A stretch of 64,000 nt of DNA from Eledone cirrhosa (taxonomy: Eukaryota), in the NCBI GenBank assembly GCA_964016885.1, contig OZ024742.1, positions 272,118,001 through 272,182,000 of the forward strand. The letters run 5' to 3'. Positions 1 through 64,000 of this stretch are shown piece by piece. The stretch's first letter is position 1. Each line of letters begins with the position of its first letter. Both the position numbers and the translations under genes were made by a program. The notes under the pieces were generated by a model. It was given only the letters and a program-made list of their open reading frames with translations. It did no database searches and was not told the origin of the DNA.

Positions 1-1
1 G

Positions 2-306
2 GAGAAAATTAACCGAAACCAGGACTTAAAGTGGGAGGTAAAAAGGATTTGGAACTGCCATCAAATCAAAGTGGTCTCGATTCTCATAGGCGCACTAGGT
101 ACTATCTCAAAAAATTTCCAGCGATGGTTAAAGAAATTTGGCCCAGCCACGCTTTTTGGAACACTTCAAAAGGCATGCTTACTGGTAACAGCAAGAACCC
201 TCCGATACGTCCTGAATATCTGAGGCTGCAGGTAGTGGCTTGATATTCATTTCAACAAACTTTCCACTTAACTAACATCAATGACTGAGACTCAAAGAAC
301 AATAAT
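2..306 (+). mobile_element. 3' end of an R4/Dong-type (RLE endonuclease) non-LTR retrotransposon: C-terminal coding fragment, 3' UTR and short (AAT) tail
   Basis: The frame from nt 2 to the TGA at 221-223 reads EKINRNQDLKWEVKRIWNCHQIKVVSILIGALGTISKNFQRWL...LQKACLLVTARTLRYVLNI*. This matches the EKxxKYQDL...IGALG...LQKACLLGTARILR C-terminus of R4/Dong ORFs. The element ends at AATAAT (301-306). The frame is absent from the ORF track because it has no start codon. Confidence 0.75.
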
Positions 307-469
307 GCTTTCTTTATTAACCACAAGGGTTTACATAAAGTAGACAGTACAGGACAATACAGGACGGTACAAATGGGCATTTCTGCGTGTAAAAAAACAA
401 GAGGAAGTAATAAAAAAATAACAATGAAAAATTCCCCAATAGGAGGGAGACTTCCGAGGGACATTTGTG

Positions 470-3400
470 GATGAAAAGGTTAATCAGAGCATCACCGAAG
501 AGGAAACTGCTCGTCTTCAGCCATTTTTAAACGTGTCCACCATACTATCTCTTTCGCCATGGCCACCAGACAGATAAAAAGTGCCTGCCCTTCCCGGCTA
601 AAGGAAGAGGGCGGGGCAATCCTCACGATGGACTCAGCTGATAGCCAGATCCGTCCTACACGTGACAGCAGGTGTTCGACATAAACCTACAAGTCAGCAA
701 TGCTCGGACACTGGACGAGTGCGTGCAGACGGTTTCTTCGTCCTGCGCGCATCTCGGACATGCCCGGCTGACGGCACCTCAATGCCATAGAGTTTACCCC
801 GAACTGGCAAAGCTCCTCGGTAGCACTGCCAGGCCAGGGATTTCTGGAAGTTGTCCATTGGCCCCGGCCCGAAAATCCTTCTAAAGAGATTGGCTAGTTG
901 AATTTCGTCGACGCCTAGAGTTTCTCCAAGTATCTCGTCACTCTTCCTCTCCAATAAACCTCTATAGAAAGCCTAGGTGGAGCTCCACCGATCACATTGC
1001 CCAATTTGTCGAGGGCTGTGAGCGCCTTAAGACATTCCAATCTCCAAGCGCTACCTCTCAGTCTTCGCTTGACCCAGGACTGCAGCTCCGTCAAGAAGAC
1101 GATCTGGGGAAAGACGTGTCTAGCAAACGGCGACTACACCTGATCAGCGTCGAGGAAGCGGTGGAGATGTCGTAGCCTGAGCGAGTGTCTGCGCATCATC
1201 GGCCATGGCATGCCTAGCCCTCCACGTAGCGGGTGTTGACAGTAGATGGCCCGCCTGACCATCGGAGCGCGTCCCTTCCACAAAAAGCGAAAGAGCAAAC
1301 GCTCCAGCGCAGTCAGGCGCGGCTTAGGACAAGATACGACGGTCAGGCGGTAGTAGATAACGGAGGCGATGTACGCGTTAGCCCCCTCCGCTCGACCTTT
1401 CAGGGATAGATTCCTCCCTGTCCATTTCTGGGTGAGAGAAGCCACCCTGCTCGTGACCTCGTCCCAGTTTTTGTCTGTCTGGAGGTCCGGACCGAACAAG
1501 ACCCCTAGCAATTTAACCAGTCCATCCGTCCAGCGGCCGACGAGGCTGTTGGACGGCATGGGCCTGTCTCTCCAGGTGCCGTGCTGCAGGCCCACTGACT
1601 TTTCCTGGTTGATCATTGATCCTGTCACCGCTTCGTATTATCTTAGTGTAGTGCCGATCGCCTCGATGTGTTTGGCGTTCGACATTACTACGATGACATC
1701 ATCCGCATATGCTGACTCGGATCTTTCGCATCCTAGTTCGCGCGGACCCACCTCAACGTCTCCAGTTTGTGCAGTAAAGGCTCGAGAGTCAATACGTACA
1801 AGAGGGACGAGAGACGACACCCTTGGCGGACCGAGCGTATGATGTTGAACGGTTCCGACAGGTGACCGTTCAGTCTCACCACAGAGCAGATGTCGCTGTG
1901 CGTGGCAGCGATCCAGCCTCTGAAGACGGGCCCAAAGTTAGCCGCCCTCAGGACTGCCGCTAGGTATCGATGGTCGACCCTATCGAAAGATTTCGACTGA
2001 TCAATATTGATTAAGAGCCTACCTGTGCCAGGTTCCCTAGCTACCCTCCCTACGATGTATCGCATGAGGTGGAGGTTGCCGTTGATGGATCTGCCGGGAA
2101 TGGCGAATGTCTGCGCCTCTCCCACCAGACCACCAACGACAAGCGCCATCCTCTTTGCTAGCACCTTGGCCAAAATCTTAAACTCTCCTATTTAGCTGAG
2201 TTATGGGCCTGAAGTTACCTGTTATCCCCCTTGTTAGGTTCCTTTCTCAGCGGCGCCACAGCACGTCGGCTCGCAGAGCTGGGAATTCTCCCGTTCTGTT
2301 GCCAGTTGCAGTAGACGTCCGACAAGAGGCCCCCGAACAAGTCTGGCATATGTACGTAAAGTTCATAGGGCAGACCATCCAAAGCAGGCGATTTACCACT
2401 TGTGCAGCCAGTCATTGCCTTATTCAGCGGCTGTTATTGGCTTTTCGCAACACTACGCCTCAGTGGCCGAGAGCCGCGGCAGTCCGTCGAGGTAGACACT
2501 AAAGTGCATCCCTCGATCCGGCCCGCCGCTTCCCCCGAACATATGGGCGAAATGTCGCTGAAAAGCTTCACACATTTGCCCGGGATCGAGTAGCATGTGT
2601 CCGTCGTGTTCCACCAAACACCGGATCGTGGCTTTGTTGCCACGACGCACGTCCGCCATTTGGGCCCATTGAACGGCTTTCATCCCCTCGTGTCTGAGAG
2701 CACGCATCCAAGCTCTGACAACGCAGCCTTCGTGCTTTGCATTGAAGGATTGGTCAAGTGCCAATTTCGCCGCAATACGTCGGTCGCGATGCCTTTGCTA
2801 AGCGCCTCGTTTAATATTCTAACTAGTTCTCCCTCTGGTCTCTTTTTCTCTATTGCTAAAGCCTTACTAAACCTAATGGACTTTATTCTAATTGCTCTTT
2901 TCAGAGCAATCCACCACTTGTTGTTGACAATGTCCTCCGTCAACGCCCGCTTAACTAGTTCACTAATGCGGACTCTGTAGGCCTTGCGCGCTGGTAAGGA
3001 CGCGTTTAGCTTCCAGTAGCCGGGTCCTCGTCTATGAAGCCTATCTAAGTCAAGTACACAGATCACGAATTTGAGGTCCGTGTAACTGACTATCTAATTG
3101 TGGACAGCCTATGTAAGACCTATCTATTTCCCTACCAAATACTCTATCTAGAAATGATCTTGATGACCCCTATGCGGTTTGTCCAAGTCCACATTGGCAA
3201 TTTCGGGAAATTTCATCAGTACCTGTCAAACAGTTTTAAACACCTGAGCAGGTTGGTGAGGCTCTTGCACCCTCCTCCCCTATCCGCTAATCCTACGCAG
3301 TCCCAGCGTGCATATAAAATCCCGTTCCAGTCGCCCACTAACACTAAAGCGCGGACGTTCCAAAAAGGGTCTCCAGACGCCGGAAGAAATCACGCCACCC

Positions 3401-3739
3401 AGCGCCTGTCGGGGCATAGAGGGCCACTAGCCTGAAAGCTTTCCCGTCTCCGCTGGTCACGTCCAGCACCACAACCTTACCTCCTGGGTCCAGGAAGATG
3501 GCCCGTATGGCGAGATCCAAACCTCTCCGAAGAATAACAGCATCTCCTCCCTCCGATCCAGGAAGACTGGGACATGCGTACACATCGTATCCTTCGAAGA
3601 TCGGTGCATCGGAAGTTCACGTCTCGCTGATGGCCACTAGATCTATGTTTAGTGAACTGAGGTGGTAGAGCTGGTGGCCCTGCTTCCATGATGACCCCAA
3701 GCCACGCGCATTTATGCTGCCTATTCTGAAAGAGGTCAT
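470..3739 (-). pseudogene. Tx1 ORF2 remnant (APE endonuclease, reverse transcriptase, C-terminal Cys motif) of copy A
   Basis: Starts MTSFRIGSINARGL (ATG at 3739). Fragments: FRLVALYAPTG (APE), RGPGYWKLN, KSPALDGLPYELY, IDQSKSFDRVDHRYL, SVRQGCRLSSLLY, SAYADDV (RT), LSLKGRAE, and a CPRC region. Many frameshifts and stops. Confidence 0.9.
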
Positions 3740-3773
3740 GTTGAAATGGACTGGAAAAGATGGGAAAGACCAC

Positions 3774-5669
3774 TTACCTTACTTCTCGTACAGGAAGGAT
3801 GGTTTTTCCATACTTTTGACTGCTTGTGGCCTCCTCCGGAAGGATGTCCTTATAAATCATCCTGGAGAGTGCTTGTCGGAAGTCTCCAATGTCTTTGGGG
3901 AATTTTTGTTTTAGTGTCGTGTACGTTTTCTGTGTGATGCGAGTGATTTGTATGTGTGGAGGTGGTGTGAACTTTTGGGGTGTTGTGTAGTATTTTTCTG
4001 TGATGCTGGTGTTGTGTTGGATGTAGTGTAATAATTGGTGGTTGTTCAAATTTAATGCTGTGTAGTGTGTATCGTTTTGGTTGTTTTGTTTGCGTTTGTT
4101 GAGTGTTTGTTTCTATTTCGCTTTTTGGTGACTTTTGTGGTGTTGGTGATGGTGGTGTTGTAGTTGAATGATGGTGATGGTGTTGGTGTTTGTGGTGATG
4201 GGGTTGGTGGTGTTGGTGTGGATGGTGGCATAGCAGTCCTAACTTTTTTGTTTGATAGTTTATTTGTTTCCCTATGTATTTTGTTTTTGGAGGATGAAGG
4301 AAGGGGATTTTTATCTTTTTGGGTTTCTTTTTTTCTTTATTCCTGATACCGTTTCTCACTCCTCGTCGTCACATCTGTCTCCAGTTGTGATAGGTCGGAG
4401 GAGTGGAAAATCCTCCAACGCGTTGGTTTTGGTCGTGGCGTGGTGGATGGTGTAGGCGCTGGTGTTAGTTCTGGCGCGTTGGGTTGTGGTGGTGTTGGTT
4501 TTGCTACTGTTGCTGGGGTTGGTGCTGCTACAATTGCTTCTGTTGCTGCTACAGTTGTTGCTTCCATTTCTGCTGCTGGTGGTGTTGATGGTTGAGTCAC
4601 TAGGGTGGGTAATATATGTGGCGTCAACCTTTTAGCTGAGGGCAGAAAACCCTTAGGTGGGTTCCTTCAGCACAAACGTCACATCTAGGCCTTCTGCCCT
4701 CGACAATTACGGTGAGGTGGCTGCCGTGAGTGAGGTCTATTACCTCTGGGATCACCTCAATGCTTTTTTGGTCAGCTTGGATCAGGAGCTCCATCCCAGA
4801 TCCGGACCAGTTCTCCTGCTTATTTTTGCTATTTTGCTTATTTTGGTGTTGGCCTCGATGCCGGTTGGGAAGGCAGCCATTCGCCATGGAATGTCGATAG
4901 CCGGTAAAACGTGGGTCACCTGATCTTCATGAGTCTCTGGCCACAATAGCTTTGAACTAGTGTGAAGTCGTCACTTCTTAATGGGGACATGGTGTGTTCT
5001 CTGGCCACCTGTGGTGTTCCAAAGAACACGTCCAGGGTTCCATATTCCTGCCCACGTCTGATGTGGGTTTTTTTGCCCACACATGTCCCAAAGCATTTTG
5101 GATTTCGTAGTCGGATGATCGATCCACTCGGCGCGATTTTATGTTAATCGTCCGATAAGACACGGTGCATAGGCGTCGATGCTCCATTTTATTTGTGGGG
5201 GGGGGGGGTAGGCTGACCCTCTACCCATCTTTCTTCACCATTCATTTGGCTTCATCTAATACCTCCTGTGTTACCTGGATTGCTTCGCACTTTTTTGCTA
5301 CTCTGGTTTTCTTATTTTCATTGTTGTTGTTGCTGTTGTTGTTATCGTTATTTTTGTCATTGTTATTTTTAGTTTCAGTTGTGGTGGTGGTGGCGTCAGT
5401 GGTGTTCGGTGTGGAAGAGTCCATTCTGGGTGAATCCATTTCGAAGTCACGAGATAATTTATTTTGTTTTCTTTTGTTTCTGTTGTCGCTGTGGTGGTGG
5501 CGGCTTCAACACCTGCAGTCTTTGGTAATGGCGGGAAATGAATGTCTGCATGAGACAATTTTAAATTATTGCTTATATTTTTAGTGTTGGGAAACGTAGT
5601 AATATTTACAATGGTTGTGTCGGCGTAACGTGTTAGTTTGTGAGGAAGGTATGGCTGTGAGTCGTCCAT
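3774..5669 (-). pseudogene. Tx1 ORF1 remnant (gag-like, CCHC zinc knuckle) of copy A
   Basis: Starts MDDSQPYLP (5669). Has an Asn/Thr-rich N-terminus, the knuckle RPRCDVCAEGTHLRVFCP, a Pro/Thr-rich linker, and a C-terminal ...LKQKFPKDIGDFRQAL... stretch ending just before ORF2. Frameshifted. Confidence 0.8.
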
Positions 5670-6210
5670 GATTTTTCAAAGAAATTTTTTTGTTTGATAA
5701 TTATAAAAGTTTAACTTTTGGGCTCAAGGCCCCAATCTTTTTGACTGTCCTTTTCCGAAAGGAAATGTTGTGACCTTATAAATAGTTAACAATAAAAAGT
5801 TTCCATAAATGGCAATATTAAACAAACGAAAACAACAAACCTTTGCGGAGCTCACGATGATACGATTTCCTACGTAGGTCGCCAATAATAATAATAATAA
5901 TAATAATGATTTCTTTATTGACCACAATGGCTTACATCAAGAAAAACATTACAGACGGCACAGGACGGTGCAGGACGGTACGATGTGTGTTTTGTGCGTC
6001 TAAATATTTGTATTATTTATATAAGAAAAGAAAAAAAGTACATAGAAACATATATATATATAAACAATAAAAATGAAAATTGAAACAATAAAAAATTCCC
6101 CAATAGGGGGGAAACCTCCGTGGGTTACTCGTGGCGAAAACAACACAAAAGACCACAGCCACCCTGACCACCAGAGCAAGCGCCCTCTCTCAATTTTTCC
6201 ATTTTTCAAA

Positions 6211-9200
6211 CTACAGACGTATATTCAGAGCGGTCCCGTTCACTCGGACCATTCTGGCTACATCGACCCACCTTTCAACAAACTTGCTAGAAGGCAGCAC
6301 TTACCTCTCCACCCTGATTTTCCTCTTCAAGTGAAACTTGAAAAATATAATTAGGGATTAGCCGAAGAGGAAAGTGTCTGTCTTTAACCCTTTAAACATT
6401 GTCCACCACACAATCTCTTTCGCCATGGCCACCAGGCAGATGAAAACCGCCTGCCCTTCGTCCTCGAAAGAAGACGGCGAGACCATCTGCACAATGGACT
6501 CAGTCGATAAACGGATCAGTCCTACACGCGACAGCAACTGGTCGACATAGCTCCACAAGTCAGCAATGCTCGGGCACTGAACAAGTGCGTTCACGATGGT
6601 TTCGTCGCTCTGCGCGCATCTCGGACAGGCTCTGCTGAGGGCACTTCCGTGCCTGTAGAGCTTATCTCCAACAGGCAGCACTCTCCGGTAGCACTGCCAG
6701 GCCGGGGATTTTTGGAGGTTATCCATAGGCCCTGGCCTCAAAGTTCTCCGGAAGAGAGCAATGATATGATCTTCTTCGAAACCCAGGATCTCTCCGAGAA
6801 CGTCGTCGCACTTCCCCTCCACAAGTCTTCTACAGAACGCCGAGGTGGATGTTCCACCGATACTGGTGCGCAGCTGGAGGGCAGTGAGCACCTGGAGACA
6901 TTCCAGTTTCCAAGCGCTATCCCTCGGTCTTTTTTGACCCTGGACTGCAGCTCCGTCAAGGAGACGAGCTGTGGGAAAACGTGCTGGCGTACGGGGACCG
7001 CACCTGTTCAACGTCAAGGAAGCTCCACAGATGTCGCAGCCTCAGCGCATGTTTGAGCATTATCAGCCATGGCATGCCCAGACCTCCACGCAACCGGTGT
7101 TGACAGCAGATGGATCGTCTGATCTTGGGAGCGCCTCCCTTCCACAAAAAGCGGAAGAGGAGGCACTCCATTTTGGTGAGAGTAGGGCCGGAGCAAGGGA
7201 CGACCGTGAGATAGGTAGCAGATGACGGATGCGATGTACGCATTCGCCACCTCCGCCCGGCCTTTCAGGGACAGCTTCCTCTCGGCCCATTTCTGGGTGA
7301 GGGAGGCCACCTTGCTCGTCACATCGTTCCATCTGCAGTTCCGGTCCGAACCATACCCCGACAATTTAACCGGTCCGTTCGTCCAACACCCCACGACGCT
7401 GACGACGACATAGACTTGCCTCTCCAGGTGCCGAGCTGCAAGCCCACCGACTTTTCCTGGTTTATCTTTGCTTCTGTCACCGCTTCGTATTCCTTGATAG
7501 TGGTGCCGAGTATCTGGACGTGTCTGGTGCTCGATACGACTACGTATACGTCGTCAGCACAAGCCGACTCGGATTTCCCACATCCTAGTTCGCGTGGGAC
7601 GGCCCTCATCGACCCTAGTTTGTGCAGTAACGGCTCGAGAGCCAATACGTACAAGAAGGACGAGAGGGGACAACCCAGGCGGACTGAACGCATGATTCTG
7701 AACGGCTGCGACATGAGACCATTCATCCTCACAACTGAGCAGATGTCGCTGTACATCGCTGCGATCCAACCCCTGAAAACGCGCCCGAAACCGGCTGCCT
7801 CGAGGACCACCGCCAGGTACCGATGCTCAACCCTATCGAATGCTTTGGATTGATCCAAGTTGATCAGGGCCCCACCCGTGCCAGGTTCCTTAACCACCCT
7901 CTCTATGATGTATCGCATGAGGTGGAGGTTGTCGTGTATAGATCTGTCCGGAATGGCGCATATTTGCGCCTATCCCCCAGACACTTGACGACAAGCTCCA
8001 ACCTCGTTGCTTACACATTAGTCAACATCTTGAACTCTGCGTTTAGCAGGGTTATGGGCCTGAAATTATCGATAACATTCCCCTTGTTCAGGTCTTTTCT
8101 CAGCAACGCCACCGCTCCCCGGCTCACAAAACTGGGAATGCTCCAGTTCTGCTGCCAGTTGCGCAGACGTCTGCCAAGAGGTCACCGAACAAGTCTGGCA
8201 TATATGCATAAATCTCGTAGGGCAGATCATTCAAACCTGGCGATTTACCCCTCGTGTAGTTAGCCATTGCGTCCCGTATTTCACCAGCTGTTATTGGCTT
8301 TTCACAACACGGTGCTGCGGTTGATGAGAGCCGAGGAAGTCCGTCGAGGTATGCACTGAAGTCCATGCCCCGACCCGGCCCGCCGCTGCTCTTGATCTGA
8401 TTAGCAAAGTGCCGTCGAAAAGCTTCACACATCTGCTCGGGTTCGAGCAACACGCACCCGTTTTGGTCAGACACAGACCGAATTATGGCTTTGTTGCCAC
8501 GTCGCGCCTCTGCCACCCGGGCCCATTGGACGGCTTTTGTCCCCTCGTGTTTCAGAGCACTTGCTCCAGCTCTGACAACGCAGCCTTCGTGTTTCTGTTG
8601 AATAATTGGTCGAGTAGCAATCTCGCCGCAAGCACGTCGGCTGCGATGCATGTTCTAAAGGGCTATTCTAGCTTTCTGACTAGCTCTCCCTCTAATCTGA
8701 TTTCCTCTATCACTAGTCCTTTGCTAAACGTAATCGACTCTACTTTAATTTCCCTTTTCAGGGCGAACCACCTCCTGTTGTTGACTACCGCTCCCATCAA
8801 CGCCCGCTTAACTGATACGCTAATCCGGTCTCTGTAGGCTTTGCGCGCCGGTAAAGATGCGTTCAGCTTCCAATAATCGGGCCCTTGTCTATGAAATATG
8901 TCTATGTCGATCGCACAGATCATACATTTATGGTCTGTGTAGTCGACTATTTTAAATTGTGGACAACTTATACTAGCTTTATGTTGTTCTCTGCAGAATA
9001 CACTATACGATCTGGATGACCCAATACGGTTTGTCCATGTCCACATTGGCACATTCGGGTGATCCAGTCGATACCTGTCAGACAGTTCAAAACGTCTGAG
9101 CAGGTTGGTGAAGCTCATGCACTATCCTCCCCTTTCCACTAGACCCACACAATCCCAGCGTGCATCCAAGATACCGTTCCAGTCGCCCACTAACACTTAA

Positions 9201-9604
9201 GAGAAGGACGTTCCAAGAAAGGTCTCTAGACGTCTGAAGAAATTTGGCCATCCTGCCCCTGTTGGAGCATAGACTGCTACTAGCCTGAAAGCATTGCCTT
9301 CGCTGCCGCTCACGTCCAGCGCCACCGACTTACCTTCTGGATCTAGGAAGATGGCCCGTATGGCGAGATCCAAGCCTCTCCGAAAACGGACAGCAACCCC
9401 TCCCCTCGATCCTGGACGGCTGGGAGATGCGTATACAACGTAGCCGACGACTATCGGTACGAAGGCTTGTGCTTCAGAGATTCTGATCTCGCTGATGGCC
9501 ACCATATCTATGTTTAGTGACCTGAGGTCGTTGAGGATGTGACCCTGCTTCCAAGATGACCTCAGGCCACGTGCATTTGTACTGCCTATTCGGAGTACGG
9601 CCAT
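6211..9604 (-). pseudogene. Tx1 ORF2 remnant (APE, RT, zinc-binding C-terminus) of copy B
   Basis: Fragments MAVLRIGSTNARGL, NAFRLVAVYAP, YWKLNASL, KSPGLNDLPYEIY, LDQSKAFDRVEH, SVRLGCPLS, CADDV, RACPRCAQSDETIVNALVQC. Interrupted by frameshifts. Confidence 0.9.
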
Positions 9605-9649
9605 GTTGGATGAGAAACGGAGTAATTGAGAAAGAGTCACTTACATTGA

Positions 9650-11480
9650 TCGTGTGGTGAAGGGACAGTAGAACCGTCCCTTTGGCTGGTCATGGGTGTT
9701 TCAAAGAGGATGTCAGTGTATATCCTCTCTTAACCGACGCTCTGAAGTCTCCAACTGCGTTGGGGAGTTTTTGTTTTAAAGATTTGTATTGTTCTATTGA
9801 GATTTCAATGATGTTTATGTTTGTCGGGAGAGTTCTTGGTGTTGTTGGGGTGTAGTAGTGTTTTGCTGTGATGTATGTGTGCTGCTTTATATAATGTATG
9901 TTTTTGGCTGTGTACTTTCTTTTTTTGGGGGGGTGGGGGTGATTTTGTTGCTGTTTTCTTCTTGTTGCTGTTTGGTGTGTGTGTTTTGTTTCGTTTGCGT
10001 TGTTGGTGATTTTGGTGTTTTTGGTGGTGGTGTGGTTGTTGTTGGCGGTGGTGCTTGTGGTGGTGATGGTGATGGTGATGGTGTTATGCAAGTTTCCTTG
10101 CTGCCTTTACCCCTCTTTGTGTGCCTTCAATTTTGGAGGGTGAATCTAAGGGTCTTTTTGTTTTGGGGTTTTTTGTGGCAGAACGTTTTCCACTGCACTC
10201 CCGCCTCAAACTCCATGTCGGATTCCGTGGCGTCTGGGAGGGGTATGTGCTCCACGGCTTTTGGTGGTGGTGGTGGAGTGCTCTCCGGCAATTTTGTTGG
10301 TGGTGTAGCTACTTCAAATGTAGCTATTGGTGTTGCCGCTTTAGTTGTCCATGGCCTTGGTACGGGTGCCACGGACGTTTCCCTCCTACTCCCCGTGGAA
10401 GGGGCTTCTTCGTTTGTTGCCTGCCCTGTCCCCTTGGTAGCAGTGGACCAGGTATTGGAAGGAGAGGGGCATTCTTCTTCACTATCTTCTGTGGGCAAAT
10501 GGCCCTGAGGTGACCCTTCGACCCACAGAGATAGCAGTTTCGCCGTCCTCCTTCTACGCTTATAGGGAGTTGGGGATAGCATCGATACATTCCTGGTCAG
10601 TTTGTATAAGCATTTGCATGCCTATACCTGACCAGTTCTCTCTCCCTATTTTCTCTAATTGCAGCATGGTCGTCCGGTCCTCGATTCCAGCAGGGACAGA
10701 CGCGGCCAGCCAAGGTATGGGCACGTCGGGTGGGTCCTGGGTCACTTTGACCCTCACAATTTTCTGTCCGCAGTAGGAGGGCACCAAGACTATCTCCCCA
10801 CTCTTTAGGTTTTCCAAAGAGTGAGACTTCGCTTCTTGGGTGTGGGGAAATGTATGTCTACTGTGGCGTACTTTCTGCCTCGGGTAATGTGGGTTTTGCG
10901 TGCCCAGACGCAACCCAAGGCCTTTGGGATTTGAGCCTCCGTTGCTCTCTCCACCCGATGTGAGGATTTGCCTAGGGTGCGGTAAGTCACCGTCCGTAGC
11001 TGCTGGTCCTTGAAAAAATCGGGTGGAGGTTTCAGGGAGATTCTATTGGCGCTTCTTGTCACCATGGCCCTTGCGACTGCCATCTCCTACTCTGACTAAC
11101 ACTGTGTCGATATTTCGGGCGACACCTGCAAAAGAAGTGGTCCCTTTTTCAGCACCACCCCTATTTCTGCCGATACTGGTCTTGCTGGTGGTGCTGAGAT
11201 CGCTGTTACAGGTATCGATGTCATTGTTGATGATTTCGTTGGTACTGTTGTTGGTGTTGTTGTTTTCGTTGATACTGTTGCTATTGTTACTGTTATTGTT
11301 GCTATTGTTATTATTGTTGTTTTTCTTGATACAGTTCCTACTATTATTGTTGTTGTGACCGTTGTTATTGTCATTGTTATTGTCGTTCTCGACCTTACCA
11401 CTATTATTTTTGATATTGTCGTTCTCGACTTCACCGGTGTTATTTTTTGTTGTTGCTGTTGTTATTGATGATGTTAACAA
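9650..11480 (-). pseudogene. Tx1 ORF1 remnant of copy B
   Basis: Asn-rich N-terminus, CCHC knuckle RRNCYLCGSKGHLRAICP (10324-10590 frame), Pro/Thr-rich linker, and LKQKLPNAVGDFR homologous to copy A. Confidence 0.8.
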
Positions 11481-11950
11481 AAATAATAATAATGATGATT
11501 TCTTTATTGGCCACAAGGGCTGATATCAAGAAAAACATTACAGACGGCACAGGACGGTACAGGACGGTACGATGTAGGTTCTGTGCGTGTAAAGATTGGT
11601 ATTATTTAAATAAGAAAAGAAAAAGAATACACATAGAAACATATGTGTATATATAAACAATAAAAATGAAATTGAAACAATGAAAAATTGCCCAATAGGA
11701 GGGATACCTCCGAGGGTTACTCGTGGTGAAAACCACACAAAAGACCACGGACACCCTGACCACCAGGGTAAGCGCCCTCTCTCAATCTTTCCGTTTCTCA
11801 AACCTACAGACATTTATTCAGAGCGGTCCCGTTTGCTCAGACCATTCTCGCTACATTCACCTACCTTTCAACAAACTTGCTAGAAGGCATCACCTGCTTC
11901 TCCACCCTGACTTTCCTCTTAAGGTGAAACTTGAACAAGTTAATTAGGGC
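11481..11950 (-). mobile_element. Tx1 subfamily B 3' end (tail, 3' UTR, last ORF2 codons) fused to an A-type body
   Basis: The sequence parallels 5884-6358 (copy B 3' end). Confidence 0.8.
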
Positions 11951-14900
11951 TAACTCCCCTTCCCGGCTAAAAGTGGAGGGTGGGGCAATCCTCACGATGC
12001 CCAGCACTCCACATAGCGTGTGTTGACACCAGATGGACCGTCTCACCATTGAAGCGCGTCCCTTCCACAAAAAGCGAAAGAGCAAACGCTCCAGAGAAGT
12101 CAGCCGAGGCTTAGGACAAGGCACGACTATCATGCGGTAGTAGATTACGGACGCGATGTACGCATTCGCCACCTCCGCTCCACCTTCCAGGGATAGCTTC
12201 CTCTCTTCCCATTTCTGGGTGAGAGAAGCCACCTTGTTCGTCACTTCTTCCCAGTTTTTGTCCGTCTGGAGATCGTCTGGACCGAACCAGACCCCTAGCA
12301 ATTTAACCGGTCCCTCCGTCCAGAGCCCGACGACGCTGTTGGACGGCATGGAACTGCTTCTCCAGGTGTCGAGCTGCAAGCCCACCGACTTTTCCTGGTT
12401 GATCATTGCTCCTGTCACCGCTTCGTATTTTCGTAGTGTAGTGCCGATCACCTCGATATGTTTGGCGTTCGACACCAATACGGTGACATCGTTCGCATAT
12501 GCTGACATGTATTTTCCGCATCCTTGTTCGCGCGGGACCACCCTCAACCTCTCCAGTTTGTGCAGTAATGGCTCGAGAGTGAATACGTAAAAGAGGGACG
12601 AGAGGGGACATCCTTGGCGAACCGAGCGCATGATGTTGAACGGTTCCGAAAGGTGACAGTTCACTCTCACCACAGAGCAGATGTCGCTGAGCATGGCATC
12701 GATCCAGCCTCTGGAGACGGGCCCTAAGCCATCCGCACTCAGGACTGCCTGATGATCGACCCTATCGATGGCTTTCGACTGATCTAAATTGATCAAGTAC
12801 CCATCCGTGCCAGGTTCCCTATCTAACCTCCCCACGATGTATCGCATGAGGTGGAGGTTGTCGTGGATTGACCTGTCTGGAAAGGCACATGTCTACGCCT
12901 CTCCCACCAGACCACCAACGACAAGCGCCAAGCTATTTGCTAGCACCTTTGCCAAAATCTTGAACGCTGTGTTTAGCAGAGTGATGGGCCTGAAATTATC
13001 TATGTCATACCCCTCGTTCGGATCCTTTCTCAGCAGCGCCTCCGCTCTTCGGCTCACAGAGCTGGGAAATCTCCCGTTCTATTGCCAGTTGCAGTAGATG
13101 TCCGCCAAGAGGCCTCCGAACAAGTCTGGCATCTGTATGTAAAATTCATAGGGCACACCGTCCAAACAAGTTAATTTGCACCTGTGCAGCCAGTCATTGC
13201 CACGCTGCACGTACGTCGGCCGGGATAGTTTTACTAAGCTCCGGGTTAAATTGTCTAACTAGTTCTCCCTCTGCTCTATTTATCTCTATTGCTAATGCCT
13301 TACTAAACCTAATGGACTCTATTATAATCGCTCTTTTCAGAGCAAACCACAATTTGTTGTTGACGATGGCCCCACTCAACGCCCGCTTAACTAGTTCGAT
13401 AATCAGGTCTCCGTAGGCTTCGCACTGTTAATGACGCGTTTAGCTTCCAGTAGCCGGGTCCCGGTCTATGAAGCCTATCTAATTCAACCTCACAGATCAC
13501 GAATTTGTGGTCCGTGTACTCGACTATTTTGAAATGTGGACAGCCTATGCTAGACCCATCTATTTCCCTACAAAATACCCTATCTAGATATGATCTGGAT
13601 GACCCGATGCGGTTTGTCTATGTCCACATTGACACATTTGGGAAATCCAGACGGCACCTGTGAGCTTTTACACCCTCCTCCCCTATCCGCTAATCCCACA
13701 CAGTCCCAGCGTGCATCTAAGATCCCATTCCAGTCGCCCACTAACACTAAAGAGCGGGACGGTCCAAGAAAGGTCTCCAGACGCCAGAAGAAATCAGACC
13801 GCCCAGCCCCTGTCGGAGCATAGTCGGCCACTAGCCTAAACGTTTGTCCGTCTCCGCCTGGTCACGTCCAGCACCACCAACTTACCTACTGGGTCCAGGA
13901 AGATAGCGAGATCCAATCCTCAGGCCACGCGCATTTATGCTGCCTATTCTGAGTGAGGTCATGTTGAAAAGGAGTGGACACAGATGGGAAAGACCACTTA
14001 CTTCACTTCTCAAGGAGGAAGGATGGTTTTCCATGCCTCTCACTGTTTGTGGCCTCATTCGGAAGGATGTCCATATAAATCCTCCTGTAGAGTGTTTGTC
14101 GGAACTCTCCGATGTCCTTGCGGATTTTTTGTTTTAGTGTCGTGTACTTTTTCTGGGTGATGCGAGTGATTTGTATATGTGGAAGTGGTGTGAATTTTTG
14201 GGGTGTTGTGTAGTCTTTTTCTGTGATGCTGGTGTTGTGTTGGGTGTAGTGTAATAATTGCTTGTTGTTCAAATTAAATGCTGTGTAGTGTGTATCGTTT
14301 TGTTTGTTTTGATTTGTTTGCGTTTGTTGTCGGTTTGTTTCTGTTTCGCTTTTTGGTGACGTTTGTGGTGATGGTGATGGTGATTGTGGGGTAAATGATG
14401 GCGGTGGTGTTGGTGTTTGTGGTGATGGGGCTGGTGATGCTGGTGTGGGTGGTGGCATAGCTGTCTTAACTATTTTCTTTGTTTCCCCCTCTATTTTGTT
14501 TTTGTAGAGTGAAGGATGGGGATTTTTTCTCTTTTGGGTTCTCTTTTATTTTTAATTTTTTCCTGATACAGTTTCCCACTCCTCCTCATCGTCACAATCT
14601 GTCTCAAGTTGCGATATGTCGTGGAGTGGAAAATCCTCCACAGGCGTTGGTGCTAGTTCTGGCGTGGTGGATGGTGGAGGTGCTGGTTTTGCTACTGTTG
14701 CTGGGGTTGTTGCTGCTATATTTGCTTCCGTTGTTGCTGTTATAGTTGTTGCTGCTATTTCTAATGCTGGTAGTTTTGATGGTTGATTCACTGAGGTGGG
14801 TAGGATGGGTGGCATCAACTTTTTAGCCTGAGGGTAGAAAGCCTTTAGGTGGGTTCCTTCACCAAAAACCACAAACCTAGGCTTTCTACCCTCAACGACT

Positions 14901-16117
14901 ACGGTGAGGTGGCTGCCGTCATTGAGGTCTATCACCTCTGGAATTTCCTCAATGTTTTTTTGGTCCACTTGGATCAGGAGATCTTCCCAGATCCAGACCA
15001 GTTCTCCTGCTTTTCTTTTGTTACCTCAATTATTTTCGTGTTGGCCTCGATGCCGGCCATTAGCCAGGCAATTTCGATGGCCGCGGAACATGGGTCATCC
15101 TGATCTTCACGAAACTTTGATCACAATAGCTTGGGACGAGTGTGAAATCGTCACTTCTTAATGGCGCCATGGAGTGCTCTATGGCTTCCTGTCGGGTTCC
15201 AAAAAATACGTCCGCGTTTCCATATAACTGCCCACGTCTGATGTGGGTTTTTTTCGACCACAGTTGTCCCAAAGCTTTTTGTGTCTGGGACTCAGATGCC
15301 CGTTCCACTCGGCGTAATATTGTGTTTATCGTCCCATAGGACACGGTGCTTAGGCGCCGATGCTCCATTTTATTAGATGGTGGGGTCGGCGGGGTGGGGT
15401 GGGGCTGATACTGTACACATCTTTTTTTACCATTTTATTGGCTTCGTTTAATTCATCTTGGCTTACCTCGATTGTTTCGCATCTCTTGGCTCCTTTGGCA
15501 AACGACACATTATGTTTTGCGTTGGTCTTAATGTTGTTATTGTTATTCTCATTGTTGTTGTTGTTGCTGTTGTGATTATTGTTATTTTTGTTATTTTTAT
15601 TTTGAGTTTCAGTTGTGGTGGCGTCAGTAGTGTTCGGCTTGGAAGACTCGATTCTGGGTGAATCCATTTTGATGTTACCGGATAATTTTTTTTTGTTTCT
15701 GTTGTCGCTGCAGTGGTGGTGGGGGTGGTGGCTTTAACACCTGCAGTTTTTGGTAATGGCGGAAATGAATGTCTGCATGTGACAAACTTTAATTATTGCC
15801 ACTGCTTATATTTTTAATGTTGGCAAGCGTAGTAATGTCTACAATGGGGGTGGTGGGATGTGTTGGTCTGTTAGAAAGCCTGCCAGCTTTGTGTGGCTGA
15901 GAACCATCCATGTTTTTTCAAAGAAAATGTTTGTTTGATAATTATAAAAGTTTAAATTTTGCGCTCAAGGCTGCAATCTTTTTGAGTGTCCTTTTCAGAA
16001 AGCAATATATGTGAACTTATGAACCTCAAATATGTTCCATAACTGTAAATTTGAAACAACTGAACACAACAAACCTTTGCAGAGTACACGATAATACGAT
16101 TTCCTACGTAGGTCGCC
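11951..16117 (-). mobile_element. Tx1-like retrotransposon, copy C (subfamily A body, several internal deletions, intact 5' end)
   Basis: Collinear with copy A. Includes the RT fragment 11861-12847 (LDQSKAIDRVDH, SVRQGCPLS, AYANDV), APE fragments, ORF1 remnants, and the same 5' terminus GGCGACCTACGTAGG ending at 16117. Confidence 0.88.
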
Positions 16118-16716
16118 AATGATAATAATAATAGGGATTTCTATATTGGCCACAAGGGCTGACATCAAGAAAAACGTTACAGACGGCACAGGATGGTACA
16201 GGACGGTACTATGTGGGTTTTGTGCGTGTAAAGATTTTTATTATTTATATAAGAACGAACAAGAAAAAAGGCCATAGAAACATATATATATATATATATA
16301 AACAATAAAAGTGAAAATTCAAACAATGAAAAATTCCCTAATAGGGGAGAAACCTCTGAGGAGTTACACGTGCCGAAAACCACACAGAAGGCCACGGCCA
16401 CCCTGACAAACCAGGGCAAGCGCCCTCTTTCAATTTTTCCATTCCTCAAAGTACAAGCGTACATTCACTCGGACCATTCTCGCTCCATTCACCCATCTTT
16501 TGACAAACTTGCTAGAAGACAGCACTTGCTTCTTCACCCTGATTTTTCTCTTGAAGTGAAACTTGAAAAAGGTTAATCAGGGATTTGCCGAAGAGGAAAG
16601 TGTCTGTATTTAACCCTTTCAACCGTGTGAACCACACAATCTCTTTCGCCATGGCCACTGGCAGATGAAAACCCCTGCCCTTCCTCCTCGAAGGAAGACG
16701 GCGAGACCATCTGTAC
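16118..16716 (-). mobile_element. Tx1 subfamily B, short 5'-truncated copy D
   Basis: AATGATAATAATAAT tail, 3' UTR and ORF2 C-terminus paralleling 5884-6492. Confidence 0.85.
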
Positions 16717-16717
16717 A

Positions 16718-16838
16718 GAAATTGTTTCTACTTGTGGCAGAAGGTCAGGAATTATACTAGTGCATTACTGGTACATTATTTCATCGACCCCGTAAGGATG
16801 AATGGGAAATTTAACATTGGTGGGATTTGAACTCAGAT
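16718..16838 (-). mobile_element. tRNA-derived SINE, 5'-truncated and diverged
   Basis: Matches the full copy at 60039-60225 (ATCGACCCCGTAAGGATGAA...GGGATTTGAACTCAG; B-box GAGTTCAAATCCC on the minus strand). Confidence 0.8.
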
Positions 16839-17272
16839 AATAATAATAACTAGCAGAATTGCCAGGCGTTGCTCGGTATTCTGAACATAGATTGCCGTGT
16901 TTATCCCTCCTTTCTAAAACAGTACAGAGAAGTACGGAATACCCGGCCTCGTGATGGTGTCGACATTTTGTGCATATAAAAAAATAATTCATCGATAGTA
17001 CGTCAGCAATGAGAACAATATTTGCCCTAGGTATCTTATATATTTGATATATATTTATCCTCATCGAGTCTCGTAAAATAGGTATGTTTGTTTATATTTT
17101 GTTATTGTGCATGCAAAAATATGTGTACACTGATATATAATTATATATATATATTAAAATAACAGAAAGTTTAAGCAAATATTCGCTGATTTCGCCCTTA
17201 ACGGAACCTTCTGAAGCTAAAAATATCAACATGTGAGCACAGACGTAAATATTTCAATAAACGTTACACACA

Positions 17273-17293
17273 CTATATATATATATATATACA

Positions 17294-17362
<69 letters not shown>
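17273..17362. repeat. (AT)n microsatellite, left flank of the satellite array
   Basis: Direct reading. Confidence 0.95.
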
Positions 17363-17364
<2 letters not shown>

Positions 17365-17627
17365 TAAATCATGTGTTTAGAATTATTAGATAAAATATAT
17401 ACCGTTTCTTCTTCCAATTAGCATAATTAACCATGTAAAAAATCAATTAGACCAAGCTATAAGAAGAAAGGCTCTTATGAAGAAATCTTCGACAAATAAC
17501 CGAAAGTGGCCTCTTCGCGGTGACCCCAACATTTCGACAGCATGTGGAAACTGACTAAATATATCATCAGCCATACACAATTAGGTGTAAAATTAAACTT
17601 AGAAGAAATGTGTACATACCGTAGTTA

Positions 17628-17706
17628 TATCTCTACCATGGTTTCATCCGTATTTTTAGACATCCAATTAATAGGAATATCCTGAGTTACGATTCATCAG
17701 GAGACA
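17628..17706 (-). ncRNA. Type I hammerhead ribozyme motif (first monomer; one per monomer throughout the array)
   Basis: Minus strand: UGUCUC-CUGAUGA-AUCG...GGAU-GAAA-CCAUGG-UA-GAGAUA. Folded by eye. Confidence 0.7.
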
Positions 17707-20700
17707 AACTCAAAATCAGACATCTAGTTTTTCAACCTGATCGCGCCGAAATTAGATTCAAATATGGCTAAGAATCGCTATGTGGCTGTGGTCAAGCTAG
17801 AAAGAATGTGATTGGCTGCTTACGGTGGGTAGGCTTGTTGCTAGAAAGCGCAGCCAGATATCGCCAAATTTAATCTCAACCTAACAGGAGATTATTAAAT
17901 ATAAAGTTTTACATATACATAAAGTTATGGATATATATGTTGCAACTGGTCACTTTTAAGCTCTATGAAGAATTAATAAATTAAATAATCAGAGCAATAT
18001 ATAATAAATCATGTCTTTAGAATTATTAGATAAAATATATACCGTTTCTTCTTCCAATTAGCATAATTAAACCATATAAAAAATCAATTAGACCAAGCCA
18101 TAAGAAGAAAGGCTCTTATGAAGAAATCTTCGACAAATAACCGAAAGTGGCCTCTTCGCGGTGACCCCAATATGGTATATTTAGCCAACATTTCGACAGC
18201 ATGTGGAAACTGACTAAAAATATCATCAACCATACACAATTAGGTGTAAAATTAAACTTTAAAAAAATGTGTACATACCGTAATTATATCTCTACCATGG
18301 TTTCATCCGTATTTTTAGACATCCAATTAATAGGAATGCCCTGAGTTAGGATTCATCAGGAGTCAAACTCAAAATCAGACATCGAGTTTTTCAACCTGAT
18401 CGCGCCGAAATTAGATTTAAAAATGGCTAAGAATCGCTGTGGCTGAGGTCAAGCTAGAAAGTATGTGATTGGCTGCTTACGGCGGATAGGCTTGTTTCTA
18501 GAAAGCGCAGCCAGATATCGCCAAATTTAATCTCAACCTAATGGAAGATTATTAAATATAAAGTTTTACATATACATAAAGTTATAGATATATATGTTGC
18601 AACTGGTCACTTTTAAGCTATATGAAGAATTAATAAATTAAATAATCAGAGCAATATATCATAAATCATGTCTTTAGAATTATTAGATAAAATATATATC
18701 GTTTCTTCTTCCAATTAGCATAATTAACCATATAAAAAATCAATTAGACCAAGTTATAAGAAGATAGGCTCTTATGAAGAAATCTTCGACAAATAACCGA
18801 AAGTGGCCTCTTCGCAGTGACACCAATCTAGTATATTTATCCAACATTTCGACAGCATGTGGAAACTGACTAAATATATCATCAACCATACACAATTAGG
18901 TGTAAAATTAAACTTAGAAGAAATGTGTACATACCGTAATTATATCTCTACCATGGTTTCTTCCGTATTTTTAGACATCAAATTAATAGGAATGCCCTGA
19001 GTTACGATTCATCAGGAGTCAAACTCAAAATCAGACATCGAGTTTTTCAACCTGATCGCGCCGAAATTAGATTCATAAATGGCTAAGAATCGCTATGTGG
19101 CTGTGTGTCAAGCTAGAAAGTATGTGATTGGCTGCTTACGGCGGGTAGGCTTGTTTCTAGAAAGCGCAGCCAGATATCGCCAAATTTAATCTCAACCTAA
19201 TGGGAGATTATTAAATATAAAGTTTTACATAGACATAAAGTTATAGATATATATGTTGCAACTGGTCACTTTTAAGCTATATGAAGAATTAATAAATTAA
19301 ATAATCAGAGCAATATATCATAAATCATGTCTTTAGAATTATTAGATAAAATATATATCGTTTCTTCTTCCAATTAGCATAATTAACTATATAAAAAATC
19401 AATTAGACCAAGCTATAATAAGAAAGACTCTTATGAAGAAATCTTCGACAAATAACCGAAAGTGCCCTCTTCGCGGTGACGCCGATATGGTATATTTATC
19501 CAACATTTCTACAGCATGTGGAAACTGACTAAATATATCATAAAACATACACAATTAGGTGTAAAATTAAACAGTAGAAGAAATGTGTACATACCGTAAT
19601 TATATCTCTACCATGGTTTCATCCGTATTTTTAGACATCCAATTAATAGGAATGCCCTGAGTTAGGCTTCATCAGGAGTCAAACTCAAAATCAGACATCG
19701 AGTTTTTCAACCTGATCGCGCGAAATTAGATTCAAAAATGGCTAAGAATCACTGTGGCTGTGGTCAAGCTAGAAAGTATATGATTGGCTGCTTACGGCGG
19801 GTAGGCTTGTTTTTAGAAAGCGCAGCCAGATATCGCCAAATTTAATCTCAACCTAATGGGAGATTATTAAATATAAAGTTTTACATAGACATAAAGTTAT
19901 AGATATATATGTTGCAACTGGTCACTTTTAAGCTATATGAAGAATTAATAAATTAAATAATCAGAGCAATATATCATAAATCATGTCTTTAGAATTATTA
20001 GATAAAATATATACCGTTTCTTCTTCCAATTAGCATAATTAAACCATATAAAAAATCAATTAGACCAAGCCATAAGAAGAAAGGCTCTTATGAAGAAATC
20101 TTCGACAAATAACCGAAAGTGGCCTCTTCGCGGTGACCCCAATATGGTATATTTAGCCAACATTTCGCCAGTATGTGGAAACTGACTAAATATATCATCA
20201 ACCATACACAATTAGGCGTAAAATTAAACTTAGAAGAAATGTGTACATACCGTAATTATATCTCTACCATGGTTTCATCCGTATTTTTAGACATCCAATT
20301 AATAGGAATGCCCTGAGTTAGGATTCATCAGGAGTCAAACTCAAAATCAGACATCAAGTTTTTCAACCTGATCGCGCCGAAATTAGATTAAAAAATGGCT
20401 AAGAATCGCTGTGGCTGAGGTCAAGCTAGAAAGTATGTGATTGGCTGCTTACGGCGGGTAGGCTTGTTTCAAGAAAGCGCAGCCAGATATCGCCAAATTT
20501 AATCTCAACCTAATGGGAGATTATTAAATATAAAGTTTTACATATACATAAAGTTATAGATATATATGTTGCAACTGGTCACTTTTAAGCTATATGAAGA
20601 ATTAATAAATTAAATAATCAGAGCAATATATCATAAATCATGTCTTTAGAATTATTAGATAAAATATATATCGTTTCTTCTTCCAATTAGCATAAATAAC

Positions 20701-23700
20701 CATATAAAAAATCAATTAGACCAAGTTATAAGAAGATAGGCTCTTATGAAGAAATCTTTGACAAATAACCGAAAGTGGCCTCTTCGCAGTGACACCAATA
20801 TAGTATATTTATCCAACATTTCGACAGCATGTGGAAACTGACTAAATATATCATCAACCATACACAATTAGGTGTAAAATTAAACTTAGAAGAAATGTGT
20901 ACATACCGTAATTATATCTCTACCATGGTTTCTTCCGTATTTTTAGACATCCAATTAATAGGAATGCCCTGAGTTACGATTCATCAGGAGTCAAACTCAA
21001 AATGAGACATCGAGTTTTTCAACCTGATCGCGCCGAAATTAGATTCATAAATGGCTAAGAATCGCTGTGGCTGAGGTCAAGCTAGAAAGTATGTGATTGG
21101 CTGCTTACGGCGGATAGGCTTGTTTCTAGAAAGCGCAGCCAGATATCGCCAAATTTAATCTCAACCTAATGGAAGATTATTAAATATAAAGTTTTACATA
21201 TACATAAAGTTATAGATATATATGTTGCAACTGGTCACTTTTAAGCTATATGAAGAATTAATAAATTAAATAATCAGAGCAATATATCATAAATCATGTC
21301 TTTAGAATTATTAGATAAAATATATATCGTTTCTTCTTCCAATTAGCATAATTAACCATATAAAAAATCAATTAGACCAAGTTATAAGAAGATAGGCTCT
21401 TATGAAGAAATCTTCGACAAATAACCGAAAGTGGCCTCTTCGCAGTGACACCAATATAGTATATTTATCCAACATTTCGACAGCATGTGGAAACTGACTA
21501 AATATATCATCAACCATACACAATTAGGTGTAAAATTAAACTTAGAAGAAATGTGTACATACCGTAATTATATCTCTACCATGGTTTCTTCCGTATTTTT
21601 AGACATCAAATTAATAGGAATGCCCTGAGTTACGATTCATCAGGAGTCAAACTCAAAATCAGACATCGAGTTTTTCAACCTGATCGCGCCGAAATTAGAT
21701 TCATAAATGGCTAAGAATCGCTATGTGGCTGTGTGTCAAGCTAGAAAGTATGTGATTGGCTGCTTACGGCGGGTAGGCTTGTTTCTAGAAAGCGCAGCCA
21801 GATATCGCCAAATTTAATCTCAACCTAATGGGAGATTATTAAATATAAAGTTTTACATAGACATAAAGTTATAGATATATATGTTGCAACTGGTCACTTT
21901 TAAGCTATATGAAGAATTAATAAATTAAATAATCAGAGCAATATATCATAAATCATGTCTTTAGAATTATTAGATAAAATATATATCGTTTCTTCTTCCA
22001 ATTAGCATAATTAACTATATAAAAAATCAATTAGACCAAGCTATAATAAGAAAGACTCTTATGAAGAAATCTTCGACAAATAACCGAAAGTGCCCTCTTC
22101 GCGGTGACGCCGATATGGTATATTTATCCAACATTTCTACAGCATGTGGAAACTGACTAAATATATCATAAAACATACACAATTAGGTGTAAAATTAAAC
22201 AGTAGAAGAAATGTGTACATACCGTAATTATATCTCTACCATGGTTTCATCCGTATTTTTAGACATCCAATTAATAGGAATGCCCTGAGTTAGGCTTCAT
22301 CAGGAGTCAAACTCAAAATCAGACATCGAGTTTTTCAACCTGATCGCGCGAAATTAGATTCAAAAATGGCTAAGAATCACTGTGGCTGTGGTCAAGCTAG
22401 AAAGTATATGATTGGCTGCTTACGGCGGGTAGGCTTGTTTTTAGAAAGCGCAGCCAGATATCGCCAAATTTAATCTCAACCTAATGGGAGATTATTAAAT
22501 ATAAAGTTTTACATAGACATAAAGTTATAGATATATATGTTGCAACTGGTCACTTTTAAGCTATATGAAGAATTAATAAATTAAATAATCAGAGCAATAT
22601 ATCATAAATCATGTCTTTAGAATTATTAGATAAAATATATACCGTTTCTTCTTCCAATTAGCATAATTAAACCATATAAAAAATCAATTAGACCAAGCCA
22701 TAAGAAGAAAGGCTCTTATGAAGAAATCTTCGACAAATAACCGAAAGTGGCCTCTTCGCGGTGACCCCAATATGGTATATTTAGCCAACATTTCGCCAGC
22801 ATGTGGAAACTGACTAAATATATCATCAACCATACACAATTAGGCGTAAAATTAAACTTAGAAGAAATGTGTACATACCGTAATTATATCTCTACCATGG
22901 TTTCATCCGTATTTTTAGACATCCAATTAATAGGAATGCCCTGAGTTAGGATTCATCAGGAGTCAAACTCAAAATCAGACATCAAGTTTTTCAACCTGAT
23001 CGCGCCGAAATTAGATTAAAAAATGGCTAAGAATCGCTGTGGCTGAGGTCAAGCTAGAAAGTATGTGATTGGCTGCTTACGGCGGGTAGGCTTGTTTCAA
23101 GAAAGCGCAGCCAGATATCGCCAAATTTAATCTCAACCTAATGGGAGATTATTAAATATAAAGTTTTACATATACATAAAGTTATAGATATATATGTTGC
23201 AACTGGTCACTTTTAAGCTATATGAAGAATTAATAAATTAAATAATCAGAGCAATATATCATAAATCATGTCTTTAGAATTATTAGATAAAATATATATC
23301 GTTTCTTCTTCCAATTAGCATAAATAACCATATAAAAAATCAATTAGACCAAGTTATAAGAAGATAGGCTCTTATGAAGAAATCTTTGACAAATAACCGA
23401 AAGTGGCCTCTTCGCAGTGACACCAATATAGTATATTTATCCAACATTTCGACAGCATGTGGAAACTGACTAAATATATCATCAACCATACACAATTAGG
23501 TGTAAAATTAAACTTAGAAGAAATGTGTACATACCGTAATTATATCTCTACCATGGTTTCTTCCGTATTTTTAGACATCCAATTAATAGGAATGCCCTGA
23601 GTTACGATTCATCAGGAGTCAAACTCAAAATGAGACATCGAGTTTTTCAACCTGATCGCGCCGAAATTAGATTCATAAATGGCTAAGAATCGCTGTGGCT

Positions 23701-26700
23701 GAGGTCAAGCTAGAAAGTATGTGATTGGCTGCTTACGGCGGATAGGCTTGTTTCTAGAAAGCGCAGCCAGATATCGCCAAATTTAATCTCAACCTAATGG
23801 AAGATTATTAAATATAAAGTTTTACATATACATAAAGTTATAGATATATATGTTGCAACTGGTCACTTTTAAGCTATATGAAGAATTAATAAATTAAATA
23901 ATCAGAGCAATATATCATAAATCATGTCTTTAGAATTATTAGATAAAATATATATCGTTTCTTCTTCCAATTAGCATAATTAACCATATAAAAAATCAAT
24001 TAGACCAAGTTATAAGAAGATAGGCTCTTATGAAGAAATCTTCGACAAATAACCGAAAGTGGCCTCTTCGCAGTGACACCAATATAGTATATTTATCCAA
24101 CATTTCGACAGCATGTGGAAACTGACTAAATATATCATCAACCATACACAATTAGGTGTAAAATTAAACTTAGAAGAAATGTGTACATACCGTAATTATA
24201 TCTCTACCATGGTTTCTTCCGTATTTTTAGACATCAAATTAATAGGAATGCCCTGAGTTACGATTCATCAGGAGTCAAACTCAAAATCAGACATCGAGTT
24301 TTTCAACCTGATCGCGCCGAAATTAGATTCATAAATGGCTAAGAATCGCTATGTGGCTGTGTGTCAAGCTAGAAAGTATGTGATTGGCTGCTTACGGCGG
24401 GTAGGCTTGTTTCTAGAAAGCGCAGCCAGATATCGCCAAATTTAATCTCAACCTAATGGGAGATTATTAAATATAAAGTTTTACATAGACATAAAGTTAT
24501 AGATATATATGTTGCAACTGGTCACTTTTAAGCTATATGAAGAATTAATAAATTAAATAATCAGAGCAATATATCATAAATCATGTCTTTAGAATTATTA
24601 GATAAAATATATACCGTTTCTTCTTCCAATTAGCATAATTAAACCATATAAAAAATCAATTAGACCAAGCCATAAGAAGAAAGGCTCTTATGAAGAAATC
24701 TTCGACAAATAACCGAAAGTGGCCTCTTCGCGGTGACCCCAATATGGTATATTTAGCCAACATTTCGACAGCATGTGGAAACTGACTAAATATATCATCA
24801 ACCATACACAATTAGGTGTAAAATTAAACTTAGAAGAAATGTGTACATACCGTAATTATATCTCTACCATGATTTCATCCGTATTTTTAGACATCCAATT
24901 AATAGGAATGCCCTAAGTTAGGATTCATCAGGAATCAAACTCAAAATCAGACATCGAGTTTTTCAACCTGATCGCGCCGAAATTAGATTAAAAAATGGCT
25001 AAGAATCGCTGTGGCTGAGGTCAAGCTAGAAAGTATGTGATTGGCTGCTTACGGCGGGTAGGCTTGTTTCAAGAAAGCGCAGCCAGATATCGCCAAATTT
25101 AATCTCAACCTAATGGGAGATTATTAAATATAAAGTTTTACATATACATAAAGTTATAGATATATATGTTGCAACTGGTCACTTTTAAGCTATATGAAGA
25201 ATTAATAAATTAAATAATCAGAGCAATATATCATAAATCATGTCTTTAGAATTATTAGATAAAATATATATCGTTTCTTCTTCCAATTAGCATAATTAAC
25301 CATATAAAAAATCAATTAGACCAAATTATAAGAAGATAGGCTCTTATGAAGAAATCTTTGACAAATAACCGAAAGTGGCCTCTTCGCAGTGACACCAATA
25401 TAGTATATTTATCCAACATTTCGACAGCATGTGGAAACTGACTAAATATATCATCAACCATACACAATTAGGTGTAAAATTAAACTTAGAAGAAATGTGT
25501 ACATACCGTAATTATATCTCTACCATGGTTTCTTCCGTATTTTTAGACATCCAATTAATAGGAATGCCCTGAGTTACGATTCATCAGGAGTCAAACTCAA
25601 AATCAGACATCGAGTTTTTCAACCTGATCGCGCCGAAATTAGATTCATAAATGGCTAAGAATCGCTTTGTGGCTGTGTGTCAAGCTAGAAAGTATGTGAT
25701 TGGCTGCTTACGGCGGGTAGGCTTGTTTCTAGAAAGCGCAGCCAGATATCGCCAAATTTAATCTCAACCTAACGGGCGATTATTAAATATAAAGTTTTAC
25801 ATATACATAAAGTTATAGATATATATGTTGCAACTGGTCACTTTTAAGCTCTATCAAGAATTAATAAATTAAATAATCAGAGCAATATATCATAAATCAT
25901 GTCTTTAGAATTATTAAATAAAATATATACCGTTTCTTCTTCCAATTAGCATAATTAACCATATAAAAAATCAATTAGACCAAGCTATAATAAGAAAGAC
26001 TCTTATGAAGAAATCTTCGACAAATAACCGAAAGTGCCCTCTTCGCGGTGACGCCGATATGGTATATTTATCCAACATTTCTACAGCATGTGGAAACTGA
26101 CTAAATATATCATCAAACATACACAATTAGGTGTAAAATTAAACAGTAGAAGAAATGTGTACATACCGTAATTATATCTCTACCATGGTTTCATCCGTAT
26201 TTTTAGACATCCAATTAATAGGAATGCCCTGAGTTAGGCTTCATCAGGAGTCAAACTCAAAATCAGACATCGAGTTTTTCAACCTGATCGCGCCGAAATT
26301 AGATTAAAAAATGGCTAAGAATCGCTGTGGCTGAGGTCAAGCTAGAAAGTATGTGATTGGCTGCTTACGGCGGGTAGGCTTGTTTCAAGAAAGCGCAGCC
26401 AGATATCGCCAAATTTAATCTCAACCTAATGGGAGCTTATTAAATATAAAGTTTTACATATACATAAAGTTATAGATATATATGTTGCAACTGGTCACTT
26501 TTAAGCTATATGAAGAATTAATAAATTAAATAATCAGAGCAATATATCATAAATCATGTCTTTAGAATTATTAGATAAAATATATATCGTTTCTTCTTCC
26601 AATTAGCATAATTACCATATAAAAAATCAATTAGACCAAGTTATAAGAAGATAGGCTCTTATGAAGAAATCTTTGACAAATAACCGAAAGTGGCCTCTTC

Positions 26701-29700
26701 GCAGTGACACCAATATAGTATATTTATCCAACATTTCGACAGCATGTGGAAACTGACTAAATATATCATCAACCATACACAATTAGGTGTAAAATTAAAC
26801 TTAGAAGAAATGTGTACATACCGTAATTATATCTCTACCATGGTTTCTTCCGTATTTTTAGACATCCAATTAATAGGAATGCCCTGAGTTACGATTCATC
26901 AGGAGTCAAACTCAAAATCAGACATCGAGTTTTTCAACCTGATCGCGCCGAAATTAGATTCATAAATGGCTAAGAATCGCTTTGTGGCTGTGTGTCAAGC
27001 TAGAAAGTATGTGATTGGCTGCTTACGGCGGGTAGGCTTGTTTCTAGAAAGCGCAGCCAGATATCGCCAAATTTAATCTCAACCTAACGGGCGATTATTA
27101 AATATAAAGTTTTACATATACATAAAGTTATAGATATATATGTTGCAACTGGTCACTTTTAAGCTCTATCAAGAATTAATAAATTAAATAATCAGAGCAA
27201 TATATCATAAATCATGTCTTTAGAATTATTAAATAAAATATATACCGTTTCTTCTTCCAATTAGCATAATTAACCATATAAAAAATCAATTAGACCAAGC
27301 TATAATAAGAAAGACTCTTATGAAGAAATCTTCGACAAATAACCGAAAGTGCCCTCTTCGCGGTGACGCCGATATGGTATATTTATCCAACATTTCTACA
27401 GCATGTGGAAACTGACTAAATATATCATCAAACATACACAATTAGGTGTAAAATTAAACAGTAGAAGAAATGTGTACATACCGTAATTATATCTCTACCA
27501 TGGTTTCATCCGTATTTTTAGACATCCAATTAATAGGAATGCCCTGAGTTAGGCTTCATCAGGAGACAAACTCAAAATCAGACATCGAGTTTTTCAACCT
27601 GATCGCGCCGAAATTAGATTAAAAAATGGCTAAGAATCGCTGTGGCTGAGGTCAAGCTAGAAAGTATGTGATTGGCTGCTTACGGCGGGTAGGCTTGTTT
27701 CTAGAAAGCGCAGCCAGATATCGCCAAATTTAATCTCAACCTAATGGGAGATTATTAAATATAAAGTTTTACATATACATAAAGTTATAGATATATATGT
27801 TGCAACTGGTCACTTTTAAGCTATATGAAGAATTAATAAAATAATAATCAGAGCAATATATCATAAATCATGTCTTTAGAATTATTAGATAAAATATATA
27901 TCGTTTCTTCTTCCAATTAGCATAATTAACCATATAAAAAATCAATTAGACCAAGTTATAAGAAGATAGGCTCTTATGAAGAAATCTTTGACAAATAACC
28001 GAAAGTGGCCTCTTCGCAGTGACACCAATATAGTATATTTATCCAACATTTCGACAGCATGTGGAAACTGACTAAATATATCATCAACCATACACAATTA
28101 GGTGTAAAATTAAACTTAGAAGAAATGTGTACATACCGTAATTATATCTCTACCATGGTTTCTTCCGTATTTTTAGACATCCAATTAATAGGAATGCCCT
28201 GAGTTACGATTCATCAGGAGTCAAACTCAAAATCAGACATCGAGTGTTTCAACCTGATCGCGCCGAAATTAGATTCATTAATGGCTAAGAATCGCTTTGT
28301 GGCTGTGTGTCAAGCTAGAAAGTATGTGATTGGCTGCTTACGGCGGGTAGGCTTGTTTCTAGAAAGCGCAGCCAGATATCGCCAAATTTAATCTCAACCT
28401 AACGGGCGATTATTAAATATAAAGTTTTACATATACATAAAGTTATAGATATATATGTTGCAACTGGTCACTTTTAAGCTCTATCAAGAATTAATAAATT
28501 AAATAATCAGAGCAATATATCATAAATCATGTCTTTAGAATTATTAAATAAAATATATACCGTTTCTTCTTCCAATTAGCATAATTAACCATATAAAAAA
28601 TCAATTAGACCAAGCTATAAGAAGAAAGACTCTTATGAAGAAATCTTCGACAAATAACCGAAAGTGTCCTCTTCGCGGTGACGCCGATATGGTATATTTA
28701 TCCAACATTTCTACAACATGTGGAAACTGACTAAATATATCATCAACCATACACAATTAGGTGTAAAATTCAACAGTAGAAGAAATGTGTACATACCGTA
28801 ATTATATCTCTACCATGGTTTCATCCGTATTTTTAGACATCCAATTAATAGGAATGCCCTGAGTTAGGCTTCATCAGGAGTCAAACTCAAAATCAGACAT
28901 CGAGTTTTTCAACCTGATCGCGCCGAAATTAGATTCAAAAATGGCTAAGAATCACTGTGGCTGTGGTCAAGCTAGAAAGTATATGATTGGCTGCTTACGG
29001 CGGGTAGGCTTGTTTCTAGAAAGCGCAGCCAGATATCGCCAAATTTAATCTCAACCTAATGGGAGATTATTAAATATAAAGTTTTACATAGACATAAAGT
29101 TATAGATATATATGTTGCAACTGGTCACTTTTAAGCTATATGAAGAATTAATAAATTAAATAATCAGAGCAATATATCATAAATCATGTCTTTAGAATTA
29201 TTAGATAAAATATATACCGTTTCTTCTTCCAATTAGCATAATTAAACCATATAAAAAATCAATTAGACCAAGCCATAAGAAGAAAGGCTCTTATGAAGAA
29301 ATCTTCGACAAATAACCGAAAGTGGCCTCTTCGCGGTGACCCCAATATGGTATATTTAGCCAACATTTCGACAGCATGTGGAAACTGACTAAATATATCA
29401 TCAACCATACACAATTAGGTGTAAAATTAAACTTAGAAGAAATGTGTACATACCGTAATTATATCTCTACCATGGTTTCATCCGTATTTTTAGACATCCA
29501 ATTAATAGGAATGCCCTGAGTTAGGCTTCATCAGGAGTCAAACTCAAAATCAGACATCGAGTTTTTCAACCTGATCGCGCCGAAATTAGATTAAAAAATG
29601 GCTAAGAATCGCTGTGGCTGAGGTCAAGCTAGAAAGTATGTGATTGGCTGCTTACGGCGGGTAGGCTTGTTTCAAGAAAGCGCAGCCAGATATCGCCAAA

Positions 29701-32700
29701 TTTATTCTCAACCTAATGGGAGATTATTAAATATAAAGTTTTACATATACATAAAGTTATAGATATATATGTTGCAACTGGTCACTTTTAAGCTATATGA
29801 AGAATTAATAAATTAAATAATCAGAGCAATATATCATAAATCATGTCTTTAGAATTATTAGATAAAATATATATCGTTTCTTCTTCCAATTAGCATAATT
29901 AACCATATAAAAAATCAATTAGACCAAGTTATAAGAAGATAGGCTCTTATGAAGAAATCTTTGACAAATAACCGAAAGTGGCCTCTTCGCAGTGACACCA
30001 ATATAGTATATTTATCCAACATTTCGACAGCATGTGGAAACTGACTAAATATATCATCAACCATACACAATTAGGTGTAAAATTAAACTTAGAAGAAATG
30101 TGTACATACCGTAATTATATCTCTACCATGGTTTCTTCCGTATTTTTAGATATCCAATTAATAGGAATGCCCTGAGTTACGATTCATCAGGAGTCAAACT
30201 CAAAATCAGACATCGAGTTTTTCAACCTGATCGCGCCGAAATTAGATTCATAAATGGCTAAGAATCGCTTTGTGGCTGTGTGTCAAGCTAGAAAGTATGT
30301 GATTGGCTGCTTACGGCGGGTAGGCTTGTTTCTAGAAAGCGCAGCCAGACATCGCCAAATTTAATCTCAACCTAACGGGCGATTATTAAATATAAAGTTT
30401 TACATATACATAAAGTTATAGATATATATGTTGCAACTGGTCACTTTTAAGCTCTATCAAGAATTAATAAATTAAATAATCAGAGCAATATATCATAAAT
30501 CATGTCTTTAGAATTATTAAATAAAATATATACCGTTTCTTCTTCCAATTAGCATAATTAACCATATAAAAAATCAATTAGACCAAGCTATAATAAGAAA
30601 GACTCTTATGAAGAAATCTTCGACAAATAACCGAAAGTGCCCTCTTCGCGGTGACGCCGATATGGTATATTTATCCAACATTTCTACAGCATGTGGAAAC
30701 TGACTAAATATATCATCAAACATACACAATTAGGTGTAAAATTAAACAGTAGAAGAAATGTGTACATACCGTAATTATATCTCTACCATGGTTTCATCCG
30801 TATTTTTAGACATCCAATTAATAGGAATGCCCTGAGTTAGGCTTCATCAGGAGTCAAACTCAAAATCAGACATCGAGTTTTTCAACCTGATCGCGCCGAA
30901 ATTAGATTCAAAAATGGCTAAGAATCACTGTGGCTGTGGTCAAGCTAGAAAGTATATGATTGGCTGCTTACGGCGGGTAGGCTTGTTTCTAGAAAGCGCA
31001 GCCAGATATCGCCAAATTTAATCTCAACCTAATGGGAGATTATTAAATATAAAGTTTTACATAGACATAAAGTTATAGATATATATGTTGCAACTGGTCA
31101 CTTTTAAGCTATATGAAGAATTAATAAATTAAATAATCAGAGCAATATATCATAAATCATGTCTTTAGAATTATTAGATAAAATATATACCGTTTCTTCT
31201 TCCAATTAGCATAATTAAACCATATAAAAAATCAATTAGACCAAGCCATAAGAAGAAAGGCTCTTATGAAGAAATCTTCGACAAATAACCGAAAGTGGCC
31301 TCTTCGCGGTGACCCCAATATGGTATATTTAGCCAACATTTCGACAGCATGTGGAAACTGACTAAATATATCATCAACCATACACAATTAGGTGTAAAAT
31401 TAAACTTAGAAGAAATGTGTACATACCGTAATTATATCTCTACCATGGTTTCATCCGTATTTTTAGACATCCAATTAATATGAATGCCCTGAGTTAGGAT
31501 TCATCAGGAGTCAAACTCAAAATCAGACATCGAGTTTTTCAACCTGATCGCGCCGAAATTAGATTAAAAAATGGCTAAGAATCGCTGTGGCTGAGGTCAA
31601 GCTAGAAAGTATGTGATTGGCTGCTTACGGCGGGTAGGCTTGTTTCAAGAAAGCGCAGCCAGATATCGCCAAATTTAATCTCAACCTAATGGGAGATTAT
31701 TAAATATAAAGTTTTACATATACATAAAGTTATAGATATATATGTTGCAACTGGTCACTTTTAAGCTATATGAAGAATTAATAAATTAAATAATCAGAGC
31801 AATATATCATAAATCATGTCTTTAGAATTATTAGATAAAATATATATGGTTTCTTCTTCCAATTAGCATAATTAACCATATAAAAAATCAATTAGACCAA
31901 GTTATAAGAAGATAGGCTCTTATGAAGAAATCTTTGACAAATAACCGAAAGTGGCCTCTTCGCAGTGACACCAATATAGTATATTTATCCAACATTTCGA
32001 CAGCATGTGGAAACTGACTAAATATATCATCAACCATACACAATTAGGTGTAAAATTAAACTTAGAAGAAATGTGTACATACCGTAATTATATCTCTACC
32101 ATGGTTTCTTCCGTATTTTTAGACATCCAATTAATAGGAATGCCCTGAGTTACGATTCATCAGGAGTCAAACTCAAAATCAGACATCGAGTTTTTCAACC
32201 TGATCGCGCCGAAATTAGATTCATAAATGGCTAAGAATCGCTTTGTGGCTGTGTGTCAAGCTAGAAAGTATGTGATTGGCTGCTTACGGCGGGTAGGCTT
32301 GTTTCTAGAAAGCGCAGCCAGATATCGCCAAATTTAATCTCAACCTAACGGGCGATTATTAAATATAAAGTTTTACATATACATAAAGTTATAGATATAT
32401 ATGTTGCAACTGGTCACTTTTAAGCTCTATCAAGAATTAATAAATTAAATAATCAGAGCAATATATCATAAATCATGTCTTTAGAATTATTAAATAAAAT
32501 ATATACCGTTTCTTCTTCCAATTAGCATAATTAACCATATAAAAAATCAATTAGACCAAGCTATAATAAGAAAGACTCTTATGAAGAAATCTTCGACAAA
32601 TAACCGAAAGTGCCCTCTTCGCGGTGACGCCGATATGGTATATTTATCCAACATTTCTACAGCATGTGGAAACTGACTAAATATATCATCAAACATACAC

Positions 32701-35700
32701 AATTAGGTGTAAAATTAAACAGTAGAAGAAATGTGTACATACCGTAATTATATCTCTACCATGGTTTCATCCGTATTTTTAGACATCCAATTAATAGGAA
32801 TGCCCTGAGTTAGGCTTCATCAGGAGTCAAACTCAAAATCAGACATCGAGTTTTTCAACCTGATCGCGCCGAAATTAGATTAAAAAATGGCTAAGAATCG
32901 CTGTGGCTGAGGTCAAGCTAGAAAGTATGTGATTGGCTGCTTACGGCGGGTAGGCTTGTTTCAAGAAAGCGCAGCCAGATATCGCCAAATTTAATCTCAA
33001 CCTAATGGGAGATTATTAAATATAAAGTTTTACATATACATAAAGTTATAGATATATATGTTGCAACTGGTCACTTTTAAGCTATATGAAGAATTAATAA
33101 ATTAAATAATCAGAGCAATATATCATAAATCATGTCTTTAGAATTATTAGATAAAATATATATCGTTTCTTCTTCCAATTAGCATAATTAACCATATAAA
33201 AAATCAATTAGACCAAGTTATAAGAAGATAGGCTCTTATGAAGAAATCTTTGACAAATAACCGAAAGTGGCCTCTTCGCAGTGACACCAATATAGTATAT
33301 TTATCCAACATTTCGACAGCATGTGGAAACTGACTAAATATATCATCAACCATACACAATTAGGTGTAAAATTAAACTTAGAAGAAATGTGTACATACCG
33401 TAATTATATCTCTACCATGGTTTCTTCCGTATTTTTAGATATCCAATTAATAGGAATGCCCTGAGTTACGATTCATCAGGAGTCAAACTCAAAATCAGAC
33501 ATCGAGTTTTTCAACCTGATCGCGCCGAAATTAGATTCATAAATGGCTAAGAATCGCTTTGTGGCTGTGTGTCAAGCTAGAAAGTATGTGATTGGCTGCT
33601 TACGGCGGGTAGGCTTGTTTCTAGAAAGCGCAGCCAGATATCGCCAAATTTAATCTCAACCTAACGGGCGATTATTAAATATAAAGTTTTACATATACAT
33701 AAAGTTATAGATATATATGTTGCAACTGGTCACTTTTAAGCTCTATCAAGAATTAATAAATTAAATAATCAGAGCAATATATCATAAATCATGTCTTTAG
33801 AATTATTAAATAAAATATATACCGTTTCTTCTTCCAATTAGCATAATTAACCATATAAAAAATCAATTAGACCAAGCTATAATAAGAAAGACTCTTATGA
33901 AGAAATCTTCGACAAATAACCGAAAGTGCCCTCTTCGCGGTGACGCCGATATGGTATATTTATCCAACATTTCTACAGCATGTGGAAACTGACTAAATAT
34001 ATCATCAAACATACACAATTAGGTGTAAAATTAAACAGTAGAAGAAATGTGTACATACCGTAATTATATCTCTACCATGGTTTCATCCGTATTTTTAGAC
34101 ATCCAATTAATAGGAATGCCCTGAGTTAGGCTTCATCAGGAGTCAAACTCAAAATCAGACATCGAGTTTTTCAACCTGATCGCGCCGAAATTAGATTAAA
34201 AAATGGCTAAGAATCGCTGTGGCTGAGGTCAAGCTAGAAAGTATGTGATTGGCTGCTTACGGCGGGTAGGCTTGTTTCTAGAAAGCGCAGCCAGATATCG
34301 CCAAATTTAATCTCAACCTAATGGGAGATTATTAAATATAAAGTTTTACATATACATAAAGTTATAGATATATATGTTGCAACTGGTCACTTTTAAGCTA
34401 TATGAAGAATTAATAAAATAATAATCAGAGCAATATATCATAAATCATGTCTTTAGAATTATTAGATAAAATATATATCGTTTCTTCTTCCAATTAGCAT
34501 AATTAACCATATAAAAAATCAATTAGACCAAGTTATAAGAAGATAGGCTCTTATGAAGAAATCTTTGACAAATAACCGAAAGTGGCCTCTTCGCAGTGAC
34601 ACCAATATAGTATATTTATCCAACATTTCGACAGCATGTGGAAACTGACTAAATATATCATCAACCATACACAATTAGGTGTAAAATTAAACTTAGAAGA
34701 AATGTGTACATACCGTAATTATATCTCTACCATGGTTTCTTCCGTATTTTTAGACATCCAATTAATAGGAATGCCCTGAGTTACGATTCATCAGGAGTCA
34801 AACTCAAAATCAGACATCGAGTGTTTCAACCTGATCGCGCCGAAATTAGATTCATTAATGGCTAAGAATCGCTTTGTGGCTGTGTGTCAAGCTAGAAAGT
34901 ATGTGATTGGCTGCTTACGGCGGGTAGGCTTGTTTCTAGAAAGCGCAGCCAGATATCGCCAAATTTAATCTCAACCTAACGGGCGATTATTAAATATAAA
35001 GTTTTACATATACATAAAGTTATAGATATATATGTTGCAACTGGTCACTTTTAAGCTCTATCAAGAATTAATAAATTAAATAATCAGAGCAATATATCAT
35101 AAATCATGTCTTTAGAATTATTAAATAAAATATATACCGTTTCTTCTTCCAATTAGCATAATTAACCATATAAAAAATCAATTAGACCAAGCTATAAGAA
35201 GAAAGACTCTTATGAAGAAATCTTCGACAAATAACCGAAAGTGTCCTCTTCGCGGTGACGCCGATATGGTATATTTATCCAACATTTCTACAACATGTGG
35301 AAACTGACTAAATATATCATCAACCATACACAATTAGGTGTAAAATTCAACAGTAGAAGAAATGTGTACATACCGTAATTATATCTCTACCATGGTTTCA
35401 TCCGTATTTTTAGACATCCAATTAATAGGAATGCCCTGAGTTAGGCTTCATCAGGAGTCAAACTCAAAATCAGACATCGAGTTTTTCAACCTGATCGCGC
35501 CGAAATTAGATTCAAAAATGGCTAAGAATCACTGTGGCTGTGGTCAAGCTAGAAAGTATATGATTGGCTGCTTACGGCGGGTAGGCTTGTTTCTAGAAAG
35601 CGCAGCCAGATATCGCCAAATTTAATCTCAACCTAATGGGAGATTATTAAATATAAAGTTTTACATAGACATAAAGTTATAGATATATATGTTGCAACTG

Positions 35701-38700
35701 GTCACTTTTAAGCTATATGAAGAATTAATAAATTAAATAATCAGAGCAATATATCATAAATCATGTCTTTAGAATTATTAGATAAAATATATACCGTTTC
35801 TTCTTCCAATTAGCATAATTAAACCATATAAAAAATCAATTAGACCAAGCCATAAGAAGAAAGGCTCTTATGAAGAAATCTTCGACAAATAACCGAAAGT
35901 GGCCTCTTCGCGGTGACCCCAATATGGTATATTTAGCCAACATTTCGACAGCATGTGGAAACTGACTAAATATATCATCAACCATACACAATTAGGTGTA
36001 AAATTAAACTTAGAAGAAATGTGTACATACCGTAATTATATCTCTACCATGGTTTCATCCGTATTTTTAGACATCCAATTAATATGAATGCCCTGAGTTA
36101 GGATTCATCAGGAGTCAAACTCAAAATCAGACATCGAGTTTTTCAACCTGATCGCGCCGAAATTAGATTAAAAAATGGCTAAGAATCGCTGTGGCTGAGG
36201 TCAAGCTAGAAAGTATGTGATTGGCTGCTTACGGCGGGTAGGCTTGTTTCAAGAAAGCGCAGCCAGATATCGCCAAATTTAATCTCAACCTAATGGGAGA
36301 TTATTAAATATAAAGTTTTACATATACATAAAGTTATAGATATATATGTTGCAACTGGTCACTTTTAAGCTATATGAAGAATTAATAAATTAAATAATCA
36401 GAGCAATATATCATAAATCATGTCTTTAGAATTATTAGATAAAATATATATGGTTTCTTCTTCCAATTAGCATAATTAACCATATAAAAAATCAATTAGA
36501 CCAAGTTATAAGAAGATAGACTCTTATGAAGAAATCTTCGACAAATAACCGAAAGTGCCCTCTTCGCGGTGACGCCGATATGGTATATTTATCCAACATT
36601 TCTACAACATGTGGAAACTGACTAAATATATCATCAACCATACACAATTAGGTGTAAAATTAAACAGTAGAAGAAATGTGTACATACCGTAATTATATCT
36701 CTACCATGGTTTCATCCGTATTTTTAGACATCCAATTAATAGGAATGCCCTGAGTTAGGCTTCATCAGGAGTCAAACTCAAAATCAGACATCGAGTTTTT
36801 CAACCTGATCGCGCCGAAATTAGATTCAAAAATGGCTAAGAATCACTGTGGCTGTGGTCAAGCTAGAAAGTATATGATTGGCTGCTTACGGCGGGTAGGC
36901 TTGTTTCTAGAAAGCGCAGCCAGATATCGCCAAATTTAATCTCAACCTAATGGGAGATTATTAAATATAAAGTTTTACATATACATAAAGTTATAGATAT
37001 ATATGTTGCAACTGGTCACTTTTAAGCTATATGAAGAATTAATAAATTAAATAATCAGAGCAATATATCATAAATCATGTCTTTAGAATTATTAGATAAA
37101 ATATATATCGTTTCTTCTTCCAATTAGCATAATTAACCATATAAAAAATCAATTAGACCAAGTTATAAGAAGATAGGCTCTTATGAAGAAATCTTTGACA
37201 AATAACCGAAAGTGGCCTCTTCGCAGTGACACCAATATAGTATATTTATCCAACATTTCGACAGCATGTGGAAACTGACTAAATATATCATCAACCATAC
37301 ACAATTAGGTGTAAAATTAAACTTAGAAGAAATGTGTACATACCGTAATTATATCTCTACCATGGTTTCTTCCGTATTTTTAGACATCCAATTAATAGGA
37401 ATGCCCTGAGTTACGATTCATCAGGAGTCAAACTCAAAATCAGACATCGAGTTTTTCAACCTGATCGCGCCGAAATTAGATTCATAAATGGCTAAGAATC
37501 GCTTTGTGGCTGTGTGTCAAGCTAGAAAGTATGTGATTGGCTGCTTACGGCGGGTAGGCTTGTTTCTAGAAAGCGCAGCCAGATATCGCCAAATTTAATC
37601 TCAACCTAACGGGCGATTATTAAATATAAAGTTTTACATATACATAAAGTTATAGATATATATGTTGCAACTGGTCACTTTTAAGCTCTATCAAGAATTA
37701 ATAAATTAAATAATCAGAGCAATATATCATAAATCATGTCTTTAGAATTATTAAATAAAATATATACCGTTTCTTCTTCCAATTAGCATAATTAACCATA
37801 TAAAAAATCAATTAGACCAAGCTATAAGAAGAAAGACTCTTATGAAGAAATCTTCGACAAATAACCGAAAGTGCCCTCTTCGCGATGACGCCGATATGGT
37901 ATATTTATCCAACATTTCTACAACATGTGGAAACTGACTAAATATATCATCAACCATACACAATTAGGTGTAAAATTAAACAGTAGAAGAAATGTGTACA
38001 TACCGTAATTATATCTCTACCATGGTTTCATCCGTATTTTTAGACATCCAATTAATAGGAATGCCCTGAGTTAGGCTTCATCAGGAGTCAAACTCAAAAT
38101 CAGACATCGAGTTTTTCAACCTGATCGCGCCGAAATTAGATTCAAAAATGGCTAAGAATCACTGTGGCTGTGGTCAAGCTAGAAAGTATATGATTGGCTG
38201 CTTACGGCGGGTAGGCTTGTTTCTAGAAAGCGCAGCCAGATATCGCCAAATTTAATCTCAACCTAATGGGAGATTATTAAATATAAAGTTTTACATAGAC
38301 ATAAAGTTATAGATATATATGTTGCAACTGGTCACTTTTAAGCTATATGAAGAATTAATAAATTAAATAATCAGAGCAATATATCATAAATCATGTCTTT
38401 AGAATTATTAGATAAAATATATACCGTTTCTTCTTCCAATTAGCATAATTAAACCATATAAAAAATCAATTAGACCAAGCCATAAGAAGAAAGGCTCTTA
38501 TGAAGAAATCTTCGACAAATAACCGAAAGTGGCCTCTTCGCGGTGACCCCAATATGGTATATTTAGCCAACATTTCGACAGCATGTGGAAACTGACTAAA
38601 TATATCATCAACCATACACAATTAGGTGTAAAATTAAACTTAGAAGAAATGTGTACATACCGTAATTATATCTCTACCATGGTTTCATCCGTATTTTTAG

Positions 38701-41700
38701 ACATCCAACTAATAGGAATGCCCTGAGTTAGGATTCATCAGGAGTCAAACTCAAAATCAGACATCGAGTTTTTCAACCTGATCGCGCCGAAATTAGATTA
38801 AAAAATGGCTAAGATTCGCTGTGGCTGAGGTCAAGCTAGAAAGTATGTGATTGGCTGCTTACGGCGGGTAGGCTTGTTTCAAGAAAGCGCAGCCAGATAT
38901 CGCCAAATTTAATCTCAACCTAATGGGAGATTATTAAATATAAAGTTTTACATATACATAAAGTTATAGATATATATGTTGCAACTGGTCACTTTTAAGC
39001 TCTATGAAGAATTAATAAATTAAATAATCAGAGCAATATATCATAAATCATGTCTTTAGAATTATTAGATAAAATATATATGGTTTCTTCTTCCAATTAG
39101 CATAATTAACCATATAAAAAATCAATTAGACCAAGTTATAAGAAGATAGACTCTTATGAAGAAATCTTCGACAAATAACCGTAAGTGCCCTCTTCGCGGT
39201 GACGCCGATATGGTATATTTATCCAACATTTCTACAACATGTGGAAACTGACTAAATATATCATCAACCATACACAATTAGGTGTAAAATTAAACAGTAG
39301 AAGAAATGTGTACATACCGTAATTATATCTCTACCATGGTTTCATCCGTATTTTTAGACATCCAATTAATAGGAATGCCCTGAGTTAGGCTTCATCAGGA
39401 GTCAAACTCAAAATCAGACATCGAGTTTTTCAACCTGATCGCGCCGAAATTAGATTCAAAAATGGCTAAGAATCACTGTTGCTGTGGTCAAGCTAGAAAG
39501 TATATGATTGGCTGCTTACGGCGGGTAGGCTTGTTTCTAGAAAGCGCAGCCAGATATCGCCAAATTTAATCTCAACCTAATGGGAGATTATTAAATATAA
39601 AGTTTTACATAGACATAAAGTTATAGATATATATGTTGCAACTGGTCACTTTTAAGCTATATGAAGAATTAATAAATTAAATAATCAGAGCAATATATCA
39701 TAAATCATGTCTTTAGAATTATTAGATAAAATATATATCGTTTCTTCTTCCAATTAGCATAATTAACCATATAAAAAATCAATTAGACCAAGTTATAAGA
39801 AGATAGGCTCTTATGAAGAAATCTTTGACAAATAACCGAAAGTGGCCTCTTCGCAGTGACACCAATATAGTATATTTATCCAACATTTCGACAGCATGTG
39901 GAAACTGACTAAATATATCATCAACCATACACAATTAGGTGTAAAATTAAACTTAGAAGAAATGTGTACATACCGTAATTATATCTCTACCATGGTTTAT
40001 TCCGTATTTTTAGACATCCAATTAATAGGAATGCCCTGAGTTACGATTCATCAGGAGTCAAACTCAAAATCAGACATCGAGTTTTTCAACCTGATCGCGC
40101 CGAAATTAGATTCATAAATGGCTAAGAATCGCTTTGTGGCTGTGTGTCAAGCTAGAAAGTATGTGATTGGCTGCTTACGGCGGGTAGGCTTGTTTCTAGA
40201 AAGCGCAGCCAGATATCGCCAAATTTAATCTCAACCTAACGGGCGATTATTAAATATAAAGTTTTACATATACATAAAGTTATAGATATATATGTTGCAA
40301 CTGGTCACTTTTAAGCTCTATCAAGAATTAATAAATTAAATAATCAGAGCAATATATCATAAATCATGTCTTTAGAATTATTAAATAAAATATATACCGT
40401 TTCTTCTTCCAATTAGCATAATTAACCATATAAAAAATCAATTAGACCAAGCTATAAGAAGAAAGACTCTTATGAAGAAATCTTCGACAAATAACCGAAA
40501 GTGCCCTCTTCGCGATGACGCCGATATGGTATATTTATCCAACATTTCTACAACATGTGGAAACTGACTAAATATATCATCAACCATACACAATTAGGTG
40601 TAAAATTAAACAGTAGAAGAAATGTGTACATACCGTTATTATATCTCTACCATGGTTTCATCCGTATTTTTAGACATCCAATTAATAGGAATGCCCTGAG
40701 TTAGGCTTCATCAGGAGTCAAACTCAAAATCAGACATCGAGTTTTTCAACCTGATCGCGCCGAAATTAGATTCAAAAATGGCTAAGAATCACTGTGGCTG
40801 TGGTCAAGCTAGAAAGTATATGATTGGCTGCTTACGGCGGGTAGGCTTGTTTCTAGAAAGCGCAGCCAGATATCGCCAAATTTAATCTCAACCTAATGGG
40901 AGATTATTAAATATAAAGTTTTACATAGACATAAAGTTATAGATATATATGTTGCAACTGGTCACTTTTAAGCTATATGAAGAATTAATAAATTAAATAA
41001 TCAGAGCAATATATCATAAATCATGTCTTTAGAATTATTAGATAAAATATATACCGTTTCTTCTTCCAATTAGCATAATTAAACCATATAAAAAATCAAT
41101 TAGACCAAGCCATAAGAAGAAAGGCTCTTATGAAGAAATCTTCGACAAATAACCGAAAGTGGCCTCTTCGCGGTGACCCCAATATGGTATATTTAGCCAA
41201 CATTTCGACAGCATGTGGAAACTGACTAAATATATCATCAACCATACACAATTAGGTGTAAAATTAAACTTAGAAGAAATGTGTACATACCGTAATTATA
41301 TCTCTACCATGGTTTCATCCGTATTTTTAGACATCCAACTAATAGGAATGCCCTGAGTTAGGATTCATCAGGAGTCAAACTCAAAATCAGACATCGAGTT
41401 TTTCAACCTGATCGCGCCGAAATTAGATTAAAAAATGGCTAAGATTCGCTGTGGCTGAGGTCAAGCTAGAAAGTATGTGATTGGCTGCTTACGGCGGGTA
41501 GGCTTGTTTCAAGAAAGCGCAGCCAGATATCGCCAAATTTAATCTCAACCTAATGGGAGATTATTAAATATAAAGTTTTACATATACATAAAGTTATAGA
41601 TATATATGTTGCAACTGGTCACTTTTAAGCTATATGAAGAATTAATAAATTAAATAATCAGAGCAATATATCATAAATCATGTCTTTAGAATTATTAGAT

Positions 41701-44700
41701 AAAATATATATCGTTTCTTCTTCCAATTAGCATAATTAACCATATAAAAAATCAATTAGACCAAGTTATAAGAAGATAGGCTCTTATGAAGAAATCTTTG
41801 ACAAATAACCGAAAGTGGCCTCTTCGCAGTGACACCAATATAGTATATTTATCCAACATTTCGACAGCATGTGGAAACTGACTAAATATATCATCAACCA
41901 TACACAATTAGGTGTAAAATTAAACTTAGAAGAAATGTGTACATACCGTAATTATATCTCTACCATGGTTTCTTCCGTATTTTTAGACATCCAATTAATA
42001 GGAATGCCCTGAGTTACGATTCATCAGGAGTCAAACTCAAAATCAGACATCGAGTTTTTCAACCTGATCGCGCCGAAATTAGATTCATAAATGGCTAAGA
42101 ATCGCTTTGTGGCTGTGTGTCAAGCTAGAAAGTATGTGATTGGCTGCTTACGGCGGGTAGGCTTGTTTCTAGAAAGCGCAGCCAGATATCGCCAAATTTA
42201 ATCTCAACCTAACGGGCGATTATTAAATATAAAGTTTTACATATACATAAAGTTATAGATATATATGTTGCAACTGGTCACTTTTAAGCTCTATCAAGAA
42301 TTAATAAATTAAATAATCAGAGCAATATATCATAAATCATGTCTTTAGAATTATTAAATAAAATATATACCGTTTCTTCTTCCAATTAGCATAATTAACC
42401 ATATAAAAAATCAATTAGACCAAGCTATAAGAAGAAAGACTCTTATGAAGAAATCTTCGACAAATAACCGAAAGTGCCCTCTTCGCGATGACGCCGATAT
42501 GGTATATTTATCCAACATTTCTACAACATGTGGAAACTGACTAAATATATCATCAACCATACACAATTAGGTGTAAAATTAAACAGTAGAAGAAATGTGT
42601 ACATACCGTAATTATATCTCTACCATGGTTTCATCCGTATTTTTAGACATCCAATTAATAGGAATGCCCTGAGTTAGGCTTCATCAGGAGTCAAACTCAA
42701 AATCAGACATCGAGTTTTTCAACCTGATCGCGCCGAAATTAGATTCAAAAATGGCTAAGAATCACTGTGGCTGTGGTCAAGCTAGAAAGTATATGATTGG
42801 CTGCTTACGGCGGGTAGGCTTGTTTCTAGAAAGCGCAGCCAGATATCGCCAAATTTAATCTCAACCTAATGGGAGATTATTAAATATAAAGTTTTACATA
42901 GACATAAAGTTATAGATATATATGTTGCAACTGGTCACTTTTAAGCTATATGAAGAATTAATAAATTAAATAATCAGAGCAATATATCATAAATCATGTC
43001 TTTAGAATTATTAGATAAAATATATACCGTTTCTTCTTCCAATTAGCATAATTAAACCATATAAAAAATCAATTAGACCAAGCCATAAGAAGAAAGGCTC
43101 TTATGAAGAAATCTTCGACAAATAACCGAAAGTGGCCTCTTCGCGGTGACCCCAATATGGTATATTTAGCCAACATTTCGACAGCATGTGGAAACTGACT
43201 AAATATATCATCAACCATACACAATTAGGTGTAAAATTAAACTTAGAAGAAATGTGTACATACCGTAATTATATCTCTACCATGGTTTCATCCGTATTTT
43301 TAGACATCCAACTAATAGGAATGCCCTGAGTTAGGATTCATCAGGAGTCAAACTCAAAATCAGACATCGAGTTTTTCAACCTGATCGCGCCGAAATTAGA
43401 TTAAAAAATGGCTAAGATTCGCTGTGGCTGAGGTCAAGCTAGAAAGTATGTGATTGGCTGCTTACGGCGGGTAGGCTTGTTTCAAGAAAGCGCAGCCAGA
43501 TATCGCCAAATTTAATCTCAACCTAATGGGAGATTATTAAATATAAAGTTTTACATATACATAAAGTTATAGATATATATGTTGCAACTGGTCACTTTTA
43601 AGCTCTATGAAGAATTAATAAATTAAATAATCAGAGCAATATATCATAAATCATGTCTTTAGAATTATTAGATAAAATATATATGGTTTCTTCTTCCAAT
43701 TAGCATAATTAACCATATAAAAAATCAATTAGACCAAGTTATAAGAAGATAGACTCTTATGAAGAAATCTTCGACAAATAACCGTAAGTGCCCTCTTCGC
43801 GGTGACGCCGATATGGTATATTTATCCAACATTTCTACAACATGTGGAAACTGACTAAATATATCATCAACCATACACAATTAGGTGTAAAATTAAACAG
43901 TAGAAGAAATGTGTACATACCGTAATTATATCTCTACCATGGTTTCATCCGTATTTTTAGACATCCAATTAATAGGAATGCCCTGAGTTAGGCTTCATCA
44001 GGAGTCAAACTCAAAATCAGACATCGAGTTTTTCAACCTGATCGCGCCGAAATTAGATTCAAAAATGGCTAAGAATCACTGTTGCTGTGGTCAAGCTAGA
44101 AAGTATATGATTGGCTGCTTACGGCGGGTAGGCTTGTTTCTAGAAAGCGCAGCCAGATATCGCCAAATTTAATCTCAACCTAATGGGAGATTATTAAATA
44201 TAAAGTTTTACATAGACATAAAGTTATAGATATATATGTTGCAACTGGTCACTTTTAAGCTATATGAAGAATTAATAAATTAAATAATCAGAGCAATATA
44301 TCATAAATCATGTCTTTAGAATTATTAGATAAAATATATATCGTTTCTTCTTCCAATTAGCATAATTAACCATATAAAAAATCAATTAGACCAAGTTATA
44401 AGAAGATAGGCTCTTATGAAGAAATCTTTGACAAATAACCGAAAGTGGCCTCTTCGCAGTGACACCAATATAGTATATTTATCCAACATTTCGACAGCAT
44501 GTGGAAACTGACTAAATATATCATCAACCATACACAATTAGGTGTAAACTTAAACTTAGAAGAAATGTGTACATACCGTAATTATATCTCTACCATGGTT
44601 TCATCCGTATTTTTAGACATCCAATTAATAGGAATGCCCTGAGTTAGGATTCATCAGGAGTCAAACTCAAAATCAGACATCGAGTTTTTCAACCTGATCG

Positions 44701-47215
44701 CGCCGAAATTAGATTCATAAATGGCTAAGAATCGCTATGTGGCTGTGTGTCAAGCTAGAAAGTATGTGATTGGCTGCTTACGGCGGGTAGGCTTGTTTCT
44801 AGAAAGCGCAGCCAGATATCGCCAAATTTAATCTCAACCTAACGGGCGATTATTAAATATAAAGTTTTACATATACATAAAGTTATAGATATATATGTTG
44901 CAACTGGTCACTTTTAAGCTCTATCAAGAATTAATAAATTAAATAATCAGAGCAATATATCATAAATCATGTCTTTAGAATTATTAAATAAAATATATTC
45001 CGTTTCTTCTTCCAATTAGCATAATTAACCATATAAAAAATCAATTAGACCAAGCTATAAGAAGAAAGACTTTTATGAAGAAATCTTCGACAAATAACCG
45101 AAAGTGCCCTCTTCGCGGTGACGCCGATATTGTATATTTATCCAATATTTCTACAACATGTGGAAACTGACTAAATATATCATCAACCATACACAATAGG
45201 TGTAAAATTAAACAGTAGAAGAAATGTGTACATACCGTAATTATATCTCTACTATGGTTTCATCCGTATTTTTAGACATCCAATTAATAGGAATGCCCTG
45301 AGTTAGGCTTCATCAGGAGTCAAACTCAAAATCAGACATCGAGTTTTTCAACCTGATCGCGCCGAAATTAGATTCAAAAATGGCTAAGAATCACTGTGGC
45401 TGTGGTCAAGCTAGAAAGTATATGATTGGCTGCTTACGGCGGGTAGGCTTGTTTCTAGAAAGCGCAGCCAGATATCGCCAAATTTAATCTCAACCTAATG
45501 GGAGATTATTAAATATAAAGTTTTACATAGACATAAAGTTATAGATATATATGTTGCAACTGGTCACTTTTAAGCTATATGAAGAATTAATAAATTAAAT
45601 AATCAGAGCAATATATCATAAATCATGTCTTTAGAATTATTAGATAAAATATATACCGTTTCTTCTTCCAATTAGCATAATTAAACCATATAAAAAATCA
45701 ATTAGACCAAGCCATAAGAAGAAAGGCTCTTATGAAGAAATCTTCGACAAATAACCGAAAGTGGCCTCTTCGCGGTGACCCCAATATGGTATATTTAGCC
45801 AACATTTCGACAGCATGTGGAAACTGACTAAATATATCATCAACCATACACAATTAGGTGTAAACTTAAACTTAGAAGAAATGTGTACATACCGTAATTA
45901 TATCTCTACCATGGTTTCATCCGTATTTTTAGACATCCAATTAATAGGAATGCCCTGAGGTAGGATTCATCAGGAGTCAAACTCAAAATCAGACATCGAG
46001 TTTTTCAACCTGATCGCGCCGAAATTAGATTCATAAATGGCTAAGAATCGCTATGTGGCTGTGTGTCAAGCTAGAAAGTATGTGATTGGCTGCTTACGGC
46101 GGGTAGGCTTGTTTCTAGAAAGCGCAGCCAGATATCGCCAAATTTAATCTCAACCTAACGGGCGATTATTAAATATAAAGTTTTACATATACATAAAGTT
46201 ATAGATATATATGTTGCAACTGGTCACTTTTAAGCTCTATCAAGAATTAATAAATTAAATAATCAGAGCAATATATCATAAATCATGTCTTTAGAATTAT
46301 TAAATAAAATATATTCCGTTTCTTCTTCCAATTAGCATAATTAACCATATAAAAAATCAATTAGACCAAGCTATAAGAAGAAAGACTTTTATGAAGAAAT
46401 CTTCGACAAATAACCGAAAGTGCCCTCTTCGCGGTGACGCCGATATTGTATATTTATCCAATATTTCTACAACATGTGGAAACTGACTAAATATATCATC
46501 AACCATACACAATAGGTGTAAAATTAAACAGTAGAAGAAATGTGTACATACCGTAATTATATCTCTACTATGGTTTCATCCGTATTTTTAGACATCCAAT
46601 TAATAGGAATGCCCTGAGTTAGGCTTCATCAGGAGTCAAACTCAAAATCAGACATCGAGTTTTTCAACCTGATCGCGCCGAAATTAGATTCAAAAATGGC
46701 TAAGAATCACTGTGGCTGTGGTCAAGCTAGAAAGTATATGATTGGCTGCTTACGGCGGGTAGGCTTGTTTCTAGAAAGCGCAGCCAGATATCGCCAAATT
46801 TAATCTCAACCTAATGGGAGATTATTAAATATAAAGTTTTACATAGACATAAAGTTATAGATATATATGTTGCAACTGGTCACTTTTAAGCTATATGAAG
46901 AATTAATAAATTAAATACTCAGAGCAATGTATCATAAATCATGTCTTTAGAATTATTAGATAAAATATATACTGTTTCTTCTTCCAATTAGCATAATTAA
47001 CCATATAAAATATCAATTAGACCAAGTTATAAGAAAAAAGGCTCTTATGAAGAAATCTTCGACAAATAACCGAAAGTGGCCTCTTCGCAGTGACACCAAT
47101 ATAGTATATTTATCCAACATTTCCACAGCATGTGGAAACTGACTAAATATATCATCAACAATACACAATTAGGTGTAAAATTAAACTTAGAAGAAATGTG
47201 TACATACCGTAATTA

Positions 47216-47294
47216 TATCTCTACCATGGTTTCATCCGTATTTTTAGACATCCAATTAATAGGAATGTCCTGAGTTAGGATTCATCAGGAGACA
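47216..47294 (-). ncRNA. Type I hammerhead ribozyme motif, best-preserved copy (last direct monomer)
   Basis: UGUCUC|CUGAUGA|AUCC uaacuca GGACAuUCC uauuaauu GGAUGUCU aaaaauac GGAU|GAAA|C-CAUG-G|UA^|GAGAUA. Stem I is 6 bp, stem II is extended, stem III is minimal with the palindrome ACCAUGGU. Predicted cleavage is after GUA, between 47222 and 47221. Confidence 0.8.
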
Positions 47295-47497
47295 AACTCA
47301 AAATCAGACATCTAGTTTTTTAACCTGATCGCGCCGAAATTAGATTAAAAAATGGCTAAGAATCGCTATGTGGCTGTGGTCAAGCTAGAAAGAATGTGAC
47401 TGGCTGCTTACGGATATCGCCAGATATCGCCAAATCTTTTCTCAACCTAACGGGAGATTATTATATATACAGTTTTAATTATACATAAAGTTATAAA

Positions 47498-48595
47498 GTT
47501 ATTTGTCGAAGATTTCTTCATAAGAGCATTTCTTCTTATAGCTTGGTCTAATTGATTTTTTATATGGTTAATTATGCTAATTGGAAGAAGAAACGGTATA
47601 TATTTTATCTAATACTTCTAAAGACATGATTTATGATATATTGCTCTGATTATTTAATTTATTAATTCTTCATAGAGCTTAAAAGTGACAGGTTGCAACA
47701 CATATATCTATAACTTTATGTATATGTAAATCTTTATATTTAATAATCTCCCATTAGTTTGAGATTAAATTTGGTGATCTCTGGCTGCGCTTTCTAGCAA
47801 CAAGCCTACCCGCCGTAAGCAGCCAATCCCATTCTTTCTAGCTTGACCACAGCCACATAGCGACTCTTAGCCATTTTTGAATCTAATTTCGGCGCGATCA
47901 GGTTGAAAAACTCGATGTCTGATTCTGAGTTTGACTCCTGATGAATCCTAACTCAGGACATTCCTATTAATTGGATGTCTAAAAATACGGATGAGACCAT
48001 GGTAGAGATATAATTACGGTATGTACACATTTCTTCTGAGTTTAATTTTACACCTAATTGTGTATGGTTGATGATATATATAGTCAGTTTCTACGTGCTG
48101 TCGAAATGCTGGAAAAATATACTATATTGGGGTCACCACGAAGAGGCCACTTTCGGTTATTTGTCGAAGGTTTCTTGATAAGAGTCTTTCTTCTCATAGC
48201 TTGGACTAATTGATTTTTTATATGGTTAATTATGCTAATTGGAAGAAGAAACGGTATATAGTATATCTAATAATTCTAAAGACATGATTTATGATATATT
48301 GCTCTGATTATTTAAATTATTATTTCTTCATAGAGCTTAAAAGTGACCAGTTGCAACATATATATCTATAACTTTATGTACATGTAAAACTTTATATTCA
48401 ATAATCTCCCGTTAGGTTGAGATTAAATTTGGCGATATCTGGCTGCGCTTTCTAGCAACAAGCCTACTCGCCGTAAGCAGCCAATCACATTCTTTCTAGC
48501 TTGATCACAGCCACATAGCGATTATTAGCCATTTATGAATCTGATTTCGGCGCGATGAGGTTGAAAAACTAGATGTCTGATTTTGAGTCTGTCTC

Positions 48596-48600
<5 letters not shown>
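47498..48600. repeat. Inverted block of ~1.7 satellite monomers
   Basis: Reverse complement of the array unit. Its hammerhead at 47932-48010 (+) has GAAA mutated to GAGA. The block ends at GTCTCCTGAT and runs into (AT)n. Confidence 0.95.
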
Positions 48601-48690
<90 letters not shown>

Positions 48691-48714
48691 TATATATATA
48701 CATATATACACACA
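48599..48714. repeat. (AT)n/(AC)n microsatellite, right flank of the array
   Basis: Direct reading. Confidence 0.95.
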
Positions 48715-49014
48715 CCACAGATAGTGTCATAATGTCGTAATGCATAGATCCAGTCATGCGTATATTATAAGGGAGCATGGTTACATCTATGTATCTATCT
48801 AAAAAGACAGACTAAGAAAGACAGAGAGAGATCGCTAACCGACGCCTAATGCGCTCCCTAGGGTATTGAACATTTGAAATATCTTTCGCTCAAAACACTC
48901 ACACGACCATAAGTATTACAGGTGTAAAGTTTGAAAAAATCGGTTCAGTAGTTCTCGAGTTTTAGGGAGTCAGATAGACAGACATACATACATTCTCTGT
49001 TTTAGATACATAGA

Positions 49015-49907
49015 TAATGTTTTTTTATTGGCCACAGGGGCTAACATGAAGAAAAACATTACAGACGGCACAGAATGGTACAGTATGATACGATATGTAT
49101 TTTGGCCGTGTATTATAACAAGATAGAGATTGTGATAGAGTTGAAAAAATTAAAAACAACAAAAATTCCCCCAAAAAAGGGAAACCCGCCGAGGGTCAAT
49201 CGTGGCGAAATCCACACAAAAGAACACGGTCACCCTGATCACCAGGGCAAGCGCCCTCTCTTAGTTTTCCCACACCTCAGTCTACATGCTCATACTCAGA
49301 GCAGGTCCGTTCACTCGGAGCAGACTCGCCACTTTCACTCGCCTCTCAACAAACTTACTAGAAAACAGCACTTGCCTCTCCACCCTGATTTTCCTCTTCA
49401 GGTGAAATTTGAAAAAGTTAATCAGGGTGTGCCCGGAGAGGAAAGTGTTCGTTTTCCATCCTTTCAACATTTTCCACCACACAATCTTTTGCGCCACGGC
49501 CACCAAGCAGATGAAAACTGCTGGCCGTTCCTCCCCTTTAAAGGAGGATGGCGGGTCTATCTGCACAATGAATGCATCCTACACGTGACAGCAACTGTTC
49601 GACATAGCCCCAGAAGTCAGCAATCCTCGGGCAGTGAACGAGTGCGTGCAGGACGGTTTCGTCGCCCTGCGCGCATCTCGGACAGGCTCGGCTGTCAGCA
49701 CCACCCTGCCTGTACTGCTTATCACGAACCGGTAACGCTCCCCGGTAGTATTGCCAGGCCAGGGTTTTCTGGAAGTTGTACATAGACCTGGATCTGAAAG
49801 TTCTCTTGAAGAGAGCGAAATGCTGATCGTCTGCGACGCCCAGGGTCTCCCAGAGAACGTCGTTGATCTTCCCCTTAGCTAGCCCTCTATAGAATGCTGA
49901 GGTGGAT

Positions 49908-49910
<3 letters not shown>
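49015..49910 (-). mobile_element. Tx1-like copy E (third subfamily), 5'-truncated; its tail is split by the Helitron
   Basis: ORF2 C-terminus RACPRCAQGDETVLHALVHC...FFKFHLKRKIRVERQV. The 3' UTR is related to but distinct from those of A and B. Confidence 0.85.
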
Positions 49911-49942
<32 letters not shown>

Positions 49943-52220
49943 TTTCTTTATTGGCCACAAGGGCTGACATCAAGAAAAACATTACAGACGGCAGAAGACG
50001 GTACAATGTGGGTTTTGTGCGTGTAAATATTTTTATTATTTATATAAGAAAAGAAAAAAAGGACATAGAAACATATATATATATAAACATAAAAATGAAA
50101 ATTGAAACAATGAAAAATTCCCCAGTTGAGGGGAAACCTCCGAGGGTTACTCGTGGCGAAAACCACACAAAAGGCCACGGCCACCCTGACCACCAGGGCA
50201 AGCGCCCTCTCTCAATGTTTGCATATCTCAAACTACAGATGTATATTCAGAGCGGTCCCGTTAACTCGGACCATTCTCGCTACATTCACCCACCTTTCAA
50301 CAAACTTGCTAGAAGGCAGCACTTGCCTCTCCACCCTGATTTTCCTCTTCAAGTGAAACTTGAAAAAGTTAATTAGGGATTCGCTGAAGGGGAAAGTGTC
50401 TGTCTTTAACCCTTTCAACCTTGTCCACCACACAATCTCTTTCGCCATGGACACCAGGCAGATGAAAACCGCCTGCCCTTCCTCCTCGAAAGAAGACCGC
50501 GAGACCATCTGCACAATGGACTCAGTCGATAACCGGATCAGTCCTACACGCGACAGCAACTGGTCGACATAACTCCACAAGTCAGCAATACTCGGGCACT
50601 GAACAAGTGCGTGCACGACGGTTTCGTCGCTCTGCGTGCATCTCGGACAGGCTCGGCTGACGGCACTTCCGTTCCTTTAGAGCTTATCTCCAACCAGCAG
50701 CGCTCCCCGGTAGCACTGCCAGGCCAGGGATTTGGGGAAGTTATCCATAGGCTCTGGGCTGAAAGTTCTCTGGAAGAGAGCAAACAGCTGATCTTCTTCG
50801 ACGCCCAGGATCTCTCCGAGAACGTCGTCGGTCTTCCCCTCCACTAGTCCTCTATAGTACTCCGAGGTGGATACTGGTGCCCAGCTGAAAGAGGGCAGCG
50901 AGCGCCTGGAAACATTCCAATTTCCAAGCGCTATCCCTCGGTCTTTTTCTGACCCAGGACTGCAGCACCGTCAAGGAGACGAGCTGTGGGAAAACGTGCC
51001 TGGCGAATGGCGACCACACCTGTTCACCGTCAAGGAAGCACCAGAGATGTTGCAGCCTAAGCGCATATTTGCGCATCACCAGCCATGGCATGCCCAGTCC
51101 TTCACGCAACGGGTGTTGACAGCAGATGGATCGTCTGACCATGAGGCGCGTCCCTTCCACAAAAAGTGGAAGAGGAGTCGCTCCATTTTGGTGAGAGTTG
51201 GGCCGGAGTAAGGGACAACGGTGAGGCGGTAGCAGATGACGGATGCGATGTACGCATTCGCCACCTCCGCCCGGCCTTTCAGGGACAGCTCGGTCAATTT
51301 CTGGGTGAGGGAGGCCACCTTGCTCACGTTGACGGACGTCATGGACTTGCCTCTCCAGGTGCCAAGCTGCAATCCCACCGACTTTTCCTGGTTTATCTTT
51401 GCTCCTGTCACCGCTTCGTATTCCTTGAGAGCGGTGCCGAGCATCTGGATGTGTCTGGTGCTCCACAGCAATAACGTGAAGCCGTCGGCGTAAGCCGACT
51501 CGGATTTCACGCATTTTATCTCTCGTGGGACGCCCCTCATCGCCCCCAGTTTGTGCAGTAACGGCTCGAGAGCCAATACGTAGAAGAGGGACGAGAGGAA
51601 CATCCTTGGCGGACTGAGCGCATGATGCTGAACGGCTGCGACAGGTCACCGTTCACCCTTACAACTGAGCAGCTGTCGGTGTACATCGCAGCGACCCGAC
51701 CACTGAAAACGGGCCCGTTTCTGTTGTTATGGCTGTTGTTATTATTGTTGTTTTTTGTTGATACTGTTCCTACTGTTATTGATGTTGTAGCAGTTGTTAT
51801 TGTCATTGTTATGGTCTCTCTCGACCCCATCGCTGTTATTTTTGTTGTTGCTGTTGTCATTGATAGTGTTGTTGCCGGTGTTATTCTTAGTGTTATTTAT
51901 GTTAGTACTATTTGGTATTTTTAAATCTGAAACAATATCTCTAAAAATGATATTGTTTTTCTTTTCCTTCTTAACGATCTCTTTTGTATTCTTCTTCGCT
52001 AGCACGCTGTCTTGTTGACATATTGACTAAGTCTCCCTCTCTCTGAGTTAACTGACAGCGCTCTGTTTCTCTTGTTTGTGTTATCCATGTTTGAACGAAT
52101 TATTTACGATTGGGTTACTACTTCTAAACTCTTATCAAATTTCAAACTGGAATAAAAGGTTGAAATCGATGAATACTGTTGAAAAAAACTGGAGCCGATA
52201 AGAAGTGAGGCTTCACCTTC
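49911..52220 (-). mobile_element. Tx1 subfamily B copy F with a large internal deletion (RT joined to the ORF1 N-terminus at ~51717)
   Basis: (AAT)n tail at 49911-49940 and a B-type 3' UTR. RT fragments (SAYADGF, LSLKGRAEVANAYIASV) switch abruptly to Asn-rich ORF1 sequence, followed by a putative 5' UTR up to 52220. Confidence 0.85.
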
Positions 52221-52238
52221 AATAATAATAATAATAAT

Positions 52239-52368
52239 AATTATTATTATTATTATTTCTACTATTTGCAAAAGGCCAGAAATTACCCAATACATTACTG
52301 GTACTTTATTTTATCGACCCCGTAAGGATGAAAGGCAAAGTTAACCTTAGCGGGATTTGAACTCATAG
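52239..52368 (-). mobile_element. 5'-truncated tRNA-SINE inserted into a Tx1 tail, with a 21-bp TSD
   Basis: SINE body flanked by TTC(AAT)6 at 52218-52238 and 52369-52389. Confidence 0.85.
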
Positions 52369-52371
52369 TTC

Positions 52372-53156
52372 AATAATAATAATAATAATGCTTTCTTTAT
52401 TAACCACAAGTGTTTACACAAAGTAGACATTAAGGACAGTACAGGACAATACAGGACGGTACAAAAGGGCATTTCTGCGTGTAAAAAAAAACAAGAAACA
52501 GAGGATATAATAATAGAACAATGAAAAAATTCCCCAATACGGGGGAGACTTCCGAGGGACATTCGTGGAGAAAGCCCATTAAAAAGACACAGTGACCCTG
52601 ACCACCAGGGCAAGTTCTCTCTCCCAGTTTTCCACCTTTAATTTACAGACACATACTCAGAGTAGGCCCATTCACTCGGCCTATTCTTGCCTCTCTCACC
52701 CATCTTTGAACAAAATGCTGGGAACAGAGCACTTCTCTCTCTACCCTGATTTTCCTTTTCAAAAGAAATTTGAAAAAGTTTATCAGGGCATCACCGAAGA
52801 GGTAAGTGCTCGTCTTCAGCCCTTTCAAACGTGTCCACCATACTATCTCTTTCGCCATGGCCACCAGACAGATAAAAACTGCCTGCCCTTCACGGCTAAA
52901 GGAAGAGGGCGGGGCAATCCTCACGATGGACTCAGCTGATAGCTGGATCTATCCTACACGCGACAGCAGGTGTTCGACATAAACCCACAAGTCAGCAATG
53001 CTCGTACACTGGACGAATGCGTGCAGGACGATTTCGTCGCCCTGCGCGCATCTCGGACATGCCCGGCTGACGGCACCTCCATGCCTCTAGAGTTTATCCC
53101 GAACTGGCAAAGCTCCTCGGTAGCACTGCCAGGCCAGGTATTTCTGGAAGTTGTCC
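52372..53156 (-). mobile_element. Tx1 subfamily A copy G, 3' fragment
   Basis: Parallels 301-856. ORF 52643-52924 reads MRIAPPSSFSREGQAVFICLVAMAKEIVWW. Confidence 0.88.
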
Positions 53157-53432
53157 TAATTCACAATTAGCAGAAAGGGTGTAAACGAGGCTCATATGGC
53201 TGTAAAGATCAGCTTTTGATTAACAAAATGATATTGGAATATTGTCATAATAGACACAAATATCTATCAATTGCTTGGATAGACTATAAAAAAACATTCA
53301 ATAGTTTTCCCCACAGTTGGATTGAATGCAAGGAATAGGATCGATGCCATAAACACGCTTGCCAGTGGTAACATACCAGTAGTAACCTACATTTACAATG
53401 TCATCAACTGGTCAAGCACAGATATCCGTAGG
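53157..53432 (+). mobile_element. Internally deleted R4/Dong-type RT fragment
   Basis: Translates as [51 protein letters not shown], then [13 protein letters not shown]...PVVTY...VINWS. These are R4/Dong-type RT motifs. Confidence 0.75.
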
Positions 53433-56278
53433 TCAATACTTACAAGGGGAGGAGAGAGGGCACCATTGCCGGACCGATCAAGTGATCTGAAACGGTTTTG
53501 AGAGGTGGTAATTAAATCTGACTACTGAACAGATGCCGCTGCGCATTGCAGCGATCCAGCTTCTGAAGACGTGCCCGAAGCCAACTGCCTTCAGGATACC
53601 TTCAATTTACAGGCACATACTCAGACTAGGCTCATTTACTTGGGCCATGCTTGTCTCCCCCACACATCTTTCCACAAATTGCTGGGAGGAGCGCACTTCC
53701 CTGTACACCCTGATCTTCTTTTCAAATGAAATTTGAAAAAGTTAATCAGGACATAACCGAATAAGTAAGTGCTCGTCTTCAACAATTTCAGAGGCATGCA
53801 CCATATGACTTTTAATACCACGGTCACCAGTCAGATAAACTACCTGCCCTTACCGGTTAAAGGAAGGCGGCGGGGCAATCCTCAATATAGACTCAGCTGA
53901 TAGCCGGATCCGTCCTACAGGCGACAGCAGGTGTTCGACATAAACCCACATGTCAGCAAGGCTCGGACACTGGACGACTGCGTGCAGGACGTCTCGTCAC
54001 TATGCGCGCATCTCGGACAGACCAGGCCGACGGCATTTCCAGGCCTGTAGAGATTATCCCGAACTGGCAAATCTCGCCGGTAGGACTGCCAAAGCAGGGA
54101 TATCAGGAGGTTGTCCATAGGCGCCGGCCCGAAAGTTCTTCCGAAGAGATTGGCTAGTTCATTTTCGTCGACGCCCGTAGTCTCCTGAAGAACGTCGTCA
54201 CTATTTCCCTCTACTAATACTCTATAGAACGCGGAAGTGGAGTTTCCAGCGATCGCGTTGCCCGATTAGTCGAGGGCTGTAAGCGCCTGAAGATATTCCA
54301 GTCTCTAAACGTCATCGCTTGACCCACGACTGAAGCTCCGTCAAGGATACGAGCTGGGGAAACACACGTCTAGCAAACGGCGACCACACATGATCACCAT
54401 CGATAAAGAGTTTTTGTCCGCCTGGAGGTCCGGGCTTAACAAGACGCTGTTGGACAGCATGGACCTGCCTCTCCAGGTCCGTAGCTTTAGGCCCACTGAC
54501 TATTCCTGGTTAATCTTTGCTCCTGTCACCGCCTCGTATTCTTTCAGTGTATTTCCGATCGCCTCGATGTGTTTGGCATTCGACACCACTACGGTGACAT
54601 CGTTGGCATACCTCTTAGCTAGCACATCGGTAAAAATGTTGAACTCTGCGTTTAGCAGAATTATGGGCGTGAAGGTGCCTATATTGTCCACCTTGTTCGG
54701 GTCCTTTCTCAGCATCGCTACCGCTCCTCATATCTCAGAGATGGGAATTCTCACGTTCTGCTGCCAGTTGCAGTAGACATTCGACTAGAGGACGCTAACA
54801 AAATTGGCATATATACGTAAAGCACGTAGGGCAAACGATCCAAACCAGGCAATTTACCCCGTGTGCAGGCAGTCATTGCTACCCGTATTTTAGCGGCTGT
54901 TATCGGCTTTTTCAACACTCCGCCACTGTAGCCGAGAGCGGCGGTAGGCGCTAAAGTCTATCCTGCGATCAGATCCACCTCTGCCTCCGAACAGCTGAAA
55001 AGCAGCACATATTTGCTTGAGTTCGAGTAACATTCGCCAGTCATGGTCCTCCAATGTTGCCAAGACGTGCCTCAGCACTCGGGCCCATTGAACGGCTTTT
55101 GTCCCGACGTTCCTGAGAGCACGTACTCTTGCTTTGCGTTGAAGAATTGGTCGAGGGACAATATCGCTGCATGTACGTCGGTCGCGATGACTTTATTAAC
55201 TGCCTCGTCTAATTTTCTAACTAGTTCTCCCTCTGCTCTATTTTTCCCTCTTGCTAACGCCTTACTAAACCTAATGGATTCCATTCTAATCCCTCTTTTG
55301 AGGGTGAACCACCATTTGTTGTTGACGATGGCCCCCGTCAACGCCAACTTAACTAGTTTGCTAATGCGGTCTATGTAGGCCTTGCGCGCTGCCACCGCCA
55401 CGTTTTTGACTCCAGTAGCCAGGTCCCTGTCTATGAAGCCTATCTATATCGACCACACTGGTCACGAATTTGTGGTCTGTGTAGCCGACTATATTGAATT
55501 GTGGACAACTATGCTAGAACTATCTATTCTATTTCCTTATACAATACTGTATCTAGATACGATCTGGATGATCCGATGATTGTCTTTCCATGGCCACATT
55601 GGCACATTCGGGAAATCCAGTCGGTAACTGTCAGACAGGTGGAAACGTTTGATCAGGTTTGCGAGGTTTTTACACCATTCTCCCCTATCCTCTAATCCCA
55701 CACAATCTGAGCGTGCATCCAAGATCTCGTTCCAATCAGCCACTAACATTAAAGAGTGGGACGTTCCTAGGAAGGTCCCCAGTCACCTGAAGAAATAAGG
55801 ACGTCCTGTCCCTGTCGGGGCAAAAACAGCAACTAGCCTTCGCTGCTTGTGATGTCCAGCACCAACGACTTCCCTTCTGATTTCAGGACGATGATCCATA
55901 TCACGAGATCCAGGCCTCTCCGAAACAACGCATTGACTCCACCTCCCGATCTCGGCCGGTTTGGAGATTTGTTCACATCGTAACCGCCGAACAGAAGTTG
56001 AAAAGGATGAGAAAGACCATTTACCTCAGTCCCTGTGGAGGAAGGATGTTTTTTTAGTCCTTCTGACTGTTTTCGGCCCCTACCGGAAGTCTTTGCCGGA
56101 AGTGTTTGCCGGAAGTCTCCGATGTCCTCTAGGAATTTTAATTTTAGTGTTGTGTATGTTTTCTATGTGATACGAGTGATGTGCATGTGTGTGTGTGGTG
56201 TGAATTTTTTGGACTGTTTATGTGATGCTGGTGTTGTGTCGGATGTATTGTAATAATTGGTTGTTGTTCAAATTTAAT

Positions 56279-56454
56279 TGTTTCTACTTTAGGCACAAGG
56301 CCAGAAATTACCCAGTGCATTAATGGTACTTTATTTTATCGACCCCGTAAGGATGAAAGGCAAAGTCAACCTCGGCAAGATTTGAACTCAGATCGTAAAT
56401 GGACGTAACTATGCTGGAAAGCATGGCGTCCGACCATCTACCGATACTGCCAAT
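56279..56454 (-). mobile_element. tRNA-SINE (first of two adjacent copies)
   Basis: Near full-length. Flanked by TTGTTGTTCAAATTTAAT (56261-56278) and TTGTTGTTCAAATGTAAT (56462-56479). Confidence 0.85.
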
Positions 56455-56479
56455 AATACCATTGTTGTTCAAATGTAAT

Positions 56480-56660
56480 TGTTTCTACTTTAGGCACAAG
56501 GCCAGCAATTAACCAGTGCATTATTGGTACTTTATTTTATCGACCCCGTAAAGATGAAAGGCAAAGTCAACCTCGGCGGGATTTGAACTCAGATCGTAAA
56601 GCGACGTAACTATGCTGGAAAGCATGGCGTCCGACCCTCTACCGATACTGCCAATCCACC
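56480..56660 (-). mobile_element. tRNA-SINE (second adjacent copy, full length)
   Basis: Head GGTGGATTGGCAGTATCGGTAGA (A-box-like) and B-box GAGTTCAAATCCC. Followed on + by GTTCAAATTTAAT (56661-56673), a further copy of the target. Confidence 0.88.
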
Positions 56661-58193
56661 GTTCAAATTTAATGCTGTGTAGTGTGTATGGGTTTGGTTG
56701 CTTTGTTTTGTTTGCCTTTGTTGTGTGTTCTTTTTTCTGCTTCGCTTGTTGGTGTTTTCTGTGGTGTTGGTGATGGTAGTTTTAGGGTTGGTGATGGTGA
56801 GGATGTTGGTGTTTGTGGTGATGGGGTTGGTGATGCTGATATGGGAGGTGGCGTATCTGTCTTCAACATTTGTTAGTTTGTTTTTTTCTTTCACTCACTA
56901 TTTTGTTTTCGAAGGGCAATGAAAGAGGGTTATCTTCTTTTCTGTTTTTTTTTTTCCAGATACAGTTTCCGACTCCTCCTTCTCGTCACACTCTTTCTCC
57001 GATTGTGAGAGGTCGGGGAGTGGAATTTCCTCCACAGGCGTTGGTGTTGGTTGTGACGTGGTGGCTGGTTGAGGCGCTAGTGCTAATTCTGGTGCGGTGG
57101 GCGGTGGTGGTGTTGGTCCTGCCACTGTAACTGCTAAAGTTGCTGCTGTCGTTGCTGCTACACTGGTTGCTGCAATTTCTTCTGTTGGCTTTGATGGTTG
57201 AATCATTGGGTTGGGCAGGATATGTGGGCTCAACATTTTTAGCCATCCCCTGAGGGCATAAGGCCTTTAAGTGGGTTCCCTTGGCAAAAACGACACATCT
57301 AGTCCTTCTACCCTCAACGATTACCGTTAGTTGGCTGAAGTCGTTGAGGTCTATTATCTATAGTATCTCTTGGATCCTTTGTTTATCCGCTTGGATATGG
57401 AGCTCCATTCCAGATCCGGACCAGTTTTCCTATTTTACTCTAATCACGTCGATCACTTTGTGTCCGCCTCTATGTCGGCGAGGACGACAACCATCAGTCA
57501 GGGAATTTCAATGGCCGGCGGAAACTGGGTCAGCCTGATTCTTATCAGCCTATGACCACAGTAGCTTGGGCCGAGTGTGAACTCTTCATTTTTTAATGAG
57601 GCCATGGAGTGCTCTCTGGATTCCTGTGGTCTTCCAAAGAACATGTTGTTGATACGCTAGAGCTGCTCTCAGCAGATTTGGGTAGCCGAATGCCGTCCAT
57701 ATTAAAAATAAATTTTTGTTAGACAAAATAAGGTTTAAAGATCGGGCCCAAGTTCCCAATATTATTGATGTCTTTTTCAGATAGTATTATATATGAACGT
57801 ATAAAGACTTAACCACAACATTTTCCATAGGTAGCCCTAGGAATCATCAGTGCTCATTGAAATCATAAACAATTATTATAATGACAAAACACTCAACAAC
57901 AGAGGCATTTTATTATAAAAGATAATATGGATTAGGTTACCAACTCCGTAGCAGGTTCGCAGAACAAGATGTCAAATACGTTACAATGACTAAATGTTTT
58001 TTAAACAACAGTAATTTCCCGATTATGAATTCAACTTTATCGATGCAATATCCATGCTGGCCAAAATAATTTCATCTATGTAATCAAGATTAAAGAATAA
58101 TTGCTGTAGAATTATCCTTATACACAAAACACATAAATGTACAAGGAGTGAATAGATAAATAAATAAATATATAGATAAATATATAGTGAAAA

Positions 58194-58302
58194 CGCGTAG
58201 CTGAGTAGTTTAAAAATGATATTCGCAATCGTGGGGTTGTGAGTTCGATTCACGGATCAAGTGATGCGTTATGTCCTTAAGCAAGACACTATTTCACGTT
58301 GC
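58194..58302 (+). mobile_element. Old tRNA-derived, CORE-like SINE remnant
   Basis: A-box-like GTAGCTGAGTAG, B-box-like GAGTTCGATTC, then TGTCCTTAAGCAAGACACT resembling the CORE motif. Confidence 0.55.
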
Positions 58303-59369
58303 GACCGATATATAGTAGTATCACTTGGAAAGACCAATCGAAACATTTTCCTTGGTCCGATTTGACGAATGTCGATCGAATCCCCTTAAATTAATGTTTA
58401 CATTAGTAAAGGGATTATATAGAGTCTATAAAAGGGATCAAATAATCAATAATAATTCATTAGATGTAAAAAAGAATTAGGAAAATATAATAATATATAC
58501 ATATAATATAAAACTGTATATTTTAAATTTACATTTATGCGATATAATGAGTAAGTTAGGTTATTTAAGTGAACATACCGGTGTTAAAATTGGACAGTAT
58601 AATTTATATTATGATAATATTAAAAAGGTTTCTTAATTAATTAATTATTTAATTTGTAATAAATGCGTAAAAAATAAAAATAAAGATGATATTCAAATAC
58701 TAATTATATGAAAGTATAAATATTGGAAGGTGGTTAATCAGAGATTATATGTTTATGATAATATTATTATATAATATAAATTAAATTGTATAAATTAATG
58801 TTTATTTATTGTTGGGGTATATACAATTGATCTATATGTACATATGAAAACAAATTGTTTTGTTTCCTATATGTTTGAACAGTAATAACAACAATAATAG
58901 TAATAATCATCAATATTATTACCATTAATATTACATCATAATTACAACCATAGATACAATGATTCAATCAGTAGAATGAATTGTATGTGGCTCTGTGTAT
59001 GTATGTATGTGTGTGTCCTTTTGTGCATATGCGCGTGTATGTGTGTGTGTGTGCATGTTTGCATATGTACGTCATGTTGTTATGGTTCAGTAAGACGCCG
59101 GATACTTGAATTTATTTTGAATACATATATTTCGTTTTATTTATTCCTGTGTGGTATGCGCGCGCGTGTGTGAGTGTGTATGTGTGTATATGTGTGTGTG
59201 TATAGCAATAAACCATTTATTCACTTCTCCGCTCGGATGTAGAAAAATGTGTGATAACATAATAATTGCAATATTATTAACAACAAGAATGATAATAAAT
59301 CCATTAGCAAGGCGAAGAATGTTACATGGTCATATGTTTCTGTGGATATTCTTTGGCAAATATGTTTTG

Positions 59370-61020
59370 TTGGATTTTTATTCACACGTTATTTGTACGT
59401 TTGAACATATATATTTCCTATATTTATTCCCGTTTGATATGCGGTATAATCTCAACAAGGGTATAGTGGGAAAGCCTGGAACTTAGGAGATTTGTTTGTT
59501 GCACATAAGTGATATTAGTCTTGTGACGTGTTCACGTACTTGTTGGCGATATATTATCGTTATGATTCTGAGGGTGACATGTTTTATCAAGAAACTTTGT
59601 TCTGATTTACATTTATATAGTGTCTCCAATGTTGTTAATTCAAGTTTAACAATTAGGATAACTGCAATGTTTACTGTTGGTGTTGGGCTTATGGTGGGTT
59701 ATATGATGGTGGTGAGTAGTCTTTTAAGCGATGTTTTGCCTTTAATTATTCCGTGTGTTTCGAGTACTATTTCCATTCTTGGGTCTAGACTAATGTGACA
59801 GAACATTGGATGTATCTGAAGTTATTTTTTCTTTTCGTAATACTTGATTATCTATTGCATTATCATATTTTATTTCATTGTCTATTTATAATGATGGTTA
59901 TTGTCTTTCGAGTAACATTTATTTTAGTTCTTGGAATGTTTTATTCCGAATTTTATAAGTTTGAGACTTTGCACTAATTCTTCTTTCTAGATTAATATTT
60001 GCCTTTAGCTGAATAGTAAGTATTATTTAGACTCTGTTCAGGCGGTGGATTGGCAGTATCGGTAGAGAGTCGGACACCATGCTTTGACGCATAGAGTTAC
60101 GGCCCTTGCCATTCTGAGTTCAAATCCCGCCGAGGTTAACTTTGCCTTTCATCCTTACGGGGTCGATAAAATAAAGTACCAGTAATGTACTGGATAATTG
60201 CGGCCTTGTGCCTAAAATAGAAACAATTATTTAGACTCTGTTGCTTTGTTGTGATCTCAGTTTCAATATTTGTGTCTTTTTTCTATAATCAGAATGTCTT
60301 GGAAATTGATTTGGTTTTGACATTATTCCATTCATAATTGGAAATTATCGTTGAGTGTGTGAACCCAGAGAATAGGCAGTTATCGAAGAAACGTTTCAAT
60401 TTGCCTAAAAACTTGTTTGTGGAATTTCAGATGACATTTAAATCTGAATTGTTCTTATTTCAGGATTTCCAAGTCAGCTTGTCATGAATATAATTGTGTA
60501 AGTCAAGAGTAATGTTTGTGCTAATCGTAGTACATGATATTTTTTTTATAAATATTGATATTTAAACTAAAAAATGCTTTGTAGAATAAACATTATTACC
60601 TCGGTGAAGATACACCTTTTTCTTTGTTCTTTCCGGGACCGTATTAAGGAATGGTTAGAGCTAGGGTCTTATTGCTTGTAGTCCGTATAGGCGTGCGGTC
60701 GTATTGCAATGGTGTTCTATGACAAAATATACAATAACAGTATCTCTGTTGACGTGTTAAGACAGGTGTTTTAAGAGATCCAGTTCATCACTTATAAGGT
60801 TTTATATATATTTGAGAAATGGTGTCATTAGTATGTCTAAATATTTGCTGAGACAGTGTGTTTCACAATGTGGGTCCGCTTAATTTAGGGTTTGTTAAAT
60901 TAAAGTGGATTATTTACAGTCATCATTAATTTTGTTGCTGTAAGGTATTTTGGGAATTTCGAAAGATTCCAAGTTTTCAATTAATAACAATCTAGTCACA
61001 ATCTTTTATTGTTAAGCATT
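59370..61020 (-). pseudogene. Decayed Penelope-like element (PLE) ORF: RT plus GIY-YIG endonuclease C-terminal region
   Basis: Manual minus-strand translations: FEIPKIP (cf. FYGLPKIH), GPHCETHCLSKYLDILMTPFLKYI, LKRFFDNCLF (cf. WxRYLDDCF), QINFQDILI (cf. IPFLDILI), IYRQQVRE, CATNKSPKFQAFPLY. Many stops and frameshifts. Confidence 0.7.
60039..60225 (+). mobile_element. Full-length tRNA-derived SINE with a 17-bp TSD
   Basis: GGCGGTGGATTGGCAGTATCGGTAGA...GAGTTCAAATCCCGCC...AGAAACAAT. The TSD ATTATTTAGACTCTGTT is at 60022-60038 and 60226-60242. Confidence 0.92.
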
Positions 61021-61347
61021 TTTTTATGATGGCAGACGATTAAGTATAATAATCGGTATACAAAATATACATACTTATATGTATACAGCTATGTTGGATC
61101 ACAAAACTTAATACTATTTCTTGCTAAGGCCGAGCCACCCTATAGCTCCGGATACAAATGAGTTTAATGAGCCCATATATATAGGCGTCAAAACAACAAG
61201 TTTGCGCGAATACTGAGTTCCAGCAAACAGCGAGATAAAACGGAACATTACATTGATAACGACCATACGTCAGAAACAGTCGTCGTTAATCATCTTCTTC
61301 TGCTGAAACTCGCTTGATGACGCCCCGTGACTAAATTACAAATTCCT

Positions 61348-61363
61348 AGGTAGTCTTTGAAAT

Positions 61364-61404
<41 letters not shown>
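61348..61404. repeat. (AT)n microsatellite
   Basis: Direct reading. Confidence 0.95.
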
Positions 61405-61407
<3 letters not shown>

Positions 61408-61507
61408 TATTGAAATTTCCGTTGGGAACAGAAAAGGTTATAGAAGTGAAGAGTGCTCTATGTAATTATCAGAGCAAAATTTAATGTATAAAAATCAATA
61501 CAATATA

Positions 61508-61585
61508 ATTACCTCATTACCAGAAGTTTCCCGAATGAGGCGAATACGAAAGAAACGTCTTCATTCGTTCGTCAGACGAGGCAAT
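61508..61585 (-). ncRNA. Type I hammerhead ribozyme motif (second family)
   Basis: AUUGCCUCGU|CUGACGA|aCGAAUGA...UCAUUCGg|GAAA|CUUCUGG|UA^|AUGAGGUAAU. Stem I is 10 bp and stem II is 7 bp with a mismatched first pair. The cleavage triplet is GUA. Confidence 0.72.
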
Positions 61586-62289
61586 ATAAAACATGGGTAA
61601 ATACTTGGAAAGTCTCATCAAGAAAATAAAAAAAAGGATATAGACAAATGAATTAGAAATTGAAATATATAAAAATCTATCAAGAAATATAGTTAGGTGT
61701 GTGTATATGTATGTATATACGCTCACAGATGTGCATATATGTGTTTGCACATGTGTATACGTATAGTGAAAAAGTGTGCGTAAATATAAAATTTAGGGCA
61801 AATTTATCTGTATGTCTGTAATCTAAAGACAGAATAGATACATCATAAGAATATGAATATGAAGGCGCGCGCATAAACTCACCTACATACACGTACGCTT
61901 AGATGCGGAAGTAAAAGAGGTAAGGGAGTGTAATAATTAAAGGAACGTATCAATCTCGATATATTTATAAAAATGTAACAATAAATTAGAAAGAAAACAT
62001 TTTTAGAAAGAAAAAATTAAAGAAAAGAAGACAAAAAAGGGGTACATACATACACAGACACGCATATCTCACAAAAGAAACGCAAAAATATACATGCTTA
62101 TATAGACATGCACACTTACACATCCATACGTTCGATACGTACATACACACGCACACACACACATACTTACACTCACGCATATTGACCTGTTTGCATGCAC
62201 ACGCATAAAAATGAGTAAGTAAAAAGGGGGGTGGAGAAGAAAAAAGGAACAAAACATAAAACCTAAATGTCAAAACACGGATATACAGA

Positions 62290-62337
62290 CACATACACAT
62301 ACGCATAATATATACATACACACACACACATATATAT

Positions 62338-62429
<92 letters not shown>

Positions 62430-62440
62430 GCACGCGCGCG
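62290..62440. repeat. (AC)/(AT)n microsatellite complex
   Basis: Direct reading. Confidence 0.9.
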
Positions 62441-62681
62441 CACATACGTAGTCGCTCATGTACATATATAGAAAGTATACACACATTAAGGCGTTCAGCC
62501 ATATTGATGCAGGGTGTAAAAAACTTGTGGATAAGTAAGTACAAATATAAAATTGTGAGATTGGCCGCGCAAAAATAAAAAAAAATAAAAATAAAAATGA
62601 AAAATATATCTGGATTGGAAAACACAAATGACCTGTATAATCAGTTAGTGAAGGACAAGGGGAAGTAAAAAAAGAGGAAGT

Positions 62682-62796
<115 letters not shown>

Positions 62797-63227
62797 GCAA
62801 AAGTTTTATTTAAAATTGTTGGGTTACAACGAGTAAATATTGTTTTATAAATATAGTTTTATAAATATAGTTTCCATTTGTTTAATATCGTATATATATA
62901 AATATATATGTGTGTGTGTGTGTGTGTGTAGAACAGAACAAAGGTGGGACACAAAATAAAATCGCAGTCACTGAGCAGGTCACTTAATGTGTAATAAAAG
63001 AGATTTGACAATATATAAACAACGATCCGGTTATAGAATTATTCAACCAGCTGGAAATTTATGATAAATTCATGTGAAAACCAGTGGTGCGTGTGTTTAT
63101 TGGAAGCATGACCCACCCAAATTATAAAAAAATATCTCTTTCAACATATATGTATGTGTGCATGTATGTATATATATACATACTAATGTACGTCTGTACA
63201 AATATATGTATGTACGTATACATATGT

Positions 63228-64000
63228 ATATTTAGGTATCCGCCGTACCAAGAGTGAGAAATGAAATTTCGTTTCATTCTTTTCCATTTGTCGTTTTCTG
63301 TATGCGCGGCCGAATAACTCACTCGATATGAAAATTAGGCTGCTCAGCCGTTAATATACATAAGGAAAGTATATACTTTCAAACGTTCAATCATCTGACA
63401 GAAAGGTATACGATGCTGATGATATCTAATAAGCGTGAAACTAGTACGTCTTTCCTGTGTCAGTGTTGAACAAAAGGGCGACGATGGTTGCCGAGCACTG
63501 TACGGCGTAATTCGGGATGTTTGTTTCTTTACAAACAAACCGAGCATTATAATAAATGTTCGGTAAAAACGATACGTACATATATATATATATGTGTGTA
63601 TGTATGTATATATATACATACCTACTGTGCGTCTGTATTCATATATGCATGTACGTATACATACTTATATTTAGATATCAGCCGTACTAAGAGTGAGAAA
63701 TGAAATTTTGTTTCATTCTTTTCCATTTATCGTTTTTGGTATGCACGGCCGACTAACTCACTCGTTATGCAAATTAGGCTGCTCAGCCGTTAATATGCAT
63801 AAGGAAAATATATACTTTCAAACGTTCAATCATCTGACAGACAGGTATACGACGCTGATGATATCTAATAAGCATGAAACTACTACGTCTTTCATGTGTC
63901 AGTGTTGAACAAAAGGGCGACGATGGTTGCCGAGCACTGTACGGCGTAATTCGGGGTGTTTGTTTACAAACCAGCCGAACATTATAATAAATGTTCGGTA
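63228..64000 (+). repeat. Tandem repeat with a ~439-bp unit (at least 1.8 copies, runs off the window end)
   Basis: ATATTTAGGTATCCGCCGTACCAAGAGTGAGAAATG (~63228) recurs, diverged, at ~63668. Confidence 0.9.
63395..63463 (+). ncRNA. Minimal type I hammerhead-like motif (third family), copy 1; copy 2 is at 63834-63902
   Basis: CUGACAGAAAGG uauac GAUG|CUGAUGA|uaucuaauaagcgu|GAAA|CUAG|UA^|CGUC uuu CCUGUGUCAG. Stem III is the palindrome ACUAGU, stem I is two-part, and stem II is weak. Confidence 0.6.

Follow-up and report, generated by a model that had tools for sequence, protein, structure and literature searches.

Classic non-LTR retrozymes have a unit length of 150-400 bp. In animals, their units are reported to measure ~220-390 bp (Cervera and de la Pena, 2020; PMC7229834), and a preprint describes retrozyme arrays of up to 300 tandem units, each 51-972 bp long and bearing a type I hammerhead, together with a model in which unequal crossover expands retrozymes locally (bioRxiv 10.64898/2026.07.22.740005); no mollusc appears in the sampling given in the accessible part of that preprint. 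Penelope-like elements (PLEs) are described as leaving tandem copies plus an inverted 5'-truncated copy, with a (TA)n bias (Craig et al., 2021; PMC8557442). Among rolling-circle elements, Cg_HINE of oyster carries arrays with a mean of 3.6 monomers and a longest array of 29 (PMC7492417).

The locus analyzed here, located within a 64-kb stretch of Eledone cirrhosa DNA (the window), combines features of these systems, and we consider it likely that a non-LTR retrozyme/PLE derivative was nested in a non-autonomous Helitron and then expanded in place. The Helitron is present as two halves on the minus strand: a 3' half (16850..17265), which ends in CTAG (16850-16853) and has a degenerate subterminal hairpin (~16858-16883), and a 5' half (48711..49014), which has TC at its end (49014-49013), a conserved box (48938-48953) and a short run resembling (GTMT)n. 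Both the 5'-TC and the 3'-CTRR end are thus found on one strand, spanning 32,165 bp, in agreement with the sequence-only reading, which had placed Helitron-type termini 32.2 kb apart. The element is non-autonomous, with ends of canonical type. The 3' hairpin lies in the right place and is imperfect, folding no better than shuffled sequences (z = -0.21; canonical hairpins have 16-20 bp). Helentron/HINE elements are defined by subterminal inverted repeats of 11-12 bp (DINE-1 and Cg_HINE); here, a comparison of the two halves (word size 7, E<=1) found no similarity, at settings which an 11-bp repeat could escape. Before the insertion the Helitron would have measured ~748 bp, or 929 bp if both expanded TA tracts are counted; the earlier estimate of ~0.9 kb includes the TA tracts, ~0.75 kb being nearer. 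No second copy of the Helitron is present in the window.

To the left of the Helitron, a SINE-like short interspersed repeat (16720..16838; five copies in the window), which presumably resembles an octopus repeat, precedes the left part of a Tx1-type (AAT)n tail (16838..16849, minus strand) that is the Helitron target. On the other side (49015..49906, minus strand) lie the rest of this tail, the 3' UTR and the truncated end of the host LINE with its zf-RVT domain. The flanking LINE family matches RVT_1 (E = 3e-14 and 1e-15) and zf-RVT in Pfam, with a weak match to Exo_endo_phos under the Pfam cut-off, and we take it to be of the 'Tx1' type from its domain architecture, not from a tree. When the Helitron is excised, the minus strand closes at A|T and reads as (AAT)n plus a Tx1-type 3' UTR; the restored site aligned unbroken to each of the four further Tx1 ends compared within the window, and over ~420 bp to a SINE+(AAT)n+Tx1 locus that lacks the Helitron (~52250-52660). 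No target duplication accompanies this A|T insertion. The claims that the tail and 3' UTR become continuous at A|T once the Helitron is removed, and that the nesting order is Tx1 tail, Helitron, (AT)n tract and hammerhead repeat, were upheld, and we strongly infer that both halves are one Helitron element. Its 5'-TC and 3'-CTRR ends, its A|T insertion without duplication, and its short non-coding body are shared with Lep1/Hel1-type non-autonomous Helitrons (PMC4038834, PMC6544945), a likeness of structure; unlike those elements, it has a degenerate hairpin and is split by a 31-kb insert.

This insert (31.2 kb) comprises a tandem arm and an inverted 1.1-kb arm, with (TA)n and a 28-bp direct duplication on either side. 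The tandem arm (17363..47497, minus strand) holds 45 full ~657-bp units (640-660 bp) and one partial unit, is non-coding with 33% GC, and bears a minus-strand hammerhead; none of the six frames had a Pfam match. The inverted arm (47498..48598, plus strand), which the earlier description lacked, contains ~1.7 units head-to-head with the tandem arm, terminates within the hammerhead core, and is joined to the tandem arm at a short GTTAT microhomology. Bordering the arms are a left (17274..17362) and a right (48599..48669) (TA)n tract, and a (CA)4C(TA)nCA direct duplication (17266..17293 and 48683..48710) that is a candidate target-site duplication of the retroinsertion. Its copies are 27/28 identical in low-complexity sequence, and the 16-mer junction of the duplication occurs at just two sites in the window, namely both copies.

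The 28-bp duplication, the (TA)n and the inverted arm are the layout of a PLE retroinsertion. In this insert, as in the PLE Neptune/Naiad clades (PMC8557442; Cervera and de la Pena, 2014; PMC4209133), partial tandems adjoin an inverted copy truncated at its 5' end, a hammerhead lies near the 3' end, and the target is (TA)n, a preference judged here from one insertion; unlike those elements, the insert has no RT or GIY-YIG ORF. An exact search of the accessible Naiad/Chlamys/Hydra consensus supplement with eight short unit motifs gave no match, and no autonomous PLE partner was found. The octopus Naiad consensus 3' ends in that supplement have half-cores in reverse order relative to the unit and, compared by eye, do not match it; direct parentage was rejected for Naiad_Obim and Naiad_Ovul, and a by-eye comparison with Naiad_Omin revealed no likeness.

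The insert is unlike ordinary Helitron cargo. It bears a retrotransposition signature of its own (inverted 5' arm, (TA)n and duplication), which points to a secondary insertion rather than a HINE-type central repeat. The proposal that the cargo is retroelement-derived is supported. An array between rolling-circle element ends, adjoining a microsatellite, is also found in Cg_HINE (PMC7492417) and Drosophila DINE-TR1 (PMC12628747), where the whole family carries it as a module averaging 3.6 monomers of 140-180 bp, between subTIR-type ends; in contrast, the Helitron ends here are canonical and the array is marked as a separate retroinsertion.

The units carry a predicted type I hammerhead motif, as expected of non-LTR retrozymes with non-coding tandem units. 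The sole fully paired copy (47216..47294, minus strand) has a 6-bp stem I, CUGAUGA, a 4-bp stem II, GAAA and a GUA site, with a 40-nt loop 2 containing a hairpin and a palindromic stem III. Both core boxes are present in 45 of the 47 units scored; stem II and the palindrome are intact, with a stem I of at least 3 bp, in 11/47; and the 6-bp stem I is kept in three, two of them at the edges, as well as in the truncated last unit. The complete fold is left in one unit and damaged in 46/47, so that the term 'ribozyme satellite' was an overstatement. A strict type I descriptor matched none of 5000 shuffles of a unit (a lax one matched 7/5000), and the descriptor scan returned no second hammerhead on the plus strand. 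The G10.1-C11.1 pair and short loop 2 of the hammerhead canon (PMC4209133) are replaced by A-U at 10.1-11.1 and the 40-nt loop, and the free fold is more stable than the active-type one by 3 kcal/mol. The ribozyme escapes Rfam, which gave no match at gathering score over the whole window and four chance-level matches over 17300-20000. Compared with animal non-LTR retrozymes (PMC7229834; bioRxiv 10.64898/2026.07.22.740005), both have non-coding, low-GC tandem units with a type I motif and a short palindromic stem III, and the unit length and copy number here fall within reported ranges; the differences are a longer unit, the hairpin-bearing 40-nt loop 2, the A-U pair, the inverted arm, and the Helitron nesting. 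The retrozyme-type retroelement is of a common kind. By analogy with known type I hammerheads, its ancestral ribozyme probably acted as a dimer that cleaved multimeric transcripts into monomers.

Three changes are found in every one of the 44 inner units, and every edge unit covering these fixed columns differs. A twin within 0.5% exists for 39 of the 44, and an identical twin for 21; since the three changes are common to all and close twins are so frequent, the array grew locally, and the sequence data indicate a single local ancestor for the 44 inner units. Divergence is 5-12% among edge units and 3-4% among the three inner unit types (A, B and C), with support of just 88/91 for the edge versus inner split in the tree. 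A, B and C follow no regular order, and blocks recur as exact duplicates at lags of 2, 3, 4, 7, 8 and 10 units. Expansion after landing, the fallback of the sequence-only reading, is thereby favored by the shared changes in 44/44 units, the close twins and the block duplications, while its suggestion that rolling-circle transposition amplified or dispersed the array is not supported, given units free of Helitron termini, their irregular order, the single local ancestor unit, and the retroinsertion marks; co-mobilization of the array by the Helitron is unsupported.

The proposed history would begin with a Tx1-type LINE adjoining a SINE with an (AAT)n tail, the arrangement observed at the site. 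A non-autonomous Helitron of ~0.75 kb would then have entered A|T in this tail, consistent with the termini and the restored site, and would have served as a passive landing pad. Into its internal (CA)/(TA) microsatellite a non-autonomous PLE derivative, with a ~657-nt unit and a type I hammerhead, may have inserted by target-primed reverse transcription via a PLE RT/GIY-YIG partner, which would have produced the layout observed, namely the ~28-bp duplication and a tandem arm, then still short, beside an inverted 5' arm. Finally, one inner unit of the tandem arm would have given rise to the 44 copies in place, putatively through rounds of unequal exchange or slippage involving blocks of 2-10 units, with the ribozyme stems decaying meanwhile, as the pattern of units suggests.

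Other readings of the locus give the Helitron a more active role. It is unlikely that a Helitron subfamily adopted a PLE-derived hammerhead retrozyme module, dispersing it by rolling-circle and seeding locally expanding satellites; our literature search, of limited coverage, returned no report of a DNA transposon as vector for a catalytic-RNA retroelement. We find it quite unlikely that a subfamily kept moving with a short retrozyme array (few units plus the inverted arm) and that this copy expanded later: the degenerate 3' hairpin, a unit family diverse enough for an independent mobile element, and the lack of by-eye Helitron likeness among the 18 unit loose ends listed (428 further) speak against it, despite the intact termini, the short tandem arrays of oyster Helitrons/Helentrons (PMC7492417), and the fit of a founder insert of a few kb to the normal Helitron size range (PMC6431247). 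Amplification or movement of the whole 32-kb composite by rolling-circle transposition seems extremely improbable. Cargo-bearing maize Helitrons that reach 39 kb are known (PMC6431247) and aberrant rolling-circle replication can generate tandem arrays, but such arrays repeat Helitron 5' ends (PMC12628747), none of which occur within the units, and the block structure here is irregular and layered in age.

The non-canonical stems, the lack of an Rfam match, the microhomology at the inversion junction, and the 8/9 predicted retrozyme dimers found uncleaved in the preprint (bioRxiv 10.64898/2026.07.22.740005) would suit a unit that is an ordinary satellite or other repeat piece, with a never-active hammerhead and an inversion from break repair or template switching. 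This is very unlikely given the specificity of the strict descriptor against shuffles, the majority alleles in sequencing runs, which restore stem pairs at 19005 and 18995, and an inversion joint elsewhere in the unit in all three runs. That the ends come from two separate Helitron insertions, or that the array length is an assembly artefact, is highly improbable: no contiguous empty Helitron copy was seen in the window and the longest exact repeat in the array (3,037 bp) could confuse short reads, but the site is restored seamlessly, the ends match in polarity, the inner borders share the duplication, the window contains no N, and the units differ in ordered patterns.

Under the preferred reading, a retrozyme insertion expanded within a passive Helitron, the locus would be a well-preserved satellite birth record from which the order of retrozyme insertion, expansion in place and ribozyme decay can be read, and it fits the model of PLE terminal repeats seeding satellites (bioRxiv 10.64898/2026.07.22.740005), this time in an invertebrate. 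The locus also draws attention to an abundant family of repeats whose type I hammerhead motif has a long loop and is missed by Rfam. If other Helitron copies do carry the unit, a DNA transposon would be spreading a ribozyme retroelement. The Helitron and the 657-bp unit may already be in Repbase-type libraries.

Judged by alignment to public contigs, the unit belongs to a family that is both abundant and diverged: 1990, 2252 and 2166 contigs aligned from three runs of a single sample, which, with a best share of words of 0.26, may come from a related species, and more than half of the matching contigs in these runs were <95% alike. No RNA run was listed as carrying the unit. In the three runs, the edge allele at the three inner-fixed columns accounted for 99%, 99% and 73% of summed depth. 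A head-to-tail unit joint occurred in two of the three runs, and one opposite-strand joint, at other unit positions than here, in all three. Contig depth was higher toward the unit 3' end than over the hammerhead, a measure that cannot rank parts of the unit.

A metagenome scan gave no match to an exact 22-mer and 83 loci for the relaxed 5'-half box, with short matches confined to the Helitron 5' half and none to its 3' half or to the 657-bp unit; viral contigs gave no match. The box at 48938-48953 is present in many animal-type repeats and is no family identifier. One locus (L011), an analogue only, shows the same TC...box...hairpin-CTAG layout as the Helitron here, in ~1.2 kb.

The Helitron, which lies on the minus strand, begins with a terminal TC at 49014 and ends with CTAG at 16850, so that its termini are 32,165 bp apart, in agreement with the distance of about 32.2 kb given in the sequence-only reading. 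That reading had also held that excision of the interval restores the (AAT)n tail and 3' UTR of a Tx1-type LINE at an A|T dinucleotide. This was borne out: once A and T are joined, the tail continues into the Tx1-type 3' UTR, the restored sequence aligns to all four other Tx1-type ends tested, and the alignment with a SINE+(AAT)n+Tx1 stretch at about 52250-52660 passes over the join without a break. In addition, a direct duplication of 28 bp (27/28 identical) is present at both inner Helitron borders; its 16-mer junction occurs within the window only at these two sites. The termini, the restored site and this duplication make it likely that both halves are one element, although the window contains no empty copy. 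It is small, as proposed, with a length of 748 bp (duplication counted once) instead of about 0.9 kb. Its 3' hairpin is at the expected position and degenerate (-3.8 kcal/mol, z -0.21). A 16-bp box in the 5' half is also present in 83 metagenome loci (L001-L083), where it is common to several unrelated-looking repeat families in eukaryotic contigs, and is therefore a widely reused motif. One of these loci, L011, has TC, box and hairpin-CTAG in the same order over about 1.2 kb, up to its contig end, which is an analogy only.

The insert (17363-48598; 31,236 bp) consists of a tandem run of 45 full units plus one partial unit, followed from 47498 by inverted units. Read in the hammerhead sense, it has a 3' end at each outer border, adjoining (TA)n. 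The unit has a GC content of 33% and no Pfam match in six frames. Craig et al. (PMC8557442) describe insertions of Penelope-like elements (PLEs) as partial tandem arrays beside which an inverted, 5'-truncated copy lies, and a (TA)n bias of the Naiad and Neptune clades. The last tandem unit (47385-47497) is rearranged close to the inversion junction, with a ~20-bp deletion and a short local duplication, and AAAGTTAT is duplicated at the junction itself. Each unit also has a CCAAT-box-like motif ~130 nt upstream of the hammerhead (e.g., 17809-17819, minus strand), which could be part of a putative internal promoter.

The minus-strand hammerhead comprises the motifs CUGAUGA and GAAA, a stem II of 4 bp whose 40-nt loop contains a further hairpin, a stem III that is palindromic, and a GUA site; its descriptor matched 0/5000 shuffles in strict form and 7/5000 in lax form. 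Stem III is predicted to pair as a dimer (computed -13.2 kcal/mol), as described for animal type I hammerheads (PMC4209133). Scoring covered 47 units, without the truncated last one: both core boxes persist in 45, the 6-bp stem I in three, and the combination of stem II, palindrome and at least 3 bp of stem I in 11. The description of the insert as an internal ribozyme satellite holds for the tandem hammerhead units and needs correction in that all elements are kept in only one of the 47, and the last ~1.7 units are inverted. Three points count against activity: an A-U at position 10.1-11.1 instead of the usual G10.1-C11.1, a computed free fold that is favoured over the active-type fold by 3 kcal/mol, and no hammerhead match from Rfam. 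The inner unit u16 (27210-27865) has an edge-type 6-bp stem I, which presumably arose through either back-mutation or gene conversion.

One copy of the unit was compared with Logan contigs from three runs of one sample, possibly of a related species. The matching contigs numbered 1990, 2252 and 2166 in the three runs, and 1164, 1289 and 1255 of them, respectively, were <95% alike; a head-to-tail joint was present in two of the three runs and one opposite-strand joint in all three. The 18 loose ends listed (428 more lay outside the listing) look like diverged subfamilies. In this sample the unit thus forms a family that is both abundant and varied, and it is not specific to this locus.

Within the array, edge units diverge from each other by 5-12% and the three inner types by ~3-4%. 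A twin within 0.5% exists for 39 of the 44 inner units, identical in 21 cases, and exact repeats (longest 3,037 bp) occur at lags of 2, 3, 4, 7, 8 and 10 units. Three columns are fixed in all 44 inner units and different in every edge unit covering them; the edge allele makes up 99%, 99% and 73% of summed depth in the runs (36 sites used of the 40 listed, with 57 more outside the listing). The twins, the inner-fixed columns and the repeats at several lags argue for expansion after landing, which the sequence-only reading had allowed for: one founder unit would have been duplicated stepwise and locally, carrying ribozyme-breaking changes along. Rolling-circle amplification, also raised there, is not supported: the stepwise pattern is at odds with a single concatemer, and none of the units includes a Helitron end. 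Arrays in rolling-circle elements are known from oyster (PMC7492417) and Drosophila (PMC12628747), where they are short family-wide modules. Dispersal of the unit by the Helitron is conceivable but improbable.

The name non-LTR retrozymes is given to tandem hammerhead repeats whose units measure 51-972 bp and number up to 300; these repeats are proposed to derive from PLEs and to expand locally (bioRxiv 10.64898/2026.07.22.740005; PMC7229834). We consider it probable that such a retrozyme or PLE derivative landed in the Helitron microsatellite and then expanded in place. Published octopus Naiads share (TA)n targets with the insert, and in one of them the hammerhead core is split; their 3' ends, compared by eye and through eight short motifs of the unit, gave no match to it. 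For Octopus vulgaris, a recent annotation lists Penelope, L1-Tx1 and Helitron elements among recent insertions, and its accessible part is silent on ribozymes (PMC13282606). The literature searched, as far as its accessible text extends, yielded no description of a Helitron with a retrozyme array in it.

The window is repeat-rich, with several decayed minus-strand LINE copies (mutual identity 70-90%) that code for RT and zf-RVT domains and give a weak endonuclease match; its repeats presumably resemble those of octopus. The decayed Tx1-type cluster, all on the minus strand, spans 295-16717 and 49015-57646 and includes six or more 3' ends (near 315, 5915, 11504, 49025, 49948 and 52398), as well as a variant near 16140. 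One short motif precedes the Tx1-type tail at both 5870 and 16104, which suggests head-to-tail LINE stacking or a targeted site. Twice, at 16720-16849 and 52250-52400, a Tx1 3' end directly adjoins the (AAT)n tail of one SINE-like repeat, which would reflect either a duplication of paralogues or the use of SINE tails as targets by Tx1. The SINE-like repeat also forms a tandem dimer at 56261-56655 (period 201, 94% match), with another copy inverted at ~60043-60230, and the right end of the window (63146-64000) holds a tandem duplication of ~438 bp with 91% identity.

Follow-up and report, generated by a model that had tools for sequence, protein, structure and literature searches.

The window, a stretch of 64,000 nucleotides from contig OZ024742.1 of Eledone cirrhosa, contained a long tandem array on the minus strand that was flanked by (TA)n on both sides and continued at its right-hand end into a shorter arm of opposite orientation. 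The features were located as follows.

17274..17361, unstranded: (TA)n microsatellite, the left target site (from the TRF row 17274-17362 and the sequence)
17362..47502, minus strand: main arm of about 45.9 units, with higher-order repeats and three main monomer types
46826..46931, minus strand: example of the 106-nt 'tail' (unit positions 1-106), which lies between the two fixed 3' ends of the family
47498..47502, unstranded: 5'-to-5' inversion junction, at which GTTAT is compatible with both arms
47498..48599, plus strand: inverted arm of about 1.7 units
48600..48669, unstranded: (TA)n microsatellite, the right target site

The main arm comprised ~46 head-to-tail units of ~657 bp, namely 45 full periods of 655-661 bp each and one partial unit between 17362 and about 47502, which agreed with the original prediction of a ~46-copy, 30-kb array. 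Pairwise distances from unit to unit averaged 21 per 661 columns. The GC content of the unit was 0.32, and the longest ATG-initiated ORF in the single unit examined was 47 aa, with none above that length, so the earlier description of the monomer as non-coding also held. At its 3' end, which is the fixed short end of the family (unit position 656), the main arm abutted (TA)n, while its last ~190 bp towards the inversion junction contained a deletion and clustered changes. The inverted arm started near unit position 519, stopped within the second CTGAT (unit ~304) and did not have the usual 106 end. The prediction had mentioned neither this arm nor the (TA)n ends, nor the higher-order organisation of the array or the dispersed family described below.

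The minus strand of the unit carried the motif stem I-CUGAUGA-stem II-GAAA-C(CAUG)G-UA-stem I', with the palindrome ACCAUGGU and a bipartite stem II, and the best copy was found at 47216-47294, in each respect as first described. The parts of this copy, all on the minus strand, were placed as follows.

47216..47294: the one array motif that retains the complete type I hammerhead of the family (predicted)
47294-47289 with 47221-47216: stem I
47288-47282: CUGAUGA
47281-47278 with 47237-47234: stem II, with an inner hairpin
47233-47230: GAAA
47230-47223: palindrome
between 47222 and 47221: predicted cut
47272..47299: predicted 4-bp helix I-helix II pseudoknot, formed between GAGU at 47299-47296, on the 5' side of stem I, and ACUC at 47275-47272, within the internal loop of stem II

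With only 2 bp, stem III would require a 2-nt loop, and closure of a single copy around CAUG would be possible only by C15.2-G16.2 plus A15.1-U16.1. The two kinds of search proposed earlier gave different answers. A type I descriptor matched the best monomer and 0 of 5,000 of its dinucleotide shuffles, whereas the Rfam hammerhead models had 0 matches at gathering score and were not among the 11 weak matches with E up to 10 between 46500 and 48700, probably because the 48-nt stem II region and the minimal stem III fall outside these models. Single-strand folding of five copies gave energies no better than those of shuffles (z of -0.7 for the best copy), and when monomers were folded as circles and compared to 30 shuffles per unit, the z was -3.8 for a young dispersed unit and -1.7 for the best unit of the array. 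Ensemble folding of eight natural stretches of 0.9 kb assigned stem I a low probability in array copies as well as in young and old ones and thus did not discriminate between them.

The array unit is a member of a dispersed, ORF-less repeat family. Genome-wide, 952 exact junctions of the short end with TA and 1,245 of the long end with TA were counted, against 0 and 7 in the controls, and the hammerhead pattern had 2,124 matches compared to 0 for a reversed control. In 56 divergent loci that were not chosen by their core, the 11 core columns were conserved at 0.985, compared to 0.866 elsewhere and 0.62 at N7 (P about 1e-4, with columns that are not independent). H17 was A or C. Paired cells made up 90-95% of the stems, with 7-8 pairs changed on both sides, compared to 29-53% in slid controls; the alignments A1 and A2 were selected by the core pattern, and the covariation amounts to few independent events on a ladder-like tree. 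Compensatory changes were found in stem II (pair 1, G-C/A-U; pair 3, C-G/U-A; pair 5, G-C/U-A) and in stem I (pair 4, U-A/C-G), so that the covariation among dispersed relatives to which the original prediction had pointed as a check was present, though in few events. With A1 as input, RNAalifold returned part of stem II but not the hammerhead fold. The two strands of the predicted pseudoknot, GAGY and RCUC, were paired in 79 of the 80 loci having both motifs, out of 89 loci examined; the variable pair was U-A in 57, C-G in 20, U-G in 2 and a mismatch in 1, with 9 loci lacking a motif, and 98% of cells were paired with one change on the tree. Judged from the conserved core and the compensatory changes in stems I and II, the type I hammerhead with its palindromic stem III is genuine at the level of the family, as had been proposed.

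Nearly all copies within the array carry a damaged version of the predicted self-cutting RNA motif. There were 47 complete motifs, 46 in the main arm and one in the inverted arm, the latter with GAGA in place of GAAA. Stem I reached at least 4 bp in only 3 of the 47 and stem II in 13, and a single motif had all parts, in contrast to the earlier claim of a ribozyme in every monomer; the number with all parts rises to 11 when a stem I of 3 bp is allowed. An A.A mismatch in stem I was present in 43 of the 46 main-arm units, and 33 of the 46 had lost pair 1 or 2 of stem II. Other parts were better kept: the core letters (CUGANGA, GAAA, UH) in 45 of 47 motifs, the palindrome in 44 of 47, and the pseudoknot strands, intact or compensated, in 45 of 46 units. 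Together with the 11 motifs that combine stem II with a 3-bp stem I, these would suit an active ribozyme satellite whose read-through transcripts would be processed to ~657-nt monomers or circles and so give rise to new insertions, the more so as one good half of a dimer can cut its neighbour (PMC4209133) and coral retrozyme arrays are expressed as circles (PMC7229834). However, besides the single fully intact motif, the hammerhead fold was predicted to cost 1.7 kcal/mol in the best copy and 6-11 in the internal types, the ribozyme columns were not depleted of variation (8/38 variable versus 83/623 others, P=0.22), and 8 of 9 predicted Xenopus dimers failed to cut. A G that is private to the array was found in 0 of 28 matches outside it (one private variant, one subfamily), so the array appears not to have seeded copies elsewhere. 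An active satellite is therefore unlikely, and the earlier picture of array units as working ribozymes that feed mobilisation was overstated, given broken stems in most units, a probable growth by DNA duplication and a private variant confined to the locus.

Copies of the family bore the insertion marks of Penelope-like elements (PLEs), with truncated 5' ends, partial tandem copies, arms in inverted orientation, TA as the target and two fixed 3' ends, which lie 106 nt apart. In 89 loci that were picked by their short end (89 among the first 100 listed, all on C1), the main arm had a median length of 253 nt, TA was found at the far end in 58, and 48 had an inverted arm, which in 37 of the 48 ended at 106/109 when the other arm ended at 656. 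The main arm passed the predicted cut site in 43 of the 89 without a pile-up of ends; 5 of 135 5' ends fell at 360-375, a 16-nt window around the site in which about 3 were expected, in a count that also takes in breaks in BLAST alignments and some loci that are duplicated (L052/L053, L120-L122). Full natural units numbered 73 and were 621-668 bp long, and no linked ORF was found at 16 of 16 loci of older subfamilies. The same marks are reported for PLEs (PMC8557442), and the PLE tail has been explained by two internal starts of reverse transcription on AT-rich targets (PMC11167929). PLEs co-occur with the family in this genome (150 scored GIY-YIG matches and ORFs with RT and GIY-YIG), and one such element (Pfam RVT_1 and GIY-YIG) had the same insertion anatomy with a ~43-nt tail, which supports the earlier proposal of PLE mobilisation in trans. 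Pieces of the family also occurred in contigs from three runs of one sample, the kind of which is not on record; they are uninformative on array length and expression.

Such end signatures could also be expected if the unit were the pseudo-LTR (pLTR) of an autonomous PLE, left behind in solo or tandem form. Matches between retrozyme families and PLE pLTRs are common, and 24 of 57 Xenopus families match known elements, nearly all of them PLEs. In the present family, however, the unit end ran directly into the next unit in 622 exact junctions, unit length was stable among subfamilies 70-95% alike, and no ORF with RT plus GIY-YIG was found inside or joined to the unit at the loci examined, where no ORF adjoined it at all. 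The family profile gave no PLE UTR match at 101 PLE loci (part of 10,597 GIY-YIG candidates), where its matches were separate nested copies, and blastn found no UTR common to PLEs and the family. A pseudo-LTR origin is accordingly very improbable. One PLE end, that of L086, resembled AAACCTTTATA, but was rejected as evidence for a helper because the similarity lies at the short end of L086, which has a different 43-nt tail.

The array likely grew by DNA-level duplication after insertion. Exact blocks of 3,037, 1,941 and 1,813 bp recurred 7, 10 and 4 units apart, respectively, the 34 internal units of distinct sequence formed one clade (support 99/94), and neighbouring units differed by 27 on average with none within 3; the higher-order repeats, the exact duplications of up to 3 kb and the clade of internal units argue for this mode of expansion. 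If instead rolling-circle reverse transcription of one circular RNA had produced all 46 units in a single step, a star tree would be predicted, but nested clades, block periodicity and multi-kb exact duplications were seen, and only 3 of the 89 main arms reached two units. Short insertions did consist of units of one subfamily, with a locus-private allele common to 53 of 93 within-locus pairs, as such an origin would have it; the distance within loci was 3.2% versus 3.1% to the nearest other locus and was lower within in 39 of the 93 pairs, some of which come from separate neighbouring insertions. Passage through the cut site, as a circle would allow, is explained equally well by uncut tandem RNA. 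A rolling-circle origin is thus contradicted for the present array and highly improbable, although it may apply to its first few units. That the length of the array is largely an assembly artefact is scarcely credible. Exact blocks reach 3.0 kb in this array and 3.5 kb in a second one on C1 (92.986-93.016 Mb), and both arrays are about 30 kb, which would suit an artefact; on the other side, the units comprise 36 different sequences, among them private and recombinant variants, and they change in an ordered way from one end of the array to the other. The long exact duplications could in part be such artefacts.

We therefore favour, with a probability of roughly 0.78, a single (TA)n-flanked insertion of a non-coding hammerhead repeat that was likely copied by a PLE RT-endonuclease and whose internal units were then likely multiplied as DNA while the predicted ribozyme decayed. 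A helper PLE protein would nick (TA)n on both strands, and reverse transcription would begin within the unit RNA at two sites, positions 656 and 106, which would give two outward-pointing arms joined 5' to 5'. The template would have exceeded one unit in length, as a tandem transcript left uncut or as a circle, neither of which is strongly favoured. Unequal exchange or slippage may then have spread a few internal units into the observed blocks of 2, 3, 4, 7 and 10, and the locus would now be a mostly passive satellite, any transcript of which would be cut at few sites, if any. Counting against this explanation are the failure to find a helper among the 101 PLE loci, a 106-nt tail that exceeds the 30-40 nt in print, an inverted arm without the 106 end, the small number of covariation events, the folding results for A1 and the best copy, and the chance that some long duplications are artefacts.

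The unit resembles animal non-LTR retrozymes, as originally suggested, in being non-coding, AT-rich and tandem, with a type I hammerhead each and no LTR, in ranging as a dispersed family from monomers to long multimers, and in its co-occurrence with PLEs; local tandem growth by unequal crossover has been proposed for retrozymes as well. It had been thought an undescribed kind of ribozyme satellite, with known units usually shorter and in low tandem number, but published retrozymes have units of 51-972 bp and arrays that reach 180 and 300 units (bioRxiv 10.64898/2026.07.22.740005; Li, Clavereau and Pollet 2026), 62-mers occur in coral (PMC7229834; Cervera and de la Pena 2020), and another 30-kb array lies elsewhere in the present genome, so this claim fails. 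The formation of a satellite from a retrozyme insertion with an eroding ribozyme has also been proposed in general terms (bioRxiv 10.64898/2026.07.22.740005). In contrast to retrozymes, the unit is longer than the 150-450 bp units tested by Northern, has no pLTR homology at the 101 PLE loci and shows a clear signature of a two-end tail and inverted arm, which we did not find described for retrozymes in the portions of the sources available. EN+ PLE clades (PMC8557442, PMC11167929) and non-autonomous PLE derivatives such as MRC1 are described with 5' truncation, partial tandems, an inverted 5' arm, an optional tail at one end, (TA)n preference and a hammerhead with palindromic helix III, all as here, but the present family is without an ORF and its tail is 106 nt rather than 30-40 nt. 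Hammerhead satellites of newts (satellite 2), schistosomes and Dolichopoda crickets (pDo500) are likewise tandem arrays with units of a few hundred bp, but are transcribed and cut, as cited in PMC7229834, whereas the present array is mostly decayed. Other hammerheads in which stem I and stem II are linked by a pseudoknot (PMC3088659; Perreault et al. 2011) share the short Watson-Crick contact that replaces loop-loop contacts; here the predicted contact would reach into the internal loop of a stem II that is bipartite, and the motif is of the dimer type, has a minimal stem III and matches no Rfam model. No description of this family was found in the articles searched, and a prior name may exist.

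The main value of the locus lies in the family, an ORF-less unit that bears the PLE signature of tail and inversion. The array itself would be a side product, a retrozyme insertion turned satellite with an eroding ribozyme, and two independent 30-kb arrays with about a thousand short insertions would offer a dated view of the birth of a satellite from a retroelement. The fold of the ribozyme, which Rfam did not recognise, may help to widen the models used in hammerhead searches. PLE mobilisation of retrozymes has so far been argued from co-occurrence and pLTR homology. As a tentative and rather doubtful extension, the family could be a long-lived parasite of PLEs with a new pseudoknot-locked, dimer-type hammerhead, whose ~657-nt circles are copied by a PLE enzyme from two starts 106 nt apart. 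If this is true, its insertions, which number in the thousands, would prove directly from the genome that the machinery of PLEs is used by retrozymes, and would also allow a test between circle and tandem templates.

The 657-bp unit is a mobile family, and the ends, truncation and inversions of its copies are Penelope-like marks. A search of the E. cirrhosa genome with one monomer gave 3,836 first-look candidates, 26 of which were scored, giving 87 matches. The short 3′ end (unit position 656) formed 952 exact junctions with (TA)n, with 0 in a reversed control, and a second, long end at position 106 of the next unit formed 1,245, with 7 in the control. Insertion anatomy was read in 89 of the first 100 short-end loci among the matches listed, all on contig C1. 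The median arm was 253 nt, one unit was reached in 20/89 and two units in 3/89, and in 48/89 a second arm was attached 5′ to 5′ in inverted orientation, ending at 106 or 109 in 37 of the 48. A 621–668-bp unit with the same ends was kept across subfamilies 70–95% alike; no ORF was attached to the unit in these subfamilies, and an autonomous Penelope-like element (PLE) was rejected on this ground. The subfamily tree was ladder-like. Two very distant relatives with the tail and 3′ region kept (L240:1457-1580 and L251:5988-6367) suggest older subfamilies.

PLE insertions are described as showing 5′ truncation, partial tandems, an inverted 5′ copy, a 30–40-bp tail at one end and a (TA)n bias (PMC8557442). 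The PLE protein cuts AT-rich DNA on both strands and begins reverse transcription from two positions inside the RNA, and the tail is the interval between them; hammerhead cutting was dispensable in that protein work (PMC11167929). RT+GIY-YIG elements are numerous in the genome, and a near-full Penelope/Poseidon-like family (L086:1540-4640 and L176–L200; about 1,157 first-look candidates) has TA targets, inversions and two 3′ ends ~43 nt apart, whereas the tail of the unit family is 106 nt, also longer than the published 30–40 bp. The original prediction was that PLE RT might mobilise the unit in trans. The insertion anatomy agrees with this, but no helper with sequence in common with the unit was found among 101 PLE loci, so we infer mobilisation in trans from anatomy. 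At L099 (C1:86,692,760-86,697,286), the 5′ end of a unit piece (491–656) is joined across (TA)30 to a ~40-nt inverted copy of the 3′ end of the neighbouring PLE, either by fold-back on the flank or as a chimeric cDNA. Another PLE family carries a compact hammerhead-like motif with a different palindrome (AAGTACTT) in its 3′ UTR (L079, L080, L083, L089 and L091), and no canonical hammerhead motif was found in the stretches read of other sampled PLE families. Unrelated repeat families have hammerhead-like motifs at L083:7476-7530, L094:5462 and L262.

Two arrays of the family were located in the assembly.

Arrays of the unit family
within G000:C3:272.12–272.18 Mb of the 3.0-Gb assembly (the window): first array, main arm on the minus strand
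C1:92,985,616-93,016,028 (L156–L159): second ~30-kb array, ~45 units of another subfamily of the same family

With one monomer as query, the window array showed 655–661-bp periods between 17362 and about 47502, 45 of them full and those at the ends partial, and then ~1.7 inverted units to 48599; copy number is as given by the assembly. (TA)n adjoins both outer ends, and the surroundings are decayed LINE-like frames, with several minus-strand RT copies in 1–17,000 and 49,000–57,200. A short repeat with core GGATGAAAGGCAAAGT lies at 16,790, 52,320 and 56,261–56,655 (tandem, 201 bp). Where the main arm adjoins the junction, 190 bp (47,316–47,502) differ from every other unit: ~22 nt are deleted, a short stretch is duplicated locally and the substitutions lie in clusters. 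The anatomy of the C1 array is complete, with its inverted arm ending at 106, its main arm at 656 and (TA)n on both sides; it has higher-order blocks (exact block, 3,538 bp), and the near-equal length of the two arrays arose by chance or by assembly.

Adjacent units of the window array differed by a mean of 27 columns, units 2, 3, 4, 7 and 10 apart were often near-identical, and the longest exact repeat block was 3,037 bp. In the tree, all 36 distinct array units fell together within the youngest subfamily (91/87). A supported clade (99/94) comprised the 34 internal units, to the exclusion of the end unit and inverted arm. A G private to the array was present in 33/35 window matches and 0/28 elsewhere. 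The array likely grew by DNA-level duplication.

At family level, the hammerhead ribozyme predicted from these sequences is real. The best monomer matched a type I descriptor (shuffles, 0/5,000), and Rfam models gave no hammerhead match in the array. Among 56 divergent loci chosen by BLAST, the 11 core columns were 0.985 conserved, the variable core position N7 0.62 and the rest 0.866, with the region around the core (281–340) among the most variable of the unit. Covariation expected among dispersed relatives was borne out, with both-sided changes at 7–8 pairs and 90–95% of cells paired (slid control, 29–53%) in 45-row alignments; RNAalifold fell short of the full fold. In 83 loci selected by core pattern, stem II pair 1 was A-U in 35, G-C in 22, A.A in 14 and A.C in 8, stem II pair 5 was G-C in 36, U-A in 14 and U.C in 24, and stem I pair 4 was U-A in 59 and C-G in 10. 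The palindromic stem III fits a dimer cleavage model (PMC4209133).

In the array, the predicted ribozyme is decaying. The claim of a hammerhead in every unit stood for the motif, which every main-arm unit carries on its minus strand and the inverted arm has in one complete plus-strand copy, but in the main arm the stems are whole only in the junction-side copy (47216–47294). Stem I has an A.A mismatch in 43/46 main-arm units, and 33 of the 46 have lost stem II pair 1 or 2; the first pair is missing in 25/26 scored motifs of the C1 array. Ribozyme columns were not depleted of variation among the array units (8/38 variable vs 83/623 others).

GAGY directly 5′ of stem I is complementary to RCUC in the stem II internal loop, a predicted contact whose variable pair was U-A in 57 loci, C-G in 20, U-G in 2 and mismatched in 1 (motif absent in 9/89). 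The exchange is one change on the tree, so support for a helix I–helix II pseudoknot is moderate. Similar pseudoknots are common in other hammerheads and required there for fast cutting (PMC3088659). Among the C1 short-end loci listed, 43/89 arms cross the predicted cut site with no pile-up there, and templates were thus not simple cut monomers. A circle or an uncut tandem RNA would each account for this, and comparing units of one locus does not tell the two apart.

Animal non-LTR retrozymes have been defined, with coral circles, up to 62-mers and PLEs named as likely helpers (PMC7229834). Also reported are units of 51–972 bp with up to 180 and 300 repeats, arrays that grow by unequal crossover, and cleavage of 1/9 dimers (bioRxiv 10.64898/2026.07.22.740005). 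These published sizes and copy numbers place the window array within the known range, and a large-unit, high-copy satellite of this kind can no longer be called undescribed. In the literature searched, no published account of the 657-bp family was found. Judged from its DNA, the array family has the sequence-level features of a non-LTR retrozyme, and the array is predicted to work like one; new details are the presence of a 106-nt tail on a unit that lacks an ORF and the pseudoknot predicted here. In one subfamily that has spread successfully, stem II pair 1 is A.A, a hint that spread may not need full ribozyme activity.
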